Shown here piece by piece: positions 1 to 64,000 of a DNA stretch of 64,000 nucleotides. The stretch comes from Thermoproteota archaeon (GTDB lineage: Archaea; Korarchaeota; Korarchaeia; Korarchaeales; Korarchaeaceae). The stretch is taken from the NCBI GenBank assembly GCA_027491415.1, contig JAOZFH010000018.1, positions 1 through 64,000 of the forward strand, in the 5' to 3' direction. A program made the position numbers and the translations under genes. The notes beneath the pieces were generated by a model. That model was given only the letters and a program-made list of their open reading frames with translations. It had not been told where the DNA came from and ran no database searches. How positions within the stretch are numbered: position 1 is the first letter of the stretch; each line of letters starts with the position of its first letter.

Positions 1-257
1 ATGATGAACTCGCCCGTTATGGCCTCGGCGACCTGCTTAGCCCCGGCCGAGAGCCCGTAGGTTCCCGGGAGGTCGACTATCTTCAGCTGGATGCCGTGGT
101 GCTCGACGTACCCCTGGTTCACCCGCACCGTGACCCCGGGCCAGTTGGCCACGTGAGCGGTCTCCCCGGTCAGAGTGTTGAAGAGGGTGCTCTTCCCCAC
201 GTTGGGGTTGGCCACGAGCGCCACTACGATCTCCTCGCCTTGGCTCGATCTCCTCAA
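1..257 (-). CDS. feoB: Ferrous iron transporter FeoB, N-terminal GTPase domain (runs off the window start)
   Basis: Manual minus-strand translation from TTG at 257: IVVALVANPNVGKSTLFNTLTG..HVANWPGVTV..IVDLPGTYGL (G1, G2 and G3 motifs of FeoB); lies downstream of feoA. Confidence 0.93.
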   Translation of the reverse strand, partial: MRRSSQGEEIVVALVANPNVGKSTLFNTLTGETAHVANWPGVTVRVNQGYVEHHGIQLKIVDLPGTYGLSAGAKQVAEAITGEFI

Positions 258-273
258 GGCGACCCCCCGCCTC

Positions 274-594
274 TCACGCGAGCTGAACGAAGACCTTCGA
301 GGCAATCCCTCGGCCGAGGGACAGGGTGACCCCTCGGACGGAGACGAGGAGGGGGCCCGCGGAGTTGGATAGAACGGTTATCTCGCTTCCGGGCAGGAGC
401 CCCATCTCCATCAGCCGCCTGGTCAGCCCCCTGCCAGCCCTGATTTCTATGACGACGGCCCGAGCCCCAGGCGGTAGGTTGGACAGTGGTATCAACGGCT
501 GCCCCGACAATCGCTCCACCTCGTTGCCGATGGTTTCGGCGGGATACTCGACGGCCCTGAGATAACCCTTGCCCTCCCCTCTCCCCCTCCTCAT
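274..594 (-). CDS. feoA: FeoA family protein
   Basis: LSNLPPG..RRLMEMGLLPGSEITV..GPLLVSVRG..LSLGRGIASKV is a FeoA SH3-like pattern; adjacent to feoB. Confidence 0.92.
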   Translation of the reverse strand: MRRGRGEGKGYLRAVEYPAETIGNEVERLSGQPLIPLSNLPPGARAVVIEIRAGRGLTRRLMEMGLLPGSEITVLSNSAGPLLVSVRGVTLSLGRGIASKVFVQLA

Positions 595-605
595 GGATAA
601 CCCTG

Positions 606-638
606 TTAGGTTGACCTAAATTATATTTAGGTTTTTCT
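606..638 (-). promoter_or_regulatory. feoAB promoter (BRE/TATA) overlapped by DtxR-like operator palindromes
   Basis: Minus strand reads GAAAAACC-TAAATATAA about 27 nt before ATG 594; TTAGG-ttga-CCTAA (606-619) and ACCTAAAT-tat-ATTTAGGT (614-632). Confidence 0.75.
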
Positions 639-1114
639 CAAAGGTCCTCACCCGACCCGCCCCTGCTGCACTCCTCTGGGCATTCTCCCGTCTCGACGAA
701 ATGCTGAAAGTGTCGAAGGAAATTCGGTTGATCCCTTGGGCACTTAGAGATGAATTCTAGGAAGAGTAGGACCCTCTCAAGCGTCTCTCTGTGGATTCCG
801 TGCTCAAGATAGCAGGCGTCCCTCTCGGCTACGTCCTCACTTATCCCCAGCACCTCGACGAAGAATCTTTTGAGGATCTCGTGCCGCTTCGCTATCTCCC
901 GAGCCATCTCAAGGCCCGAGTTGGTCAGCGAAATCTCTCCCCTCTTTCTGTAGGCCACGAGACCCTTGTCTGCGAGTCTCTCCAGGGCGTCCACCACGCT
1001 CGACGGCTTGACTCCCAGTTCCCTGGCCAGGTCCCTAACCCGAATGGCCCCCTTTCTCCACAGGAGAAAGAGCATCGCCTCCAGGTACTCCTGATCCCTG
1101 ACCGTGAGGTCCAT
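638..1114 (-). CDS. DtxR/MntR family metal-dependent repressor
   Basis: QEYLEAM..IRVRDLARELGVKPSSV HTH, RHEILKRFF, ERDACYLEHGI metal-site motifs. Confidence 0.92.
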   Translation of the reverse strand: MDLTVRDQEYLEAMLFLLWRKGAIRVRDLARELGVKPSSVVDALERLADKGLVAYRKRGEISLTNSGLEMAREIAKRHEILKRFFVEVLGISEDVAERDACYLEHGIHRETLERVLLFLEFISKCPRDQPNFLRHFQHFVETGECPEECSRGGSGEDL

Positions 1115-1227
1115 CCGACTCGAAATTCCCCCAAGGGGGAGCTGGATAAGGATTTCTCCTCCCGCGAGGAAGCCGAGGTTCAGGCTTGGAGTCTTTAAAT
1201 TGGTCGAGAATTAGAGATGCAGGCTGA

Positions 1228-1896
1228 GTGAGGGAAATGGATGCTCCGGACCCTACCCTCTTTGCTGCGAGGGCCACCGCCTACTCAGTTCTGTCCCTCG
1301 CACTTCAGTACCCAGAGGGAGAGGTGGAGGACCTCCTCTTCGGTGGCTGGGCCGAGAAGGCGCTCAGCGGATGCCTGCCAGAACTGGAGGAGCTGGGTTA
1401 CGACTCTGTTGAGGAATTTGAAAAGCTGTTGGCGGCACTCAACGCGGACACAGACGTATCTGATCTCCGGAAGGAGTACACCAGGCTTTTCATCTCCGCC
1501 CATCCCCAGCTACCCTGCCCCCCGTACGAGTCGGTCTACGTGTCGAAGGAGAGGGAGGTTCTGTCAGATGAGGTCTCTGAGATTCTCGCGATCCTGAGGG
1601 GCTGGGGTCTCGGCGTGTCGGACGACTTCAGGGATCTCCCAGAGCACGTGGCAGTTGAGCTGGAGCTTGCGGCCTACCTTCTGGAGCAGGTGAAGCTTGG
1701 AATTCAGGAGGGGGATCCTGAAGAGGCTGAGAAGGCTGAGGGGGATCTCCGTAGGTTGGTGGAACACCTGAGAAGGTGGGTGCCAGCCTTCTCGGAGTGC
1801 GTCAGGCGCGAGTCAAAGGTTGGGTTCTACCGAGAGGTCGTCACGGCCCTCTCGGCGTACGTCGAGGATGAGGCGGGGATCTTGGGACTGCCGTGA
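1228..1896 (+). CDS. TorD/DmsD family molybdoenzyme maturation chaperone
   Basis: EYTRLF, PPYESVY, LPEHVAVELE, EHLRRWVPAF; convergent with the molybdoenzyme operon. Confidence 0.9.
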   Translation: MREMDAPDPTLFAARATAYSVLSLALQYPEGEVEDLLFGGWAEKALSGCLPELEELGYDSVEEFEKLLAALNADTDVSDLRKEYTRLFISAHPQLPCPPYESVYVSKEREVLSDEVSEILAILRGWGLGVSDDFRDLPEHVAVELELAAYLLEQVKLGIQEGDPEEAEKAEGDLRRLVEHLRRWVPAFSECVRRESKVGFYREVVTALSAYVEDEAGILGLP

Positions 1897-1993
1897 TCTC
1901 TTTCGCACCAAAACTGAATGGACCTGGCAAGTCTGCGGGGGAAGCCCGGTTCGAGCCGAATATGCAAAAAGTGAGGGAGGGGGAGACCCCCGC

Positions 1994-2935
1994 TCACGGG
2001 GCGAACTGGGTCATGACCCCAGCCTCGAGGATCGTCCTCCTGAGCAGGAGCCCACCGATTATTATCAAGATGGCGCCTCCAAGGGGCAGTATGCAGCTCT
2101 TCACGACGCTCTGATCCCTTCCGGCGATCAGGTCCGCCTTCCTCACGTGGTACAGCATCGACAGCAGCGCCGCGCCGAGGAGGACAAAGTCCAGGTAGGC
2201 CAGGAAGGACCTCCTCAGTTCGCCGAAGAGCATCATGCTGACAGCAGAGGACGACTCGGCGGGGCCGAACATGTTGACGTAGTAGTACAGGGCGAGGATG
2301 AACATCTCCGCCCCCACGACTATGGCGGCCCACTTGGAGAGCGTGGTGCAGTATCCGACGAACCTCATCCTCTCCTCTACGGGCCTCCTAAGTCCCTGGA
2401 GGGCGTTGATTATGCCCATGGACGCTATCCCGGTCGCCAGCCCGCTGGCGACGAATAGGGCCGGAAGTGCGGGGGAGTGCCAGAAGGGCACCGCTTTGAG
2501 GACGCCGAGCAGGATTCCCGTGTAGGTTGTGACCAGCAGCCCGAACGCGGAGGCGATCAGCCCGAGCGCGTCCATGGCCTTCTCGCTCTTGGCCCAGGGC
2601 ACCCACTGGAACCAGGGGAGCAGGCCGGCCGCGTAGAGCGCGCCGAACAGGATGAACCCGCTCAGTATCATGGTCCCCCTGAAGACCCACGAGGACGTCT
2701 GGAACTTGATCACGGCCAGGTAGAACTTCTCCGGCTTCTCCAGGTCCAGGATCAGGAACAGCGCACCTAGGACGACCATGATCAGCGACGCTAGCGCCCC
2801 CGGCGCCGCCAGAGACTTCTCTCTCTTGGAGGCGTAGAAGTAGTGGGCCACGATCATGGTGGCTCCGCCCATACCGCCCAAGAACAGGTAGAGGGCGATC
2901 AGCCAGCCCCAAACGTGCTGAACTACCGGCTCCAT
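1994..2935 (-). CDS. nrfD: NrfD/PsrC family membrane anchor (quinone-interacting subunit)
   Basis: WGWLIALYLFLGGMGG, LILDLEKPEKF, SSWVFRG, YTGILL..PFW; about 8 TM; ATG 2935 follows a GAGGTGG SD. Confidence 0.92.
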   Translation of the reverse strand: MEPVVQHVWGWLIALYLFLGGMGGATMIVAHYFYASKREKSLAAPGALASLIMVVLGALFLILDLEKPEKFYLAVIKFQTSSWVFRGTMILSGFILFGALYAAGLLPWFQWVPWAKSEKAMDALGLIASAFGLLVTTYTGILLGVLKAVPFWHSPALPALFVASGLATGIASMGIINALQGLRRPVEERMRFVGYCTTLSKWAAIVVGAEMFILALYYYVNMFGPAESSSAVSMMLFGELRRSFLAYLDFVLLGAALLSMLYHVRKADLIAGRDQSVVKSCILPLGGAILIIIGGLLLRRTILEAGVMTQFAP

Positions 2936-2946
2936 CGACCACCACC

Positions 2947-3510
2947 TCACATGGACTTAACCTTCGGGACGTAGAGCACCTTCGGGTTTGTCCCGAGGTC
3001 GGGCCTCAGCGGCTTGGCGAGCCCGCTCGCGGCGAGCCTGCCTGCCTCACTGTTGGGGTCGTCGAGGTCGCCGAAGATCCTCACCCTGCCGGGGCAGGTG
3101 GCGTCGCAGGCTGGCACGTCTCCCTTGAGGACCCTGTTGGTGTAGCAGAAGGTGCACTTGTCCACCGAGCGCATCCTCTCGTCCACGTACCTGGCATCGT
3201 AGGGACAGGCGACGACGCAGTACTTGCACCCAATGCAGATCTCGTGGTCTACTAGAACCACGCCATCCACCGTGACGTGGCTGGCACCGGTGGGGCAGAC
3301 GGACACGCAGGGCGGGTTCTCGCAGTGCATGCAGAGCCTCGGCATGTAGACGACGGTGATGTTGGGGTAGCTGCCGAAGGTGAACCTGGGCACGTGGGTC
3401 CTGCGCTTGCCCTCCTCCCACGGGGTCTCGTTCTCCATGTCGCACGCGGCTATACAGGCCCCGCAGCCTATGCAGCTGCGGAGGTCTATAATCATCCCGT
3501 ACCTCGTCAT
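2947..3510 (-). CDS. Four-cluster [4Fe-4S] electron transfer subunit (PsrB/NrfC type)
   Basis: CIGCGACIAAC, CMHCENPPCVSVCP, CIGCKYCVVACP, KCTFC..PACDATCP. Confidence 0.95.
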   Translation of the reverse strand: MTRYGMIIDLRSCIGCGACIAACDMENETPWEEGKRRTHVPRFTFGSYPNITVVYMPRLCMHCENPPCVSVCPTGASHVTVDGVVLVDHEICIGCKYCVVACPYDARYVDERMRSVDKCTFCYTNRVLKGDVPACDATCPGRVRIFGDLDDPNSEAGRLAASGLAKPLRPDLGTNPKVLYVPKVKSM

Positions 3511-3520
3511 GCTCACCACC

Positions 3521-6040
3521 TCACGCCTTCTCCACCCTAACAAGTACCTCCTGAGTCATCGCGTTGGGCAGCAGCGTGAACAGGTCCTCGTGCATCGGCC
3601 AGAGCTTGTTCAAGGCAACTCCACCGATCCCCTTGGCGACCTTCAGCTCCTCGCTCTCGGCGCCCCACGCGGACACGGTGAACACGGTGTCCGGCCTCAC
3701 GCCGTCGGTGACGAAGGCCTTGGCGACGACGGACTGGCCGGTGGCCAGGCTGGTCAGCTTCACCATGTCGCCATCCCTGATGCCGAGCTCGGCGGCCCTG
3801 GCAGCGTTGATCCATACGCCGAAGTGCTCGGGCCTCCCTATGCTGGCGAGCAGGTCGTTGTCGGCGGTGTGGGTGTGGCTCGCGATCGGGCTTCTCCCGT
3901 AGGTGAGGTAGAACACGTTGCCGCCGACCCCGTCCATGACCCTGGGCGGGATCCAGGTCGGTATTGGGTCCCAGTGCTCGCTGTAGCCCTTCTTGGCCAT
4001 GATCCCAGCCATCTTAAGGCTGTAGATCTCAACCTTGCCGCTCGGCGTGCCCAAGGGCTTCTTGTACGGCATCGTGCCGATGAGCTGGTCTCTCGTCTTG
4101 AGCACGATGGCGCCCTTCGCCACGATCTCGTCATAGCTAACCCCCTTCGCCTCCACCTGCACCCTCCTTATGCCAGCGATCCCCTCGGACTCATACGCGG
4201 ACTTGAGGGCCGCCCCGTCGACGCCCAGCATGGCCCCAAGGTTCTGGAAGTAGGCATCCTTCTTGCCCAGCCTGTCCGCCAGCTGCACGAGGATGTCGAT
4301 CATCGGCCTGCAGTCGTAGATCGGGTCGATGGCCCTGACGCTGGTCGCCACGGCTGCGTCCGGCGAGAACCCGACGCCGAACATGGGGTCGTCCCTCTCG
4401 GGGTACGTGGTGTCCGGTAGGATGATGTCCGCGTAGGAGACCGTGTCGTTGGGCATGACATCGATGGCTATGACGTCCTCGAGCTTCTTGAACGCCTCCT
4501 TCCACTTCCTGTCGTCGGGCAGGGTTCTGATCCAGTTGCCACCGGTCAGCACGGCGGCCTTTATGGGGTACGGGTCGCCGCTGACTATGGCGTCGTAGTA
4601 GGCCAGGATCATAGGCTGGGCCGTGGAGACTATGATCCCCTTCTTCTTCATCCACTGGACGTCTGCCCTAGCATCCGGCAGGGCAGAGGACTTCAGGCTC
4701 CTGCCCGCAGCGTTGAATATCAGGCCTCCCGGCCTGTCGATGTTGCCCACGAGGGCGTTGAGAATTGCCACCATCCTCCAAGTCTGCACCGAGTTCTGGT
4801 ACTTCGGGTCGTGCCAGCCTGGGTCTATCACGGCGGGTTTTATCGTCCCGAACTCTCTGGCCACCCGCACAATGGTCTCCGCGGGCACGTCGCAGATCTG
4901 CGAGGCCCACTCGGGCGTGTACTGCTGAAGCCTCTCGACAAGCGCCTGGAAGGCCGTCTTCACCCTCACCGTCTCTCCATCGATCTCAACGTCGAACTCA
5001 CCAGCGAGGGCGGGTCGAAGGGCCTCGTCGTGAGCTTTTGCCTCGCCGGTCGCCTCGTCGTATACGAGGTACTTCTTCTTGCCGGTGTCGGGGTCGTCCC
5101 AAGTCTTGGCCGGGGCGTTGCTGTCTGCCCTGAGGAGCATAGGGGCGTTGGTGTGCCTCCTCAAGAACTCCTCGTCGTAGAGCCCTTCGCTGACGATAAC
5201 GTGGCCCATTGCGAGGAGGAAGGCTAGGTCGGTCCCCGGCTTGATTGGAACCCACAGGTCAGCCAGAGCCGCGCTCTCGCTCATCCTAGGATCGAGCACC
5301 ACGATCTTGGCGCCCCGCTTCTTGGCCCTGGCGAACTGCCAGGCGTAGGGGACGCCGATGCTGCCCGCGAGGTTCCTCCTGAGCAGGATGATGTAGTTGG
5401 CGTACTCGTGGTCGGCCCTGATGTGCGGGTGCCCTCCTGCCCCTATCGTGACCGTCCAGGCGAATGCCTTCGGGAAGAAGCAGAGCGGCGGCGGGCTTCC
5501 AACGAAGTTGGGCGTTCCTATGGCCTTTGCGAATGCCACGACGTATGGCTTATAGACGCCGCAGGGGAGCCAGCCCCCTCCGACCATGATCGACTTGGCC
5601 TCCCCGGCGTCGATGTACTTCTTCAGCACGGCCGCGGCCTCGTCGAGGGCCGTGTCCCAGTCGGTCGCCTCGAAGCCCTGCCACGTTCCCCTGAGGGACT
5701 TGTCCCGTCTAATCAGAGGCCTTTTGAGCCTGTCTGGGTTGTAGACCCTCCTGACACCGGCCTGGCCTCTTGCGCACAGGTTACCAGCGTTGGCGGGGTT
5801 GTTGGGGTTGGGGTCGATCTTGCGCAGCCTTCCGTCCTTCACGCGGAAGAATGTGCCGCAGCTGTTGACGCACATCCTGCAGAGCCCCGGAACGGTGTAC
5901 TCCCGCGGCTCGAGCGCCTTTGCCTCCACCTTCTTTAGGATCCTTATCACCACATCTTCCGGCCCTGAGAGCGTGGCCAGCGCGCCCGTGACGGCCGCAA
6001 CCTTCAGGAAGTCCCTCCTTGCGATCTTCACTGAGGCCAT
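3521..6040 (-). CDS. Tat-exported bis-MGD molybdopterin oxidoreductase catalytic subunit (Psr/Phs/Sre-like)
   Basis: Tat signal IARRDFLK; FS0 motif CRMCVNSC..LCARG; PGTDLAFLLA, ADIILP, TPSGKVEIYS; likely Cys ligand in PPLCFFPK. Substrate not determinable. Confidence 0.92.
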   Translation of the reverse strand: MASVKIARRDFLKVAAVTGALATLSGPEDVVIRILKKVEAKALEPREYTVPGLCRMCVNSCGTFFRVKDGRLRKIDPNPNNPANAGNLCARGQAGVRRVYNPDRLKRPLIRRDKSLRGTWQGFEATDWDTALDEAAAVLKKYIDAGEAKSIMVGGGWLPCGVYKPYVVAFAKAIGTPNFVGSPPPLCFFPKAFAWTVTIGAGGHPHIRADHEYANYIILLRRNLAGSIGVPYAWQFARAKKRGAKIVVLDPRMSESAALADLWVPIKPGTDLAFLLAMGHVIVSEGLYDEEFLRRHTNAPMLLRADSNAPAKTWDDPDTGKKKYLVYDEATGEAKAHDEALRPALAGEFDVEIDGETVRVKTAFQALVERLQQYTPEWASQICDVPAETIVRVAREFGTIKPAVIDPGWHDPKYQNSVQTWRMVAILNALVGNIDRPGGLIFNAAGRSLKSSALPDARADVQWMKKKGIIVSTAQPMILAYYDAIVSGDPYPIKAAVLTGGNWIRTLPDDRKWKEAFKKLEDVIAIDVMPNDTVSYADIILPDTTYPERDDPMFGVGFSPDAAVATSVRAIDPIYDCRPMIDILVQLADRLGKKDAYFQNLGAMLGVDGAALKSAYESEGIAGIRRVQVEAKGVSYDEIVAKGAIVLKTRDQLIGTMPYKKPLGTPSGKVEIYSLKMAGIMAKKGYSEHWDPIPTWIPPRVMDGVGGNVFYLTYGRSPIASHTHTADNDLLASIGRPEHFGVWINAARAAELGIRDGDMVKLTSLATGQSVVAKAFVTDGVRPDTVFTVSAWGAESEELKVAKGIGGVALNKLWPMHEDLFTLLPNAMTQEVLVRVEKA

Positions 6041-6073
6041 GGCCACACCTGAAAGATCGGGCCTATAGCCATT

Positions 6074-6132
6074 GATATAAACTTGAAGGCTATTACAGAT
6101 GTTAAATATAACATGCGTTGTGTTTTACAACG
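6074..6132. promoter_or_regulatory. TATA box of the molybdoenzyme operon plus two upstream palindromes
   Basis: Minus-strand TTTATATC at 6074-6081; ATGTTA-aata-TAACAT at 6099-6114; CGTTGT-gtttt-ACAACG at 6116-6132. Confidence 0.6.
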
Positions 6133-6202
6133 ATATTCCCGTAGTAGAATAACCGCGCGTCCGACCGCGGGCTTTTTCAACACCCGGCCCAGGAGAGGAC
6201 GG

Positions 6203-7699
6203 ATGAGCGGAAAATCTCCGAAATTGGTCGTGGTAACGCCGACGGAAGAGTGGATCGAGGAGATATCCGCTGAGATCTCCGAGCCAGTCCGCGCAAGCGC
6301 GGCAGACCTCTTCGAGCGCCCGGAGTACTACCTCTCGGGGCCGACCGTCCTGATCCTGAATCCGCTCGGAGAGCCGGACGTCACGGAGTTCAGGAGGATC
6401 CTCTCTGGCTCTGAAATAAACCCGCTGACGCTCATACCAGTCTCCTTGTCGCACTTGGTGGGGCCGGGGCGGGAGGCCGCGGCGGCGGCCGTGCTGAGGT
6501 ACGCCCTGAAGTGGTCTGAGGAGGCTCCAAGGCTCACTCGGGGAATCGAGAGGACTCTTAGGACACCACCGAGGAGGATCTCCAGGAGGGAGCTACTCAG
6601 CCTCCCCCGGCGCGCCTGGAGTTACCCGGAGTCGCCGAAGCTCGTCGGCGCCTGCTCGGGTACGCTGGCCGGTAGCTGCAGGCGCTGCGAGGAGGTATGC
6701 CCGGCAGGCTCCGTAACAATCGGAGATGGGGGTCCCGCGATCTCGGAGTTCTCCTGCAAGGACTGCGGACTCTGCGCGTCGGTGTGCCCGACGGGGGCCC
6801 TTCAGGTTCCAACGTTCTCCGACTGGCAGGCCTCTCACCTGGACCTCCTCTCACCCCCCCAGAGGGCCCTCCCCTGGGTTGTCCTCTTCACGTGCGACGC
6901 CGGCGTGTCTGAGCTTGCCAGGGTGAAGATTCACTCGGCCCACGTGCTGCCAGTGAGGGTGCCGTGCGCCGCCTCGGCGGGGTGGACTTCCATTCTCAGG
7001 GCCGCCGAGTCCGGCTTGGACGGGGTGGCCCTATACTGCCCGAGGCTGGACTGCGACAGGAGGGACGCGTTCGTCAAGATCGTCGGGGAGGCCTCGAAGC
7101 TCGTTCCGCTGATGAACCAGGCGGGCGTAGCCCTTCAGTTCCTCGAGGGTGGACCCCAGGTCATCGCCAAGGCTGCGGAGGAGGTCGAGGTCGGGGGCGC
7201 GGGGGCCTCGCCCACCCCCCTCACCATCCAGAGGAGGAGGGACCTGCTGTCAATGGCGGCCAACCTGTGCTCGCAGCCGGTGAAAATCGAGGGTCTGCTC
7301 TTCGCGGTTGAGGTCGACCAGGGGTGCACCCTCTGTGGTGTGTGCGCGGAGAAGTGTCCGATGGGTGCCCTGCACCTGGTGAAGGGCGGGGAGCTCACGA
7401 GCTTGACCTTCAGGCCAGACCTGTGCGTGGGCTGCGGGTACTGCCTCGAAGTGTGTCCGGAGTCGGCGATGAAGATCCACCCCGCGGAGCTAGATCCCCG
7501 TGAAGATCTATCCGAGCCCAGAGTTCTCCGTTCAGACGAGCTGGCCAGGTGCGTCGAGTGCGGGGAGCCGATAGGACCCCAGAGCCTGGTCATGGCCGTC
7601 TACAGGAGGCTCAAGGCGCAGGGGATGGACAAGGCCGCGGAGACCGCCCTGCTCTGCCAGCAGTGCAGGGCGAAGAAGATGCTAGAGGGGCTCTCATGA
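6203..7699 (+). CDS. Polyferredoxin with a central MvhD/FlpD-like domain
   Basis: Several CxxCxxCxxxCP motifs; VLFTCD..VRVPCA..DGVALYCPRLDC; C-terminal CVECG..CQQC. Confidence 0.8.
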   Translation: MSGKSPKLVVVTPTEEWIEEISAEISEPVRASAADLFERPEYYLSGPTVLILNPLGEPDVTEFRRILSGSEINPLTLIPVSLSHLVGPGREAAAAAVLRYALKWSEEAPRLTRGIERTLRTPPRRISRRELLSLPRRAWSYPESPKLVGACSGTLAGSCRRCEEVCPAGSVTIGDGGPAISEFSCKDCGLCASVCPTGALQVPTFSDWQASHLDLLSPPQRALPWVVLFTCDAGVSELARVKIHSAHVLPVRVPCAASAGWTSILRAAESGLDGVALYCPRLDCDRRDAFVKIVGEASKLVPLMNQAGVALQFLEGGPQVIAKAAEEVEVGGAGASPTPLTIQRRRDLLSMAANLCSQPVKIEGLLFAVEVDQGCTLCGVCAEKCPMGALHLVKGGELTSLTFRPDLCVGCGYCLEVCPESAMKIHPAELDPREDLSEPRVLRSDELARCVECGEPIGPQSLVMAVYRRLKAQGMDKAAETALLCQQCRAKKMLEGLS

Positions 7700-7711
7700 G
7701 GTGGAGTTGCC

Positions 7712-8365
7712 TTGCTACGGGACCGGGTTTCAGGGGTGATCTTGGCCGGAGGAGAGTCCAAGAGATTGAACGGCCTGTACAAGCCTCTCCTCGAGGTTGG
7801 CGGGAGGCCCATGATCCTGTACTCCCTGGAGGCGCTTCGGCCAGCCTCAGACGAGGTCCTGATCGTCGTCAGGGGGAGGGAGAAGGCTGAAAGCCTGACT
7901 GAGGTCGTCGGGTCCACCGCCAGGATAGTCGTGGAGCCGGATTCAGCCCCCAGGGCGCCGCTGATCGGCCTGATGGAGGGGGCACGATCCGCCGAGGGCT
8001 GCACCGTCCTGGTGGCCCCGGCCGACACGCCCTTCGTCACTCAGAGGGTCTATGAGGTTCTGGAAGCCGAGTTGGCCGGCGGCGACGCGGACGCCGCGGT
8101 CCCGGCGTGGCCCAACGGCTACATCGAACCCCTCGTCGCCGCCTACCGGAGGCAGGAATTCCTCCGAGCTGCCGAGGAGGTCGTATCGCGCGGAGAGCTG
8201 AGGATCTCGTCGGCCCTCTCCCTCCTGAGGGTCAAGCTCGTTCCGGTGGGCGCGCTGTCTGAGAGACCGGAGGTAACCTTCCTCAACGTTAACACGCTTG
8301 AAGACCTCCTCCTAGCCCTCAGAATAGTGAAAAACTTGGGAGGGGCCCGAGAAGTCCCTGGATGA
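7712..8365 (+). CDS. mobA: Molybdenum cofactor guanylyltransferase
   Basis: ILAGGESKR, APLIGL, DTPFV, EPLVAAY, FLNVNTLEDL. Confidence 0.92.
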   Translation: MLRDRVSGVILAGGESKRLNGLYKPLLEVGGRPMILYSLEALRPASDEVLIVVRGREKAESLTEVVGSTARIVVEPDSAPRAPLIGLMEGARSAEGCTVLVAPADTPFVTQRVYEVLEAELAGGDADAAVPAWPNGYIEPLVAAYRRQEFLRAAEEVVSRGELRISSALSLLRVKLVPVGALSERPEVTFLNVNTLEDLLLALRIVKNLGGAREVPG

Positions 8366-8380
8366 GGGGCTGGTGGTGCC

Positions 8381-9262
8381 TCACCCAGACCCTCCTTCCC
8401 CTCCCTTCTCCAGGATCTCCACGAGCTTCTTGGCCAGTTCCTCGAAGGCCCTCGTCGTTTCGGACTCGGGGGCGCACAGGGGAACTGGCCTACCCTCATC
8501 CAGACACCGAGCCACGTTTGGATCGAGCGGGAGCCTTCCAAGTAATCTGATGCCCTCCTCCTCGGCGATCTTCTCCCCCGCCCCGCTGCCGAATATTTCC
8601 GTGATCTCCCCGCAGTGCGGACACCTGAAGTAGCTCATGTTCTCTATCACGCCAAGTAGGGGGACGTTCAGCTGCTTGCAGAATTCCGCGGACTTCTCCA
8701 CGGCCACCTGAGAGACGACGCTGGGTATCGTCACCACCAAGGCCCCGGTGACGTCGGGTATGTTCTGGGCGATGTTGAGCGCCTCGTCGCCGGTGCCCGG
8801 CGGCAGGTCGAACAGCAGGAAGTCCAGCTGACCCCAGATGACGTTGCTCATCAGCTCTTGGAGGGCCTTGTTCTTGAGGGGACCCCTCCATATCACCGGA
8901 GTCTTCTCGTCGGGCAGGAGGAACGCCAGCGAGATCACCTTGACGCCGGCCGCCCCCGTGACGGGGAATATCCCCATGGGGAATGCCTGCAGCTGAGCCC
9001 CCAGGACACCCAGCATCCTCGCCATGGCTGGCCCGTGGAAGTCGTAGTCGAACACGCCGACGGAGTAGCCCATCTTGGCCAGCGTCGCCGCAAGGTTGGC
9101 CGTGACGGTGGACTTGCCCACGCCGCCCTTCCCGCTCAGCACGATTATCCTGTACTTGACCCCGCTGAGCCTCTCCCTTATCTGCTGATTCACCCCTACC
9201 TGAGCCGGGGGAGTCAGCGCCGGCGGGGGTGGAGCGGGCTTGCCTCCTTGACCTGCGGCCAC
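8381..9262 (-). CDS. Mrp/NBP35 Fe-S carrier ATPase
   Basis: SGKGGVGKST, VIWRGP, DLPPGTGD, ENMSYFRCPHC; GTG 9262 follows a GAGGTGA SD. Confidence 0.95.
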   Translation of the reverse strand: MAAGQGGKPAPPPPALTPPAQVGVNQQIRERLSGVKYRIIVLSGKGGVGKSTVTANLAATLAKMGYSVGVFDYDFHGPAMARMLGVLGAQLQAFPMGIFPVTGAAGVKVISLAFLLPDEKTPVIWRGPLKNKALQELMSNVIWGQLDFLLFDLPPGTGDEALNIAQNIPDVTGALVVTIPSVVSQVAVEKSAEFCKQLNVPLLGVIENMSYFRCPHCGEITEIFGSGAGEKIAEEEGIRLLGRLPLDPNVARCLDEGRPVPLCAPESETTRAFEELAKKLVEILEKGGEGGSG

Positions 9263-9367
9263 CGTAAACTCACCTCGCGACGCCTCGTACAACGACGTTA
9301 AAATGACTTCGATTCGAGAGGGCCACGCCGGCACATCCTTAATTAGGGCCGGCGTGCGGAAGGAACG

Positions 9368-11290
9368 ATGCTAGATTCGAGAGATCCCCTCGGCTCTCTG
9401 AAAGAGCACATAGCCAGGGGGATAGCTGAGGCAGCCTCGCGGCTTGGTCTCAAGGTTGACCCAACGGAAATACCTGTTCAAAAGACCCCGAGCAGGGAGG
9501 TAGGACACCTGGGTTCGCCAATAGGATTCAAGCTCGCTGGAAGACTGAAGATGAGCCCAGAGGAAGTCTCAAAGAATGTGGTGGATCGTCTGAACCTCTC
9601 ATCAATCCCCATAGCCGCCAGCGCCTCGCCCGCCCGGGGCTTCGTAAACTTCAGGTTTGACGAGCCCACCCTCATCCGCGCCATAATCGACGCGGCCTCC
9701 TCTCCAGAGTTCGGCCGTGGAGACGTTCGAGGAGGCGTCGTCATGGTTGAGCACACCAGCGCCAATCCCGCCCACCCCCTCCACGTCGGCAGCGGCAGGA
9801 ACGCCGTGATAGGGGACTCCTATGCGAGGATGCTCAGACACGCGGGGCGCAGGGTAGAGACCCACTACCTGGTGAACGATTCGGGCAATCAGACCATCCT
9901 GATGTCCTACGGCTTCTCCAAGGTGACGGGAGAGAAGCCTAAAGGTAAGATCGACCACTGGTTCGGGGCAGTTTACGCGGCGACGAACATAGCGATCGAG
10001 CTGAGGCGCGCCGAGGGGGAGGAGAGGGAGAGGCTCGAGCAGGCGCTGGACAGGCTGAGGGCCGAGCACGGGGAAGTAGTCGACAAGGTCTTCAGGGCCA
10101 TACGGGAGGACCCAGACCCAGAGGGGGGCGTGCGGAACCTGCTCGCCGCGTACCAAGCTGGCGAGACCTGGGCGAAGGAGATCGTGAGGGCGGCGGTCGA
10201 GTCCGTTATGGAGGGCTTTGTCGACACGCTGGACCGCCTAGACATAAAGCACGACGCGTATGACTGGGAGAGCGACCTGATCTGGAACGGGTGGACCGCC
10301 GAGATGCTCGAGAGGCTGAAGGACTCGGGCTACGTGGGTTTCGAGGGCGGCGCCGCCTACGTCGACCTGGCCAGGGCCATTAGGGAAAGGGAGGACGTGG
10401 CGAGGGTCTTCGGTCTCACGGCGGAGAGGGTGAGGGAGCTCGACGCGGAGGGCAGGCTGGAGGAGGTCGTCCCACCGAAGTTCTACCTCACCAGGTCCGA
10501 CGGGACCTGGCTCTACACCGCGACCGACGTCGCGTACTCACTCTATAAGATCGAGGGGGTGGGGGTCGAGGTCTGCCACAACGTGATAGGCGCGGAGCAG
10601 AGGCTGGAGCAGCTCCAGGTCAGGGCGAGCGTGGCCCTCGCCGGGGAGGACCCCGACAGGATACAGCACTTCAGCTACGAGATGGTCAACCTCGTTGGGG
10701 TGGCGATGTCCGGCAGGCTGGGGATCTACGTCACCCTGGACGAGCTCATGGACGAGGCCAAGCGCAAGGTGGTGGAACTCCTCAGGGACAGGCCCGGGTT
10801 GAGTCAGGAAGAGGCGGAGGAGATCGCGGAGAAGGTCGCGGTTGGCGCGATAAGGTTTGCCCTCCTATCGGTGGACCCGTCGAAGCCTGTGGTCTTCTCT
10901 TGGGACAGGGTGCTGAACCTGGAGGCCAACAGCGGTCCCTTCACCCAGTACGCGTACACCAGAGCTTCGGGAATACTGAGGAAGGCGGGGGGATCTCCGC
11001 GGGAGTATCAGGCGGCCGCCCTTGGGACGGACGGCGAGTATGACCTCGTGATGCACCTCGCCGAGTTCCCAGAGACGCTCAGGTCTGCTATCTCGCTCAG
11101 GAGGCCTGACGTGGTGGCACAGTACGCGAACGAGCTGGCCGCGAGGTTCAACAAGTTCTACGAGACCCATCCGGTCCTACCGGCCGAGGAGCCCACCAGG
11201 TCGGCCAGGCTGGCCCTCGTCTCTGCCGTGAGGAACACCCTCGGCCTTGCCATGGACCTCATCGGCGTTCCCAGGTTGGAGAAGATGTGA
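9368..11290 (+). CDS. argS: Arginine--tRNA ligase
   Basis: VEHTSANP.HPLHVG, RSDGTWLY, NVIGAEQ, MSGR, GPFTQYAYTRASGILRK, FNKFYE, RLALV. Confidence 0.96.
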   Translation: MLDSRDPLGSLKEHIARGIAEAASRLGLKVDPTEIPVQKTPSREVGHLGSPIGFKLAGRLKMSPEEVSKNVVDRLNLSSIPIAASASPARGFVNFRFDEPTLIRAIIDAASSPEFGRGDVRGGVVMVEHTSANPAHPLHVGSGRNAVIGDSYARMLRHAGRRVETHYLVNDSGNQTILMSYGFSKVTGEKPKGKIDHWFGAVYAATNIAIELRRAEGEERERLEQALDRLRAEHGEVVDKVFRAIREDPDPEGGVRNLLAAYQAGETWAKEIVRAAVESVMEGFVDTLDRLDIKHDAYDWESDLIWNGWTAEMLERLKDSGYVGFEGGAAYVDLARAIREREDVARVFGLTAERVRELDAEGRLEEVVPPKFYLTRSDGTWLYTATDVAYSLYKIEGVGVEVCHNVIGAEQRLEQLQVRASVALAGEDPDRIQHFSYEMVNLVGVAMSGRLGIYVTLDELMDEAKRKVVELLRDRPGLSQEEAEEIAEKVAVGAIRFALLSVDPSKPVVFSWDRVLNLEANSGPFTQYAYTRASGILRKAGGSPREYQAAALGTDGEYDLVMHLAEFPETLRSAISLRRPDVVAQYANELAARFNKFYETHPVLPAEEPTRSARLALVSAVRNTLGLAMDLIGVPRLEKM

Positions 11291-11323
11291 TGCGGAGGGG
11301 TCCGAGGGGACCGAGGAGATTCC

Positions 11324-12538
11324 TCAGAGCCCGGCGGCGGCCATCGAGATGGCCATCTCTATCTGCCTCCTCAGCTCGTCCGGGATCCCCTCCAGCTTTA
11401 CCTCCATGAAGCCCCGGACGAGCATACTCGTCGCCTCGTCCTCGGAGAACCCCCTTGACATCAGGTAGAATATCTGGTCCTCACTCAGCTTGCCGACGGC
11501 GGCCTCATGGGAGAGCTGGACGTCGCTGTGCTTGGCGTCTAGGGCCGGGAGCGTGAGGATCCGGGACTGATTCGACAGGAGGAGGCCGTCGCACTCTATG
11601 TGGCCCCTCACCCCGGGCGCCTCCGCGGAGATGAGGGACCTCGCGATCATCTCGGCCCTGTCCTTCGTGACCGCCCTGGACACGATCTCCGCCGAAGTGT
11701 CCGGGGCCTGGAGATAGACCGTCCCGCCCACGTCCATGACGGAGTCCCCCTTGGCGACGATTACGGAGGACAGGTAGGCCCTGGCCCCCCTCCCGACCAG
11801 CCAAACCTTTGGGTCGGTCTGGAGCGAGGCGGTCGGGGTCATGTTCACGTAGTGGCTTATGTACTGGCCGCCCTCCTCGACCACGACCCCGGTCCTCGGT
11901 CTCACGTGGGTCTGCTCGTCCCAGGCGTGTATCATGGTGTAGGTGAGCTTCCCGCCCCGCTTGACGTAGAACTCCGACACGCCGGCATGAAGGCCAGCGC
12001 GCTCCATCATGGTCAGGCACCCGGTCACCACGTGGAGCTCGGCCCCCTCCTCCACTATGACGATGTTGTGTGGCGCCTGGATGGCCCCAGGAGCCGACAT
12101 GAGGAGGCACGTCTGGACGGGCGTCTCGATCTTGGCTCCCCTCTCTACTATCACCACGTATCCCTGCCTCCGACCGAAGAGCTCCGCAGCCGCGGTGTAC
12201 TTGTCGGCGTCAACCGGCACGGCCCTCCAGAGGTAGCCGTCCACGATTCCCTCCTCCAGGGCCTGCTGAAGGTTCAAGACCCTGAGACCTGGGGTCCTCA
12301 CCTCGACCTCGACCGCCTCCTCGTCCACTTGGAGGTAGGTTCCGGCGCTCCCCCTCCCGGTCAGGTCGACTCCGACGCTGGCCAGCAGGTGGGAGCTGGC
12401 GCTCAGTATCTCTTCGTACGACGTTGGAGGGGGCGGAACGGAGAACTGGGTCACGTCAACGTCTGGACCATATGCAGCCGGCTTGGAGAGGGCGGCCTCC
12501 GCCCTCTTCCTCAGCTCCTCGAGCTCTACCTCGTTCAA
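11324..12538 (-). CDS. sufB: SufB/SufD family Fe-S scaffold (archaeal SmsB type)
   Basis: HNIVIVEEGAEL, GHIECDGLLL, LSHEAAVGK..QIFYLMSRG; TTG 12538 overlaps the sufC stop. Confidence 0.93.
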   Translation of the reverse strand: MNEVELEELRKRAEAALSKPAAYGPDVDVTQFSVPPPPTSYEEILSASSHLLASVGVDLTGRGSAGTYLQVDEEAVEVEVRTPGLRVLNLQQALEEGIVDGYLWRAVPVDADKYTAAAELFGRRQGYVVIVERGAKIETPVQTCLLMSAPGAIQAPHNIVIVEEGAELHVVTGCLTMMERAGLHAGVSEFYVKRGGKLTYTMIHAWDEQTHVRPRTGVVVEEGGQYISHYVNMTPTASLQTDPKVWLVGRGARAYLSSVIVAKGDSVMDVGGTVYLQAPDTSAEIVSRAVTKDRAEMIARSLISAEAPGVRGHIECDGLLLSNQSRILTLPALDAKHSDVQLSHEAAVGKLSEDQIFYLMSRGFSEDEATSMLVRGFMEVKLEGIPDELRRQIEMAISMAAAGL

Positions 12539-13290
12539 TCCCTCCTCACCTCGGCGAAGATGCAGTTGAGGCAGCCTTCGAACCCGTACTTCTCCACGTC
12601 TCTGAGGATGGCCTGCGCGTCCCCGTAGCACTTAATGACGCCGTCCACCATGATGAAGGCCCTCGTCGCCTGTAGGTACTTCGCTATGTGCCCAGTGTGG
12701 GTGACCACCAACGCAGACCTCCTCTCCTGAGCCCTGTCTCCGTCCTGCGAGATCACGCTCCTGATGGACTTTCCTAGCACGGGCAAGCTGTCCAGATCCA
12801 CTCCCGAGTCGGGCTCGTCCAGTAGAGCGACTCTTGGTCTCTGGGCGGCCAGGAGGAGGACCTCGGCCCTCTTCACCTCTCCCCCGCTGAACCCGACGTG
12901 CAGGTCCCTGTCGAGCAGGTGAGCCGCGCCCATCTCCTCCGCCATCTTCATGAGGCTCTGGTAATCCGCCCCGCTCCTCTCAGCAAGTCTCCTAAGCAGG
13001 TCCCTGAGCTTGATACCCCTGAGCTTTGGCGGCATTTGGAAGACTGCCCCCAGGCCCAAGGCGGCCCTCTCGTTCGCCGGGAGGTCGGTAATGTCCCTCC
13101 CGTCGAGGAGGATCCTGCCAGATTTGATCCGATACTTGGGGTTTCCTAGGAGGGTCTGGATGAGAGAGGACTTCCCAGAGCCGTTTGGGCCCAGGAGCAG
13201 GGCTATCTCGCTGGCCCCCAGCTCGAGGTTAACGCCCTTCAGCACCTCCCTCCCATCGACCGCCACGCGCAGATCTTCGATCCTAAGCAT
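12535..13290 (-). CDS. sufC: SufC-like ABC ATPase (SmsC type)
   Basis: GPNGSGKS, GFSGGEVKRAE, LLDEPDSGVD, VVTH; C-terminal CxxC (GCLNC). Confidence 0.93.
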   Translation of the reverse strand: MLRIEDLRVAVDGREVLKGVNLELGASEIALLLGPNGSGKSSLIQTLLGNPKYRIKSGRILLDGRDITDLPANERAALGLGAVFQMPPKLRGIKLRDLLRRLAERSGADYQSLMKMAEEMGAAHLLDRDLHVGFSGGEVKRAEVLLLAAQRPRVALLDEPDSGVDLDSLPVLGKSIRSVISQDGDRAQERRSALVVTHTGHIAKYLQATRAFIMVDGVIKCYGDAQAILRDVEKYGFEGCLNCIFAEVRRD

Positions 13291-13391
13291 CGGACACCCC
13301 CCTCCGACCGGGTGTTAGATTAACCCCCTCCCGACAGGGATTTAACGGCGTTATAAAAAGTTATGACCAGTCTGCCGCCCGCCCGGAGGGG

Positions 13392-14225
13392 ATGCTCAAC
13401 GTAAGAGTCGCGAGGAGGACGTTCCTCGCCGCGTCCTTGGCGGCAGCGGCCTCCACGGTGCTCTACGCCAGGTTCCACGAGTTGAACGACGTCACGGTGG
13501 AGAGGTTCGAGCTGACCCTTGGCTCTCGCGGCGCCTCCCTCAGGATCGCCCACCTCTCGGACCTCCACCTCCGCGGCATTGGAGACAGGGAGGAGAGGGC
13601 CATCTCCGCAGTTGAGGAGGCCTCACCGGACCTGATAGCGGTGACTGGCGATCACGTGGACTCCCCAGAGGGGGGGAAGGCGCTCAGGGATTTCTACTCG
13701 GATCTATGCGGATTGGGCCCCGTTTATGCCGTGCTGGGGAACTGGGACCACTGGGCCGCCGGTAGGGGCGGGCCCACGGTCGACGAGATAGTCCAGACGA
13801 TAGAGGGCGCCGGAGGCCGGGTGCTCCTGAACAGCGGGGAGTCCGTCGAGCTTGACGGCGGGTCCATCTGGTTGGCCGGCGTCGACGATCCCCACACCGG
13901 GAGGGACGACGCTCGGTCGGCCCTGGAGGGCCGCTCCAGATCGGAGGACCAGCCGATCCTGCTGCTGGCGCACTCTCCAGAGATCGTCGACGGCCTCACC
14001 GGGCAGGAGAGGCTGGTCCTCTGCGGGCACACCCACGGGGGCCAGGTGAGGCTTCCCCTCGTGGGCCCCCTGTACGTCCCGTCCCGCCTGGGGAGGAGGT
14101 ACGTGTCGGGCCTCTATCGCCTGGGAGAGGCGCTAATGTACGTGAACAGGGGGTTGGGCTGGTCCTTTGCTCCCCTCAGGCTGAACTGCCCACCTGAGGT
14201 CACCGTGCTGGACCTCCGCCTCTGA
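13392..14225 (+). CDS. YkuE-like metallophosphoesterase with Tat-like signal
   Basis: VARRTFL; SDLH, TGDHVD, LGNWDH, LAHSP, CGHTHGGQ, YVNRGLG. Confidence 0.9.
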   Translation: MLNVRVARRTFLAASLAAAASTVLYARFHELNDVTVERFELTLGSRGASLRIAHLSDLHLRGIGDREERAISAVEEASPDLIAVTGDHVDSPEGGKALRDFYSDLCGLGPVYAVLGNWDHWAAGRGGPTVDEIVQTIEGAGGRVLLNSGESVELDGGSIWLAGVDDPHTGRDDARSALEGRSRSEDQPILLLAHSPEIVDGLTGQERLVLCGHTHGGQVRLPLVGPLYVPSRLGRRYVSGLYRLGEALMYVNRGLGWSFAPLRLNCPPEVTVLDLRL

Positions 14226-15288
14226 GCCCCTTTTGAAACGCGTCACTCCCCGTCGGCCTGGCCCTTCCGACTACCGGCACCTCCGCCCCGCAGAGCGGGC
14301 ACCTGCCCTCCTCAAGCCTGACGTCGACGACCCTGGGCCCGAACCTCCTTATGAGGAGGCAGCCGCACTCCGGGCAGTAGGTGTTCTCCATCCTGTGGCC
14401 CGGGACGTTGCCAACGTACGCGAACCTTACCCCCTCCTCCCTCGCCATCTCGCACGCCCTTTCGAGCGCCTCGACGGGCGTGGGCGGCGCGTTGAAACGG
14501 TGGGCGGGGAAGTAGCGCGTGAAGTGCAGGGGGACGTTCCCCTCCCCCAGCCGGGCCGCCAGCCTGGCCACTGTCCTGACGTCGTCTTCGCCGTCGTTCA
14601 CGCCGGGGATGAGCAGGTAGACGAGTTCGACGTGCACGCCCCTCTCCAACGCCAACTCGGCGTTCCTCCACGGGACCCTCCAGTCGGCCCCAGGCGCGTA
14701 CTTTGCGTAGGCCAGCTCGCCCCCCTTGATGTCTATCTTCAGCCCGTCTAGGCCGGCGTCCACGAGCGCCTCCAGCGCCTCTCTCGTCATGTAGCCGTTG
14801 GAGACGTAGGTGCAGTAGAGCCCCCTCTCCCTGGCCAGCCTGAACAGGTCGAGGGAGTACTCGAACAGCATCGTCGGCTCGTTGAAGCTGACGCAAACTC
14901 CCTCGTCCCCCCACGCGAGCGCCGCCTTGACCACGTCTTCGGGGGGGACGTAGGAGGGGCTCGCGGGGGGATAGACCTGACTGATGTGCCAGTTCTGGCA
15001 CCAGGGGCACCTGAAGTTGCACCCCCACGTCGAGATCGTGGCGGCGCTGGATCCCGGCCAGAAGTGATAGAAGGGCTTGACCTCGATGGGCCTGCTCTCC
15101 ATGGCGCTCAGCGCCCCGTAGACCGTGGTCTGGAGCCCGCCCTCAAGGTTCACCCTCGTGCGGCAGAACCCAACCTGGCCCGGCCGTAGGAAGCACCTCC
15201 TCTCGCACACCAGGCACCTGACGGCGCCGCCCTGGAGACGCTCGCAGAGGGGCGTCTCCCTCAGGGTCGGGCGGCCGGCCTCACCCAT
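14200..15288 (-). CDS. amrS: AmmeMemoRadiSam system radical SAM enzyme
   Basis: CLVCERRC, PIEVKPFYHF.PG, GCNFRCPWCQNWHISQ, NEPT, LHFTRYFP, YVGNVPG..NTYCPECG. Confidence 0.9.
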   Translation of the reverse strand: MGEAGRPTLRETPLCERLQGGAVRCLVCERRCFLRPGQVGFCRTRVNLEGGLQTTVYGALSAMESRPIEVKPFYHFWPGSSAATISTWGCNFRCPWCQNWHISQVYPPASPSYVPPEDVVKAALAWGDEGVCVSFNEPTMLFEYSLDLFRLARERGLYCTYVSNGYMTREALEALVDAGLDGLKIDIKGGELAYAKYAPGADWRVPWRNAELALERGVHVELVYLLIPGVNDGEDDVRTVARLAARLGEGNVPLHFTRYFPAHRFNAPPTPVEALERACEMAREEGVRFAYVGNVPGHRMENTYCPECGCLLIRRFGPRVVDVRLEEGRCPLCGAEVPVVGRARPTGSDAFQKGLRGGGPAR

Positions 15289-15958
15289 CCCCCGTCAGGC
15301 GTATGCGCAGCTCCACCTCCTTAATGTCCTTCGGGACGCCCTTCAGGGTCCTGAGGTAGGCCAGCGCGAGCTCCCGCAGCTGACGCTCCACGAACCTCAC
15401 TAGCCCGACGGGCCTGCCGTTCACCTTCAGGGTGGTGGGCTTGGGCTCCCCGGGCGGGCAGAACACGTCCTCGCCCCTGGCGGCCGCCTTGAGGTAATCG
15501 AAGCAGGTCTTGAATCCGCACTCCCCGCAGTTGAGCCAGGCCGGGTAGACGGGCAGACCGGCTATGAACTCTCCCAGCTCCCCCATTGGCACGAACCTCA
15601 CGCCCTTGACGTCGACCTCCTCGCTGGACGTGACGGCCACGGTCAGATCATCGACCAGCTCGCGGGCCTCCTCCTCGCCCCTCACGGCGAGTATCCTCAG
15701 CGCCAGGGGGGAGGTGAGCCCGACGAGGATCGCGTACTCGCACTCCTCCGATCCCATGAGCAGGGAGAGGGGGTCAGCGTCGGTCGCCCTGTGCTCCACG
15801 ACACCTCCGCGCCGCAGGATCGTCCTCTTGACGACTCCCTTCGGCAGGGGCTTGGGCTCGCCGCCCTCAACCACGCAGGTAGAGCCTACCTGGGCGGCGG
15901 CAGCGAGAGCGGCGTCTCTAGCCAGGGACCCTACGATTGAGACGACTCTGGTGGGCAT
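15281..15958 (-). CDS. MobB-like protein with C-terminal Fe-S domain and degenerate P-loop
   Basis: LNCGECGFKTC..C and LKVNGRPVGLVRFVE..LKGV are typical of archaeal MobB; the N-terminus lacks GxxxSGKT. Confidence 0.7.
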   Translation of the reverse strand: MPTRVVSIVGSLARDAALAAAAQVGSTCVVEGGEPKPLPKGVVKRTILRRGGVVEHRATDADPLSLLMGSEECEYAILVGLTSPLALRILAVRGEEEARELVDDLTVAVTSSEEVDVKGVRFVPMGELGEFIAGLPVYPAWLNCGECGFKTCFDYLKAAARGEDVFCPPGEPKPTTLKVNGRPVGLVRFVERQLRELALAYLRTLKGVPKDIKEVELRIRLTGDG

Positions 15959-16070
15959 CGCTCAGCCGGTGGGAGTGTCGGCAATTTATGGTTCGGCGGC
16001 CAGACCCAATCGACAGACCCTCCTGACTAACGTTTATTCCATGTTCACAACCGGACCCCGGGGTGCCCAG

Positions 16071-17390
16071 TTGGATCCCAAGATGGCTTATGACAGGGTA
16101 TTCTCCCTTTTGGAGGAGCATCACGCCTGGTTTGATTCCTCTATCCCCCTCATAGCCAGCGAGAACGTGACCAGCTACGCGGTGCGAGAGGCCCTGCTGT
16201 CGGACTTCGGCCACAGGTACGCGGAGGGCTGGGTGGGCGAGCGCGTCTACGCGGGCTGCAGGTACATCGACCAGGTGGAGCAGCTGGCCATGGACCTGAT
16301 GAAGGACATCTTCAGGGTCAAGCACGCGGACGTCAGACCGATCAGCGGCGTGATGGCGAACCTTGCCGTGTACACGGCCTTCACTCAGCCGGGAGACGTG
16401 ATGATGGCCCTCCCCATCACGAAAGGTGGCCACATAAGCATGGGCCCGCTCTACGGGAAGAAGGGGACCAGGATCGGCGGGACCGCGGGGGCCGTCCACG
16501 GCCTGAGGGTGGAGTACATCGCGTTCAACGACGAGGAGTTCAACATCGACGTCGACAGGACCATCAAGAGGGTCGAAAAGTACAAGCCCAAGCTGATCAT
16601 GTTCGGCGCCTCCGAGATCCTGTTCCCGCAGCCCATACGTGAGATCGCCGAGGTCGCCCACTCCTTAGGGGCCCACGTGAACTACGACGCCGCCCATGTG
16701 GCAGGCCTGATTGGCGCGGGGAGGTTCCAGGACCCGCTCCGCGAGGGCGCCGACAGCATGACCATGAGCACCCACAAGACGCTGCCCGGCCCGCAGCACG
16801 GCGCCGTGGTGACCAACGACGACGAGAAGTTCGAGCTGATCAAGCAGGCCTGCTTCCCCGGCCTGCTCAGCAACCACCACCTGAACGCCGTCGCCGCCCT
16901 GGCCGTGGCGCTGGCGGAGCTGAAGGCCTTCGGGGAGTCCTACGCCGATCAGATCATCAGGAACGCCAAGGCTCTGGCCCAGGCCCTCCACGACCAGGGA
17001 TTCAAGGTGTTGGGCGAGAAGAGGGGCTTCACCGAGAGCCACCAGGTGATGGTGGAGGTCGCGGACCTGGGAGGCGGGATGTGGGCCGAGAAGACGCTGG
17101 AGGAGGCGAACATCATCGTCAACCGGAACCTCCTGCCCTGGGACATCAAGATGGGCAGGAGCTTCATAGACCCAGGCGGAATCCGCCTCGGGACGTCGGA
17201 GGTAACGAGGCTTGGGATGAAGGAGGGTGACATGGAGGAGATAGCCAGGTTCTTCAAGAGGGCCCTGATAGACAAGGAAGATCCCAAGAAGGTTGCCAAG
17301 GACGTGGCAGAGTTTAGGGAGAACTTCAGGCACATACACTACGCATTTGAGAGCGCGAAGGAGGCCTACGCCTACATCAGGCTGAGGTGA
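16071..17390 (+). CDS. glyA: Serine hydroxymethyltransferase
   Basis: LIASEN, RYAEG, GGHIS, YDAAHVAGLI, STHKTLPGP (PLP lysine), GIRLGT; TTG 16071 follows a GGGGTG SD. Confidence 0.97.
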   Translation: MDPKMAYDRVFSLLEEHHAWFDSSIPLIASENVTSYAVREALLSDFGHRYAEGWVGERVYAGCRYIDQVEQLAMDLMKDIFRVKHADVRPISGVMANLAVYTAFTQPGDVMMALPITKGGHISMGPLYGKKGTRIGGTAGAVHGLRVEYIAFNDEEFNIDVDRTIKRVEKYKPKLIMFGASEILFPQPIREIAEVAHSLGAHVNYDAAHVAGLIGAGRFQDPLREGADSMTMSTHKTLPGPQHGAVVTNDDEKFELIKQACFPGLLSNHHLNAVAALAVALAELKAFGESYADQIIRNAKALAQALHDQGFKVLGEKRGFTESHQVMVEVADLGGGMWAEKTLEEANIIVNRNLLPWDIKMGRSFIDPGGIRLGTSEVTRLGMKEGDMEEIARFFKRALIDKEDPKKVAKDVAEFRENFRHIHYAFESAKEAYAYIRLR

Positions 17391-17408
17391 GGGCTCGGCC
17401 GGTCTTCG

Positions 17409-17609
17409 CTATCCCTCCCTCTCCTCTCTCTTCGCCCCATCTTCCCCGACCTCCACCTCTATCTCCCCGTATATCGGCCCCCTGTACCCACAGTCTGGGC
17501 ACACCCAAATCTCAGGCGTGAGCCATCCCGAGAGGGGGGACTCCTTCCTCAGCCTCGTGCTGCCGCAGATGGGGCAAACCCTGACCCTCTGCGCCTTTCT
17601 CCCGCCCAT
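17409..17609 (-). CDS. Small zinc-ribbon protein
   Basis: CPICGS..WVCPDCGYRGP; co-oriented and tightly spaced with two upstream genes. Confidence 0.75.
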   Translation of the reverse strand: MGGRKAQRVRVCPICGSTRLRKESPLSGWLTPEIWVCPDCGYRGPIYGEIEVEVGEDGAKREEREG

Positions 17610-17615
17610 CTGTCG

Positions 17616-18398
17616 TCACCACAGCGGCGGGCCCCTCTTTTCCTTCGTTGGCTCGAATCGAGGCAGCCTCGGAGATATGGGCAGGGGAACCTCCTTGACA
17701 CCCTCGGGCAGGGTCACCACGAGGTAGGTCTCCGTTCCAAACCTCATCCCGCCGAAGTCGGCGGAGAAGGTGTAGGGGTAGAAGAAGAACAGGTCCTTGG
17801 GAACGGTGGGGTCGTGCGGCAGCTCGACCCTGATCGCCGTCTCCCCGGCGAGCGTGCCGGAGTCGCCCGGGGCGAGGGTCCAAGTGTACTCCCTCCTGTC
17901 GCCGTCCACCTCGAGCCACTCCCTCACCATGAGCTCGGCCGTCACGTCCTCGGGGGCAACGCCCTCGACCTTGATTCTGCCGAGGAGTTCGTCGTCGGGG
18001 TGGAACCTCCGACTGTTCAGGACCAGCCAGCCCAGGTCAGTCTCTATCTCCTCTGGAATCGGGGGGAGGACCTTGATCCGCAGGGTCGACCTCGGGAACA
18101 GGATCCTCCCGCCCAGCCGAGGGACCCCGAAGGTGATCGACCACCTCACCTTGTGCGCCCTGGTGGAGATGGTGGGCGGCAGGCCCCTGGGGTAGCGTAT
18201 CTCGAACCTCCCGGGCTCAAGCCAGAAGGACTCTTTGTACAGCAGCCTCGCGCTGGGGATCGCCTCCCCCCTCGTCAGGAGGGTCGACGCCATCCACACT
18301 GAGAACACGGCGTAGACCCTGTCGCCCTCTACCACCCCGGCAATGGGCTCGCCCAGCCTGATGACGCTCCTCTCCACCCTCACGCTAGCCCGCGGCAT
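17616..18398 (-). CDS. Hypothetical beta-rich protein, possibly arrestin/SpoOM fold
   Basis: Two beta-sandwich-like halves; FEIRYPRGLPPTI..VRWSI..IKVLPP pattern. Confidence 0.55.
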   Translation of the reverse strand: MPRASVRVERSVIRLGEPIAGVVEGDRVYAVFSVWMASTLLTRGEAIPSARLLYKESFWLEPGRFEIRYPRGLPPTISTRAHKVRWSITFGVPRLGGRILFPRSTLRIKVLPPIPEEIETDLGWLVLNSRRFHPDDELLGRIKVEGVAPEDVTAELMVREWLEVDGDRREYTWTLAPGDSGTLAGETAIRVELPHDPTVPKDLFFFYPYTFSADFGGMRFGTETYLVVTLPEGVKEVPLPISPRLPRFEPTKEKRGPPLW

Positions 18399-19056
18399 CG
18401 AGCAGCACCTCCACCACGTACGTGTCCCTCAGGATGTTGGGCTTCTTGATCACGCGGATTCCCTCGTAGTCGGTCTTGAAGAGGTGGAGCCTGTGCTTCT
18501 TTGGCTTGAGGTCGTGCTCCTTGATAAGCTGGGCAAGCTTCCTTATCAGGCGGTTCGCCGTCTCCCTGAGGATCTTATCGCGGCCGGGCCTCTTGGCGAA
18601 TTCCTGCAGGTAGAACTCCTCGAGCTTGACGAGGCTGTACCACCTCAGGAAGAAGACGACGTAGAGTATGCCGGTCGAGGTGTAGAGGAGCCAGGGTGCC
18701 CAGTCCTTCCCGAGCGTCACAACGATCAGGCCGACCATGAATCCGAGCAGAGCGATCCTGAGGAGGAACCTCACCACCAAGAACACTGCCGACCATTTTT
18801 TGGCTACATGGTCAATAGCGGGAAGATTGATCACGTAATCCGCGGTCTTCTCAAACTTCTTCCTCAAACCCCCCGCAAAGACGTCGGTCAGCTCCTTTGC
18901 CCGACGGTCCATCACGTCTCTTATCCTGCGTAGGTCTGTATTTCGGCCAACTCTATAACCGTCTGCGGCCTCTATCAGCAAAGCAATGTCCTCTGCCAGT
19001 TCTTTGTGTGGTTTCTTTGCACGCAGCCTCAATCCACCACCACCGCTCCCGGGCAC
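18385..19056 (-). CDS. Hypothetical basic membrane protein (2 TM)
   Basis: 223-aa ORF with two hydrophobic helices; overlaps the start of the next gene. Confidence 0.7.
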   Translation of the reverse strand: MPGSGGGGLRLRAKKPHKELAEDIALLIEAADGYRVGRNTDLRRIRDVMDRRAKELTDVFAGGLRKKFEKTADYVINLPAIDHVAKKWSAVFLVVRFLLRIALLGFMVGLIVVTLGKDWAPWLLYTSTGILYVVFFLRWYSLVKLEEFYLQEFAKRPGRDKILRETANRLIRKLAQLIKEHDLKPKKHRLHLFKTDYEGIRVIKKPNILRDTYVVEVLLDAAG

Positions 19057-19197
19057 CCGTCAGCGGCTCACTAAAACATTTCATGGAGGTTAGGCGGGTC
19101 AATTTGTCGAAAGAGTTTTAATATAGACTTTCGTTGAGGGATCCAGCCGTATCCTACGGCATAAGTCGAACATAGGGGTTGTAGGGGGTGTATCGCG

Positions 19198-20904
19198 ATG
19201 TCTGAGACCCCGACCCTGTTCGTAAGGAGGGCTTCAGGGCTGGTCAGGACAGTGGGTCCCTTCACGGCCTTCATGATAGTCTTCACACACACCGTCGGCG
19301 GAGGAATACACAGGCTCGCCGTAATCGCCGCCTACCAGCACCCCGACGCCTTCGTGCCCTTCTCGTTCCTGGTTACGGGCATCCTCGCCATGATTCCGAC
19401 CGCCCTCGTCTACACCATGCTGGGCTCCATGATGCCCAGGACCGGCGGAGACTACATCTTCATCACCAGGGGCTTGAGCCCCGCCCTGGGCTTCTTGGCC
19501 TCTTGGGGATTCTGGTTCACCGAGGTGCTGAGCTACGGAATCATAGCTTGGTATAGCATTGACTTCTTCGTCAGCGCGGCCACCGCGGCTGGAGTCGCTC
19601 TGAAGAGCGAGGCATGGCTCTCTAGGGCCCAGTGGATGGCGAGTACTGAGGGGCACTGGGTTCTGGGTCTGCTGTTCGTCATAGTGTTCGGCGCCATAGC
19701 CCTCTTCGGAATGAAGATCTACGGGTGGATCATCAACATCCTAGGGATCATTGCGATAATTGGGTGCCTCAGCAATCTGCTCATCTTGGGAGCCTGGGGT
19801 AACAACACCGTCGCCGGTTGGAACTCCATCTACGGCCAGGGCGCCTATCAGAAGATAGTCGAGGAGGCGTTTAAGCTGGGCATCCAGAATGGCGATCTGC
19901 CCGTGGCTGCCTTCAGCTGGGGCGGCACGATGAAGGCCAGCATAGGGGCCATCTGGGCATACATAGGAATCGTCTCAGCGGTCTTCGTCGGTGGCGAGCT
20001 TAAGTCTCCAGCCATGTCGCTCCTCGTGGCTCAGGTCGTTGGCACGCTTGTGATCATGGCCTACTACATAGCCCTGCCGTTCATGGTGTACGGCGCCTGG
20101 AAGGTGCCTGAGCAGTACATACCCGCCGATGGCCTCGCCTACCTCAGGGCCAACAACATCCCAACTGACAGAGTGTACTTCACCGCGCTCTACGCCTACC
20201 TGAAGGGGAAGCTAGGCGCCGACGGAGTGGCTCAGCTGCTCGGCGTACCCTCGAGCTGGCTCCTGCCCGAGAGGGTGATAACCAGCTTCACCATCCCGCT
20301 CGTGCCGAAGGGCATGGAGTGGCTCCAGGTGCTCAACGGCACCATAGTCGGCATCATCCTGCTGAAGGACATCCCGGCGTTCTTCGTCGTCGCCAGCAGG
20401 ATGGTCTTCGCCTGGGCGTTCGACAGGTTCTTCCCGGAGGTCTTCGCCTCGGTCAACGAGCAGTTCCACAGCCCGCACTGGGCCATCATCCTCACCATGA
20501 TAGGGGGCATCGTGGGCGTCTGGCTCACCGCCCAGGGAGACTGGGCCGCTGCGGCGGACACGACCAACCTGTACCAGTTCGCCGTCATGATGGCCTCGCT
20601 GGCTGCCGCGGTCCTGCCGTTCCTCAGGTCCGACCTCTACGAGAAGGCGCCGTACAAGTGGGAGATAGGCGGAGTCCCCTTGCTCAGCATCATCGGAGCC
20701 TATGCATTTGCGGTGAACTTCTTCTTCTTCTTCGTGGCCACTCACGAGATCTTCTACTACTTCGGCGGCTTCAGGCTGATGATCGCGCTGCATCAGGCCT
20801 TCTGGATGGGCCTTGGCGCCTTCATCTTCATGGGCTTCTTGGCCTACAACCAGAGGCGCGGCATCGACGTGAGGACCATCTACACGGAGATCCCGCCCGC
20901 CTGA
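19198..20904 (+). CDS. APC superfamily amino acid/polyamine permease
   Basis: LFVRRASGLVR, MPRTGGDYIF, SRMVFAWAFDR, C-terminal IYTEIPP; about 12 TM. Confidence 0.93.
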   Translation: MSETPTLFVRRASGLVRTVGPFTAFMIVFTHTVGGGIHRLAVIAAYQHPDAFVPFSFLVTGILAMIPTALVYTMLGSMMPRTGGDYIFITRGLSPALGFLASWGFWFTEVLSYGIIAWYSIDFFVSAATAAGVALKSEAWLSRAQWMASTEGHWVLGLLFVIVFGAIALFGMKIYGWIINILGIIAIIGCLSNLLILGAWGNNTVAGWNSIYGQGAYQKIVEEAFKLGIQNGDLPVAAFSWGGTMKASIGAIWAYIGIVSAVFVGGELKSPAMSLLVAQVVGTLVIMAYYIALPFMVYGAWKVPEQYIPADGLAYLRANNIPTDRVYFTALYAYLKGKLGADGVAQLLGVPSSWLLPERVITSFTIPLVPKGMEWLQVLNGTIVGIILLKDIPAFFVVASRMVFAWAFDRFFPEVFASVNEQFHSPHWAIILTMIGGIVGVWLTAQGDWAAAADTTNLYQFAVMMASLAAAVLPFLRSDLYEKAPYKWEIGGVPLLSIIGAYAFAVNFFFFFVATHEIFYYFGGFRLMIALHQAFWMGLGAFIFMGFLAYNQRRGIDVRTIYTEIPPA

Positions 20905-20909
20905 GGGGC

Positions 20910-20932
20910 CCTCCCCCTCCTTTCCCTTTTTG
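20910..20932 (+). terminator. Pyrimidine-rich, T-tract terminator-like sequence after the APC gene
   Basis: CCTCCCCCTCCTTTCCCTTTTTG directly after the stop codon. Confidence 0.45.
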
Positions 20933-21014
20933 GCTCTCTCAGGTGCCTTAAGTGGGTGGTTTGACCTCCTGATTTGCTCCTCCCAGAGTTCAACCTTTAT
21001 TTGGGTCGTGACTC

Positions 21015-22019
21015 ATGTCATGGTCCGACAGTGAGAGGTGGTTTCTGTTGGAGAGTTTCAGGATATTCTTCTCGGCGGACACCCACGGGAACACCGTGGT
21101 CTGGAGGAAGTGGCTCAGCGCCGTGCAGGTCTACAAGGCCGACGTGCTGATCTTCGCCGGAGACCTCACCGGCAAGGCTATTGTCCCCGTCTTCGACTAC
21201 GGTGACCACTACGAGGCCGAGGTGCTGGGGCAGAAGAGGAAGGCGAAGACCAGGGATGAGCTCCAGAAGCTCCTAGACTTCATCGAGGGCCTGAGCTACT
21301 ACTACATTGTGGCCACCCCGGACGAGATCCAGGAGATAGCCGCAGATCCCAAGAAGCAGGCGGAACTGTTCGAGAGGCTGATGAAAGAGAGGATGAAGAA
21401 GTGGCTTGACCTCATCATTGAGAAGCTGAACCTAAACGAGGTGCTCCCCATCGTAATGCCTGGGAACGACGACGAGCAGTACATAGACGAGATAATCAAG
21501 TCCTACGAGGACAGGGGCATCGTCTACCCCCTGGATAAGGTTGTGGAGATTCCCCTGGGCTACGCGATCGTGAGCCACGAGTACGTCAATCCCACCCCCT
21601 GGAACACGCCTAGGGAGGCCCCTGAGCCCAAGCTGAAGAAGATGCTTGAGAAGAAGATCAAGTGGGCAATGGACAAGGGCTACACCGACTTCGACAAGAT
21701 AATCTTCAACTTCCACTGCCCGCCCTGGAACACGAAGCTCGACCTGGCGCCCAAGCTCACGAAGGACCTCAAGCCAGTCTACATCGGCGGCAAGCCCGTG
21801 ATGGTTCACGTGGGATCCAAGGCGGTCAGGGAGGTCATAGAGAAGTACCAGCCCATCCTGGGCCTGCACGGACACATCCACGAAAGCTACGCCAGCGACA
21901 AGATCGGCAGGACCGTGGTGCTCAACCCCGGGAGCGAGTACAGCGAGGGCATCCTGAGGGGCTTCGTGGTGGAGCTCACCGAGGAGGGCCTCAAGAACTG
22001 GTGGAAGATCGAGGGCTGA
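21015..22019 (+). CDS. Icc-like metallophosphoesterase
   Basis: ADTHG, AGDLTGK, PGNDD, FHCPP, LHGHIHES, NPGSEY. Confidence 0.9.
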   Translation: MSWSDSERWFLLESFRIFFSADTHGNTVVWRKWLSAVQVYKADVLIFAGDLTGKAIVPVFDYGDHYEAEVLGQKRKAKTRDELQKLLDFIEGLSYYYIVATPDEIQEIAADPKKQAELFERLMKERMKKWLDLIIEKLNLNEVLPIVMPGNDDEQYIDEIIKSYEDRGIVYPLDKVVEIPLGYAIVSHEYVNPTPWNTPREAPEPKLKKMLEKKIKWAMDKGYTDFDKIIFNFHCPPWNTKLDLAPKLTKDLKPVYIGGKPVMVHVGSKAVREVIEKYQPILGLHGHIHESYASDKIGRTVVLNPGSEYSEGILRGFVVELTEEGLKNWWKIEG

Positions 22020-22035
22020 ACCCAGGGGTGCCCGC

Positions 22036-22878
22036 ATGACCGAGGGTCACGAGGGAATCCACTTCGTCGAGCTGGATCCGGAGAAGTTCGTTCAGGAGTG
22101 CGTCGACATAATCAAGAGGGCCCAGGATAGGGGCATCGTCATCAGGATCCTCGGCGCGATGGCCGTCTACTTACACACCCAAGACAACCCCCGCGCCAGG
22201 GAGATACACCAGACCAGGTTCGGGGCCGGAGCGCCGATGTTCACCGACCTAGACGTCATGGCCTACAAGAAGCAGAAGAAGAAGATCAAGGAGTTCTTCG
22301 AGAAGGAGCTGAGGTTCCTCCCCGACAAGATGATCAACGCCCTGTTCGGAGACAGGAGGCTGATCTACTACCACCCGGAGGGGAAGTACCACGTCGATGT
22401 CTTCTTCGACAAGCTGGAGTTCAGCCACGACGTCCCGTTCGGGAAGAAGCCCGGCGAGGGGAGGCTCGAGCTGAGCTTCCCCGCCATCTCCCCGACTGAC
22501 GTGGTGCTCGAGAAGCTCCAGATCCACGAGATCAACCCCAAGGACCTCGTCGATCTGATCGTCCTATTCCTGACGCACGAGATCGCGGATGAGGAGGGGG
22601 AGGGCAAGATCAACGGCAAGTACATCGCCCAGCTCCTGGCGGAGGACTGGGGCTTCTGGTACGACGCCGTGAACAACCTGAACCTGGTCAAGAAGTACGC
22701 CGACCAGATGGTGGGGGAGGGTAGGCTGAAGCCCGAGGAGAGAGATCTCGTTGCCCAGAAGGTGGATCGACTTCTCGGGAAGATAGAGGCGGAACCGAAG
22801 TCCAAGAAGTGGCAGAAGAGGGCCAAGACGGGCACCAAGAAGAAGTGGTGGCGCGACGTCGAGGAGGTCGTGAGGTAG
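22036..22878 (+). CDS. Uncharacterised nucleotidyltransferase-fold protein
   Basis: LGAMAV, TDLDV, HVDVF, LEKLQI..NPKDLVD, consistent with a pol-beta/AbiEii-like NTase motif set. Confidence 0.7.
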   Translation: MTEGHEGIHFVELDPEKFVQECVDIIKRAQDRGIVIRILGAMAVYLHTQDNPRAREIHQTRFGAGAPMFTDLDVMAYKKQKKKIKEFFEKELRFLPDKMINALFGDRRLIYYHPEGKYHVDVFFDKLEFSHDVPFGKKPGEGRLELSFPAISPTDVVLEKLQIHEINPKDLVDLIVLFLTHEIADEEGEGKINGKYIAQLLAEDWGFWYDAVNNLNLVKKYADQMVGEGRLKPEERDLVAQKVDRLLGKIEAEPKSKKWQKRAKTGTKKKWWRDVEEVVR

Positions 22879-22924
22879 ACCTCCCCACCCAAACTATTTG
22901 AGGAGCCACCCGCAGGCCCGGGTG

Positions 22925-24310
22925 ATGCCAGACGTCGAGTGGCTCGTTGAGAGGGCCGAGTCTCTGGGGGCTGAGTTCGCGGAGGTCAGGTGGCAGAGGG
23001 TCGAGAGCACGCGACTCGTGGTCGTTGACGGCACGCTGAGGGAGCTCAACACCGGCGTCCGCGAGGGCTTCGGCATCAGGGCATTTGTGGGCGGAGCCTG
23101 GGGTTTCTCCACCGTCCACGGCGGAGACGAGTCCGCCGCCATGAGGGCCGTCGAGGAGGCCGTCAGGCTGGCCTCAGCCGCCTCCAAGCTGAAGTCCGAG
23201 AGCTTCAAGATGGGAGGCGAACCGAGCTCGGGCACGTGGGAGACCCGCGCCCGGATGGACCCGAGGGAGGTGGACATATCCCGGAAGATCGACTTCACGA
23301 TGGAGCTGAACGACTCAGCCAGGGCCGTCGACCAGAGGGTCAAGAACGTGAACGCGGCATACGTCGACACGGTCTCTGAGGAGAGGATAGCGAACACGCT
23401 GGGGACTCGAGTGTCCCAGGAAATCGTCAGGACGCGGGCAGCCGTTCAGATCTTTGCCCACGAGGCCGGGACGACCGAGAGGGCGTTTGAAAGCGTCGGC
23501 GGACTCGGAGGCTTTGAGATGGTTCAGACCGACAAGGCCTTGGCCATGGGGGAGGAGGCCGCCAGGCGCGCCGTCGACCTCCTCTCGGCCAAGTCGGCTC
23601 CGGCCGGTCCGTTCAAGGCCATACTGGACCCCAAGCTTGCGGGGGTCTTCATCCACGAGGCGTTTGGCCACGCCTGCGAGGCCGACGAGGTTCTGGCGAA
23701 GATGAGCATCCTCGAGGGGAGGATAGGCGAGAGGGTCGGCAGGGAGATCGTGAACGTGTCAGACGACCCGACCCTACCGGGCCTGTACGGTTCCTACGCG
23801 TTCGACTCCGAGGGTTCCCGCGCGAGGAAGAAGCACCTAGTCAGGGAGGGGGTGCTGACTTCATTCATGCACAACCTGGAGACGGCCAGCCGAATGGGCA
23901 CGGTCAGCACCGGCAACGGGAGGGCCACGGACTACTCCCACCCGCCCATAGTCCGGATGAGCAACACGTTCATAGAGCCCGGGGACTGGGGCGTCGAGGA
24001 GATGTTCGCGGAGGTGAGAGACGGGATATACGCCGCGGGCAGCCTCTACGGCTACACCGACCCAGCGAAGGGAGAGTTCGTGTTCAAGGCCGAGGGAGGG
24101 TGGCGCATCAAGAACGGAGAGCGGGTGGAGAGGCTCAGGGAGGTGGCCATAACCGGCACGATCTTGGAGATACTTCACAACATCTCCGCAGTCGGCAGGG
24201 ATCTCCAGTATGACCCAGGCCACTGCGGCAAGTTCGGCCAGTGGGTGCCGGTGACGACCGGGTCTCCACACATACTGGTGGAGCGGGTCGTCTTCGGGGG
24301 CATGAGGTGA
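22925..24310 (+). CDS. tldD: TldD metalloprotease subunit
   Basis: IHEAFGHACEAD (HExxGH), FDSEG, RMSNTFIEPG, CGKFGQWVPV..GSP. Confidence 0.93.
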   Translation: MPDVEWLVERAESLGAEFAEVRWQRVESTRLVVVDGTLRELNTGVREGFGIRAFVGGAWGFSTVHGGDESAAMRAVEEAVRLASAASKLKSESFKMGGEPSSGTWETRARMDPREVDISRKIDFTMELNDSARAVDQRVKNVNAAYVDTVSEERIANTLGTRVSQEIVRTRAAVQIFAHEAGTTERAFESVGGLGGFEMVQTDKALAMGEEAARRAVDLLSAKSAPAGPFKAILDPKLAGVFIHEAFGHACEADEVLAKMSILEGRIGERVGREIVNVSDDPTLPGLYGSYAFDSEGSRARKKHLVREGVLTSFMHNLETASRMGTVSTGNGRATDYSHPPIVRMSNTFIEPGDWGVEEMFAEVRDGIYAAGSLYGYTDPAKGEFVFKAEGGWRIKNGERVERLREVAITGTILEILHNISAVGRDLQYDPGHCGKFGQWVPVTTGSPHILVERVVFGGMR

Positions 24311-24315
24311 TCGGT

Positions 24316-25650
24316 ATGGTGGACCTGCTGAGCGTAGGCGAGGATGTCGTCAGGAGGGCCGCCTCCGAGGGGGCCGAGGAGGCCGAGGCCTTCCTCGTCA
24401 CCGGGAGGAGGATCTCCGTCGAGGTGGAGAAGGGAGAGGTCAAGACCGCCCGCTCCGAGATACTGTCGGGCATAGGCGTCAGGTCGGTCGTTCAGGGGAA
24501 GGTGGGCTTCGCCTACGCCACCAGCCTTTCTGACGCGCTCGATGTGGCTGTCAAGTCCGTAAAGAACGCCCTGGCCAGCAAGCCCGACCCTCACTTCAAG
24601 GGCCTGCCGGAACCCGGCCGCGTGTCTCCAGTAGAGGGTCTGTTTGACCCGCGGGTCGCCGACCTAGACGTGGCAGAGGCCGTGGAGTTCATCGGCGAGA
24701 TGGTGTCCGCGGCAAGTTCCAAGGCCGGAGTCGTGTCGGTCGGCGGCGCCATGAGCGCCTCTTCCCAAGAGGTCGCAGTGGTGAGCAGCCGGGGAGTGAG
24801 CCTCTCCGAGAAGAGGACCTCCACATCTCTCTACGCGTTCGTGGCCGCGAGGGATGGAGACAAGAGCAGCTCTGGCTTCGAGGTCAACTCTGGAAGGTTC
24901 TTGGGGGAGATAAATCCTTCGTGGGTGGGCTTCCAGGCCGGGGAGCTTGCCTCTACCCTCCTCGAGGCCGTCAGAATCGAGACGGGCACGTACCCGATGG
25001 TGATAGACCCGCTGACCATGAGGCCCTTCATAGGCTTCCTGGTCTCTGCGGCGGCGAACGGCGAGAACGTGATGTATGGGAGGAGCTTTCTGGCGGGAAA
25101 GATCGGCCAGACGGTGGCGTCCGAGGGGGTGACCATACTCGACGACGGGACCCTGGCAGGGGGGGAGGGCAGCGCGAGCTTCGACGGGGAGGGCGTTCCG
25201 ACTAGGAGGACCCCGATAGTGGAGAGGGGGGTACTCAGGAACTACATTCACAACACGTATACCGCCGGCAGGATGGGGGTCGAGTCCACAGGAAACGCCT
25301 CCAGGTCCTTCGACTCGCTCCCCGGGGTAGGGTCTCGCAACGTCATCTTGGAGGCACCGGATCTGGAGGTGTCGAACGAAGACCTCTTTGACGTCAAGAG
25401 GGGAGTTCTGCTCAAACTTACGGAGGACAGGCCAAACTTGGCCAACGGAGAGTTCAGCGGAATGGTCTACATGGGCTTCCTCATCGAGAACGGGGAGGTC
25501 ACCACGGGCATCAGGGAGGCCAGCTTCGGGATACACCTCGTCGATCTCCTTAGGGGCATAGACGCGGTTGGCAGGGAAAAGAGGGCTGTGATGGGCACCA
25601 TTTCACCGCCTGTGAGGGTTAGGGAGGTCCGGGTGGCCGGACCCTCCTGA
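24316..25650 (+). CDS. pmbA: PmbA/TldE partner subunit
   Basis: FDGEGVPT, STGNASR, NGEFSG; lacks HExxH; directly follows tldD. Confidence 0.9.
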   Translation: MVDLLSVGEDVVRRAASEGAEEAEAFLVTGRRISVEVEKGEVKTARSEILSGIGVRSVVQGKVGFAYATSLSDALDVAVKSVKNALASKPDPHFKGLPEPGRVSPVEGLFDPRVADLDVAEAVEFIGEMVSAASSKAGVVSVGGAMSASSQEVAVVSSRGVSLSEKRTSTSLYAFVAARDGDKSSSGFEVNSGRFLGEINPSWVGFQAGELASTLLEAVRIETGTYPMVIDPLTMRPFIGFLVSAAANGENVMYGRSFLAGKIGQTVASEGVTILDDGTLAGGEGSASFDGEGVPTRRTPIVERGVLRNYIHNTYTAGRMGVESTGNASRSFDSLPGVGSRNVILEAPDLEVSNEDLFDVKRGVLLKLTEDRPNLANGEFSGMVYMGFLIENGEVTTGIREASFGIHLVDLLRGIDAVGREKRAVMGTISPPVRVREVRVAGPS

Positions 25651-25713
25651 CGCCCTCCCCCTATAACCACCGTTGAGTTTTAATCTGGGGCCTGGTTAAC
25701 ACCGTGATAGGAT

Positions 25714-25947
25714 ATGTTGCTCGAGTCCCACATTCGGATGCTGAGAGAGGTCGCCGAGGCGGGCGAGGATGGTGTTCCAGCGAGCGAGCTCATCCCAAAG
25801 AGGGAGTACAGGGAGTTTGTCCTGAAGTTCCTCTCAAGAAAGGGGTACATCAGGGTCAAGAGGCAGGGCGCCGGTGGGAGGGTCTACATAACCCCCAAGG
25901 GGCTTCGGCTCATCAGGTCTAGGGCCCGATCGGAGAAGAGGGCTTAG
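25714..25947 (+). CDS. Small winged-helix protein
   Basis: LKFLSRKGYI..VYITPKGLRLI wing motif; TTTAAT upstream. Confidence 0.65.
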   Translation: MLLESHIRMLREVAEAGEDGVPASELIPKREYREFVLKFLSRKGYIRVKRQGAGGRVYITPKGLRLIRSRARSEKRA

Positions 25948-25948
25948 G

Positions 25949-26425
25949 TTAAGAACCCGTTACACTGAAGCCGTCTAACCTTCCCTTCTCTTTCTCGACA
26001 ACCTCAATCCGCTCGATCTTGGTGTGAGGGTACTGGCCGCGCTCGTCCTTCTCGTACTTCTTTACCATGTCCCACACCGCCAAGAGCGCCGCGGAGACGC
26101 CGGCGAGGGCCTCCATCTCAACCCCCGTCTTGCCGACGCTCTTCACGATGACCTCCACCTCGACCCCATCGTCTAGCGCCCGGATGTCCACCTCTACCCC
26201 GGTGATGGGGATGGGGTGGCAGAGGGGCACCAGCTCGGGGGTCCTCTTGACAGCCAAGATTGCGGCCACCCTGGCCACCGAGTACACGTCGCCCTTCTCG
26301 ACCTTTCCCTCTCTTATTCTCCTCAGGCTCTCCTCGGTCAGCCTGATGAATCCGCGGGCACGCGCGGCCCTGAACACGTCCCCCTTACCCGTTATGTCCA
26401 CCATCCTAACGTCCAGCGACAACAC
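25949..26425 (-). CDS. moaC: Cyclic pyranopterin monophosphate synthase
   Basis: MVDITGK, KGDV, LVPLCHPI, TGVEMEAL, WDMVK. Confidence 0.96.
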   Translation of the reverse strand: MLSLDVRMVDITGKGDVFRAARARGFIRLTEESLRRIREGKVEKGDVYSVARVAAILAVKRTPELVPLCHPIPITGVEVDIRALDDGVEVEVIVKSVGKTGVEMEALAGVSAALLAVWDMVKKYEKDERGQYPHTKIERIEVVEKEKGRLDGFSVTGS

Positions 26426-27371
26426 CCCCCTCCTCCGCCACCGGAACCACCCACCCGAAGTACGGCTTCCTGAGGGAGACCGCCCTTAGGTATATCTGCC
26501 TGAGTTCCTCGTCGCTGGCCCCCGATCTCATGGAACTAAGGAAGTCCACGGTGTTTTCCTCTAGAAACAGGCACGGCTTGAAGCGGCCGTCGCTTGTTAT
26601 CCTTATCCTTGTGCACCTCGCGCAGAAGTCGGGGTTCCCCATTGGCCCGACCAGCTCCACCTCAACCCCGCCCACGTCGAAGACCAGCCGGTTCTGCATG
26701 TCGTGTCTGATGTGGACGAGCCTACCCCCCAGCCCCTTGACGGTCTCGACGAGCTCCTCGAGCGTGATCCCGTACCTCCTTATTAGGGGGGACTCCGGAT
26801 CGGCATCCTCCAGCTGAATGAGCTGAACCACGGCTCCGACGTCCCTGGCAAGGTCGATGAGTTCGCGCGTCTCATCCTCATTCACGCCTCTCAGGAGGAC
26901 CCTGTTCAGCTTGAGCTGCCTGAACCCGACGGCCGCGGCGGCCTCTACCCCCCGGACGACCTCTCTCAGCATGTCCACCCGTGTTATGGCACGGAACCTC
27001 TCAGGGTACAGGCTGGGGAGACTCACGTTCAGCCTGTCTAGGCCAGCGTCCCTCAGCTCGGCGGCCAGGCCCGCGAGCTTCGACCCGTTGGTCACCATGC
27101 TCAGGTCGGCTATTCCATCCACCTCCGAGATGCGGCGGACTATTTCGACTATGTCGGGTCTGACGGTGGGCTCGCCGCCCGTGAGCTTCACCCTCGAGAC
27201 GCCGGTCTCGGCCAAGATCTTTACGATCCTCCCTATCTCCTCCGCGGTCATCTCTGCGCCGTTGGGTACGTACCCCTCCCTGTGGCAGTAGAAGCAGGAG
27301 AAGTTGCAGGCGCTCGTGACGGATATCCTGACGTTGTGGACCGGTCGATCGAACGGGTCAACCACCCTCAA
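26406..27371 (-). CDS. moaA: GTP 3',8-cyclase (radical SAM)
   Basis: RISVT.ACNFSCFYCHREG, KLTGGEP, FCARCTRIRITSDGRFKPCL. Confidence 0.95.
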   Translation of the reverse strand: MRVVDPFDRPVHNVRISVTSACNFSCFYCHREGYVPNGAEMTAEEIGRIVKILAETGVSRVKLTGGEPTVRPDIVEIVRRISEVDGIADLSMVTNGSKLAGLAAELRDAGLDRLNVSLPSLYPERFRAITRVDMLREVVRGVEAAAAVGFRQLKLNRVLLRGVNEDETRELIDLARDVGAVVQLIQLEDADPESPLIRRYGITLEELVETVKGLGGRLVHIRHDMQNRLVFDVGGVEVELVGPMGNPDFCARCTRIRITSDGRFKPCLFLEENTVDFLSSMRSGASDEELRQIYLRAVSLRKPYFGWVVPVAEEGGVVAGR

Positions 27372-27413
27372 TTCGATCGAAGGCCCGGCTGAGGAGGAGG
27401 TAAAAAACCCACC

Positions 27414-28094
27414 TCAACCCCACGGGGTTCCCTCTTCGACCCATCTGCCGCCCTTTTCGGTGATTTCCTTCTTCCAGATCGGAACCCTGCTCTTAACGGC
27501 GTTAACCACGCGAGCGATCGTCTCGAACGCCTCCTTCCTGTGCTCGGCGGCCACGGCCACCAGCATCACGGGATCTCCCGGCTCCCTCACGCCGAGAGCG
27601 TGGTAGATCGCGACGTCCCTGATCCCCCTTGTCTGGAGCGCCTCCGCCCGGATTAACTCCATCTCCCTGAGGGCCATCTCCTCGTAGGCCTCGTACTCCA
27701 GCCGGCGCACCCTGCCCTCCGGAGAGTGCCCCCTGACCACGCCGACGAACACAACCACGGCCCCAGCCTCCCCGGACTCAGGAGACACCTCCGAAAGCAG
27801 GTCATCCACCGAGGGAAGTTCGTCGAAGAGGCCCACCTTGGGCCCCCCGCCCGACACAGGAGGGAAGACGGCCACCAGATCCCCGTCGCGCAGGGAGTCG
27901 TCAGGCCTCGCGAAGCGTCCGTTGACCGCCACGACGACCCTGCCTTCCTCGAGCCTTGCGACTATGTCGGGGATTAGACCTTCGAGTTTCCTAACTAGGT
28001 CCTTTACCTTCGAACCATCCCCCAGTTCCATATCCAGCTGAGACCTACCGGCAGCCTCCCTGAACGAGGCGAAGAGCCTCACTTGGACCCGCAC
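27414..28094 (-). CDS. moaE: Fused MoaD-MoaE molybdopterin synthase
   Basis: Ubiquitin-like N-terminus ending VAVFPPVSGG, then GAVVVFVGVVR, LEYEAY, HRKEAF, VPIWKKE. Confidence 0.93.
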   Translation of the reverse strand: MRVQVRLFASFREAAGRSQLDMELGDGSKVKDLVRKLEGLIPDIVARLEEGRVVVAVNGRFARPDDSLRDGDLVAVFPPVSGGGPKVGLFDELPSVDDLLSEVSPESGEAGAVVVFVGVVRGHSPEGRVRRLEYEAYEEMALREMELIRAEALQTRGIRDVAIYHALGVREPGDPVMLVAVAAEHRKEAFETIARVVNAVKSRVPIWKKEITEKGGRWVEEGTPWG

Positions 28095-28164
28095 GGGGGT
28101 TCGGAACGGGGGTGGGAAATAAAGCCGTGGCTCTCCTTATAGCCACCCCGGAACGACGTATCCG

Positions 28165-29136
28165 GTGCCTCTACCCCCCGGACCCGTCTACGTGGAGATC
28201 TTGAGGGCAGCCAGCTCGGTTCCCAGGGGGAAGCTGACGACCTTCGGAGAGATAGCGAGGACGCTCGGCGACTACAGGGCGGCCAAGGCGGTGGCCGAGG
28301 TGATTTCGGTCATGGGGAGGGCCTACGGGGTTCCGTGGCATAGGGTAGTGTCGTCGCGGGGCGAGATCCTGCGCGGGGCAGAGGACCCCCTGAGGGAGGA
28401 GGGCGTCGTCGTTAAGGGGGGGAGGGTGGTTGACCTGACTAGAAGGCTCGTAGAAGCCGGAGAACTCGAGGCCAGGCCCATTCTGGCTGAGATGAGAAGA
28501 ACTCAACGGATATTGGCCGAGAGAGTGGTTTTGGAGGACGAGGTCGAGAGGCCAGAGCTCGTTGCGGGGGCCGACGTGGCGTACCGCTGGGAGCGCGACG
28601 AGGGGGGCCTCCCAGTCGAGGTCGCAAGAGGGGCCGTCGTCGTCGTGGACACGGATCTCAGGGTGGTCGACGGGTCTATTCAGATCTCTCCGGCGGTAAT
28701 GCCCTACGTGCCGACCTACCTGGGCTTTCGAGAGTTCCCGGCCCTGGCACGGGCGCTGTCGAGGCTGAGCTTTGACGTGGCAATGATGGACGGCCACGGA
28801 ATTGCGCATCCGGTGTTCTTCGGTGAGGCCAGCCACGTCGGAGTCTGCCTCGACATTCCAGCCCTAGGGGTGGCCAAGCGGAGGCTGGTCGGTAAGATCC
28901 GCGGAGAGGAGCTGATCTACATGACCAGGCAGGTGGGGTGGGCCCTCCCGGTGAAGCCTGAGGGCAGGCCGGTCTACGTCTCTCCCGGCCACAAGGTGTC
29001 CTTGGAGGGCTCTGCCGAGGTAGTCAAGAAGTTCAGGGGAGGAACGAGGATTCCCGCGCCTGTGAGGCTTGCCCACAAGTTAGCTGAGTTTCCCAAGCCG
29101 GGAGAGGGTCGCTTTGGTGAGGCTTCAAGTCTTTAA
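28165..29136 (+). CDS. nfi: Alkyltransferase-like (ATL) domain fused to endonuclease V
   Basis: N-terminal VPRGKLTTFGEIA..PWHRVV; C-terminal GADVAY, PYVPTYLGFRE, DGHGIAHP, GVAK, PVYVSPGH. Confidence 0.9.
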   Translation: MPLPPGPVYVEILRAASSVPRGKLTTFGEIARTLGDYRAAKAVAEVISVMGRAYGVPWHRVVSSRGEILRGAEDPLREEGVVVKGGRVVDLTRRLVEAGELEARPILAEMRRTQRILAERVVLEDEVERPELVAGADVAYRWERDEGGLPVEVARGAVVVVDTDLRVVDGSIQISPAVMPYVPTYLGFREFPALARALSRLSFDVAMMDGHGIAHPVFFGEASHVGVCLDIPALGVAKRRLVGKIRGEELIYMTRQVGWALPVKPEGRPVYVSPGHKVSLEGSAEVVKKFRGGTRIPAPVRLAHKLAEFPKPGEGRFGEASSL

Positions 29137-29169
29137 CGTTTATGCCCGACAGCGCCTCCACGATCCAAT

Positions 29170-30609
29170 TTGCCGCGGAGGCTGATGGCCCACCCAATTC
29201 TCGAGTTCGACAGGGGGAGAGAGGTCGAGTTCAACTTCGAGGGCAGGCGAATAAGGGCCTTTGAGTCGGAGAGCATCGCCGCAGCCCTTGTGGCCGAGGG
29301 GATCCTCACCCTGGGCTGGAGCCCAAAGAGGCGGAGACCAAGAGGGTTCTTCTGCGGAATCGGGAAGTGCTCCTCCTGCCTGATGACCGTGGACGGCGTT
29401 CCAAACGTCAGGACGTGCATCACACCCGTGAGGGACGGCGTGGAGGTCCGGAGGCAGCGCCCCCTCGGCGAACTCCCAAAGGCCCCCCCTCCCGAGGCCA
29501 AGGCCGGCGAGCTGGACGTCGACCTCCTGGTGATAGGCGGCGGCCCGGCTGGGCTGTCTGCCGCCATAGAGGCGTCCAGGCTCGGGGCCAGGGTGGCCAT
29601 CGCAGACGAGAACGTGAGGCCCGGCGGGCAGCTGATCAAGCAGACCCACAAGTTCTTCGGGTCGAGGGAGAACTACGCTGGCGTGAGGGGAATAGAGATA
29701 GCGAGGATCCTCCTCAGGGAGCTAGACGGGCTAAGCGCCACATGGCTCACCCGGGCGACCGTCATCGCCGATTACGCGGGTAGATCGCACGACGTCGTGG
29801 TGAGCACGCCCGAGGGGCCCTGGAGGATCAGGGCGGACGCGGTGGTGGTCTCCACCGGGGCCACGGAGAACATGATCCCCTTCCCGAACAACGACCTGCC
29901 GGGGGTGATGGGGGCTGGCGGGCTGCAGACGCTCATGCACGTCTTCGGGGTGGTGCCCGGGGAGAGCGCCCTGATCGTGGGCGCCGGAAACGTGGGACTC
30001 ATACTGGCCTACCAGCTCCTCCAGGCCGGGGTTGACGTCAAGGCGATCGTGGAGATAATGCCGAAGATCGGGGGCTACGCGGTGCACGCCGCCAAGGTCA
30101 GGAGGATGGGGGTCCCCATTCTCCTGAGGCATACCCTCAGGAGGGCGGTCGGGAGGGAGAGGGTGGAGGGGGCGGAGATAGTCCGGGTGGACGAGAGTTT
30201 CAGGCCCATCGAGGGCACCGAGGAGCGCTTCGACGTGGACATGATCGTGCTGGCGGTGGGACTCACGCCCTCCACGGAGGTACCCCGGCAGGCTGGGGCC
30301 GCGTGGGACTACGTGCCGGAGCTGGGAGGGCCCGTCCCGATACACGACCCTTACCTCAGAACCTCCGTGGAGGGTATGTACGTGGCTGGAGACTCCTCGG
30401 GCATTGAGGAGGCGACGACGGCCATGCTGGAGGGGAGGGTGGCGGGCGCGCACGCCGCCGCCGAGCTGGGACTGAGGCCTGACAGGGCCGAGGGGGTGAT
30501 CAAGGAGGCCCTTCGCCAGCTCGAGTCGTTCAGGAGCGGCCCGTTCAGCGCGAAGGTCGTGAGAGGCAAGCAGAGGGTGTGGGAGAGGGCCAGGGAGGTG
30601 ATCGGATGA
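29170..30609 (+). CDS. Proline dehydrogenase/sarcosine oxidase alpha-like subunit ([2Fe-2S] plus FAD/NAD domains)
   Basis: RGFFCGIGKCSSC..NVRTC, GGGPAGL, GGQLIKQTHKFFG, GAGNVG, VAGDSSGIEEA. Confidence 0.9.
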   Translation: MPRRLMAHPILEFDRGREVEFNFEGRRIRAFESESIAAALVAEGILTLGWSPKRRRPRGFFCGIGKCSSCLMTVDGVPNVRTCITPVRDGVEVRRQRPLGELPKAPPPEAKAGELDVDLLVIGGGPAGLSAAIEASRLGARVAIADENVRPGGQLIKQTHKFFGSRENYAGVRGIEIARILLRELDGLSATWLTRATVIADYAGRSHDVVVSTPEGPWRIRADAVVVSTGATENMIPFPNNDLPGVMGAGGLQTLMHVFGVVPGESALIVGAGNVGLILAYQLLQAGVDVKAIVEIMPKIGGYAVHAAKVRRMGVPILLRHTLRRAVGRERVEGAEIVRVDESFRPIEGTEERFDVDMIVLAVGLTPSTEVPRQAGAAWDYVPELGGPVPIHDPYLRTSVEGMYVAGDSSGIEEATTAMLEGRVAGAHAAAELGLRPDRAEGVIKEALRQLESFRSGPFSAKVVRGKQRVWERAREVIG

Positions 30610-31091
30610 GCGAGCCCGGCGTCATTCCGGAGGATGTGCTGGCCGAGCTCCTCCCGCCGGACGAGAAGGCCGAGGGAAGAGCCGTCGCGGTCATAGAGTG
30701 CCACGAGGAGATCCCATGCGACACCTGCAGGTGGGTGTGCCCCGTCAAGGCGGTCATCAAGCCCGCCATCACGACTCCGCCGAGGTGCGACTGGGACGCG
30801 TGCATCGGGTGCGGGACCTGCGTGCTGGCCTGCCCCGGGCTGGCGATCTTCATGGTGAAGCTCGACGGGGAGTGGGCCGAGGTGTCCGTCCCGTACGAGT
30901 TCCTCCCTGTCCCCAAGAGGGGGGAGGTCGTCTGGGCTCTGGACAGGGTGGGCAGGAGGGTGGCGACGGCCGAGGTGGTTAGGGCGGTGACGTCAAAGGA
31001 CAGGACCTCCATGGTCACGATCAGAGTACCGAGGGGGCTGGCCCACAGCGTGCGGGCAATCCTCCCGCCGGAGGAGGGGACGGAGGGGTGA
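30606..31091 (+). CDS. [4Fe-4S] ferredoxin subunit (PDH gamma-like)
   Basis: ECHEEIPCDTC..CP, CIGCGTCVLACPGLAIF, VPYEFLPVP. Confidence 0.88.
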   Translation: MSEPGVIPEDVLAELLPPDEKAEGRAVAVIECHEEIPCDTCRWVCPVKAVIKPAITTPPRCDWDACIGCGTCVLACPGLAIFMVKLDGEWAEVSVPYEFLPVPKRGEVVWALDRVGRRVATAEVVRAVTSKDRTSMVTIRVPRGLAHSVRAILPPEEGTEG

Positions 31092-31098
31092 TGGTGGG

Positions 31099-31416
31099 TT
31101 GGCGGGCGAGGACGAGGTGACGATATGCAGGTGCGAGGATGTTACGATGGCTGAGGTCCTGGAGGCGATCAGGGTCCACGGCGCCAGGACGCTCGACGAG
31201 CTGAAGCGAATACTGAGGATCGGGATGGGGCCGTGCCAGGGGAGGACCTGCCTGAGGCTGGCCGCCGGGGTCTTGGCGAGGGAGCTGGGGGTCCCCGCCT
31301 CAGAGGTCATGCGAGAGCTCCCGAGGGTCAGGCCCCCCATAGTGCCCGTCCCCATTGGACACCTGGTCCTGCTTGGGACCGGAGGGCGCGAGCCCAAGGG
31401 AGGGGGTGATCCGTGA
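31099..31416 (+). CDS. BFD-like [2Fe-2S] subunit (PDH delta-like)
   Basis: ICRCEDVT, ELKRILRIGMGPCQGRTC, RPP. Confidence 0.9.
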   Translation: MAGEDEVTICRCEDVTMAEVLEAIRVHGARTLDELKRILRIGMGPCQGRTCLRLAAGVLARELGVPASEVMRELPRVRPPIVPVPIGHLVLLGTGGREPKGGGDP

Positions 31417-32570
31417 GGCGGCCGAGGGAGAGTTACGACGTCGCCGTGATTGGGGCGGGGATAATCGGCTGCGCGACCGCCTACTACCTCGCCAGCAGGG
31501 GACTGAGCGTTGCGGTCTTCGACCGCTCCTACATAACCTCGGGGGCGACAGGCCGCTGTCCTGGCGGGATAAGGCAGCAGTGGTCCACCGAGGATCATGT
31601 CAGACTGGCGATGAAGAGCGTCGAGATCTACAAGAACCTCGACCAGGAGCTGGGCGTTGAGACCGGATATAGGCAGGGCGGGTACTTGATCCTGGCGAAG
31701 ACCGAGCGGGAGGTCAAGGACTTCGAGAGGAACATGAGGATGCAGAGGTCACTCGGCCTCCCCGTCAGGTGGCTGGAGCCCGGGGAAATTCGGGAGATAG
31801 TGCCCGAGCTGGACGTCGAGGGTATAGGGGCCCTTGGGGCGGCCTGGAATCCGACAGACGGGTACGCGGATCCTTTCAAGGTCACGTTCGGCTATGCGAG
31901 GGCCGCCGAGAGGCTGGGGGCCGAGATATTCACCTTCACGGGGGTGGAGAGGGTAATCGTGGAGGACGGCCAGGCCAGGGGCGTCAAGACCTCCAGGGGA
32001 GTAGTCAGGGCGGAGTGGGTCGTCAACGCGGCCGGAGCCTGGTCAAGGCTGGTCGCCGAGACGGCTGGGGTCAGTCTGCCCAACAAGCCCTACAGGCACG
32101 AGATACTGGTCACCGAACCAGTCAAGCCCTTCCTGAGGCCAATGGTGATCTCCTTCCACGACAACGTCTACTTCAGACAGTCCTCCCGGGGCGGGATAAT
32201 CGGCGGCTGGGGAGACCCTAACGAGAAGCCGGGATACAACTTCGAGTCCAGCCCTAGGTTCCTGATCACCATGGCGAGACTCCTGGCCAAGTACATCCCT
32301 CCGCTGAGGGGGGTGAGGGTCGTCAGACAGTGGGCGGGTCTGTACGACGTCACCCCGGACGCGCGTCAGATCACGGGCCCTGTTAGGGGCGTTGAGGGCT
32401 TCATACAGGTCAACGGCTTCAGCGGGCACGGATTCATGATGGGCCCGGCCACAGCCCACCTGGTGGCCCAGTTCATAGCAGGGGAACCCCTTGACCTCCC
32501 ACTGGAGCCGTTCTCGCCCGACAGATTTGAGAGAGGCGCGTTCGAGGGTGAAACGGCGGTGGTGGGGTAG
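31413..32570 (+). CDS. FAD-dependent amino acid dehydrogenase (PDH beta/DadA/SoxB family)
   Basis: VIGAGIIG, GATGRCPGGIRQQ, VNAAGAWS, RQWAGLYDVTPD, GFSGHGFMMGP. Confidence 0.92.
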   Translation: MRRPRESYDVAVIGAGIIGCATAYYLASRGLSVAVFDRSYITSGATGRCPGGIRQQWSTEDHVRLAMKSVEIYKNLDQELGVETGYRQGGYLILAKTEREVKDFERNMRMQRSLGLPVRWLEPGEIREIVPELDVEGIGALGAAWNPTDGYADPFKVTFGYARAAERLGAEIFTFTGVERVIVEDGQARGVKTSRGVVRAEWVVNAAGAWSRLVAETAGVSLPNKPYRHEILVTEPVKPFLRPMVISFHDNVYFRQSSRGGIIGGWGDPNEKPGYNFESSPRFLITMARLLAKYIPPLRGVRVVRQWAGLYDVTPDARQITGPVRGVEGFIQVNGFSGHGFMMGPATAHLVAQFIAGEPLDLPLEPFSPDRFERGAFEGETAVVG

Positions 32571-32595
32571 GCGACCTCCCGCGCTGGGCGCGAGG

Positions 32596-33414
32596 CTACT
32601 CGAGGTGCTTGGCTATCGCCCTCAGGAGGTCCATCTCAGTCACTATGCCGACGAGCCGCCCCGCCGTCACCACCGGTAGCGCGCCTACCCCGGCCTCGGT
32701 GGTCCTCCTGACGGCGGCCATCACCCCGAACTGGGGGCTCACGGTCAGAGGATTCTTGGTCATGACCCTCTCCACAGGACCAAAGAAGGAGTCGGCGGCC
32801 GAGACATCCTCCTCGCACCCCGAAGCCAGGGCCACGAGATCCCGCGCCGTCACTATGCCGAGGAGTTTGCCGCCCTCGTCCACCACGGGGTACCTCCTGA
32901 ACCCGCCCTCGACCATGCCCCTGACGGCCATGTAAACCGGGTCGCCGGGCTTCAGGGTTCTCACATCCCGGGTCATGATCTCTTCGACGCTCTCCCGGAC
33001 CTCTACAGAGTCTTTTAGGGCGTTGAGGAGGTCCCTCTCGGTAACTATGCCTAGCAGCCTTCCACTCTCGTCAACCACCAGCGCGGCTCCCGCGTCGGTC
33101 GACAGCACGGTCTCCAGCACATCCTTTATCGGGGCATAGGGGTCGACGACGGCGGGAGGGGCGTGGAGGACGCTCTTTAGGGGTTTTCTAAGGGCCTCTA
33201 TTACGCAGGAGCGACCTGCGTCCGGTCTGATGGCCTCCGAGATGGCCTTCAACACGTCTCTGGCCGTCACGAGCCCGATCACTCGGCCCTCCTCCAGCAC
33301 CGGCAGGCGCCGGAACCACCCCCTCGTCATCACCTTGGCTGCCTTCAGAATAGCGTCTTCAGGTCGGGCGGTGACTACTGAGAGCGTGGAGATCTCTATA
33401 GCCTTCCTCTTCAG
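32596..33414 (-). CDS. Four-CBS-domain protein (start uncertain; probable CTG at 33414)
   Basis: FRRLPV..GLVTARD, GIVTERD, FRRYPVV..GIVTARD, GALPVV..GIVTEMD; the open frame upstream of GTG 33333 supplies the first CBS strand VVTARPEDAILKAAKVM. Confidence 0.88.
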   Translation of the reverse strand: MKRKAIEISTLSVVTARPEDAILKAAKVMTRGWFRRLPVLEEGRVIGLVTARDVLKAISEAIRPDAGRSCVIEALRKPLKSVLHAPPAVVDPYAPIKDVLETVLSTDAGAALVVDESGRLLGIVTERDLLNALKDSVEVRESVEEIMTRDVRTLKPGDPVYMAVRGMVEGGFRRYPVVDEGGKLLGIVTARDLVALASGCEEDVSAADSFFGPVERVMTKNPLTVSPQFGVMAAVRRTTEAGVGALPVVTAGRLVGIVTEMDLLRAIAKHLE

Positions 33415-33502
33415 CCCAAGACCCCCGGGGATGGGCGCGCCGCCAATTTGTTTAAAACATTCACACTAATCGCGTAGAGACTGCCCTCAATGTCCAAAGA
33501 TC

Positions 33503-33802
33503 TCATGGGAACATTGGCTCGGCCCTCTGAGCCTCGCGGTTCCACACCATGAGCTTATCCCCCTTTTTCTCCCTTGGAATAACCATTAGGCGCCTGTTGG
33601 CTTGCTTCAGGGGGAGAATGAAGTACTCTTCCACCGCCCCGTCGTCTCCGATGAGCACGAGCTTGTACTTGTCCTCCGTCCTCTCCATGGTCTCCGGGTC
33701 CAGATACTCAATCAGGGCAAACTTACCCCTCCTGACTAGGGCTCTCACCTCCACCCTACCCTTTTTGGAGACGGTCAACACTTCTTCGGGGAACTCGGGC
33801 AT
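33503..33802 (-). CDS. Hypothetical protein
   Basis: 99-aa ORF MPEFPEEVLTV.. with host-like codon use. Confidence 0.65.
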   Translation of the reverse strand: MPEFPEEVLTVSKKGRVEVRALVRRGKFALIEYLDPETMERTEDKYKLVLIGDDGAVEEYFILPLKQANRRLMVIPREKKGDKLMVWNREAQRAEPMFP

Positions 33803-34004
33803 CCTTGATCGGGCGGGTCTTCCGCCCGCAAAAAACGTTTCACCAGGCAGATAGACCGCCCCCACGACCCGCTCGAAAAGGCTCGCTTGGTTCGCATCCC
33901 TCGTCATCGTCGTCCTCGGACCTCTCGGTATGGTGGGGGGTAGAGAAACCTCGGTTTCGCTAGGGTGAAGCGAGGTATAAAGGTCGTTTCGCCATTACGT
34001 CGAC

Positions 34005-35360
34005 TTGATGGCCGCGCTAGGGCCCTGGAGGGCCGCCGCTGGGGCGATGCTGCTAGCGATGACTTTGGGCTACCTTCTGTCTCAAGGCGATCTGAGGCTC
34101 GTCGGACCACCCACGGCTCCTGTGCAGGGGTATTTGGCTGGGAAGTTGTGCGGCAGGCTGCCCGACGGCCGCACCGTTGGGGCGTTGGTGGATCTGAGGA
34201 TCGAGGACTTGGCCCTCTCGCAGGTGTTCAAGACGGGATGGCCCGCGTACGTCTCCGTAAAGCTGTGGGGAAAGCTGGACAACTCGGAGATCGGGGAGTC
34301 CCTCGGCTTGGATTCGAGGGCTGTAGTCAAAATGTCGGGGGGAGGATTTGAGACCTGCTATCTAGGGGACCGCGATATCGAGGTGGCGAGGTTTCACGTA
34401 CACCTCCACCCCCGTACCGAGGACGAGCTGATGGGCGGTGGGGAAGTCGGGGCCCTGGGGAGAGGTGTAGATGTGATCGTCGGGCAGATCGGCTACACCC
34501 TAAGACTCACGGACGGCGACGGGAGGGAGGTCTGGAGGTTGGACGCCCGCCCTCCCTTGTTTGAGGGCTCCTGGGTGGATTACTCTCCCGGGTACGACTT
34601 CACAACGTGGAGCTGGCGAAGGTGGGGCTGGTTCCTGGTGCCCGACCTCCAACCCGGCAACTACACACTTGTGGTTGTAGTGATAGATCTGCTCACCAAC
34701 CTCACGGCCAGGGCGACTAGGCCCGTGGAGGTTGCGCCAGGCGAGGACCCCAGATCCATCTTCAGACCCGAGCCCATCGGGATAGAGGGGGGCAAGGCAG
34801 CTCGTCGCGGGTTCCTGAGGCAGGCAGCCCTGTTGGGTTGGGGGACGTGTTGGACGTCGGAGGGGATGCTTTGGGATGTCCAAGTCGGCCTCACGGGTGA
34901 CCCGAGGCCAGCGTGGGCGTGGAGGGCGACCCTGATCTCCATGGCGGAGGGCAGGCCTCGCGTGGTCTTCGCGTCGATGTGGATACTCTCCGACGAAGGG
35001 CGAGCCTCCAGGTGGATGCTCTCCCTCCACCAACGCGGGTCTGAGTACGTAGAGGAGCTGAGGGGTCTAGGCAGTGAGGCCGTGATCCTGCGTGACCCCA
35101 GAAGCACCTTTAAGGACCCGGAGACGGGAGAGGTGGTGACGACCGGGGCGAGCGTCGAACTGGTGTTCAGGAAGGGTAACGTCGTCGTGAGCCTGTACTC
35201 CGAAGAGTTCAACCTCACCCCCCAGGCGCCAGCTCGGGGGATCTGCTCGTTGCGGGCCGACCGAGCAGTGGAGACCGCCCTGCCGTACGATGCGGAACTC
35301 CTAGCGCTGGCTGAGGCGATGGACTCAGCCCTCTCGAAGACTGCTGGATCAGGTGGGTAG
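34005..35360 (+). CDS. Hypothetical exported or membrane-anchored protein with an Ig-like segment
   Basis: N-terminal hydrophobic helix; LQPGNYTLVVVVIDLLT beta-sandwich motif. Confidence 0.7.
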   Translation: MMAALGPWRAAAGAMLLAMTLGYLLSQGDLRLVGPPTAPVQGYLAGKLCGRLPDGRTVGALVDLRIEDLALSQVFKTGWPAYVSVKLWGKLDNSEIGESLGLDSRAVVKMSGGGFETCYLGDRDIEVARFHVHLHPRTEDELMGGGEVGALGRGVDVIVGQIGYTLRLTDGDGREVWRLDARPPLFEGSWVDYSPGYDFTTWSWRRWGWFLVPDLQPGNYTLVVVVIDLLTNLTARATRPVEVAPGEDPRSIFRPEPIGIEGGKAARRGFLRQAALLGWGTCWTSEGMLWDVQVGLTGDPRPAWAWRATLISMAEGRPRVVFASMWILSDEGRASRWMLSLHQRGSEYVEELRGLGSEAVILRDPRSTFKDPETGEVVTTGASVELVFRKGNVVVSLYSEEFNLTPQAPARGICSLRADRAVETALPYDAELLALAEAMDSALSKTAGSGG

Positions 35361-35880
35361 GTTGAAGCCTAGTGCCCGGAAAGGCCTGACTCTGGCCGCC
35401 CTATTTGCCTCCATGTTGGCTCTCACGAATCTGCTCGTAAAGAGGGAGACCCTCGTGATCTTGATGCCCGGTGGCGACAGGCTCGTGGTGACTAGCCCAC
35501 TAATGTACAGCCTCGGGGAGACTCTCCTCATATCTGCCGCGTCGGCCGCGGCCGGATTCTCTTTGGCCCTTCTCCTAGCTGGGAAGGGGGGTAACTCCGC
35601 CGGCCCTGAATTCCGGGGGCTGACTCGGAGCCCGAGTGCGGAGGAAGTGTTGAGGATGCTTGACCCCAGGGACAGGGAGATAGTCAGGTTCCTCATTAGG
35701 AAGGGAGGTGAGGCGCTCCAGCGGGAGGTGTGGGCGGAACTCGGGATGAGCAGAGTGACTGCGTCAAGGAGGCTGGACTCTCTGGAGGAGAGGGGGGTCG
35801 TGGTCAGGGAGAGGGTGGGGGGAACATACAGGGTCAGGCTGAATGACTGGCTCAGGAGGCTCGCGTCGGTGGGAGGCTGA
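35353..35880 (+). CDS. Membrane-anchored MarR-like HTH regulator
   Basis: Two TM helices, then LDPRDREIV..ALQREV..LGMSRVTASRRLDSLEERGVV. Confidence 0.85.
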   Translation: MGRLKPSARKGLTLAALFASMLALTNLLVKRETLVILMPGGDRLVVTSPLMYSLGETLLISAASAAAGFSLALLLAGKGGNSAGPEFRGLTRSPSAEEVLRMLDPRDREIVRFLIRKGGEALQREVWAELGMSRVTASRRLDSLEERGVVVRERVGGTYRVRLNDWLRRLASVGG

Positions 35881-35935
35881 ACTACCACGCCGCTTCCCGA
35901 CCCGCCCTTTGAGCAACGCCGAACGAGGCCGGATG

Positions 35936-36691
35936 TTAAGGCGAGAGCGCTTCGACCGCGGCCTTCGCGAGCGCCCTCCGAGACCTGTCTACCTTGCGCG
36001 ATGAGAACCTCGCCCTCCAGACCCCCTCGAACAGCTCGTCGGTAATCGCTAGCCCGGCCGCCAGCCTGACCCCCCTGAACTCCGCCACCGCCATCAGGGC
36101 AGAGCACTCCATCTCAACCGCCAGGGCCCCGAGCAGAGAGTACCTTCGAACCTTTCCGACGGTCTCGCGAAACGGCGAGTCGGTGGTCCAGACCCCGCCC
36201 CTCAGCACCCTTACGCCCGACCCTCCGAGCGAGGATTCCAGGGCCTCGATCATCTCTGGGTCGGCGAGGGGGATCCTCTCAGGCGGCAGGTAGTGATAGC
36301 TCGTCCCCTCCTCCCTGATGGCCCACTCCGGCAGCACCACGTCCCCAATCCCAACATCGGGTGATATGGAGCCCGCCTCTCCCAGGACCAAGATCCTCTT
36401 CGCCCCACTTGCTGCCAGGACCTCCAGCAGCATTGCGGCCGCCGGCGCCCCGAAGTAGGCCAGCAGAAATGGGATGCCCTCGAAGTGGAACCTCTCCAAG
36501 CACCCGGCCGCCCGGCACCTCTCCGGGGTCGCCCCGAGGGTCTCGGCGGCGAGCCTAAAGATCCTGGGGGTCAGGGCGATGACGGCCGAACCTCCCCCCA
36601 GCCAGTCAACCCTCAGCTCGTATGGGTCTATTATAGGCTCGTCCCCCTCCGCCGGCAGGAAGTCGAGGACCGGCACACCCGTCGGATCCAA
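35936..36691 (-). CDS. Nucleoside phosphorylase (PNP/UDP family)
   Basis: GAPAAA..LE, GEAGSI, REEGTSYHY, WTTDSPFRET, VEMECSAL. Confidence 0.9.
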   Translation of the reverse strand: MDPTGVPVLDFLPAEGDEPIIDPYELRVDWLGGGSAVIALTPRIFRLAAETLGATPERCRAAGCLERFHFEGIPFLLAYFGAPAAAMLLEVLAASGAKRILVLGEAGSISPDVGIGDVVLPEWAIREEGTSYHYLPPERIPLADPEMIEALESSLGGSGVRVLRGGVWTTDSPFRETVGKVRRYSLLGALAVEMECSALMAVAEFRGVRLAAGLAITDELFEGVWRARFSSRKVDRSRRALAKAAVEALSP

Positions 36692-36719
36692 TCGGCCGGC
36701 TATTAAGGCCTCTCAGTGT

Positions 36720-37616
36720 TCAGACGAGCCTTAGAATCTTGGCGAGGGCCGTCTTCAGGAGTCCCTTGAGGAACGCCCTGCCCATGTTAGAGACCGGGGC
36801 CGTAACCGTGGAGTACCTGGCGTCGTCGCTCAGCGTCACCGGCGCCCCCCTGACGAGCACCGCAGGGATTCCCTCGGACCCCTGCCCCATGAGGAGGGCG
36901 GCCGCTGCCGCGAGCTCGTCGGCCACGAGGTCCACGCCCCCGAACTTGGGCTTCCCATAGAGGTCCGGCTCTCCGAAAGACCTCCTCACGGGGTCGATTC
37001 CGGAGACACCCACGGCCCAGTCCACGGAGCCCATCCTGAACGGCGCGAAGTCCGTGTCCGAGATCACCACGCCGACCCTGGCCCCCGTCAGCTCCCTGAT
37101 GCGCTCCGCTATCTCCCGGGCCTCGGCGTCTGGGTCGGGGGGAGGGAGCGCGGCCACACCCTCCGGGCAGTTGGACCAGTCGATCCCTGCGTCCGTGATC
37201 ACGACTCCGGCCACCTCGGCCAGTATCGTCCCCCCCTCCTCCTCGACCATAGCCCTCGCCGCCTCCGGGTCCGGGGAGAACTCCTCCGGGAAGCCGGTCC
37301 CCCTGCTTGCCTCCGAGAAGGGAAGTATCAGCACGATCCTCCCGACGCTCCTGACGAGTTCCACGAGCCAGGCCGGCCTGCCCGCTATCCTGGCCAAGAT
37401 CCTGGACTTGAGGGAAGGCTTCACGTCAGAGATCCGCACCAAGTGGCCCTTCGCCTTGGAGACCACCTTGCTGGCTACCACCAGCACGTCGCCGTCACTG
37501 AGCTCGATTCCCATGGAATCGATCGCGGAGAGGATCACACTCGGGAGATCGTCTCCCTGCCTGAGTTCCGGGAGCCTCAACCCAATTAACTCAATCCTCC
37601 CACCCGGATTAGACAT
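36720..37616 (-). CDS. CofE-like (F420-0:glutamyl ligase fold) protein, copy 1
   Basis: GDDL, DGDVLVVASKVVSKA, AGIDWSN, VGVVISDT, VADELAAAAALLMGQ..EGIPAVLVRG. Confidence 0.85.
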   Translation of the reverse strand: MSNPGGRIELIGLRLPELRQGDDLPSVILSAIDSMGIELSDGDVLVVASKVVSKAKGHLVRISDVKPSLKSRILARIAGRPAWLVELVRSVGRIVLILPFSEASRGTGFPEEFSPDPEAARAMVEEEGGTILAEVAGVVITDAGIDWSNCPEGVAALPPPDPDAEAREIAERIRELTGARVGVVISDTDFAPFRMGSVDWAVGVSGIDPVRRSFGEPDLYGKPKFGGVDLVADELAAAAALLMGQGSEGIPAVLVRGAPVTLSDDARYSTVTAPVSNMGRAFLKGLLKTALAKILRLV

Positions 37617-37743
37617 GAAATATCCTCCCCCCTGATCAGACGCCAAGACTATTAGCTGGTTTGCCTTCTACATACAAGCGTTCGTGGTGTTCGGCTCTCA
37701 CTATGAATGAACCTGACGAGTCGAAGGGGAGCGCGGGAGGAGG

Positions 37744-39162
37744 TTGAAAATGTCCCCGAGGTCTCACGCTCTTTCCGCCTCCAGCACAAACATACCAGAG
37801 ATTGCGTCGCTTGTCTGGGTTATCTTGGCCACGATCGTGCTGCTGGAGAGCACGGGAGACTGGGTGCCGAAGCAGGTCGACCCACTGAGCTTGCTCGGCA
37901 GGGCCGTGGGGCTCCTGGCGGCTGGTATGGCCCTCATCATCCTGTATTTCATCGTGCTTCAGAGGCTGGAGGCCCTTCTCTGGAGGGACTGGAAGTACTT
38001 CACCTGGGGGCAGGCACTCCTGGCATACTTCCTGCTCATCGAACTCGTCGACTCGGCCTTCGTCCTCCCTGAGTACGTGCACGTGATGGAACTCCTCACG
38101 ATCCTAATCTCGGTGGGGATATGCTCCTGGTCACTCACGTCGATAATGGCCAGGCTGGCCTCCCTATTGACCGCCAAGAGGGGGGTCCCCAGGGTTCGAC
38201 CGACTTGGATATTCGCAGCGTGGCTAGCTGTGCTGATCTCAGTCACCGCGTGGTCGCTTCGATACGTCAGGCCGCTCCCACGGCCGAGGTATCTGGACCT
38301 TACCTTGGACATAGCGATCGCGGGCGTGCTCGCCGCGAACCTGTGGAGGCTCACCAAAGCCCTGGGGACGGTCACAGGGGCCGGCAGGTGGCTAGTCGAG
38401 GCCTCCATCACCTCGATGGCACTTGGCGCGGTGGCGGAACTCTACGTGATGTTCGAGGACCTGTTCCTCACCCCAAAGACGATGAACGTTTTCGGTTACA
38501 CTCTCACGGGAGCCATCGCTCTTGGGGTGGCCATATCCGGGTTCGGCTACTATCTGCTGGGAACCACGCCATATAGGGAGCCCCCCAACACGGAGGGGGA
38601 GGGTGGACCGGAGATTGACTGGAGGGAGTTTGGCCTGGACGTCGGAGGAGAGGGCGAGGTTATTCTGATGGAGTTCGAGCCTCTAACATCTCCCTCGGAG
38701 ATGATAGCTAGCCTAGTGTCGTGGCTTAGGGAGCTCGACATGAAGATCGTGGTGATCGCTAGGCGGGGTATCCCTCTGAGGGAGGTGGCGTCGGAGTCTG
38801 ACCTGACTATCCGGGTCAGCCCTGGCAGGATGGCCGCGCCTAAGGAGCTGTCTCCGGGCGAGCTGGAGGTGGGCCTGAGCCCATCCGTGATCCTGGGGAT
38901 CGTGAGCAGGTTGATCACGCCCGAGAGGAGGATGTCGCTCGTGGTGGAGAACGTCAGCGATATGACCACTCTCATCGGGTTGGACGGGGCCTACCGCCTG
39001 ATCAGGGCCCTCATAGACATGCTGATCCCGGAGAGGGCCGTGGTAGTGCTCGTAGTGAACCGAGGCGCCCACGGCGATCGGGAGATGAACCTGATGAGGG
39101 GTCTCGCCACTTGGATCATTAACGCCACGCGATACCCACCCGAGATCAGGAAGGTGGCCTGA
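37744..39162 (+). CDS. About 8-TM membrane protein with C-terminal inactive KaiC/DUF835-like domain, copy 1
   Basis: Eight hydrophobic segments; alpha/beta tail VILME..LVVENVSDM..GAH.DREMNLMRGLATWII; no Walker A. Confidence 0.7.
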   Translation: MKMSPRSHALSASSTNIPEIASLVWVILATIVLLESTGDWVPKQVDPLSLLGRAVGLLAAGMALIILYFIVLQRLEALLWRDWKYFTWGQALLAYFLLIELVDSAFVLPEYVHVMELLTILISVGICSWSLTSIMARLASLLTAKRGVPRVRPTWIFAAWLAVLISVTAWSLRYVRPLPRPRYLDLTLDIAIAGVLAANLWRLTKALGTVTGAGRWLVEASITSMALGAVAELYVMFEDLFLTPKTMNVFGYTLTGAIALGVAISGFGYYLLGTTPYREPPNTEGEGGPEIDWREFGLDVGGEGEVILMEFEPLTSPSEMIASLVSWLRELDMKIVVIARRGIPLREVASESDLTIRVSPGRMAAPKELSPGELEVGLSPSVILGIVSRLITPERRMSLVVENVSDMTTLIGLDGAYRLIRALIDMLIPERAVVVLVVNRGAHGDREMNLMRGLATWIINATRYPPEIRKVA

Positions 39163-39198
39163 GGTTTTTGGGGATCTAGGTTAGGGTTAAGACGGCCC

Positions 39199-40524
39199 TC
39201 AGCCGGATGCGAGCCTCGTCGCGGCCCGGGAGGCCCGCTCCACCACCTCCCCCGCGTCCATCGTCATTATCCGTCTGGCCCTGACAATCACCCTCCCGTC
39301 GACTATCACCGTGTCCACGTCGTCGCCGGTGGCAGAGAAGACCAGCGCCGATACCGGGTCCCTCTGAGTGGAGAGGTGGGGCCTCCTGAGGTCCACCAGG
39401 ATTAGGTCGGCCCTCTTGCCGGCCTCCAGCGTTCCGATCTCATCGGCGAGTCCCAGCGCCCTCGCCCCGTTCACGGTCGCCATCCTGAGCACGTCCCAGG
39501 AGGTCAGCGCCCTTGGGTCGAGCCTACTCCCCCTCTGGAGGAGGGCCGCAAGGCGCATCTCTCTGAACATGTCGAGGGAGTCGTTGCTAGCCGGGCCGTC
39601 GGTCCCCAGGGCGACGTTCACCCCCTCCCTGAGCATGTCGGCCACCGGGGCGATGCCGGACGCCAGCTTTAGGTTGCTGGCCGGGCAGTGGACCACGCTC
39701 GCCCCCTTGGAGGCCAAGAGTGAGATCTCCTCCCGGTCGAGCCAGACCCCGTGGGCCGCCAGGACGTTGGGTCCCAGCACCCCGAGGGAGTCCAGGTAGG
39801 AGGGGGGCCCCTCCCCAGCTCTCTCCCTGAGCTCCTCAACCTCCCTCCTGGTCTCGGAGAGGTGTATGTGGAGCCTCAGACCCCTGGACCTGGCGAGCTC
39901 GGCGGAGGCGCGGAGGAGCTCCTCAGAGCACGTGTACGGGGCGTGCGGACCCACTGCCGCCCTTATTCTGCCGCCGCCAGCCATGTGCCAATCCTCTATG
40001 AACCTCTCGGCCTCCCTGAGCTCCTTAACGGTCTTGTCCGGATCCCTCTCCCAACCCGGGGCGTCTATCATCCCGTAGGAAAGGACTGCCCTCACCCCGG
40101 ACTCCAGAGCGGCCCTTGCCACCGAGTCCTCGTGGAAGTACATGTCCGAGAAGGTGGTTGTTCCCGAGAGGAGCATCTCCAAGATCCCCAGCCTCGCGCC
40201 GTCTAGCACCTCCTCTGGACCCATCTTGGCCTCTACCCTCCATATCTCCCTGAGCCACTCGTCCAGCGGCCTGTCGGAGGCGAGCCCCCTCAGCAGGGTC
40301 ATGGCCACGTGGGTGTGGGCGTTTACCAGGCCGGGTAAGGCGACCATGCCCCTCCCCTCGACGACCTCCTCTGCGGAGACGGGCGGCATGGATGACCTCC
40401 TGCCGATTGAGACAATCCTACCTCCCTCGACGGCCACGTACCCATCTCGGATCACGAGCCCTGGCGGGTCGACGGGGATCATTGCGGAGGCCAGCACCAG
40501 GAGGTCCACATTTAGCCTGGTCAT
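39199..40524 (-). CDS. Amidohydrolase, MTA/SAH/5'-deoxyadenosine deaminase family
   Basis: PGLVNAHTH, GTTTFSDMYF, PHAPYTCS, HIHLSET, HCPASNLKLASG, LGTDGPASN. Confidence 0.92.
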   Translation of the reverse strand: MTRLNVDLLVLASAMIPVDPPGLVIRDGYVAVEGGRIVSIGRRSSMPPVSAEEVVEGRGMVALPGLVNAHTHVAMTLLRGLASDRPLDEWLREIWRVEAKMGPEEVLDGARLGILEMLLSGTTTFSDMYFHEDSVARAALESGVRAVLSYGMIDAPGWERDPDKTVKELREAERFIEDWHMAGGGRIRAAVGPHAPYTCSEELLRASAELARSRGLRLHIHLSETRREVEELRERAGEGPPSYLDSLGVLGPNVLAAHGVWLDREEISLLASKGASVVHCPASNLKLASGIAPVADMLREGVNVALGTDGPASNDSLDMFREMRLAALLQRGSRLDPRALTSWDVLRMATVNGARALGLADEIGTLEAGKRADLILVDLRRPHLSTQRDPVSALVFSATGDDVDTVIVDGRVIVRARRIMTMDAGEVVERASRAATRLASG

Positions 40525-40588
40525 CTTCAGCCGAGGCGGACCTCGGTCCGTCAAAACGTTTTATCCACCGACCGACACGCGGAACGCG

Positions 40589-41818
40589 ATGAGGATAGAA
40601 CTCCCCTACGGGCGGGGCTTCGTCTCCGCCGAGATACCAGAGACCGCGGACGTGACCGTGCTGCATCCAAGGCCCCTCAAACCTGACGCCCAGGCAAGGG
40701 GGATCGTCTCCGAGGCGCTGGAGTCCGCGAGCCCGGGCCTGGAGGAGGAGCCCTCCGGCAGGGTCGTGATAGTGGTCGACGACCACACTAGGCCCTGCCC
40801 GACCGAGGTTATGCTGGACCACGTGCTGGGGAGGCTGAGGGTCCCCAGGAACCGGATAACGGTGATCTTCGCAACCGGCACCCACAGGCCCGTTTCCCCG
40901 GATGAGGCGAAGGAGATCCTGGGAAAGCACCACGGAACCGTCGAGGCGGTCAGCCACGACTGCAGGGGGGCCCACGTCTACCTCGGGGAGACCGGCAGGG
41001 GCACCCCCGTCGCGGTGGACGAGCTCTACAAGACCGCGGACTACCGCATCCTCCTGGGCGACGTCGAGCCGCACTACTTCGCCGGGTACGGCGGCGGTAG
41101 GAAGAGCGTACTCCCGGGAGTGAGCTCCTACGAGACCATACAGGCCAACCACAAGATGATGTTCCTCCCGGGAGCCGAGGTGGGCGTCCTAGACGGGAAC
41201 CCAGTCAGCGAGGACATGGAGGAGGCCGCCGACATGGCCGGGGCAGAGTTCACGCTCAACGTGGTGCAGAACGCCGAGCACGAGATAGTCTCTGCGCACG
41301 GCGGGCATCATAGGGACGTGCTCAGGGCCGGCGCGAGGGTCGTGGACCGAATGTACAAGGTGAGGTACGAGGGGGAGCCAGCGGACGTGGTGATCGTTGC
41401 TGCCAACGGATACCCGCACGACGTAGACCTTTACCAGGCCTACAAGGCTCTTCACATGGCCCTCAGGGTCGTAAAGCCCGGGGGGGCGGTGGTGTTCGTC
41501 GCGGAGTGCAGGGACGGGGCGGGGAATAGGAAGTTTGTCGAGTACATGAGGAGGTACTCCTCCTCAGACGAGGTCGAGGCTGCCCTCAAGCGGACGTTCG
41601 AGTTGGGGGGTCACAAGGCCTACTATCACCTTAGAGCCGTGGAGAGGAACAGGATCCTGTCCCTGACCTCCATGGACCCCGCCGAGGTGAGGGGGCTCTA
41701 CAAGATGGAGCCAATCTCCTCGCTCCAGGAGGGGGTCGACGCGGCCCTGAGGGGGCTCTCAAACCCGAGGGTCGTGGTGATGCCTGAGGGAACTACCACG
41801 ATCCCCGCGCCAACCTGA
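40589..41818 (+). CDS. larA: Nickel-pincer-dependent lactate racemase family protein
   Basis: DDHTRP, ATGTHR, EPHYFAGYGGGRKSVLPG, NH, DLYQAYKAL, AECRDGAG. Confidence 0.9.
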   Translation: MRIELPYGRGFVSAEIPETADVTVLHPRPLKPDAQARGIVSEALESASPGLEEEPSGRVVIVVDDHTRPCPTEVMLDHVLGRLRVPRNRITVIFATGTHRPVSPDEAKEILGKHHGTVEAVSHDCRGAHVYLGETGRGTPVAVDELYKTADYRILLGDVEPHYFAGYGGGRKSVLPGVSSYETIQANHKMMFLPGAEVGVLDGNPVSEDMEEAADMAGAEFTLNVVQNAEHEIVSAHGGHHRDVLRAGARVVDRMYKVRYEGEPADVVIVAANGYPHDVDLYQAYKALHMALRVVKPGGAVVFVAECRDGAGNRKFVEYMRRYSSSDEVEAALKRTFELGGHKAYYHLRAVERNRILSLTSMDPAEVRGLYKMEPISSLQEGVDAALRGLSNPRVVVMPEGTTTIPAPT

Positions 41819-41825
41819 GCTCGGG

Positions 41826-43553
41826 TCAGACGGCCTTGGTTTGCCCTATCACCCTAGCGACGATGAAGTTCAGCGGGGGCGAGAGCCTCAGACACTCGCT
41901 GAGGGGGACTGTTGGGTACAGCTCCTTGTTTATGGCCACCTCCTTGTTAATGGTCAGCTCTCTGGCCCTCTCCAAGAACTCGGACTCCTCTTCTGGTGTG
42001 AGCGGTCCCCTCTGGAGTCTGGAGAATATTTCCCTGTCCAGCGCCACTCTCTCCTCGATTATCTCGTAGAGATCCTCCCCGATCATGCCCCTATTCCTCT
42101 TGACCCTCGCCAGATTAAGGGAGGCATTCAGGCTGGCCTCGACTATGTCCGGCCGATCCATCCACTTCGTCCTGTAGTTGAGGGTGAGACTCCAGTGGGG
42201 CTCCTCGAGGGCCCTGCGGTGGGACTCCAAGTCCCTGAACAGAATCTCGTACCCGTAGGCTTCTGGATGCTCAAACGCCGGGCTCCCAGGGTCAACGAAG
42301 GGGGCGAGGGGGGCCGTGAAGGCGTCCATCCGTCCTCCGCCGTGCAGGTTGATGAGTCTATCCACGTAGTCCGCCACCCCGGCCGCTATCTCGGGGGTCT
42401 GCCTGGGGAGGCCAGTCATGAAGTAAAGGTCCAGCCTCCTGAAGCCCAGCTCTCCCGACGCCCTCACCATCCGCTCTAGCTCCTCGTTCCCGTAGATCCT
42501 CCCAAAGGCTCGTCTCACGGACTCATCTTGGCTCTCAGGCGAGATCTGTATGTAGACGTCGTATCCGAGGGACCTCAAGGCCTCAAGGAGCCTCCTGCTG
42601 GCCGGGTAGAAGAACTCGAACATAAGGGGGTTGTCTAGGTCGGCCCTCTTGAGCCTCTCCACTACTTCCAGGGCCCCTTCCTCCCCTCTGCCGAGCCTTA
42701 GGTCCCCGATGAAGAATATCGTCATCTTGGAGATGGACGAGATCGACTCTGCCTCTCTGACTATGGCCTCTGGGCTCTTCAGGGCTACCCCTCTCCTGCC
42801 GAAGATCCTCTCCTGGGCGCTCCTCGAGCCGCCGCAGGTCACGCAGTTGTACGGACAGCCCTTAACGGTCAGGACGGCGGCGATGGGCGTGCTGATGAAG
42901 GAGGCGCAGGGCGCCACGAGGGCCAGGTCCCTCTCCCGGAGCGTCATCTTCACCAGGATCCTGTGGTCCACCTCGTAAGGGTCGAGAGTCTGGGGAGGGT
43001 CTCGAGGAGGCTCGAGCCTGATCCTGCCGTCGGCATCCCTCCAGGCCACTCCGGGAATCCCCTCCAGGCCCCTCCCCCGGTCGACTCTCTCGACTATCTG
43101 CTCGACCGCCTCCTCCGTCGTGTCGCCCAGCGCGACAGCATCAACGTATGGGTGAGCCTCCAAGATCTCTCTCCAGAAGTACGTGGCCGAGACCCCCCCA
43201 AGGAGGACGAGAGAGTCGGGGTGCTCGGACTTGATCAACCTGGCTACCTCAAGGGCCCCGTGAGCGTGGACGAGCCAGTGAAGGTCCACGCCGTAGACGA
43301 GGGAGTTCACGGACCGGATCGTCTTCAGTGGGTCATAGTCGGGGTCGAGTATCATCTTGGAAGCCAGGTTGAAGATGCCGACCCTCCTTCCCCGTCGGGA
43401 CAGCCATGTGGAGAGGGTCAGGAAGCCGTAGGGGTACATGTCGAATACCTGGAAGGAGGGCACTACCTCGCTCGTCAGGCACTTAAACATGGCTCTGCGC
43501 CTGAAGTCGAAGACACTGGGGGCGTGGAACAGGGCGAGGTCGTATTTAGCCAT
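41826..43553 (-). CDS. B12-binding radical SAM protein (TIGR04190/Ta0216-like)
   Basis: HAPSVFDFR, MYPYGF, DLHWLVHAHGA, KGCPYNCVTCGGS, PLAPFVDPGS. Confidence 0.85.
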   Translation of the reverse strand: MAKYDLALFHAPSVFDFRRRAMFKCLTSEVVPSFQVFDMYPYGFLTLSTWLSRRGRRVGIFNLASKMILDPDYDPLKTIRSVNSLVYGVDLHWLVHAHGALEVARLIKSEHPDSLVLLGGVSATYFWREILEAHPYVDAVALGDTTEEAVEQIVERVDRGRGLEGIPGVAWRDADGRIRLEPPRDPPQTLDPYEVDHRILVKMTLRERDLALVAPCASFISTPIAAVLTVKGCPYNCVTCGGSRSAQERIFGRRGVALKSPEAIVREAESISSISKMTIFFIGDLRLGRGEEGALEVVERLKRADLDNPLMFEFFYPASRRLLEALRSLGYDVYIQISPESQDESVRRAFGRIYGNEELERMVRASGELGFRRLDLYFMTGLPRQTPEIAAGVADYVDRLINLHGGGRMDAFTAPLAPFVDPGSPAFEHPEAYGYEILFRDLESHRRALEEPHWSLTLNYRTKWMDRPDIVEASLNASLNLARVKRNRGMIGEDLYEIIEERVALDREIFSRLQRGPLTPEEESEFLERARELTINKEVAINKELYPTVPLSECLRLSPPLNFIVARVIGQTKAV

Positions 43554-43588
43554 CTCCGGGCGGCCTTCTCAGCAATAGGAAAAAAATT

Positions 43589-44314
43589 TCACCGCAGCCT
43601 CTCGGCTACCACCCCAGTGAAGGTGCCCAGCGCGCGCCTGAACACCGTCCTTACCTCAAAGAGCCTTCTTATCTCTCTGACGAACTCTGATGAGGTCCAC
43701 ATGGCTTCGTACGTTGGGTAGAGCTCCCTCCACGGTGAGACGTCGACCCTCATGGTGGCCAGCCCGGCCAGGGCCGGGGCGATCCACCTGACGTAGGTCT
43801 TAGCCAGGGCGTCGACTGCCCGCCAGTCGGGCCTGGTGAGGTCGAGCACCCCCAGCCTCCCTCCTATCCTCAGGACGCGCCGCAGCTCCCTGAGGGCCTC
43901 TCTCCTATCTACGGCGTCCCGGAGGGAGTAGGCGGCCAGGGCCAGGTCCACGGACTCGTCAGCCAGCGGGATGTCCTCGAACGTTGCCCTGACGGCTAGC
44001 AACGTGAGTCCACTCCCCGCGCGGCTCGCCCTCTCCCTAGCCGCGACGAGCATCTCATTGAGCGGGTCGAGGAGTATCAAGGTTCCACCTGGCGAGAGGG
44101 CCTTCGCCAGCAGTTCGGAAGACTGACCCGGGCCGCAGCCGGCGTCCAACGCTGCCTCCCCGGGTCTGGGCCGCAAGTCGACCACGAGCCTCTCCCTTAG
44201 CCTTCCCGCGAGTCCCAGCGACATGGCGGCGTTGGCCCTCTCGTACACATCCGTGAGTTCGCTCAGCGCGGCCTCCACCCTCCCCCAGCGGTCGCCGGGG
44301 AGACCGTCGCTCAA
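43589..44314 (-). CDS. UbiE/MenG-like SAM methyltransferase
   Basis: YERANAAMSLG, LDAGCGPG, IPLADESVD, LRELRRVLRIGG. Confidence 0.8.
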   Translation of the reverse strand: MSDGLPGDRWGRVEAALSELTDVYERANAAMSLGLAGRLRERLVVDLRPRPGEAALDAGCGPGQSSELLAKALSPGGTLILLDPLNEMLVAARERASRAGSGLTLLAVRATFEDIPLADESVDLALAAYSLRDAVDRREALRELRRVLRIGGRLGVLDLTRPDWRAVDALAKTYVRWIAPALAGLATMRVDVSPWRELYPTYEAMWTSSEFVREIRRLFEVRTVFRRALGTFTGVVAERLR

Positions 44315-45132
44315 CCCTCCCACCTCGTCGCGTAAAGGGCTAGCTCCTTCAGGAGGTTCCTGGCCTCCGACGGCGGGACCAGGTCCTCCAGCAAGTCGAC
44401 GGCCCTGCGAGTGAAGTCCTCTGACGCGGCGCCTATCGGGCCGACGGGTTTGGCCTCAACCAAGGCGCTTATCTCACCCGGCTTTCCGAAGTCCAGCAGG
44501 TCGTCCCTCAGCTGGTAGGCCATGCCGACCAGCCTGCCGAACTCGGCCATCCCGCTGATCACCCGATCCTCGGCCCCCGCGATGATCGCGCCCAGCTCGG
44601 TAGACGCGCTGAAGAGCGAGGCGGTCTTCTTCTCCAGTATCTGGAGGTAGGCGTCGAAGGATATCGGCTCACCCCTCGCCCTGATCCTAGCCTCCTCCGC
44701 CTCGCCCTCGCTCATGACCCTCGTGGTCCTCGACAGGGCCCTGGCGATCCTCGGATTGCCGTAGTCGGCCGTCACGTCCAGCACGAGGGAGAGGACGAAG
44801 TCGGAGACGAGGATCGCGAGGTCTCGGCCGAACCTCATGTGAAAGGCGAGCTTCCCCCTACGGACCTGGTCGCCGTCTATCAGGTCGTCGTGAATCAGAG
44901 AGGCGGTGTGTATGAGCTCCACGGCCGCCGCGGCGGGGTCTGGATCTGGGTCTGCTCCGCCCCCGCAGACCTCGTGGCTCAAGTAGAGAAGGACCGGCCT
45001 GACCCTCTTCCCCCCAGAGACGAACTCCACGAGGGGCGCCGCGAATGGAGAGGACACGTGCTCGGACAGGAGCTTAGACAGGGCCTTATCAGCCCTCTCG
45101 ACGTAGGGGCGGAGCCTCTCCCGGAGCAACAC
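44311..45132 (-). CDS. Trans-polyprenyl diphosphate synthase (long-chain type)
   Basis: GGKRVRP, ELIHTASLIHDDLID..RRG, KKTASLF, YQLRDDLLD; Ala at -5 from FARM. Confidence 0.9.
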   Translation of the reverse strand: MLLRERLRPYVERADKALSKLLSEHVSSPFAAPLVEFVSGGKRVRPVLLYLSHEVCGGGADPDPDPAAAAVELIHTASLIHDDLIDGDQVRRGKLAFHMRFGRDLAILVSDFVLSLVLDVTADYGNPRIARALSRTTRVMSEGEAEEARIRARGEPISFDAYLQILEKKTASLFSASTELGAIIAGAEDRVISGMAEFGRLVGMAYQLRDDLLDFGKPGEISALVEAKPVGPIGAASEDFTRRAVDLLEDLVPPSEARNLLKELALYATRWEG

Positions 45133-45204
45133 CGATCGGTAGGGGGCTGTGAGTGGGGCGAAAATTAACCTTAGCCGACCAGGAGAGGGGAGCGCTTAAT
45201 TCGG

Positions 45205-46389
45205 TTGGCCGACGAGGGCGGCCCCGTGGGTGACAGCGAGACCGTCGGGAAGAGGAACGTCGTGGCAATGGGGCTCACCAGCCTCCTGACCGACGTGAGC
45301 ACCGAGATGGTGCTGGCTGGGCTCCCATTCTTCCTGACACAGGAGCTGGGCGGAGGAATGGCCGCTCTGGGCGCCATAGAGGGCTCGGCCGAGCTCACGG
45401 CGAGCCTCCTCAAGGCAATCTCTGGGAGGCTCAGCGACATCATGGGACGGAGGAAGCCCCTAGCCGTGCTGGGATACGCAGTCTCTGCCGTTCTGAAGCC
45501 CACGCTGGCGCTCGCCACCAGCTGGTGGCACGCCCTAGCCGTGAGGGTAGGGGACAGGGTGGGCAAGGGCATCAGGACCTCCCCAAGGGACGCGCTAATA
45601 GCCGACAGCGTAGCGGAGGAGTTCAGAGGCAGAGCTTTCGGCCTCCACAGGGCGATGGACACCGCCGGCGCCGTCTTGGGGCCGCTCCTGGCCCTGGCGC
45701 TGATCCCCAGGGTTGGGTACCGGGGCACCTTCGCCGCGTCGGCCATCCCCGGCCTGCTGGGAGTGCTCGTGCTGGCCGCCCTGGTGGCCGAGGTGAGGCC
45801 GAGGGAGAGGAGAAGGGTCCCGCCAGCGAAGGGCGCGCTGACTCCGGAGTTCAGGCTCTACTTGGCGTCGGTGGCGACCTTCAGCGCCGCGCAGTTCAGC
45901 TACGCCTTCCTTCTCACCAGACTCGTGGAGCTTGGCTGGAGCGTCGGGAGCGCCATTGCTCTCTACGTAGCCGCCAACCTTGTGTACAGCTCCGCGGCGA
46001 TACCCGTCGGGACGCTCGGGGACAAGGTCGGGAACCTGAGGGCCCTCCTTCTAGGGTATCTGAGCCTCGCGTTCACCGCCGTCATAGCCTCCACCGAGAG
46101 CAGGTGGACGGGCCCCGCGGCAGTGGTCGCGTTTGGGGTTTACATGGCCCTGGTGGACACCCTCGAGAGGGCCGCGCTTCCTTCCTTGGTGCCCGAGGAT
46201 CTGAGGGGGACCGCGTACGGCGCGTTCCACGCCACCAAGGGGATCGCCACGATGCCAGGGAACCTCGCCTTCGGGCTCATCTATGACGCCTGGGGCGCCA
46301 GGGCGGCCTTCAGCCTCTCCTGCGTCCTTGCACTCCTGGCGACGATCCCGCTGGTAGGGCTGATCAGGAAGAGGTCTGGCCGGGGGTGA
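45205..46389 (+). CDS. MFS transporter
   Basis: GRLSDIMGRRK, DRVGKGIRTSPRDALIADS, RGRAFGLHRAMD; about 12 TM. Confidence 0.93.
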   Translation: MADEGGPVGDSETVGKRNVVAMGLTSLLTDVSTEMVLAGLPFFLTQELGGGMAALGAIEGSAELTASLLKAISGRLSDIMGRRKPLAVLGYAVSAVLKPTLALATSWWHALAVRVGDRVGKGIRTSPRDALIADSVAEEFRGRAFGLHRAMDTAGAVLGPLLALALIPRVGYRGTFAASAIPGLLGVLVLAALVAEVRPRERRRVPPAKGALTPEFRLYLASVATFSAAQFSYAFLLTRLVELGWSVGSAIALYVAANLVYSSAAIPVGTLGDKVGNLRALLLGYLSLAFTAVIASTESRWTGPAAVVAFGVYMALVDTLERAALPSLVPEDLRGTAYGAFHATKGIATMPGNLAFGLIYDAWGARAAFSLSCVLALLATIPLVGLIRKRSGRG

Positions 46390-46401
46390 GAGGGAGGCCG
46401 C

Positions 46402-47055
46402 TCAGGGAATACGGGTCAGCATTCTGAGGAGCTCTCCGAACCCGGAGACTCGGGCAACCCTCCTGACGGACTCTCTCTGGCCCAGAAAGATGGGCATCAG
46501 ACCCAGCTGGGAGCTCGCAAGGGCCCTCTCAACGGCACCGGTGACGAAGACATCGGGAGGGTCGCCTCCCAGCGCCGAGAGGAGCCTCTTCAGAGACTCG
46601 AGCCACCCCTCCGAGCCGGAGTACAGGGAGACGTCAACGAGGCCAGCCAGGCCGGTGGACCTGAGGACTTCCGTCGGCGCCCTCTCCTCGGCCTCGACTC
46701 CGATGAACAAGACTCCAATGGAAGCCCCCATCCGCCTCAGAGACTCTAAGAGGCTCTTGGCGCCATGAACGGGCGTTACGGTGGATGTCCAAGCCTTGAT
46801 GAAGGCGTCCACCGCCCTCTGGATGTCGTGAGGGGTGGGATGTATCCCCCTCTCGGAAAGGTACTCCCTGAGGAGCTCCCCGCGATTCACGCGCCCCGAG
46901 GAGCGTCGTAGAGATTCCAGCAGCGCCAGATCTCTGGCCATCTCCCTAGCCTCTCGCAGGTCCACGCCGAGGCTCCTCAGGGCGGCCAGATAGCAGACCG
47001 GGAGGCTGCTAGAGTCCTGTAGGATGGTGGTGAGGCCGTCGAAGACGACCCTCAT
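46402..47055 (-). CDS. Degenerate HAD-like protein
   Basis: VVFDGLTT, PVHGAKSLLESLRRMG, GLAGLVD; motifs III and IV are eroded. Confidence 0.6.
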   Translation of the reverse strand: MRVVFDGLTTILQDSSSLPVCYLAALRSLGVDLREAREMARDLALLESLRRSSGRVNRGELLREYLSERGIHPTPHDIQRAVDAFIKAWTSTVTPVHGAKSLLESLRRMGASIGVLFIGVEAEERAPTEVLRSTGLAGLVDVSLYSGSEGWLESLKRLLSALGGDPPDVFVTGAVERALASSQLGLMPIFLGQRESVRRVARVSGFGELLRMLTRIP

Positions 47056-47080
47056 GCCCGACGCGCCCTCCCGGCCCGGT

Positions 47081-47350
47081 TCACGGCCCGACCTGCCAAA
47101 GGCATATTCTGATCACCCTGGAGCGGGGTTTCTGAGACGTGGTGGCGACGAACCCCATCCTGCTGATCGAGTTCTCCAGCTCCACAAGGTCTATGGGGCC
47201 GTTAGACCTCACGAGCACCTCATACGAGACCGTCCTCGTTCCGTCCGGGAGGAATGCGTCTGACTCTGCCACGCTCTCTATTTGGCCTAGCTTGGAGAGA
47301 TACCCCAGCAGGCCGTTCAGGATGGGGTTATCGCCTCGGTATTGTCCCAT
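47081..47350 (-). CDS. Small hypothetical protein
   Basis: 89-aa ORF in a co-oriented run; TTAAAT upstream. Confidence 0.6.
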   Translation of the reverse strand: MGQYRGDNPILNGLLGYLSKLGQIESVAESDAFLPDGTRTVSYEVLVRSNGPIDLVELENSISRMGFVATTSQKPRSRVIRICLWQVGP

Positions 47351-47406
47351 GCACCTACCGATCCTGCGCGGCGGGCGACCGATTTAACCCCAACTCAACC
47401 CAGCGC

Positions 47407-47838
47407 TCACCTGCCGGAAACTCTCAGGAACTCGTTCACGTACGCAAGAACCTTCCTGGCCACAGATTGGAGAGATTCCGCCTCTCTGGTTGCCCGCTCC
47501 ATGTCCTCCAGTATCCGGGACAGGGCCCTCTCGACCATCCCGTCTGGCGGGTACAAGGGGAGCGAGACATTCCAGGCGACCGAGATGTCCCTGGCGCGCC
47601 TGATCAGACCCCTGAGCTGATCTTCCAGGTCCTTAGAGGTCCTCCTGTCCAGACCCGTGGGCCGGCCGCGCGGTGGAGAGTTGAGACGGGCGAGGGCTAG
47701 CCTCAGCCTCCGCCTGAGGTCGGAGGCCGGGTCGTACCTCACCTGGATCAGCACCCTTCGACCCCTGACTGTGACGGTCGCCCAGTCGCCGAGGGCGGCC
47801 CGCACGCGGTGCACCCACTCTGGATCTGGATCGCGCAC
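47407..47838 (-). CDS. Hypothetical protein with helical C-terminus
   Basis: 143-aa ORF immediately downstream of tsr3. Confidence 0.55.
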   Translation of the reverse strand: MRDPDPEWVHRVRAALGDWATVTVRGRRVLIQVRYDPASDLRRRLRLALARLNSPPRGRPTGLDRRTSKDLEDQLRGLIRRARDISVAWNVSLPLYPPDGMVERALSRILEDMERATREAESLQSVARKVLAYVNEFLRVSGR

Positions 47839-47841
47839 AGC

Positions 47842-48354
47842 TCACCCCCTCGCCAGCTCCTCGTAGAACTTCCTACTGAGCTCCTCTACCTCATCGGGAC
47901 CCTCAGCCCTTGAGTAGGCCTCAAGCCAGTCCTCATTCAGCCTGAGGAACTCTGGACCCCACTTGAACTCCGAGAGCACCCTCTCGGCCTGATCTCTGCG
48001 GCCCAAGATGAACAGAGCCGCGGCGAGGGCCTCTGCGGTTGAGAGCCTGAAGGGCCTGCCGTAGTTTATCGGATTGGCCGCAACTAGTAGCGGGAGCACC
48101 CTCCTCCTCCCTCGGGGCCACCTGACCTCGTCGATCCTGCGCCAGGAGGCGTCGACCGCCACGAGACCCCTGGATTCCGCCGATTCGCGGTCTGCAGGGC
48201 TCAGGTAAACGTGAGAGGTTGGGTCCAAGATTACAGCCCCCCGTGGGGGTCTGTGAGTCCTCACGGCAAGGCCCCGCCTAATCAGCCTGATCCCTGTGGC
48301 CTTCCTCGGGTCGTCGTGCTCGAGCCTGACTACGAACAGCCTGATTTCCCTCAC
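47842..48354 (-). CDS. tsr3: 16S rRNA aminocarboxypropyltransferase
   Basis: HDDPRKATG, LSPADR, VDASW, LPLLVAANPINYGRP..LSTAEALAAAL, FKWGPEFLRLN. Confidence 0.95.
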   Translation of the reverse strand: MREIRLFVVRLEHDDPRKATGIRLIRRGLAVRTHRPPRGAVILDPTSHVYLSPADRESAESRGLVAVDASWRRIDEVRWPRGRRRVLPLLVAANPINYGRPFRLSTAEALAAALFILGRRDQAERVLSEFKWGPEFLRLNEDWLEAYSRAEGPDEVEELSRKFYEELARG

Positions 48355-48590
48355 TTCAGCCTCTCCAGGACTATGAATGTCACGGTCTCCACTACATCCT
48401 CGTCGGACCTGATGTCCTCAAGCACCTTCGAGAGTTCGAAGGTGTTGTCGGCGACTATCCTCAGGAGGAAGTCGAATGGTCCGGTGACGTAGAGGACCTC
48501 GACCACGTTGTTGAGGGTGGGGAAGACCTCCTTGAACTTGGGAGCTTTCGGGGGCTTGACTTTCACCGCCGTGTAGGCCTCCACCGGCAT
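48351..48590 (-). CDS. Stand-alone Lrp/AsnC ligand-binding (RAM) domain protein
   Basis: VVEVLYVTGPFDFLLRI..IRS..VVETVTFIV. Confidence 0.88.
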   Translation of the reverse strand: MPVEAYTAVKVKPPKAPKFKEVFPTLNNVVEVLYVTGPFDFLLRIVADNTFELSKVLEDIRSDEDVVETVTFIVLERLK

Positions 48591-48714
48591 GGCGGGTCAG
48601 GCGGCCCCACGGCTGAATATAATAAGGTGGGCATGCTGTCCAAATCGGCGGGGGATGATGAGGCCGACTTGCCGGGCCTCCGCCGTGGCCGACGGTCGGC
48701 TTGCCGACCCCTCC

Positions 48715-49786
48715 CTACCTCCTGACGGTCGCCCTGATCTCGGTCGGGCTGGCCAGCTCATCGAGAACGATCAAGATCCCCGACTCGTCAACCCTCCTCA
48801 CGCCCGACAGTTCGGGGGACTCTACCGCGCCGATCCTCCACTCAGGTCTGACCGACAGCTCGATCGCCAGGCCCCTCACCGGCCTCTCGGCTTTGAGGTC
48901 AGCCCATAGCTCCCTTGCCATCGTAGCCCGGAGTGGCGGAGACTCCCCAGCGGCCTATCCACCAGGAGACGTAGGCCTTGAGGCCAACCCTGATGCCCGA
49001 GTCGTTCGAGCTTGTCGATAGGGCTACGAGCTTCCAGGCCCTGGTCTCAACGCTCAGCCCAGACTGGGGCGGTTCCAGTATCGGAAGGAGGCGTCCTCCA
49101 GGCATGGGGCGGAAGGGGAACGTCGTCCCTGCGCAGGGCCTGTCTCCAGTGGCTCTGAGGGACGTGACCACCCCTCTTCCGCCCGACCGGACGAACTTCA
49201 GCCAGTGAGCTCCATCGGGGGCGGGGGTCAGCCTCCTCGGGACTGGACTTACCGCCGTGAAATCTGCGCCCCTGGGGTGCGGCCAGATCCTCACGAAGGG
49301 CAGGTCCCAAGAGTGATAACAGGCCTCCAGCAGGCGCCTCAGCAGATCGGCCATGGAGTCCAGCGGGGGTATCCTCCCCCTGCACGGCCCTCCCCTGCCA
49401 GAGTAGAACTCCAGCGCGGCCCCGACGGGGTCCACACCTAGGTGGATGACCTCGCCGACCGCCGAGATGAACCCGTCCGCATCCACCCTGGCGCCGTCGG
49501 GAGTGTGCATCGGGCCGGCTACCGGGAACCTCCTGCCGAAGACCCGGATGTAGCCGGAGGAGGCGGCCTTCGGAGACTCGACGCTCCGACCCCTCGCCCC
49601 TCTCGCGCCAAGAACTACCGAGGTGACTGTGGGGTCGGGTGGATCCATGCCGGGCGGGACTATTACGACTTGGTGCTTCTCGGGGTCTGGCCGGCCCGTA
49701 AGCTGTCTCGGGACTCCAATTACGTTCAGCAGCTGCTCCAGGGCGGCCGCGCTCGTGCGGTCCGCCTCCAGCACGGCCAGCCTCAG
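48715..49786 (-). pseudogene. Hypothetical protein (degenerate polysaccharide-deacetylase-like) split by a +1 frameshift near 48913
   Basis: PFVRIWPHPRG..FTA motif; removing one G joins ..YDGK to ELWADLKAERPV.. of ORF 48715-48921. Confidence 0.5.
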
Positions 49787-50134
49787 GTGAGGACCCTAAG
49801 CGCGTGACGGCGGGAGTGGGCTTAATTGTGCGGCGCAGCGGAGTAACTACGCATGTAATACGGAGGGTATAGGAAGAAATGAGTCCATAATTTGGCACGT
49901 TCGTCTGTCAGATGCGTTGAGGGAAGCATCGGCCCCGTGGGACCACTTGGGTCCGCGAAATAGGCCCGTTTCGGCTGAAAGCTCAAACCTTCGGAGTGGA
50001 GTTATCTCGCTCGATGTAACGCGACCCCTACGAGGAAAGAGAAGGCGCTGAGGCCTTTTTCGAGCTCACAGATGACTTTTTACTTGACGCACGTGCCGCC
50101 GAACCCTGAAGAAGCTCTGTCGGGGTGGTCACGA

Positions 50135-50956
50135 TTGACGGCCAGCCCGACCGATAGGCTGATGACGGGGATCGAACCCATCGACTACACCCTTGGCGGC
50201 CTGCCCCGCGGCTACAACGTCCTGATCCTAGGGAAGCCCGGAACGGGCAAGACCCTATTCAGCATCAAGATGGCGTATCACATGGCTTCTTCAGGCGAGA
50301 GGGTAGTCTTCGTCACTATCCCCACCCCAAAGAGCATGTTCGAGGCCCAAGTGGCCTCGATGGGCATCGACCTAGCCGAGCTGGAGAGGAGGGGGGTCCT
50401 CAAGCTCATCTCGCTGGCCGACCCGAGCAACCGGGTTGAGGGGGAGAGCCTCTTCGTCTCGATGCTAGGCACGATAGAGGAGCACGATCCTTCCGTCGTG
50501 ATAGTGGACGACCCCTCCATCTTGGTCACTAGGGTGAGCGTGCCCTTCCTAGTGGGGACGATCTCAGGCGAGCTGGGCAGGGAGACAAAAGAGCTAGGGA
50601 GGCTTCTGGTGGCTGCCATGGACGAGGACATCCTCAGGATATACAGAGAGCACCACGCGTTCCTGCTTAGCAGGGCAGACATCGTTTTGAGGCTGGAGAG
50701 CGAGAAGCGGGGCGGGAGGATGGTTAGGAGGATGGTCGTCGTGAAGTCCAGGGGTATGGCCCCAACCGCCCACTGCGTCGACTTCGAGGTGGACCAGGCG
50801 GGGAGAATCCGCCTGGCTCACCCCAGCCGGCCCGGGTGCTCTGAGGGGGTGAGGAGGGGGCTCGAGTGGGAGAGGAGATCCCCCAGGGCGTCCCAGGGGA
50901 GGGTCAGAGGGGTCGGCGCTGAGGACCTGGCGCCCGGGGCCGACCAGATGGCGTGA
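50135..50956 (+). CDS. Single-domain KaiC/RAD55-family ATPase
   Basis: TGIEPID..GGLP, GKPGTGKT, VVIVDD, ADIVLRL, VVKSRG; TTG 50135 follows a GGGGTGG SD. Confidence 0.9.
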   Translation: MTASPTDRLMTGIEPIDYTLGGLPRGYNVLILGKPGTGKTLFSIKMAYHMASSGERVVFVTIPTPKSMFEAQVASMGIDLAELERRGVLKLISLADPSNRVEGESLFVSMLGTIEEHDPSVVIVDDPSILVTRVSVPFLVGTISGELGRETKELGRLLVAAMDEDILRIYREHHAFLLSRADIVLRLESEKRGGRMVRRMVVVKSRGMAPTAHCVDFEVDQAGRIRLAHPSRPGCSEGVRRGLEWERRSPRASQGRVRGVGAEDLAPGADQMA

Positions 50957-51001
50957 TGGGAATCGTTAAGGTGGTCCTAACGCGCGGCCTCGGGGTCGGC
51001 G

Positions 51002-51829
51002 TTGAGGGTCTACGTGTCGGCGGACCTCGAGGGAGTGTGGGGAGTCGTCCACGGAGAGCACACCTTTAGGGATGGGAGGGAGCACGACAGGGCCAGGAGG
51101 TGGATGACTGAAGAGGTGAACGCGGCCGTCGAGGGTGCGATCAGGGCTGGGGCGGAGGAGGTCATGGTGAACGACTCGCACGGGACCATGAGGAACGTTA
51201 TCCCGGAGGAGCTTCACCCCGAGGCCTCGCTCATCACCGGGTCGCCCAAGCCCATGGGCGTGCTGGAGGGGCTGACCGCCGAGTTCGACTGCGCATTCTT
51301 CCTAGGCTACCAGCCATGGCCGGGGAGAGGGGCGTGCTGAGCCACACCTACAGCGGGAGGACCGTCAGGCGCGTGGCGGTGGGCGGGAGAGAAGTGGGCG
51401 AGTTCGGGCTCAACGCGATGGTCGCCCACCACCTGGGCGTGCCAGTGGTCCTGGTGACGGGGGACGACGCGCTCGCGGGGGAGGCGAGAGAGGCCGCGCC
51501 GGAGGCGGTAGCAGTGGCGACGAAGAGAGCGCTCGGCAGGTACGCCGCGATGTGCCCGCCTCGAAGGAGGGTGCTGGAGGAGATAGAGGAGGCCGCGTTC
51601 CAGGCAGCGAGGGGGGGTCGCGGAGGGGCGCGTCAGGGTCAGGCCCCCGGCTGGGCCGCTGGATGTCGAGGTCGAGTTCACGGATCCCGGGATGGCCGAC
51701 GTCGCCCACCTGGTCCCGGGGTTGGTGAGAGTGAGTCCGACAACCCTGAGGTTTCGGGCGGAGGACGCGCTCGAGGCATACAGGGTCGTCAGGGCGTTCA
51801 TGTACCTCGCCATCGCCGTGGCAAGGTAG
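51002..51829 (+). pseudogene. dppA: M55 D-aminopeptidase with two compensating frameshifts
   Basis: VYVSADLEG, VNDSHG, GY(H)AMAG..LSHTY, GEFGLN, VTGDD; one base missing at about 51312 and one extra G in the G7 run 51611-51617. Confidence 0.85.
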
Positions 51830-51909
51830 GCAGAAGGAGATCCTCGTGGGGGGTGGGGGCCCTCCCGCCGTTATAACTTGCCGAAGGCGCCCCACCCCCG
51901 GTGGTCTGA

Positions 51910-52686
51910 GTGGCCGTCGACAAGAGAGAGGTCTCCAAGGGGAGGCTGCAGTATCACCTCAAGGTGAGGCCGGGCGACGTGGCCCGGTACGTCCTCCTCC
52001 CTGGCGACCCTGGTAGAGTCAGGAGGATAGCCGAGCACATGGACGAGGCTGAGGAGGTGGCCCACAACAGGGAGTTTCTGACCGTCACCGGGACCTACAA
52101 GGGGGTCAGGGTCTCCGCCACCTCCACGGGGATAGGGTGCCCTTCCGCCTCGATAGCCGTGGAGGAACTCGCGAACGTGGGGGCCGAGGTGTTCATCCGC
52201 GTAGGCACCTCCGCGGCGCTCCAGCCTCACGTGAGAATAGCCGACCTGATCATACCCAACGGGGCCGTTAGGAACGAGGGGACGTCGTACTTCTACGTGC
52301 CCGAGGGATTCCCGGCCGTGCCCAGCCTTGGGGTGCTCCTGGCCCTCAGGAGGGCGGCGGAGTCGCTGGGATACAGGCACCACGTGGGCATTATCAGCTC
52401 CGATGATGCCTTCTACGCCGAGACGCCAGAGTACCTAGAAGGGCTCAGGGAGCTCGGGGTGATCAGCCTAGACATGGAGAGTTCCGCCATATTCATCGTG
52501 AGTCACCTGCGCGGGCTGGAGGCGGGCACGGTCAACGGCGTCGTTGCGAATCTCAGCACGGGCGAGGGCGGTCTGGTCGATCAGGACGACCCCAGGCGGG
52601 CCGAGGCCATAGACAGGGCAATCAAGACCGCACTGGAGGCCGTCGTCATCCTTGAGGGGGAGAGGGAGGGGAAGAGGGGAGGGTAG
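51910..52686 (+). CDS. udp: Uridine/nucleoside phosphorylase
   Basis: QYHL, LLPGDPGRV, HNREF, STGIGCPSASIAVEEL, IRVGT, RNEGTS, SDDAFY, LDMESS. Confidence 0.92.
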   Translation: MAVDKREVSKGRLQYHLKVRPGDVARYVLLPGDPGRVRRIAEHMDEAEEVAHNREFLTVTGTYKGVRVSATSTGIGCPSASIAVEELANVGAEVFIRVGTSAALQPHVRIADLIIPNGAVRNEGTSYFYVPEGFPAVPSLGVLLALRRAAESLGYRHHVGIISSDDAFYAETPEYLEGLRELGVISLDMESSAIFIVSHLRGLEAGTVNGVVANLSTGEGGLVDQDDPRRAEAIDRAIKTALEAVVILEGEREGKRGG

Positions 52687-52690
52687 GGTT

Positions 52691-52966
52691 CTGGGGGCCC
52701 TGGAGAGGCTGAGGGAGAGCTACAGGCGGTACGGGCTGGCGCTCACCCTGGCAACGCTGGCCTGCGTCCTCGGATCCATCGGGACCGCTGTCAGCGCTCT
52801 TCGGGGGTCGAGGGCCTCGGCGATCATCTACGCGACCCTGACCGCCGCCGCCCTGGCGGCCGTCGTCAGGGCCTGGAGGAGGAGGAAGGGGGCCGGAGCC
52901 CCGCTGAAGTACCTAGAGGAGGTCTGGGAGGAGGGTGATCCTCGGCGGTCAAGCGGGCCGTCTTGA
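52691..52966 (+). CDS. Small 2-TM membrane protein (start uncertain)
   Basis: Two hydrophobic helices and a basic tail; the only canonical in-frame start lies inside udp. Confidence 0.55.
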   Translation: MGALERLRESYRRYGLALTLATLACVLGSIGTAVSALRGSRASAIIYATLTAAALAAVVRAWRRRKGAGAPLKYLEEVWEEGDPRRSSGPS

Positions 52967-52989
52967 GGATCAGGAGCCTCCAGAACTCG

Positions 52990-53147
52990 CCTCCAGGGTC
53001 TACTGCCCCGCCCTGCCGGGGAGCGCCGTCAGAGGAGATCTCTTAGAGTGCAGGAACGACGTAGATCTCTTCTTGATGATCGAGTGGCCCAGGATCACGA
53101 GGGAGAACTGGAGAGGGAGGTCAGGTCCGCCTTCGAGGGGGGAGTAG
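52990..53147 (+). pseudogene. Possible minimal nucleotidyltransferase (MNT) remnant
   Basis: PGSAVRGD..NDVDLFLMI resembles hFGSxARG..DhDh; truncated and frame-broken. Confidence 0.45.
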
Positions 53148-53206
53148 AGTCCCCCATCTGTGAAGGCCATTCTTTTATACCATGTGAAGAATTTTTCTTT
53201 CACACG

Positions 53207-53536
53207 ATGGAAGGAATAATCGACACGGTAGTCCGCACCCTCGGACTGAGGCCCAGGGCCGCGGAGATCCTCCACCTCCTGGCGAAGGAGGGCGAGCTCA
53301 CCATATCCGAGGTGGCCAGGGCGCTCAGCATCTCGCGGAGGGCCGCCCACGACTGGCTCCACCACCTCCTCTCCAGGAGGCTGATCAGGCGGCGACCGGT
53401 GGAGAGGGGTGGCAGGCTGTCCTACGCCTACTTCCTGCCGCCCCCCTCGGAGATGATCCAGGCGGCCGCGGATCACCTGAGGGAAAGGATCCGGGAGCTG
53501 GAGCGCCTGCTCGAGGGAGGTGAGCGGCTTGAGTGA
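53207..53536 (+). CDS. TrmB-like HTH regulator
   Basis: LGLRPRAAEI..LTISEVARALSISRR..LIRR..YAY; TTTTATAC upstream; overlaps the radical SAM gene. Confidence 0.85.
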   Translation: MEGIIDTVVRTLGLRPRAAEILHLLAKEGELTISEVARALSISRRAAHDWLHHLLSRRLIRRRPVERGGRLSYAYFLPPPSEMIQAAADHLRERIRELERLLEGGERLE

Positions 53537-54977
53537 CCTGGCCGGGTCCGTCGGGGCCTTCAAGAGGGTCATCGAGAGCCCGGCCTCGAGGATGCTGCTT
53601 CGGAGGCTCCTGAAGGAATGCCCTGGGACGGGAAAGACCAGACTTGAGGTGTCCCTGGAGGTCATCGCGGGGGTCAGAGACCGGGAGCGCCTACCGATGC
53701 CCTGCCGGACGGCCGCAAGGCTGACCGAGCTCGTGCTCAGGATGGGCGCCAAGGCGTTCGGGGCCGACTTCTCGGAGCTGAGGAGCAGGATGGGCGAAGA
53801 GCACTGGAGGAGGGCGCTGGTCAGCGTCATAAGGGGGCTGGAGGCCTTCGGCGTGCGCAGGCCCTTCGTGCCTGGGGCCCCCTTCCTGGTGGTCTGGGAC
53901 GTCACGTACGCCTGCAACCTCCGGTGCAGGCACTGCTACGCCAACGCGGGCGTGCCTCTGGAGGACGAGCTGACCACGCAGGAGGCGAGGAGGGTCATCG
54001 ACATCCTGCACAGGGCCGGCGTCGTGGCGATAGCCTGGTCCGGGGGAGAGCCCCTGGTGAGGCCCGACATATACGAGCTGAGCAGGTACGCCCACCAGAA
54101 GGGGTTCTACGTGGCCATGGCGACGAACGGCACGCTCATAGACGAGGAGACCGCCGACAGGCTCTGGGACTCCGGGGTGAGGTTCCTCCAGATAAGCCTC
54201 GATGGGGCCTCGCCGGAGACCCACGACGGGTTCAGGGGCGTCCCCGGCGCCTGGGAGAGGACTGTGAGGGGGATAAAGGTCGCGGTCAAGAGGGGCTTCT
54301 TCGTCAACGTGGCGACCACGGCGACGAAGCTGAACTACCGGGAGATTCCCCGGATCGTGGATCTCGTGCGGGAGCTTGGGGCCCAGTGGTTCATGGTGTA
54401 CAACTTTGTGCCCACCGGCAGGGGCGTGTTCATCGACCGGTTCGACCTCTCGCCAGAGGAGAGGGAGGAGCTGCTCAGGTGGCTCTGGGAGAAGCTGAGG
54501 GAAGGAGGAAGCCCGAAGGTGCTGACCACGGCCCCCCAGTTCGCCAGGGTGTCCCTGCAGGCGGAGGCGAGGGAGGGCAGGCGTAGCAAGCTGGTGCTGC
54601 CGACCCACTTCTACGACGCCGAGCTGGGCGGGAGGCTCAGGAGCCTGGCCGACTTCATAGGCGGTTGCGGGGCTGGCAGGTTCTACATCGGGCTCTCGCC
54701 CAACGGGGACGTGAGGCCGTGCGTGTTCTTCCCGAAGACCCTGGCCAACGTGCTCGAGCTGGAGAACGACTTCGAGGAGTGGTGGCGCACCGACGAGTTC
54801 CTGTGGAGGCTCAGGGACAAGGACTCCCTGAAGGAGCCCTGCGGGACCTGCCCGTTCAGGTACGTCTGCGGGGGGTGCAGGGCGAGGGCCTACGGCTACC
54901 TGGGAGACCCACAGGCGCCCGACCCCGGTTGCCTGCTGGTCGCGAGGGCAAGGGCGGAGAAGGTCCGCGTCGCGTGA
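53520..54977 (+). CDS. Radical SAM/SPASM protein with N-terminal extension (possibly Gms/GMGT-synthase-like)
   Basis: PFLVVW..CNLRCRHCY, SGGEP, NFVPTGR, LTTAPQFARV, FIGGCGAGR..PC, CGTC..CGGCRARAY..DPGC. Confidence 0.85.
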   Translation: MSGLSDLAGSVGAFKRVIESPASRMLLRRLLKECPGTGKTRLEVSLEVIAGVRDRERLPMPCRTAARLTELVLRMGAKAFGADFSELRSRMGEEHWRRALVSVIRGLEAFGVRRPFVPGAPFLVVWDVTYACNLRCRHCYANAGVPLEDELTTQEARRVIDILHRAGVVAIAWSGGEPLVRPDIYELSRYAHQKGFYVAMATNGTLIDEETADRLWDSGVRFLQISLDGASPETHDGFRGVPGAWERTVRGIKVAVKRGFFVNVATTATKLNYREIPRIVDLVRELGAQWFMVYNFVPTGRGVFIDRFDLSPEEREELLRWLWEKLREGGSPKVLTTAPQFARVSLQAEAREGRRSKLVLPTHFYDAELGGRLRSLADFIGGCGAGRFYIGLSPNGDVRPCVFFPKTLANVLELENDFEEWWRTDEFLWRLRDKDSLKEPCGTCPFRYVCGGCRARAYGYLGDPQAPDPGCLLVARARAEKVRVA

Positions 54978-55741
54978 GCGACCGCCGACGCAAGCTCAGC
55001 TCGACCGGCCCGCCTGGAGAGGAGCGGGAGCGCTCGGCTCGCCCCGCCCCGCCCCCTGGACCCTCCTCCAGCCTCGACTATCTCACCGTCCCTGATCCTC
55101 ACTATCCTCTCCATCCTCCTGGCCACGTCTACGTCGTGGGTCACGACCAAGAGGGTCGTGCCGAGCCTATCTTTCACATCCAGCAGGAGGCCCAGCACCT
55201 GCTCCCGCGTCTTGCTGTCCAGGGCCCCGGTGGGCTCGTCGGCGATTATCAGCTTCGGGGACTTGGCCAGCGCCATGGCGATGGCCACCCTCTGCTGCTG
55301 ACCCCCGCTCAGCTCGTGCGGCCTGTGGTTCGCGTGTCCCTCGAGGCCAACGAGTCTTAGGGTTCTGAGGGCCTCCTCCCTGTCTGTCCTGCCGAACCTC
55401 GCCTTCTGGGCCAACATGACGTTCTCCAGGGCCGTGAGCTCCGATATGAGGTTGTAGCTCTGGAAGATGAAGCTCACCCTCGACCTCCTGAACCTCGCCA
55501 GCTCGTCCTCGCTCAGGTAGACGAGGTCCACCCCGTCGACGTAGACGTGGCCGTAGGAGGGTCTGTCTAGGCCAGCAATGATGTTGAGGAGGGTCGTCTT
55601 GCCCGAGCCGCTCTTCCCCAGGATGGCGACGGACTCCCCCCTCTCGACCTCCAGGCTCACGCCCCTCAGCACGACCAGGTACCTGCTGCCGATCCTATAG
55701 GCCTTGTAGACGTCGACCAGCCTCACCATCGGCTCACTCAT
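54896..55741 (-). CDS. ABC ATP-binding protein, LolD/MacB type
   Basis: GKSGSGKTT, FIFQSYNL, LSGGQQQRVAIA, ADEPTGALD, VVTHD; 3' end overlaps the convergent radical SAM gene. Confidence 0.95.
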   Translation of the reverse strand: MSEPMVRLVDVYKAYRIGSRYLVVLRGVSLEVERGESVAILGKSGSGKTTLLNIIAGLDRPSYGHVYVDGVDLVYLSEDELARFRRSRVSFIFQSYNLISELTALENVMLAQKARFGRTDREEALRTLRLVGLEGHANHRPHELSGGQQQRVAIAMALAKSPKLIIADEPTGALDSKTREQVLGLLLDVKDRLGTTLLVVTHDVDVARRMERIVRIRDGEIVEAGGGSRGRGGASRALPLLSRRAGRAELASAVAHATRTFSALALATSRQPGSGACGSPR

Positions 55742-56906
55742 GGGACAGCGCCTCCACGACCCTCATGCTCGCCGCCCTCCTCGCGGGTGGGATGGAGGCA
55801 ATCAGGCTGACCGCGAGCGATATGGCGAGTCCAGCCACCACGGACTGCGGGCCGAACTCAAGGGGGAGCGCGTAGCCCCTGACCGACAGGGCCGAGGACA
55901 CGAACTTGGCCGCCAGCACGCCCGCGGCAACGCCGATCGGCCCCCCGACCGCCGAGTACGCCAGCCCCTCGACGATGAATATACGGAGGATCTCGCCCCT
56001 CGTGTAGCCGAGGGCCTTCAGGATGCCGATCTCCCTGACCTTCTCGTTCACGCTCATCATGACCGAGTTCGTTATGCTCAGGCCCGCAATTAGCATGGAT
56101 ATGCTCCCTATGCCCAGCAGGACCGCGTCCAGTATCCCGAGTATCGAGCCGACGTTTTGCATCACCTGGTCGGTCTCCACTATCATGAGGTCGGGGTACC
56201 TCTTGACCAGGACCTCCCTGACGGCCTCGGCCGCCTCGGGGTCGTCGACCCTCACGAAGACCAGATTCACAACGCCCTCCTGACCATAGAACTCCTGGAC
56301 GGTCTCAAGCGGCAGGTAGATCGCCTGGTCCTGGAGGAATGTCCCGGTGGAGGACAGGATCCCCACGACCCTCACTGAGAGCCCCTCCTTGTCGTAGGGC
56401 CTCTTCAGGATCTCTATTCTGTCCCCGGGCTTGGCCGACAGCATCTTGGCTGCCGTGGCCCCCAACACGGCCTCCCTGTCGCCCGTCCAGTAGGACCCCT
56501 CGATGAGGCCCGGCAGCCCCTTCTCCAGCCCGCTGAGCGGCGTGCCTATCACGAGCAGGGCGGAGTCCCCCGTCTGCCTGGTGAACCCGACCTGGGTCAG
56601 CACGGGCGTCACGAGGCTGACGCCGTAGATCTCGTCGATGCCCTCGATCTCCCCCTCTGGGATGACCCCCATCGGGGATACGGATCCCAGGCCGAGCCCA
56701 CCGGAGGACGTCCCCCCGGAGGGCATGAGGATGAAGCCCATGTTCACCAGGCCCTCTAGGTTCTCCCTCACGGCCGCCCTCATCCCGTACCCTATGGCCA
56801 GGAGAGAGACCAGGGAGGCCACTCCAATCACTATCCCCAGCGCCGTGAGCACGGTCCGCAGGTTCCGGGGGTTGAGGTCCGCTAGGACTATCCTGTAGAG
56901 CGTCAC
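55734..56906 (-). CDS. ABC permease, MacB/FtsX family
   Basis: RTVLTALGIVIGV, SVNEKVREIGILKALG, PARRAA. Confidence 0.93.
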   Translation of the reverse strand: MTLYRIVLADLNPRNLRTVLTALGIVIGVASLVSLLAIGYGMRAAVRENLEGLVNMGFILMPSGGTSSGGLGLGSVSPMGVIPEGEIEGIDEIYGVSLVTPVLTQVGFTRQTGDSALLVIGTPLSGLEKGLPGLIEGSYWTGDREAVLGATAAKMLSAKPGDRIEILKRPYDKEGLSVRVVGILSSTGTFLQDQAIYLPLETVQEFYGQEGVVNLVFVRVDDPEAAEAVREVLVKRYPDLMIVETDQVMQNVGSILGILDAVLLGIGSISMLIAGLSITNSVMMSVNEKVREIGILKALGYTRGEILRIFIVEGLAYSAVGGPIGVAAGVLAAKFVSSALSVRGYALPLEFGPQSVVAGLAISLAVSLIASIPPARRAASMRVVEALSHE

Positions 56907-58891
56907 GCCCCCTCACCCCCAGCCGCGGCCGGAACCGGGGAGAATCCCTCGGGCTCGTAGTGCGGCCCTCCCCGCCTCCTCCTCACGGTCGCGAGGCCGA
57001 GGGCGCCCGCCGCCCCTGACCCCGCCAGGAGGACGATCCAGGGAGTTAGAGACCTCAGGCTCACCCCTCCGGAGACCTGGGAGGGAGGCTCCACCACCAC
57101 GACGGCGGTAGACTCCGCGTAGAAGGTCTGGGAGAGCCCGCCCCTGTAGGACACGCGGAAGATTAGCTCGTAAGTCCCGGGTGGAGTCGCGTCGCTCACC
57201 AGCAGTCGTATGCCGACGTCCTCTCTGTCCACGGTAGGGATTCTGGACACCACCGCCGGGGCGAGCTGCCTGAAGTACCCGCCGCCGTCAACGAGTTCCA
57301 CCACGACCCCCTCGGCGTCCCCCTCCCCGAGGTTCACGAGGTCCCCCCTGAGGGTTACCTCCCCCCCAGGGTGGGCTGTCGAGTCCTCGAGGATGAGGGC
57401 GAGCTCCGCCCGCCTCGCGACGGGGATCGCGATTCTGAGGGACTCCTCGTACCTGTTCCCGAGCTCGTCCCGGTACCTCAGCAGGAGGGGAACCTCTAGG
57501 AAGCCCGACTCCGCCGAGGAGTCGACGCCGACCTCGAAGCTCACCGTGACGTTCTCCCCGGCCTTCAGGTCCCCGAGGAAGATCCTGTTGGCCCCCCTGA
57601 GGACCCTTAGCGGAGACTCGCCGCCCTCTGCCTGCGAAGCCTGTGGAGCTCCCATGTACGGGATGCCGCCCGCCATCCCCATCAGGCCGGCCAGCGACGC
57701 CTGCTGCGCCTCCTCGCCAGCTGGGAGGAGGTCCAGCGACAGGCCGTAGGCGTCCCCAGGGCCCGCGTTGAGGAGGACGAGCGTCAGGCTGCCAGCGCCG
57801 CCCACCGGCAGGGGGTCAGGCGAGGTCAGCGCAGAGACCAGGTTGACGTGCGGCCTGTCTGGCTCTATCGATGTCGGCCTGCTGAGCGGGGTGGAGACGA
57901 CAACCTGAGCCACGGTTAGCTCCTCCACGTGGGTCCCGTCGACCCTCCTGTACGAGACCCTAACGGGGAGCTGGTAGATGCCCCTCGGGCAGCCCTCGCT
58001 CACCCTCACGCTGATGGTGAAGCGGGCCGAGCCCATCGGGGGTATGCTCTCGAAGAAGAACTCCCTCCTACCCTCGACGGCCACCCCAGCCGACTGTAGA
58101 GAAGAGCCGCCGGTCGTCAGCCCCCCGAGGTCGAACCCCGGAGAACCGCCGCCCGCATGGAAGCTGGCCCCGATTCCGACGGGCTCCACCTCCACCAGCA
58201 CGTCCCTGAGCGCCTCCCTGCCCAGGTTCCTGAGGGAGATGATCAGGGCGCCGGCGTCGCCCGCCCTGAGCACGGCCGGATACTGGGTCACCCCGAGGGA
58301 CAGGACCCCGCAGGGCCTGCCGACGACTACCTCGACCACGAACTCCTGCTCGACCTCCGGCCCGTAGGCCAGAACGGGTAGGGTCACCGCGGCGCTCCCG
58401 GTGGAGTCGAACGTGTCGTTGTTCACCCAGCTGATCGAGATCGGAGAGCTGTGGTCGATCTCTATGGTGCGGTAGGTGAGCGTCAGCGGGATCCGGTACA
58501 CCCCTGGGGTGGCGTTCCCCAAGACTTCCAAGAGGAACGTGGCCTCGAACGCCCCGCCCGGCAGGACGATTATCGGCGAGACGACGGCCCTCGGATCGTT
58601 CTCACCTCCCCCGCCGCGGAACGGGAGGCCCTCCAGGTGCGCCACGACAGAGATGGCCCCTATGGCCTGCTCCCCGTTTACGAAGGTGACTTTCAGAGGA
58701 ACCTGCCTGTCGCCCGGGTATACTCCGCACCCCCACTCCCAGCCCCACCTGACCGCGGCTATCTGGACATCTCCTGCCGCCTGCTGGGCCGCAGGCTGGG
58801 AGAGAGGGGTAAGCGAGATCACCAGAGCGGCCGTTAGCCAGATCGCGAGAGTCCTGAGTGTAGCACCCGCGCCCGATCGCTCCGCCGACAC
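56903..58891 (-). CDS. COG1361 S-layer-like multi-Ig protein with signal peptide and C-terminal TM anchor
   Basis: Repeated LxNxG..PGxYxLxVxVSY modules; terminal TM followed by RRRR. Confidence 0.82.
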   Translation of the reverse strand: MSAERSGAGATLRTLAIWLTAALVISLTPLSQPAAQQAAGDVQIAAVRWGWEWGCGVYPGDRQVPLKVTFVNGEQAIGAISVVAHLEGLPFRGGGGENDPRAVVSPIIVLPGGAFEATFLLEVLGNATPGVYRIPLTLTYRTIEIDHSSPISISWVNNDTFDSTGSAAVTLPVLAYGPEVEQEFVVEVVVGRPCGVLSLGVTQYPAVLRAGDAGALIISLRNLGREALRDVLVEVEPVGIGASFHAGGGSPGFDLGGLTTGGSSLQSAGVAVEGRREFFFESIPPMGSARFTISVRVSEGCPRGIYQLPVRVSYRRVDGTHVEELTVAQVVVSTPLSRPTSIEPDRPHVNLVSALTSPDPLPVGGAGSLTLVLLNAGPGDAYGLSLDLLPAGEEAQQASLAGLMGMAGGIPYMGAPQASQAEGGESPLRVLRGANRIFLGDLKAGENVTVSFEVGVDSSAESGFLEVPLLLRYRDELGNRYEESLRIAIPVARRAELALILEDSTAHPGGEVTLRGDLVNLGEGDAEGVVVELVDGGGYFRQLAPAVVSRIPTVDREDVGIRLLVSDATPPGTYELIFRVSYRGGLSQTFYAESTAVVVVEPPSQVSGGVSLRSLTPWIVLLAGSGAAGALGLATVRRRRGGPHYEPEGFSPVPAAAGGEGA

Positions 58892-58897
58892 CGCTGA

Positions 58898-59401
58898 TCA
58901 CCTCTCGCCCCTCACCGTCACCTTCCCGACCCCGCGGCAGACGGACAGGACTAGGACCTTCGGGAGGCCCTCGGGGATCACGACCTCTCCGCAGCGATAG
59001 ATTCCCCTCACCCTGGACCTGAAGGTCTCCTCGTCGACGTCGTCCGCGAACTCGAGCCTCTTGATCCGGATCAGGACCAGCTCCCTGTCCGCCTCAAGCA
59101 GGTCCTTCCTCGTGAGGGTGAGCTCGTCTATGTCCTCTATGACGCGCCCAAGCCCCTCCAAGAAGCCCCTCATGAATTCGGCCGAAATGCCGATGGCCCC
59201 TCCGGGGAGGGGCGGCTCTCGGTCGTGGGGAAACATCGAGAGAAAGAGCTCCATGGACTGGTTGAGGAGCGTGCCGACATTTACCCCCATCCTCCTGGCC
59301 AGCCGACTCAGCCGCCTGTAGAGGGAGCGATCCACGCCCCGCACGGTGATCTGCCCGAACCTCCTCTCCTGGCGGCTCTCCCCGTTTCCCGCGCTGTGCA
59401 T
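58898..59401 (-). CDS. Hypothetical protein with N-terminal ribbon-helix-helix-like domain
   Basis: QITVRGVDRSLYRRLSRLARRMGVNVGTLLNQSMELFL; ATG 59401 with TATA about 32 nt upstream. Confidence 0.75.
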   Translation of the reverse strand: MHSAGNGESRQERRFGQITVRGVDRSLYRRLSRLARRMGVNVGTLLNQSMELFLSMFPHDREPPLPGGAIGISAEFMRGFLEGLGRVIEDIDELTLTRKDLLEADRELVLIRIKRLEFADDVDEETFRSRVRGIYRCGEVVIPEGLPKVLVLSVCRGVGKVTVRGER

Positions 59402-59411
59402 TTGTGATCGG

Positions 59412-59440
59412 ATGTAGTGCAAATGTAATGCGTATATAAA
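59412..59440 (-). promoter_or_regulatory. TATA box and 11-bp-period direct repeats upstream of the RHH/S-layer/ABC operon
   Basis: Plus strand ATGTAGTGC (59412-59420) and ATGTAATGC (59423-59431); minus-strand TTTATATA at 59433-59440. Confidence 0.6.
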
Positions 59441-59599
59441 TGACGCAGCCGGGCCACCTGGTCGAGCTGGTGCGAAGGGGGACGAGCGGCGCTGAGGCCG
59501 ACGCGATCGACCTCGCCGGGGCCACGACCTCTCGCCCGCGGAGCGTCTGGCGGAGGGGACTCTCGACCTCCTGCTAGATCTGGGAGGTCCTCGCAACCG

Positions 59600-59607
59600 T
59601 TATATAC
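59600..59607 (+). promoter_or_regulatory. TATA box of tRNA-Trp
   Basis: TTATATAC about 26-33 nt before the mature 5' end. Confidence 0.75.
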
Positions 59608-59632
59608 TGCCTGGCCCCAGAGGGCGTGCGGT

Positions 59633-59771
59633 GGGGCCGTGGCCCAGCCAGGTGGCCTCCCGATGATAAGGCCGAGGTCGCCCTGGAAAGGTCAGGGCGG
59701 CGGGCTCCAGTCGGTGGAGCACTGAGGGGGAGACCCGTAGGACGTGGGTTCAAATCCCACCGGCCCCACCA
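59633..59771 (+). tRNA. tRNA-Trp(CCA) with two introns: 59650-59688 (17/17a) and 59711-59732 (37/38); CCA end encoded
   Basis: Acceptor stem GGGGCCG/CGGCCCC, D stem GCCC/GGGC, anticodon stem GCGGG/CCCGT with loop CT-CCA-GA, T arm GTGGG-TTCAAAT-CCCAC; bulge-helix-bulge geometry at both introns. Confidence 0.95.
59657..59730 (+). ncRNA. Putative box C/D guide split across the two tRNA-Trp introns, predicted target Cm34
   Basis: Box C ATGATAA 59663-59669 (intron 1), box D CTGA 59722-59725 (intron 2), closing stem CTCCC/GGGGG, guide TGGAGC complementary to G31-A36 with D+5 on C34. Confidence 0.6.
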
Positions 59772-59774
59772 CGC

Positions 59775-59815
59775 TTTTCTGCCCGTTTTTGGGCTCTCTT
59801 ATTTCTTATCTTCTC
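59775..59815 (+). terminator. T-rich terminator after tRNA-Trp
   Basis: TTTTCT-GCCCG-TTTT-TGGGC-TCTCTTATTTCTT. Confidence 0.6.
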
Positions 59816-60101
59816 GCTTGGGCCATTCTCCGGGCGATTAGATGCGGCAGGTACGCCGACCCAAGGGCAACGAGCCCCGGAGGAGGGCTCCAGCAAGCAG
59901 CGCGGCAACCCTGAGGCTCTCAGTCGGGTTGAAGACGTCCCAGACGATCATCATTGCCAAGAAGGCTGCCGATGGAGCCAGCGTGAGGAAAGTCCCAAAA
60001 ACTACGTTGAGGTCACGCTGAGGGCCTACCCAGCGATCGTATGGCCAGGCGAGCCGATCTGGATGGAGGCCTTCGCCCCCGTGGCGATCCCGCCTCAACC
60101 C

Positions 60102-61505
60102 CTAGGTCAGGTCGATTATGTTCGTGGCGAGGCTCCTCAGCAGGTTGACCAGCTTCGGGTCGTGGGCCTCCGGCGGCAGGACTATCACCACCACGGAATC
60201 GTGAGCGGCCAGCTGGTCGATCATCGCCCTGAGGAGCCTGTAGGTGCTCTCCCCACCCAGGAGAACCAGCAGGCCGGTGGTGTCCTCGACGATCACAGCC
60301 AGCCTGTCTCCCTCCTCCCTGGCCCTGGATATCATCCCCAGGATTACGGCCGGATCCGCCCCTATCTCGAACTCCCCCACCCCGACCTGCTTAGGCGGTC
60401 CCATCCTGCCGGCGGAGACGTAGAGAGCGAGCGAGGCGTGCTTGGCGATCTTGGGGGCCGCGGGGGATGACCTCCTCCCTATCAGCACGACCCTGTACCC
60501 CTCCGACTCCAGGTGGGAGGCCAGGTCCTCGAGCGCATCGGCGTAGCCCCTCATTGTGGAGACCTCGAACAGGATGACCCTCCCGGAGAACGTCCCCAGG
60601 CGGCTCCACTCGTCCGGACGCCTGGACCTGATTGGCCCCACCTCTGGCAGGCCCAAGGGCCGGGTAACTTCGGGGAGCGGAGGCCTGAGAGCCGTCGTGC
60701 CGTACAGGTAGTAGGCGACCAGCGCGAGCGCCAACCCCAGGGCCACGGCGGCGCTCCCGCTCACCCCGACGATTCTCACGACGTGGGGGATGATCAGCGT
60801 GTCGTCCAGCGTGGTGAAGACGCTGGCGGCGGCCCCCAGGTACAGCGCGCCGGAGCCGCACCTCAGCAGCCACCTGGCCGGGTAGCCGGACCTCCTCGAC
60901 TCCAGCAGGAGCCTCGTGCCCAGGACGGCGTCGAACGCGAGGTTGATTATGTCGAACGGGACCTCCCCCAGCTTGGGTTCGGGCATCGTCGGCCACTCCC
61001 ACGGCCTCTGGGCGATAACCACTGCAGTCAGGAATGCGAGCCAGCCGACGAGCACCAGCAGGGGGTCCACCCGCGGGGTCGCCCTCTTGGCCGTTAGCCC
61101 ACTCGTTAGGTCGGTCAGGTAGCTCGCGAGGCTCCAGCCAGCCACGAGCGTTGCCAGCACCGTGCACCCGAGCTTGTAGAAGTGCACGATGGGCGGAACC
61201 TCGAAGACCGTCTCTACTACGTCCAGCCAGCCGAACATCACCATCACGCTCAGGCCCGCCAGGACTCCCCTCCAGTGCCCCGACAGGAGCGCCTCGACCT
61301 TCGACTTCCAGGCCGTGTAGAGGAGCGAAGTGAAGGCCATTGCCCCTAGGAGGCCGATAAACCTCAGGAGGAACTCAGCCTGGGTGAGGGGGCGGAGGCT
61401 CCACTGGCGAGATGTGGCGGCGACGACGATGGCCCCTAAGGCGATCCAGATGGCAGCGAGGGCCTCCTGAACTGAGAGCCGCAGGCCCCTACCCTCCTCG
61501 TTCAA
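60102..61505 (-). CDS. About 8-TM membrane protein with inactive KaiC/DUF835-like domain, copy 2
   Basis: Paralog of 37744-39162: EALL, LTAKR..PRV, ALG.A..YYL.GTT, VSAGRM..PK, P.VILG, YRL.RA.ID, AH..NL.R.LAT.II. Confidence 0.75.
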   Translation of the reverse strand: MNEEGRGLRLSVQEALAAIWIALGAIVVAATSRQWSLRPLTQAEFLLRFIGLLGAMAFTSLLYTAWKSKVEALLSGHWRGVLAGLSVMVMFGWLDVVETVFEVPPIVHFYKLGCTVLATLVAGWSLASYLTDLTSGLTAKRATPRVDPLLVLVGWLAFLTAVVIAQRPWEWPTMPEPKLGEVPFDIINLAFDAVLGTRLLLESRRSGYPARWLLRCGSGALYLGAAASVFTTLDDTLIIPHVVRIVGVSGSAAVALGLALALVAYYLYGTTALRPPLPEVTRPLGLPEVGPIRSRRPDEWSRLGTFSGRVILFEVSTMRGYADALEDLASHLESEGYRVVLIGRRSSPAAPKIAKHASLALYVSAGRMGPPKQVGVGEFEIGADPAVILGMISRAREEGDRLAVIVEDTTGLLVLLGGESTYRLLRAMIDQLAAHDSVVVIVLPPEAHDPKLVNLLRSLATNIIDLT

Positions 61506-61668
61506 CGCCTAAACACCCGTCTACGGTTTCTTCGTGGGCACCCGAGGCCCCCCCATAAAAGTGATAGGTCGGTTAGGCTTTCGAACCCGGCCGCCGCTAC
61601 GTTCGCCCCTCCTGTCCGGAAAAAACGCCGCGGTCAGATTAAATTCCGAGCCGAGAGTGCGTCGCCTA

Positions 61669-62583
61669 ATGAGATCTCCCTCCAAGGAGGATTCTCACCC
61701 CGCGGATGTCAGGATGATCGGGCTCAGGCTCCCTCGGGTTTTGGAGGGAGATGACCTGGCCGGGCTCATCGTCCAGGCCGCAGGTGAGGTTGGAGAGAGG
61801 CTCGAGGACGGAGACGTGCTCGTGGTGGCGAGCAAGGTGGTCTCTCGCGCCAAGGGATACGTCGTGAAGCCAGGGGAGGTCAAGCCGAGTATCAGGAGCA
61901 AGCTGTTGGCGTGGCTGACAGGCCGAGAGCCCTGGGAGGTCGAGCTGATCAGGGAGAGGGGAAGCCTCGCGTTCATCATGCCCTTCTCTAAGGCCACCAG
62001 GGGGACGGGCTTCCCGGAGAGGTTCGCGGTTGACCCGGAAGAAGCCAGGAAGATGGTGGAGTCCGCCGGGGATGTCATGCTCATGAGAGCCAGGGGGCTG
62101 ACCCTCGTCGACGCTGGGATGGACTACTCCAACTGCCCCGAGGGCCACGTCTGCCTGCTGCCGACAGATCCGGATGAGGAGGCCCGAGAGATAGCCGACC
62201 GCATAAGGGAACTCACGGGCGCCAGGGTGGGGGTCGTGATCTCTGACACGGAGTTTCAGCCCATGAAGATCGGCTCCATCGACGTGGCGGTGGGGGTCGC
62301 CAACGTCTTTCCGATCCGCAGGAGGTTCGGGGCCAGAGACTACTTTGGAAGGCCGAAGTTCGGGGGAGACGACTCCGTGGCCGACGAGCTCGCGGCCGCG
62401 GCGGCCCTGCTCATGGGGCAGGCCGACGAGGGCATACCCGTCGTGCTGTTCAAGGGGTTAGATGTTGAGATGGACGAAGAGGCCAGCTCCGAGGATTGGA
62501 TAGCCCCCAGCGGGAAGGTGACCCGGGTCATTATCGTAGGGGCCCTAAAGACGCTGATCGCAAAGCTCCTGAGGCTGGCTTAG
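61669..62583 (+). CDS. CofE-like protein, copy 2
   Basis: Paralog of 36720-37616: DGDVLVVASKVVS, RGTGFPE, SNCPEG, RIRELTGARVGVVISDT, PKFGG, VADELAAAAALLMGQ. Confidence 0.85.
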   Translation: MRSPSKEDSHPADVRMIGLRLPRVLEGDDLAGLIVQAAGEVGERLEDGDVLVVASKVVSRAKGYVVKPGEVKPSIRSKLLAWLTGREPWEVELIRERGSLAFIMPFSKATRGTGFPERFAVDPEEARKMVESAGDVMLMRARGLTLVDAGMDYSNCPEGHVCLLPTDPDEEAREIADRIRELTGARVGVVISDTEFQPMKIGSIDVAVGVANVFPIRRRFGARDYFGRPKFGGDDSVADELAAAAALLMGQADEGIPVVLFKGLDVEMDEEASSEDWIAPSGKVTRVIIVGALKTLIAKLLRLA

Positions 62584-62632
62584 TCGACGAGCGGGACGAC
62601 CTCAGTTAATTAGAGGGCGGCAGCGGCCGCCC

Positions 62633-63574
62633 ATGATGGCGACCGAGCGCTGCTTGTACTGCGAGAGACCCGGGGAGCACTTCGTCCCGAACCTCGGCGG
62701 CAGGGTCTGCACCGAGCACTTCCTGAGGTACTTCAGGAAGAGGGTGAGGAGGGTCCTCAGGAGGGTGGGCAGGGGCAAGAGGGTGCTCGTCGGCGTCTCC
62801 GGCGGGAAGGACTCTGTGGCAGCCCTCTACGCGCTTGCGGAGATGGCCGACGAGTTCTCCCTGGAGATAGGGGCCCTAATGATAGATGTGGGCGTGCCAG
62901 GCAACGAGGCGTGCGTCGAGGTGTTCGGGAGGGCGGTCTCGGAAGTCGGGGCCAGGAGGCACCTCGTCTCGCTGAGGGACGACCTCGGCATCAGGGTGCC
63001 GGACGACCCCTCATTCGCCTGCGTGGTCTGCGGGACCGTTACGAGGTACGTCCTTAACAGGGTGGCCCACGAGGCGGGCTACGACTACGTCGCGACGGGA
63101 CACAACCTGGACGACATGGCCTACTTCGCCCTCAACAACATGATCACCCACAACATCGCTTACCTTCGATCCCTCGACTCGGTCACGCCGCCCATCCCCG
63201 AGCTCAAGCTGGTCGGGAGGGTGAGGCCCCTCTTCTGGCTCAGCGACGCCGACGCCGAGACGTACGTGAGGATCATCGGAGCCCCGAGGTGCTCCACTAA
63301 GTGCCCACACGAGGGCCAGGACAAGCAGGCTCTCGTAAAGCCCCTCCTCAACGACCTCCGCTCGCTCTGGCCCACCAGCATCGTGAACTTCGTCGACTCG
63401 ATGAGGGAGCTGGCCAGAATGGCTGGCCTGCTGGGGGAGAAGATGGAGGGATTCAGAGAGTGCGTCAGGTGCGGCTACCCGAGCAGAACGGAGGTGTGCT
63501 CGTTCTGCAGGCTGGTAGAGAAGCTGGGGGGCAGGGTCCCGAGCAGGCTGGTCGGTGGCGAGTCAAGGGGTTAA
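62633..63574 (+). CDS. ttuA: TtuA/Ncs6-family tRNA 2-thiolation PP-loop ATPase
   Basis: CLYC..C..HF, VSGGKDS, CVVC, TGHNLDD, KCPH, C-terminal CVRCGYP..CSFC. Confidence 0.85.
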   Translation: MMATERCLYCERPGEHFVPNLGGRVCTEHFLRYFRKRVRRVLRRVGRGKRVLVGVSGGKDSVAALYALAEMADEFSLEIGALMIDVGVPGNEACVEVFGRAVSEVGARRHLVSLRDDLGIRVPDDPSFACVVCGTVTRYVLNRVAHEAGYDYVATGHNLDDMAYFALNNMITHNIAYLRSLDSVTPPIPELKLVGRVRPLFWLSDADAETYVRIIGAPRCSTKCPHEGQDKQALVKPLLNDLRSLWPTSIVNFVDSMRELARMAGLLGEKMEGFRECVRCGYPSRTEVCSFCRLVEKLGGRVPSRLVGGESRG

Positions 63575-63605
63575 TTTTATACCACCATCGGACGCGGGTC
63601 CGGAA

Positions 63606-63899
63606 ATGCGTGAGGTCGAGTGTCCCATCTGCGGGGCCAGGATCCCGGTTGGGTCCCCCGACTTTCAGGGCGAGGTGGAGTGCCCTGACTGCGGAGCGCG
63701 GCTCTTTGTCGTTATTGAAGGGGGCTCTGTTCGGCTGATTGAACTCCGGGAGGAGGAACTCGAGTTTGAGGAGGAAGAGCTCGAGCTTTCGGAACTTGAG
63801 GCCGAGGTAGAGGGACTGGAGCTTGAGGATGACCTTGAGCCGGAGGATGTCGACCTGGAGGACCTCGAGGAGCTGGATGAAGGGTTGGGGGGCTTCTGA
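63606..63899 (+). CDS. LysW-like zinc-ribbon protein with long acidic tail ending GLGGF
   Basis: ECPICGA..EVECPDCGARLFVV; about 50-residue E/D/L tail; own TATA (TTTTATAC) about 25-30 nt upstream. Confidence 0.8.
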   Translation: MREVECPICGARIPVGSPDFQGEVECPDCGARLFVVIEGGSVRLIELREEELEFEEEELELSELEAEVEGLELEDDLEPEDVDLEDLEELDEGLGGF

Positions 63900-63914
63900 C
63901 CGGGTCGGAGTGGG

Positions 63915-64000
63915 GTGGTAACCCTGCCCTTGATCGAGGCGCCCGGGTCGATGAGGCTGGGCCTCAAGGTCCCCCCTGGGTGGTACGACCTCCACGTGCA
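63915..64000 (+). CDS. Probable PHP-domain protein, 5' fragment (runs off the window end)
   Basis: Open frame ending ..GWYDLHV(H), the DLHxH start motif of PHP domains. Confidence 0.5.
   Translation, partial: MVTLPLIEAPGSMRLGLKVPPGWYDLHV

Follow-up and report, generated by a model that had tools for sequence, protein, structure and literature searches.

Two divergent pairs of a long-form CofE-like ligase gene and a membrane pseudo-KaiC gene in a Korarchaeial genome

Introduction

The closest described relative of the ligases considered here is CofE of A. fulgidus (AF2256; PDB 2PHN, 2G9I and 7ULD), a GTP-dependent amide ligase whose deazaflavin contacts are given in PMC10861534 as F92, G153-C155 and R234 of the dimer partner. 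That enzymes of the same family (PF01996) can take another substrate has a precedent in the chlamydial FolC2-type ligase (TIGR04132). The latter is a CofE-family member assigned to folate and not to F420.

The second component of the locus recalls the inactivated KaiC proteins of DUF835 (PF05763) and DUF7504 (PF24336), in which a C-terminal domain of KaiC/RecA fold without a P-loop stands behind varied sensor or membrane N-termini. Pseudo-KaiC domains of the DUF835 kind occur commonly among archaea and, to our knowledge, have no demonstrated partner.

Here we analyse a 64-kb stretch of DNA (the window), from an uncultured archaeon of hot-spring type, in which an initial annotation had described a CofE-like ligase gene and a gene for a membrane protein with a KaiC-like tail as one divergent pair occurring twice, and had likened each pair to LuxI/LuxR.

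Results

The same gene pair does occur twice, head-to-head in each cassette and with the cassettes mutually inverted (Table 1). The likely true starts of ligA, memA and ligB rest on ortholog lengths (298 aa for ligA; 304 aa for ligB in L005 and L006, two of the related loci designated L001 to L006) and on GGAGG motifs, and the lengths given for the spacers follow from them.

Table 1. Features of the two cassettes and other genes of the window
Feature	Position	Strand	Longest ORF	Description
ligA	36720..37616	-	36720-37646	Long-form CofE-family (PF01996) GTP-dependent amide ligase, 298 aa from M11
Spacer A	37617..37749	.		Divergent, 133 bp; GGAGG-type ribosome sites for ligA and memA; conserved AAGACTATTAG-like motif
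memA	37750..39162 (from ATG)	+	37744-39162	8-helix membrane domain (~37792-38556); cytoplasmic P-loop-less KaiC/RecA-fold domain (~38620-39159)
KaiC-like ATPase	50072..50956	+		Walker A loop present; between the cassettes, not counted in the module; Pfam KaiC, E 4.4e-26
memB	60102..61505	-	60102-61505	Paralogue of memA (32% identity), same architecture
Spacer B	61506..61668	.		Divergent, 163 bp; no block in common with spacer A
ligB	61669..62583	+	61534-62583	Paralogue of ligA (57% identity), 304 aa from M46
Radical-SAM gene	14200-15288			AmmeMemoRadiSam enzyme (NCBIfam)
Radical-SAM gene	26406-27371			MoaA-like (Pfam)
Radical-SAM gene	41826-43553			TIGR04190 family (NCBIfam)
Radical-SAM gene	53520-54977			AhbD/NirJ-like (NCBIfam)

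The similarity between the copies, as their alignments have it, is far beyond chance for the ligases (290 aa, E 1e-109) as well as for the membrane proteins (463 aa, E 2e-63), and the identities listed in Table 1 bear out the clear divergence that had been noted between them. All four genes are intact and under purifying selection, with dN/dS of 0.07-0.30 against the orthologs in L001, L005, L003 and L006. The intergenic DNA had been described as without obvious similarity, and a MAFFT alignment of spacers A and B contains no apparent common block; the AAGACTATTAG-like motif of spacer A recurs ahead of memA in L001, L003, L004 and L002.

The assignment of the ligases to the CofE family was borne out by Pfam F420_ligase (PF01996; E 2.6e-58 for ligA and 8.5e-57 for ligB), by TIGR01916, an NCBI 'equivalog' (cut-off 180.65; ligA scores 197.8 and ligB 204.1), and by the fold, the AF2 model of ligA (pLDDT 91.5) matching 2phn in Foldseek with a TM of 0.89 on target at 36% identity. 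Scored against TIGR04132, the two proteins reach 70.6 and 60.2 bits where the cut-off is 350, and neither is a member of that family. Like A. fulgidus CofE, the ligases carry a GID-SN motif and an Asp / Asp-Thr / Glu metal site: HMMER alignment to 2PHN/7ULD retains the counterparts of D109, D150/T151 and E208, which are reportedly the metal ligands (Nocek 2007), and the corresponding D156, D197/T198 and E244 (308-aa numbering) are kept in 12/12 Korarchaeial sequences. By analogy with CofE, GTP/Mn-dependent acyl-phosphate chemistry would be expected of both ligA and ligB.

These features, together with a Phe (F110) equivalent to A. fulgidus F92 in all 12 Korarchaeial sequences, agree with an ordinary CofE, according to which both ligases would gamma-glutamylate F420-0 as copies of a duplicated housekeeping gene and the membrane genes would be unrelated neighbours or merely share a promoter region. 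Full F420 gene sets are said in PMC8498797 to be present in TACK archaea, some Korarchaeia are reported in PMC10667645 to have F420-dependent Mtd, Mer and FrhB, and general synteny could account for the adjacency. Against this stands the state of the rest of the deazaflavin pocket. The G-R motif at the front face of the pocket, found in A. fulgidus CofE (G153-R154) and in 25/25 short-form homologues, occurs in none of the 84 long-form and 12 Korarchaeial sequences (0/96), being replaced by hydrophobic residues in 84/84 long forms and by F-A or F-Q in the Korarchaeial ligases. There are changes at the two other contacts as well: a 36-aa insertion begins directly after the F92 equivalent in the same alignment, which stops at A. 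fulgidus residue 223 and so leaves the region of R234 unaligned, and an amphipathic helix of 23 residues takes the place of the R234-bearing tail. The ligases here differ from the A. fulgidus enzyme further in an invariant KPKFGG-D motif and in the pairing of their gene with a membrane gene.

As far as the window and the flanks of the loci go, the genomic surroundings also count against it. As the initial annotation had stated, cofC, cofD, cofG and cofH are absent from the window (57 ORFs scanned with Pfam), its radical-SAM genes falling into families other than CofG and CofH (Table 1), and neither the window nor the locus flanks yielded any cof or F420-dependent gene. The pair was duplicated with both of its genes retained. 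Moreover, the long form also occurs in haloarchaea, and in that group H. volcanii has, according to PMC8305020, a separate cofE sharing 47% identity with AF_2256. All in all, we regard the ordinary-CofE explanation as possible, if somewhat unlikely.

The long forms constitute a broad subfamily of ~300 aa that extends over Thermoproteota, Bathyarchaeia and haloarchaea and is marked by the insertion after the deazaflavin-stacking Phe, the lack of the G-R motif and the C-terminal amphipathic helix; short and long forms separate in the tree with a support of 99, and those from Korarchaeia group together in a single clade (SH-aLRT 99 and 96 in two trees) with A and B subclades. The helix, basic and amphipathic, spans residues 275-297 in the AF2 model; across 74 long forms its median hydrophobic moment is 0.54 and it is TM-like in 4/74. 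It could pack on the dimer partner rather than on a membrane.

With respect to the membrane protein, the eight transmembrane helices that had been proposed are present in the AlphaFold model (residues 17-271, pLDDT 76), whereas simple hydropathy scanning picks out fewer segments. The inactive KaiC-like tail held up on both counts, fold and missing P-loop. Foldseek matches its predicted structure to PH0250 (2ekd), FlaH, KaiC, RecA and DnaB (E 7e-5 to 1e-3, probability 1.0); PH0250, FlaH, KaiC and RecA head the list (E about 1e-4, TM 0.61 on target), PH0250 and FlaH/ArlH (PDB 4YDS, 4WIA, 2EKD) being the best matches. At the sequence level the tail matches none of the PDB chains. FlaH, according to the title of PDB entry 4YDS, binds ATP, and the tail differs from it in having lost the Walker A loop: strand 305-311 and helix 318-330 are joined by EPLTSPS in memA and by STMRGYA in memB, with no GxxGxGK[ST] motif in this first strand-helix loop of either protein.

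The tail is thus like that of the DUF835 and DUF7504 proteins in architecture while scoring below most thresholds of these families. Both memA and memB reach 17.2 bits for DUF835 against a cut-off of 33.1, which none of 25 homologues scanned attained, and only memB, with 27.2 bits, passes the DUF7504 cut-off of 27. In a profile search ~200 other proteins have only the pseudo-KaiC domain in common with memA and memB, behind varied N-termini, and the pattern is therefore of the DUF835 type. The full-length family, with five representative clusters, looks restricted to Korarchaeia-like genomes, and its 8-helix N-terminal domain is an orphan. In the membrane tree an A clade is set apart from a clade of memX, the paralogue that accompanies memA in L003 and L004, and memB (support 93).

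Across five genomes, 9/10 membrane genes adjoin a ligase gene and 7/7 ligase genes adjoin a membrane gene. Three further pairs are suggested as linked by the equal nucleotide totals of the contigs of their members (P0002/P0161, 3104 nt; P0008/P0167, 3560 nt; P0010/P0168, 55614 nt). Elsewhere, two haloarchaeal long-form ligase genes have no DUF835-like or 8-TM neighbour. Long-form ligases are widespread compared with the few clusters of the full-length membrane family, and most of them would therefore work without such a membrane partner.

That the pair persisted as a unit, as had been claimed, is supported only in part. The region from TtuA to the amidohydrolase (30 kb) is syntenic as a whole among four related genomes; the memA of L002 remains, but TetR and MacB-type ABC genes occupy the position expected for its ligase; and in L003 and L004 a single A-type ligase is flanked by both membrane paralogues, in the layout TtuA(-) memX(+) lig(-) memA(+). 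With synteny extending over the entire region in close relatives, conserved adjacency is weak evidence and adds little beyond the duplication itself. Nonetheless, the pair is real and its copies are old. By identities and trees, the two divergent pairs arose in one duplication, older than the divergence of the genomes examined. The ancestor probably had a tandem array ligB-memB-ligA-memA, because the arrangement in L003 and L004 is what a deletion of ligB would leave. Since either ligase can be lost, ligA and ligB look functionally interchangeable; the two membrane paralogues are kept in every case.

These same counts bear on the proposal of the initial annotation that the pairs are LuxI/LuxR-like, each ligase making or modifying a ligand for its cognate receptor and the two copies perhaps having two specificities. 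In its favour, both pairs are head-to-head and their genes were duplicated jointly, the membrane paralogues have diverged much faster than the ligases (identities in Table 1; long branches), and the conserved polar residues W40, R53, H113, D189 and D239 lie near predicted outer helix ends. One synthase per receptor kept across genomes is, however, not what is observed: there are seven ligases to ten membrane genes, the ratio departs from 1:1 in 3/5 genomes, and the lone ligase of L003 and L004 has one membrane type on each side. The membrane family has a much narrower range than the ligase subfamily; the ligase would be cytoplasmic and GTP-dependent, with no export route evident; and no recognisable output domain, DNA-binding and kinase domains included, was found in the membrane protein besides the pseudo-KaiC. 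Reportedly, Makarova et al. proposed in 2017 that iKaiC sensor proteins work with an active KaiC-like ATPase. The candidate in the window lies 9-11 kb from each cassette and is not matched by the HMM of the tail; in L005, the 95-97%-identical nearest relative, it is cut down to a ~96-aa remnant while both cassettes are kept. The likeness to LuxI/LuxR, to which there is no homology, goes no further than the idea of an enzyme encoded beside a sensor, and the proposal of two cognate pairs, which these observations do not support, strikes us as improbable.

A coupling to transport or export, the 8-helix domain moving a substrate or product of the ligase across the membrane, deserves a similar weighing. 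Bacterial PgsBCA, a poly-gamma-glutamate machine that is not homologous to the present proteins, is the model for gamma-glutamyl export, the other variant being salvage of a cofactor that is trapped by glutamylation. The protein is polytopic with conserved charged residues within its helices, the ligase ends in an amphipathic helix, and CofE is described in PMC10861534 as a processive poly-gamma-glutamylase. On the other hand, Pfam, NCBIfam, PDB and ESM Atlas contain no transporter family that the membrane domain resembles, no internal repeat was found in it, and DUF835-type domains are labelled 'iKaiC' and treated as signalling modules in PMC5847659, all of which makes us doubt strongly that transport is involved.

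Adjacency alone speaks for modification of the membrane protein itself, an alternative already named in the initial annotation, in which the ligase would glutamylate its neighbour in the manner of RimK or the tubulin glutamylases. We know of no CofE-family enzyme that acts on proteins, which counts against it, and memA and memB have in common neither a conserved acidic C-terminal tail nor an obvious acceptor motif; such a reaction seems to us very improbable.

Discussion

The explanation that we tentatively favour, well short of conviction, is that ligase and membrane protein form one membrane-associated unit in which the latter gates or scaffolds the former, a functional link between the two being plausible. 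The ligase would be tethered or docked through its C-terminal helix and, at the expense of GTP, would attach glutamate or a similar amine to a carboxylate substrate, not necessarily F420-0. The membrane protein with its pseudo-KaiC domain would be a lineage-specific partner that senses a cue in the membrane or outside, and it would scaffold or gate the ligase rather than act as the cognate receptor for its product.

A bolder version, which we consider unlikely as a whole, extends to the entire subfamily: long-form CofE-like proteins, whose annotation is everywhere that of F420 ligases, would form a class of their own, membrane-associated gamma-glutamyl (amide) ligases with a non-deazaflavin acceptor such as a pterin, a carboxylate on a lipid or at the surface, or a gamma-glutamyl chain in the course of growth. 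In Korarchaeia such a ligase would be controlled by, or deliver its product through, a dedicated 8-helix pseudo-KaiC membrane protein, and a DUF835-like sensor would for the first time have an enzyme assigned as its partner.

Should the ligases be ordinary CofE with an unrelated neighbour, the finding would be routine. If, conversely, the long forms are not F420 ligases, 'cofE' is miscalled in many archaeal genomes, among them TACK lineages from which F420 metabolism has been argued. With an enzyme gene retained time and again next to a DUF835-like domain, there is a concrete and testable pair.

A duplicated, divergent gene pair

That the window carries two inverted head-to-head gene pairs (cassettes A and B), each joining a long-form CofE-family (PF01996) ligase gene, ligA or ligB, to the gene of an eight-helix membrane protein with a pseudo-KaiC tail, memA or memB, is a solid descriptive finding. 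Our scan for open reading frames, in a window of 63.8% G+C, recovered all four genes exactly where the initial annotation had placed them. The two ligases share 57% identity over 290 residues (E 1e-109) and the two membrane proteins 32% over 463 residues (E 2e-63). Ortholog lengths and GGAGG motifs point to revised starts for three of the genes, so that the divergent spacers would measure 133 and 163 bp; upon alignment these two spacers have no block in common, in line with the lack of obvious similarity in the intergenic DNA remarked upon earlier, and the reported intactness of the genes is likewise upheld by purifying selection on all four (dN/dS 0.07-0.30). A PADLOC search with the four cassette proteins and five neighbours matched no defence family to the cassette genes. 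The motif GACGCCAAGACTATTAG, about 100 nt upstream of memA and found again at ~9897-9913 of L002, is kept in all A-type loci, including L002 despite the loss of the ligase gene there, and probably belongs to the memA promoter.

Positions of the cassette genes and other features in the window
Feature	Position	Strand	Likely true start	Remark
ligA	36720-37646	-	37616	ORF scan
memA	37744-39162	+	37750	ORF scan
memB	60102-61505	-		ORF scan
ligB	61534-62583	+	61669	ORF scan
GACGCCAAGACTATTAG	37638-37656			upstream of memA
Cassette A flank genes	35936-36691, 39199-40554, 41826-45132			
291-aa ORF	48899-49774			neighbour of KaiC-like ATPase
KaiC-like ATPase	50072-50956			
Peptidase_M55, first frame	51002-51340			profile 1-103
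Peptidase_M55, second frame	51316-51876			profile 107-206
Psr/Nar-type operon and moa genes	1228-6046, 25949-28094			

Linkage in related genomes

A genome scan seeded with the membrane family returned six loci in four assemblies, making five genomes together with the window. Two head-to-head pairs are found in JAOZFN (L001, L005), as in the window; CAZQNA (L006, L002) retains the memB-ligB pair and has TetR and MacB-type ABC genes at the expected ligase site beside memA, while CBEVRO and Kor2 (L003, L004) both show the order TtuA(-) memX(+) lig(-) memA(+), in which one A-type ligase is flanked by memA and by memX, a second membrane paralogue. The Kor2 memX (L004 2304-3748) is broken across two frames near 2801-2819, possibly as a pseudogene or through an assembly error. 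Across the five genomes a ligase adjoins nine of the ten membrane genes, against a total of seven ligases, and membrane and ligase matches on contigs of identical size (3104, 3560 and 55614 nt) suggest three more pairs. The notion that the pair has persisted as a unit is partly supported; it must be tempered by the ligase-less memA of L002 and by the synteny of the entire region in these relatives, which calls for caution against over-reading adjacency.

In the trees, the single ligase of L003 and L004 falls inside the A clade (support 97) and memX is the sister of memB (support 93), thereby indicating that both genes were duplicated before these lineages and that ligB was lost later in L003 and L004; a tandem ancestor ligB-memB-ligA-memA could have given rise to the L003 order through one deletion. 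The earlier proposal of LuxI/LuxR-like synthase/receptor pairs with two specificities fits this picture poorly, since in L003 and L004 one ligase serves two membrane paralogues.

Farther afield, two haloarchaeal long-form genes have no neighbour of the membrane pseudo-KaiC type. On a Natribaculum luteum megaplasmid (L007 5980-8321), a haloarchaeal long-form CofE-like gene, annotated as F420 ligase despite its long-form motifs, adjoins the gene of a TIGR00341-family membrane protein; a gene for a DASH cryptochrome lies ~2 kb away.

The ligases belong to the CofE family but are not canonical

Both ligases match PF01996 (E ~1e-58) and exceed the TIGR01916 cut-off of 180.65 with 198 and 204 bits, the metal ligands of CofE are retained, and the ligase model (pLDDT 91.5) superposes on the Archaeoglobus fulgidus F420-0:gamma-glutamyl ligase (Af-CofE) with a TM of 0.89. 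These features are consistent with the view that ligA and ligB are plain duplicates of the F420 ligase, as is the report in PMC10667645 of F420-dependent Mtd, Mer and FrhB in some Korarchaeia. Set against that view are the surroundings of the genes and the make-up of the proteins. Neither cof genes nor F420-dependent enzymes appeared among the 57 window ORFs and 22 flank ORFs scanned, so that the absence of cofC, cofD, cofG and cofH from the window, already noted in the initial annotation, holds for all 57.

The best 120 homologues comprise 25 short proteins (~250 aa), 84-85 long ones (280-348 aa) from Thermoprotei, Bathyarchaeota, haloarchaea and others, and 11-12 Korarchaeial ones; short and long forms split in the tree with a support of 99, and the Korarchaeial clade is nested within the long forms (support 96). 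The long forms carry 36 additional residues immediately after the Phe aligned with Af F92, an invariant KPKFGG-D motif and, at the C-terminus, a basic, amphipathic helix (model residues 275-297). A membrane-spanning C-terminus was rejected, as only 4 of 74 long forms have TM-like hydrophobicity and most are amphipathic. The columns of Af G153-R154 read G-R in all 25 short forms (GRC in Af-CofE); every one of the 96 long-form and Korarchaeial sequences lacks this motif. According to PMC10861534, the residues that contact the deazaflavin ring in CofE are F92, G153-C155 and, from the partner chain, R234; measured against these contacts, two of the three elements are altered or unalignable in ligA and ligB, and the third adjoins the 36-residue insertion. 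Judging from sequence, the head-group pocket is thus likely changed relative to CofE, from which a different substrate does not follow. The accessible literature on CofE-like proteins and Korarchaeota F420 yielded no published long-form CofE paralogue. We hold plain duplication of the F420 ligase to be less likely than not, ranking it just behind our tentative reading of the ligases as membrane-associated enzymes.

One apparent intermediate, P0164, which was included in the ligase A/B tree and excluded from the short/long tree, was rejected as a chimera, being almost the same as the B-type P0166 in its N-half and as the A-type P0161 in its C-half. It stems from a 1741-nt metagenome contig and owes its make-up either to the assembly or to recombination across the conserved ARVGVVISDT stretch.

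The membrane protein bears an inactive KaiC-like tail

The AlphaFold model of memA (11 homologues as input, pLDDT 76) shows eight helices in residues 17-271, then a disordered linker and an alpha/beta domain at 305-470. A Foldseek search against the PDB matched the C-terminal domain alone, to PH0250 (2ekd), FlaH, KaiC, RecA, DnaB and Rad51, at E 7e-5 to 1e-3 and with a TM of 0.61 on the best target. Since the Walker A position of KaiC is occupied by EPLTSPS in memA and by STMRGYA in memB, the tail represents an inactive KaiC-like fold, as had been proposed. At the sequence level, PDB entries gave no match to the membrane-family profile at E up to 10.

When 1.84 billion representatives were searched exhaustively with the profile, 209 proteins matched with E no higher than 0.001, and among the matches listed only five (P0003, P0006, P0011, P0012, P0013) are full-length, the remainder sharing just the tail with the memA/memB family; in 25 matches scanned with Pfam, the tail follows MEDS, CARDB or other N-termini. 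Such free combination with other modules is typical of DUF835-type domains, listed as 'iKaiC' in PMC5847659. The designation of the tail as DUF835-type is supported as to the fold and the varied N-termini, but the resemblance to DUF835 itself is weak (17.2 bits, under the cut-off of 33.1), and memB barely passes DUF7504 (27.2 versus 27). For the eight-helix domain, neither Pfam nor NCBIfam yielded a relative, and neither did the ESM Atlas, where the best score of 0.84 was at chance level and led to no named family; the domain contains no significant internal repeats (best E 0.04).

The interval between the cassettes and the wider neighbourhood

L005, from the closest relative (95-97% identical), which has kept both cassettes, retains only a ~96-aa remnant (15240-15524) of the KaiC-like ATPase encoded between them; the ATPase is hence probably not an obligatory partner. 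By hhalign, the membrane-family alignment gave no significant match to this ATPase (E 0.2), whose PADLOC matches are all weak. L005 also lacks the neighbouring 291-aa ORF and most of the Peptidase_M55 (D-aminopeptidase) gene, which suggests that the interval is decaying; the split of the latter gene in the window, where the L003 ortholog is a single uninterrupted frame, reflects either a frameshift or a sequencing error.

Elsewhere, a Psr/Nar-type molybdopterin oxidoreductase operon (TAT-signal catalytic subunit, 4Fe-4S subunit, NrfD membrane subunit, NarJ-like chaperone) together with MoaA, MoaC and MoaD-MoaE genes indicates that the organism probably respires with quinone. Cassette A is flanked by genes for a PNP_UDP-family nucleosidase/phosphorylase-like protein, an MTA/SAH or 5'-deoxyadenosine deaminase-like amidohydrolase, a LarA-family racemase, a TIGR04190-family B12/radical-SAM protein, a UbiE/MenG-like methyltransferase and a polyprenyl synthase, a set that may point to a quinone- or isoprenoid-related neighbourhood.

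A possible role for the pair

A functional link between the ligase and the membrane protein is plausible. Complex prediction for full-length memA with ligA, using both family alignments, scored 0.00 in both of two runs made without controls, a result that speaks neither for nor against binding. The reading that we favour, if only tentatively, is that the pair may encode a membrane-associated ligase together with a lineage-specific pseudo-KaiC partner.

Follow-up and report, generated by a model that had tools for sequence, protein, structure and literature searches.

Can two introns of one transfer RNA precursor act together on the RNA that carries them, before either has been removed? The question is raised by the sole tRNA-Trp(CCA) gene of a korarchaeal genome, found at positions 59633-59771 of the window (the whole stretch of DNA that was analysed, 64,000 nt) and interrupted by a 39-nt intron in the D-loop and a 22-nt intron at position 37/38. 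The C/D intron of tRNA-Trp is the standard example of a functional archaeal tRNA intron, and non-canonical archaeal tRNA introns are usually regarded as functionless passengers. A preliminary description of the locus had proposed that a box C/D methylation guide is divided between the two introns; every base it listed is present when the window is read directly. From comparison across the family we conclude that the two introns probably cooperate in methylating tRNA-Trp before they are excised.

Results

The gene lies on the forward strand. Exon 1 (59633-59649; placed by Rfam and ARAGORN) comprises the 5' strands of the acceptor and D stems and the D loop as far as C17, and is followed by intron 1 (59650-59688), placed by its bulge-helix-bulge (BHB) helices, the boundary of which may shift by as much as 4 nt, since both of its ends carry AGGT. 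Exon 2 (59689-59710) supplies the remainder of the D loop, the 3' strand of the D stem, G26, the 5' strand of the anticodon stem and the loop to G37, including C34 at 59707. Intron 2 occupies the canonical 37/38 position (59711-59732, likewise placed by its BHB), and exon 3 (59733-59771) holds A38, the 3' strand of the anticodon stem, the variable loop, the T arm, the acceptor 3' strand, A73 and an encoded CCA; position 39 of this tRNA is a C. By eye, a putative archaeal TATA box (TTATATA, 59600-59606) is seen ~30 nt upstream of the tRNA 5' end. The Rfam tRNA model scores 45.5 bits over 59633-59768, and excision of 59650-59688 and 59711-59732 by script leaves a 78-nt sequence that ARAGORN identifies as tRNA-Trp(cca). 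The uncut locus is wrongly labelled by the same program as a tRNA-His with an intron. A second Trp gene is absent from the 46 ARAGORN calls for the whole genome.

Both introns can be drawn as BHB motifs with a 4-bp central helix and two 3-nt bulges, both leave a cloverleaf upon excision, and each motif is either invariant or covarying. For intron 1 the central helix is 59644-59647 with 59683-59686 (bulges CCA and AAA), showing a C-G to U-A covariation in 5 of 28 sequences, with an inner helix h' of 59651-59659 and 59674-59682. For intron 2, CTCC (59705-59708) pairs with GGGG (59727-59730), with bulges AG|T and AG|A. Since the outer helix h of intron 1 and the inner helix h' of intron 2 are weak, we regard these as relaxed BHBs.

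The two-intron gene was recovered from 33 of the 36 genomes of the family, covering four of its five genera, and from 20 of 21 metagenome pattern matches. BLAST, pattern and covariance-model searches did not find tRNA-Trp in the three other genomes, G007 (91% complete), G018 (71%) and G044 (70%). A contig scan with an overly loose pattern returned at least 120 matches, mostly chance bacterial ones, and is uninformative on the split form outside the family. Invariant columns, counted on 28 distinct sequences, take up 22 of the 61 intron positions. The motif GGAGC, the string N-R-U-G-A-Y, a stem between the introns and a GA at the box D position are kept in all 33 genomes with the gene and in the 18 metagenome sequences long enough for scoring; a 19th, cut inside the stem, keeps them as far as it extends. 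As a control, the D-loop intron of tRNA-Ser(CGA) is found in 36 of 36 genomes, and its apical part has no invariant column at all. By eye, no other intron-bearing tRNA of this genome has a comparable motif.

The elements described for the window form a predicted kink-turn (K-turn) assembled from two introns. CTCCC in intron 1 (59657-59661) faces GGGGG in intron 2 (59726-59730), giving four G-C pairs and one U.G; four of the latter bases double as the central helix of the intron-2 BHB. Next to this canonical stem stand the proposed 3-nt bulge GAT (59662-59664) and the box C-like ATGATAA (59663-59669, one mismatch to RUGAUGA), opposite CTGA at the box D position (59722-59725), so that G59665 faces A59725, A59666 faces G59724, T59667 faces T59723 and A59668 faces C59722. 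Box C-like motif, stem, bulge and facing G.A and A.G pairs thus stand as first described. In 33 of 33 genomes the sequence reads stem-NRU-GA in intron 1 and GA-stem in intron 2, and at least 5 contiguous base pairs (range 5-8) directly abut the bulge, always of 3 nt, and both GA dinucleotides; the sequence needed for a canonical stem, 3-nt bulge and tandem sheared G.A/A.G is present in every one. Boxes C and D are here joined by a covarying stem between introns, not between RNA ends.

Outside this core the boxes are degenerate. U-G-A (59664-59666; T32, G33 and A34 of the alignment) is invariant in the 28 distinct sequences, and box C keeps R-U-G-A-Y in 33 of 33 genomes, with AA, AG, AT or TG and never GA at positions 6-7. 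The box D claimed for the window was found as CTGA, but the family has CTGA, ATGA, TTGA, TCGA or TAGA at this place, and only the GA (G59724, A59725) is constant. The pair following U.U is A.C, U.C or A.A rather than G-C; in eukaryotes this region matters for the recruitment of Nop56/58. In g1 (seen for the window) and, judging from the sequences, in g3 and g5a, the box D GA can pair with the first two bases of intron 2 (TC or TT) as a weak h', and its conservation could stem in part from this helix, except in g2 and g5b, where those bases differ.

Comparison with relatives, proposed beforehand as the check on the structure, bore out its core: besides the parts kept in all 33 genomes, both partners have changed in 4 of 7 stem pairs (C-G/G-C, U-A/G-C, C-G/U-A and C-G/U.G/U-A). 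For the stem, a covariation score of 0.253 exceeds the shuffled mean of 0.175 and was reached by none of 500 shuffles, a count which overstates significance because the sequences are related. Slid registers gave 0-2 such doubly changed pairs; given that one strand is a C-rich and the other a G-rich run, 46-77% of their cells nonetheless pair. When the two introns of the window alone were shuffled 200,000 times by mononucleotides, geometry like that of a K-turn (5 bp, 3-nt bulge, GA/GA) arose 7,890 times, and the same geometry together with a 6-bp guide placing C34 at the fifth position upstream of box D (D+5) 12 times. We consider it highly probable, on these alignments, that an inter-intron K-turn beside a guide is a conserved structure of the family. 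The decisive evidence is comparative, namely that its parts are invariant or covarying across four genera.

The candidate guide, TGGAGC (59715-59720), is the exact complement of G31-A36 (GCTCCA, 59704-59709), and places G59717, the fifth nucleotide upstream of box D, opposite C34, as had been described. GGAGC is invariant, the spacing GGAGC-N-NNGA-GG is identical in 33 of 33 genomes, and the 3-nt spacer before GA varies in sequence and never in length, which keeps C34 at D+5 throughout. The target helix was predicted by RNAalifold without prior structure; five of its pairs never vary, and covariation is seen where it is extended in g2 and g5. Against the 10-12 nt or so expected of an archaeal C/D guide, it measures 5-7 bp in g1, g3 and g5, and 8-11 bp in g2. 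Apart from the weak h' of some genera, GGAGC has no part in a BHB. A hairpin proposed by RNAalifold (alignment columns 102-104 with 110-112, A-U in g2) is an alignment artefact and not a rival partner, because the g2 letters there are intron and not the exon CCC of the other genera.

Further to that, a second guide is absent. Intron 2 contains no RUGA motif and the box C half lies in intron 1, in agreement with the earlier statement that neither intron alone is a guide. The caution that no convincing C'/D' pair is present also holds, as no internal C'/D' motif, second K-turn or K-loop could be seen by eye between box C and the guide in the alignment of 28 distinct sequences. No Rfam C/D family matched the region at E-values up to 10.

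The K-turn and guide fold occupies the same strands as the BHB of the 37/38 intron, and both are conserved. The two BHB motifs covary as well, so that two competing folds are maintained. The view that the folds exclude one another holds only in part for intron 1 of the window, where 3 of 9 h' pairs overlap the K-turn stem. When enforced, the folds are close in energy (-65.2 kcal/mol for K-stem plus guide vs -63.6 kcal/mol for both BHBs). A further 10-bp helix (59677-59686 with 59692-59701), thought to sequester the middle exon, does exist in the window (8 Watson-Crick and 2 G.U pairs), but is not conserved as an element: none of its 10 pairs is changed on both sides, and the outer ones are broken in 12-20 of 28 sequences.

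The genome encodes fibrillarin and Nop5 in adjacent genes, and two L7Ae-family proteins. Strict and relaxed regular expressions for canonical C/D sRNAs (0, 0, 2-4 and 3 matches genome-wide) gave a single convincing one, C40:14519(-), and the action of this machinery on the tRNA-Trp precursor is accordingly an assumption. A separate trans-acting sRNA accounting for Cm34, an outcome that would speak against a guide in cis, was not found among the 83 genome-wide matches to TGGAGC-NNN-GA, a scan non-exhaustive for sRNAs. The only C/D-like candidate, C36:52064-52135 (GTGACGA ... GTGACA-9 nt-CTGA, with 9 bp to the anticodon loop after splicing and C34 at D+5), was rejected as a chance match: it lies at the start of a minus-strand ORF with codon-like substitutions, and neither boxes nor guide persist in G002 and G003.

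None of the sequencing runs contained half or more of the sampled words. Contigs from runs that cover the locus are all unspliced and come from relatives; the sole contig from an RNA library is unspliced, has a depth of 2, may be DNA, and cannot show transcription or splicing. In DNA run X3, one contig joins 59628 to 59743 (27 letters on the shorter side, likeness at least 85); such joints often belong to other organisms.

Discussion

We propose that the doubly unspliced pre-tRNA-Trp could adopt two competing folds, one for methylation and one for splicing. In the methylation fold, a C-rich strand of the D-loop intron and the G-rich 3' end of intron 2 would form a stem of 5-8 bp; beside it, a K-turn, i.e. 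a box C/D-type L7Ae site, would arise from N-R-U-G-A in intron 1 and G-A in intron 2, and the nucleotides just upstream of the box D position would pair in cis with G31-A36, C34 being opposite the fifth. On the basis of this anatomy, of how it is conserved and covaries, and of the two alternative folds, we infer protein binding, methylation and the order of events: L7Ae would bind the K-turn, Nop5 and fibrillarin would join, and C34 would be 2'-O-methylated, as is known for tRNA-Trp of other archaea. The RNA would then refold into two BHB motifs on the same strands, and the splicing endonuclease would cut out both introns. As neither intron has both halves of the K-turn, the site would exist only for as long as both are present. 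We put the probability that the split K-turn and cis guide direct Cm34 on the doubly unspliced precursor at roughly 0.55. For the complete scheme, in which one C/D-type guide RNP is built from two introns, Cm34 is formed only on this precursor and a switch to the BHB fold follows, we judge the chances to be about even.

In accounts of the known tRNA-Trp guide, its pairing competes with the BHB, and methylation therefore precedes splicing (PMC2584109, PMC7994747, PMC7714728); the Trp guide is described as 'always intronic' (PMC2584109), and Cm34 has been reported on tRNA-Trp of H. volcanii, T. kodakarensis and S. acidocaldarius (PMC7668247). The korarchaeal arrangement resembles the intron guide of Haloferax volcanii and Pyrococcus (sR50) in the tRNA concerned, in the target (C34, facing the nucleotide that stands fifth upstream of a box D-type element) and in the location of the guide near the 3' end of the 37/38 intron. 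However, the 103-nt intron of H. volcanii carries C, D', C' and D boxes and two guides, for C34 and U39, whereas here intron 2 is only 22 nt long, the box C half sits in a separate D-loop intron, there is one guide and no C'/D', and the boxes are degenerate. The locus thus departs from the euryarchaeal type, with all boxes and both guides in a single 37/38 intron. In the Pyrococcus system, a single-site complex is reported to be active but non-specific, both motifs being required for site specificity (PMC1635284). Compared with K-turns known to be bound by L7Ae, this predicted one has the same canonical stem, 3-nt bulge and tandem G.A/A.G, followed by U.U in most sequences; its strands come from two introns ~60 nt apart with a tRNA exon between them.

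Single-intron tRNA-Trp guides occur in other archaea (L087, L080 and L158) and in the sister family f2 (L180 and L201). These share a TGGAGC-type complement followed by NUGA or RUGA-type flanks in a 37/38 intron, and differ in that a single intron contains both halves of the K-turn. The L087 intron is arranged as guide-TTGA-hairpin-TATGATAA; in family f2 the guide is 11 nt long, a C'-like GATGAAGA is present and the D-loop intron is missing. In a loose contig end from sequencing run X1, the tRNA-Trp intron of another organism shows the same register as the korarchaeal gene, ending in TGGAGC-N-CTGA after GTGATGA and a 12-nt spacer. Multi-intron tRNAs of Thermoproteales and Korarchaeota likewise have introns at non-canonical positions, each with a (relaxed) BHB, and Korarchaeum cryptofilum is described as having non-canonical introns together with an alpha2 endonuclease bearing a 'specific loop' (PMC4033280). 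That literature handles the introns as independent, whereas here two of them are predicted to pair. Our literature search found no functional pairing between two introns of one pre-tRNA, nor, outside the supplementary list of 29 archaeal Trp introns in PMC2584109, any account of a split two-intron guide. We read the locus as a new variant, divided between two introns, of the C/D guide already known from tRNA-Trp introns.

A less probable explanation, to which we give limited weight, is that a genuine K-turn is recognised by L7Ae, or by another K-turn protein, without guiding methylation, and serves as a clamp or chaperone that holds the introns together. It could direct how a GC-rich precursor folds, or could hold back the two splicing reactions or set their order. 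Among archaeal RNAs, RNase P RNA, H/ACA RNAs and rRNA also contain K-turns to which L7Ae binds. All the evidence for the K-turn itself fits such a role, and degenerate boxes, absent C'/D' and a short guide fit it better than they fit a full methyltransferase RNP. This cannot, however, account for an invariant GGAGC complementary to the anticodon loop, for the covarying extension of the guide helix, or for the constant 3-nt spacing that leaves C34 at D+5; some reason would also be needed for a helix in which the 5' splice site is hidden and which reaches 10-11 bp in g2.

It is rather improbable that the K-turn has no function and that its motifs are by-products of the BHBs, of alternative precursor folds or of shared ancestry. 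The G-rich strand is indeed required by the BHB of intron 2 and the C-rich strand by h' of intron 1, K-turn-like geometry alone turns up in ~4% of shuffles of these C/G-rich introns, and the sequences are related. Yet U-G-A in intron 1 and G-A in intron 2 take no part in either BHB and are invariant in four genera, with neighbouring bases and those of the control loop varying freely, and covariation extends to stem positions 6-7, which the BHB fold places in a bulge. Genus g2 retains GA-GGAGG although, by eye, its intron-2 BHB takes another GGAG further downstream, and its G-to-A change in the 3' strand of the stem matches a C-to-T in intron 1 (U-A in 4 sequences) and breaks the pair with C34.

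Least plausible, and very doubtful in our view, is that the introns, once excised and in linear or circular form, come together by way of this stem and K-turn and guide methylation in trans, as two pieces, on other molecules of pre-tRNA-Trp or on mature tRNA-Trp: in vitro work on the Haloferax tRNA-Trp intron is reported to have favoured trans action, and excised introns to circularise (PMC2584109, PMC7994747, PMC7714728), and TGGAGC also matches the mature anticodon loop, but RNAs of 22 and 39 nt, joined through 5-8 bp and having a guide of 5-6 bp, would make a weak assembly in trans, and the guide extension in g2 and g5b pairs past G37 with the intron-2 nucleotides right after it, thus matching the unspliced and not the spliced sequence.

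Conclusions

If the two introns do cooperate in guiding methylation of C34, this would be, to our knowledge, the first case of two introns of one precursor building one RNP site. A D-loop intron would be linked to modification of the anticodon, a non-canonical intron would gain a function of its own, and the retention of both introns across the whole family would be explained. The locus would then represent a natural, minimal, cis-acting C/D guide with a single K-turn, bearing on why archaeal C/D RNPs need a bipartite RNA. For these Korarchaeota, pre-tRNA-Trp would itself contain an RNA switch, with one fold for modification and another for splicing.

A two-intron tRNA-Trp gene

A tRNA gene is matched at 59633–59771 (+) by the Rfam tRNA model (45.5 bits). 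ARAGORN reports nothing at this locus with default settings and, with introns allowed, miscalls it as tRNA-His(atg) with a single 45-nt intron; tRNA-Trp may therefore be absent from the automatic annotation of such genomes. As read from the sequence (+ strand throughout), the gene consists of the 5′ strand of the acceptor stem (59633–39), a D stem (GCCC 59642–45 with GGGC 59695–98), an anticodon stem (59700–04 with 59734–38) enclosing the anticodon CCA (59707–09) and G37 (59710), and a T arm followed by an encoded CCA (59769–71). Intron 1 (59650–59688, 39 nt) lies in the D loop and intron 2 (59711–59732, 22 nt) at the canonical anticodon-loop position 37/38; deletion of both by script leaves 78 nt, which ARAGORN identifies as tRNA-Trp(cca). 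No second Trp gene was present among the 46 ARAGORN calls or 43 Rfam tRNA matches of the genome (1.78 Mb, 63 contigs, 63% G+C, the window being contig C56), so this should be its working tRNA-Trp gene. A putative archaeal promoter (TTATATA, 59600–06) and a putative terminator (T-runs 3′ of 59775) were recognized by eye. In two genomes from the genus of the window, the T loop of tRNA-Trp holds a third intron (~46 nt in L012, G001:C80; ~29 nt in L013, G002:C1), which is missing from the window's gene; the L012 intron has GTGATGA inside a 7-bp inverted repeat.

Conservation and covariation of a stem between the introns

The preliminary description proposed that box C in intron 1 (ATGATAA, 59663–59669) and box D in intron 2 (CTGA, 59722–59725) form a split K-turn, closed by CTCCC (59657–59661) and GGGGG (59726–59730), and that TGGAGC (59715–59720) pairs around the anticodon as a cis guide for methylation of the wobble base C34 (Cm34) before splicing. 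All of the bases that it listed are found where it placed them. Taken by itself, the window makes a moderate case: shuffling of the two C/G-rich introns gave K-turn-like geometry 7,890 times in 200,000, and the same geometry joined to a 6-bp guide in register D+5 (fifth nucleotide upstream of box D) 12 times in 200,000.

For comparison, 36 family genomes were available, with 40 at class level and 43 at phylum level. The two-intron gene was detected by BLAST in 33 of the 36 family genomes, in genera g1, g2, g3 and g5, and had no BLAST match in the other three (91%, 71% and 70% complete). Compared from the 5′ end up to and including the anticodon stem, the 33 genes represent 28 distinct sequences. 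Scanning metagenome contigs with a specific pattern yielded 21 matches, 20 of them two-intron tRNA-Trp genes, with 19 extending into intron 1 and eight sequences new relative to the genome set.

In an alignment-free table anchored on both GA dinucleotides, the strand directly 5′ of the 3-nt bulge pairs with the strand directly 3′ of the intron-2 GA over at least 5 contiguous bp in 33/33 genomes, and some g3 members reach 8. The stem measures 5–8 bp in 18 metagenome sequences of sufficient reach; the 19th, L217, ends after 4. The proposed stem is not only conserved but covaries, with changes on both sides in four of seven pairs: pair 7 (C-G vs G-C, dividing g3 9 to 7), pair 6 (U-A vs G-C), pair 3 (C-G vs U-A, in g2) and pair 4 (C-G, U.G and U-A). 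Its covariation score of 0.253 was equalled in none of 500 shuffles (mean 0.175), the sequences being related and these counts therefore not probabilities. Slid registers showed 0–2 pairs with both-side changes and still paired in 46–77% of cells, as the strands are runs of C and G. Pairs 6 and 7 use the final two nucleotides of intron 2, which are bulge nucleotides in the bulge-helix-bulge (BHB) splicing fold, and in g2 the intron-2 BHB draws on another GGAG farther downstream (by eye), with GA-GGAGG nonetheless retained; the stem is thus distinct from BHB pairing. A G-to-A change in the g2 stem is matched by C-to-T in intron 1, and the corresponding C34 pair is broken.

Invariant boxes and the register of the guide

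Over the 28 distinct sequences, 22 of the window's 61 intron positions are invariant. These have roles in the intron-1 BHB (G19, G20, C49–C51, T52, G54, A55), the stem (C25, G94, G95, G98), the box C core (T32, G33, A34), the guide (G84–C88) and the GA of box D (G92, A93). The invariant U-G-A and G-A are part of neither BHB, and GGAGC has no BHB role except in a weak h′ (the intron-side helix) in some genera. The expectation of conserved boxes was borne out for the box C core, R-U-G-A-Y, whereas in box D only the GA is invariant. As a control, tRNA-Ser(CGA) carries an intron similarly placed in its D loop in 36/36 family genomes, including G007, in which tRNA-Trp was not found (window's genome, contig C49:6623–6733, outside the window; orthologues L273–L302). 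Its BHB flanks are conserved, and its apical 8–12 nt vary in sequence and length with zero invariant columns; since this loop is free to vary, the fixed R-U-G-A-Y in the loop of the tRNA-Trp intron departs from the default for such introns here. Variants in sequencing-run contigs lie in the bulge, at a G.U of h′, in a BHB bulge and in the guide loop, and none in the motif.

A helix of G31–G37 with the intron was predicted by RNAalifold without input structure. It is extended in g5b and g2 by covarying intron-intron pairs to 10–11 bp, burying the 5′ splice site. GGAGC and GA are always separated by three nucleotides, which vary in sequence, and the loop at the far side of the helix measures ~3 to 9 nt; C34 therefore always lies at D+5 relative to the box D position, and GGAGC of the guide first proposed is conserved along with its spacing. 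A further proposed 10-bp helix (59677–59686 with 59692–59701) does appear in the constrained methylation fold, but shows zero covariation and has its outer pairs broken in many sequences. On this comparative evidence, a predicted split K-turn beside a D+5 cis guide is very probably conserved, and covaries, in korarchaeal pre-tRNA-Trp.

Overlap with the splicing fold

The predicted splicing fold is conserved alongside the guide/K-turn fold. In the intron-1 BHB, the central helix C12–G15/CTGG (59683–86) covaries from C-G to U-A in 5/28 sequences, as do the first h′ pairs; in the intron-2 BHB, CUCC (positions 32–35) pairs with GGGG, and 3-nt bulges set the cuts at 37/38. The two folds had been described as mutually exclusive. 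This fits the G-rich strand and CUCC, which are common to both, but at intron 1 only 3/9 h′ pairs overlap the K-turn stem in the window (more in g3, by eye). Nearest-neighbour energies are −65.2 kcal/mol for the enforced K-stem-plus-guide fold, −63.6 kcal/mol for the enforced double-BHB fold and −74.8 kcal/mol for the unconstrained minimum.

Putative Trp guides in relatives, and published cases

In the sister family f2 (two genomes; L180, G026:C15, and L201, G025:C1), tRNA-Trp has no D-loop intron and a single 57-nt intron at 37/38 with D′-like CCGA or CTGA, 9 nt, C′-like GATGAAGA and an 11-nt guide, a perfect complement of G30 through intron position +3 that spans the exon-intron junction. 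Unlike the form in the window's family (f1), it lacks box C at the 5′ end, and the f1 spacing of GA is not kept. Family f3 (two genomes; e.g. L229, G027:C25) has D-loop and T-loop introns, the anticodon intron and guide-like element being absent, so Cm34 in f3 tRNA-Trp, if present, must come by another route. One f4 genome has three tRNA-Trp introns (L260, G030:C119:11230–11500), of which the 58-nt anticodon intron contains ATGAC, two partial complements of the anticodon, and CTGA with ATGATT directly after it. In the single-intron genes L087 (uncultured archaeon), L080 (Nanoarchaeia MAG) and L158 (Altiarchaeales), an anticodon complement and NUGA come first, then a hairpin and a box of the ATGATAA (as in L087) or GATGATGA type; this is a predicted one-K-turn guide in D′-then-C′ order. 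A loose end in sequencing run X1 shows an intron ending in canonical GTGATGA-12 nt-CTGA, with TGGAGC-N-CTGA in an identical register. Against these forms, the f1 arrangement resembles the part of a Trp guide intron at box D, the matching box C now being located in a different intron; we infer the direction of this change.

One-intron Trp guides are already described in archaea (PMC2584109, PMC7994747, PMC7714728), Cm34 on tRNA-Trp is reported from three archaea (PMC7668247) and non-canonical tRNA introns from Korarchaeum (PMC4033280). In the portions of the literature covered by our search (also PMC3491384, PMC3218864, PMC8450103), we found no published guide or K-turn common to two introns.

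Proposed methylation guide or protein clamp

Several features speak against a functional methylation guide. The second GA is missing from box C and box D retains GA only, the pair following U.U is non-canonical, and three genera have a short guide. No C′/D′ motif was found by eye in two-intron tRNA-Trp, in line with the caveat in the preliminary description; in a Pyrococcus system, a single-site complex is reported to be active yet non-specific, and pinpoint specificity to take both motifs (PMC1635284). In a weak h′, the box D GA has an alternative partner in the first two bases of the intron in g1 and, by eye, in g3 and g5a, but this is impossible in g2 and g5b. Also counted against a working guide is that regex scans of the genome returned a single convincing canonical C/D sRNA. 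This candidate, on contig C40 (~14519, −, outside the window), reads ATGATGA, 19 nt, GTGAAGA, 12 nt, CTGA and has a terminal stem of 5 bp. The main rival reading, in which L7Ae would clamp the precursor without methylation, seems to us unlikely.

A genome scan for TGGAGC-NNN-GA gave a sole C/D-like candidate (C36:52064–52135, outside the window), which can form 9 bp with the anticodon loop of spliced tRNA-Trp and keeps the D+5 register; the candidate falls in a coding region at a minus-strand ORF start, is not conserved in G002/G003 and was rejected as a chance match. This pattern scan upheld no trans guide for C34, though one may exist. Fibrillarin and Nop5 genes are adjacent on contig C36, and the genome has two L7Ae-family genes. 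We consider the best explanation, with a probability of roughly 55%, to be that the predicted split K-turn and guide would direct Cm34 formation on korarchaeal pre-tRNA-Trp before splicing.
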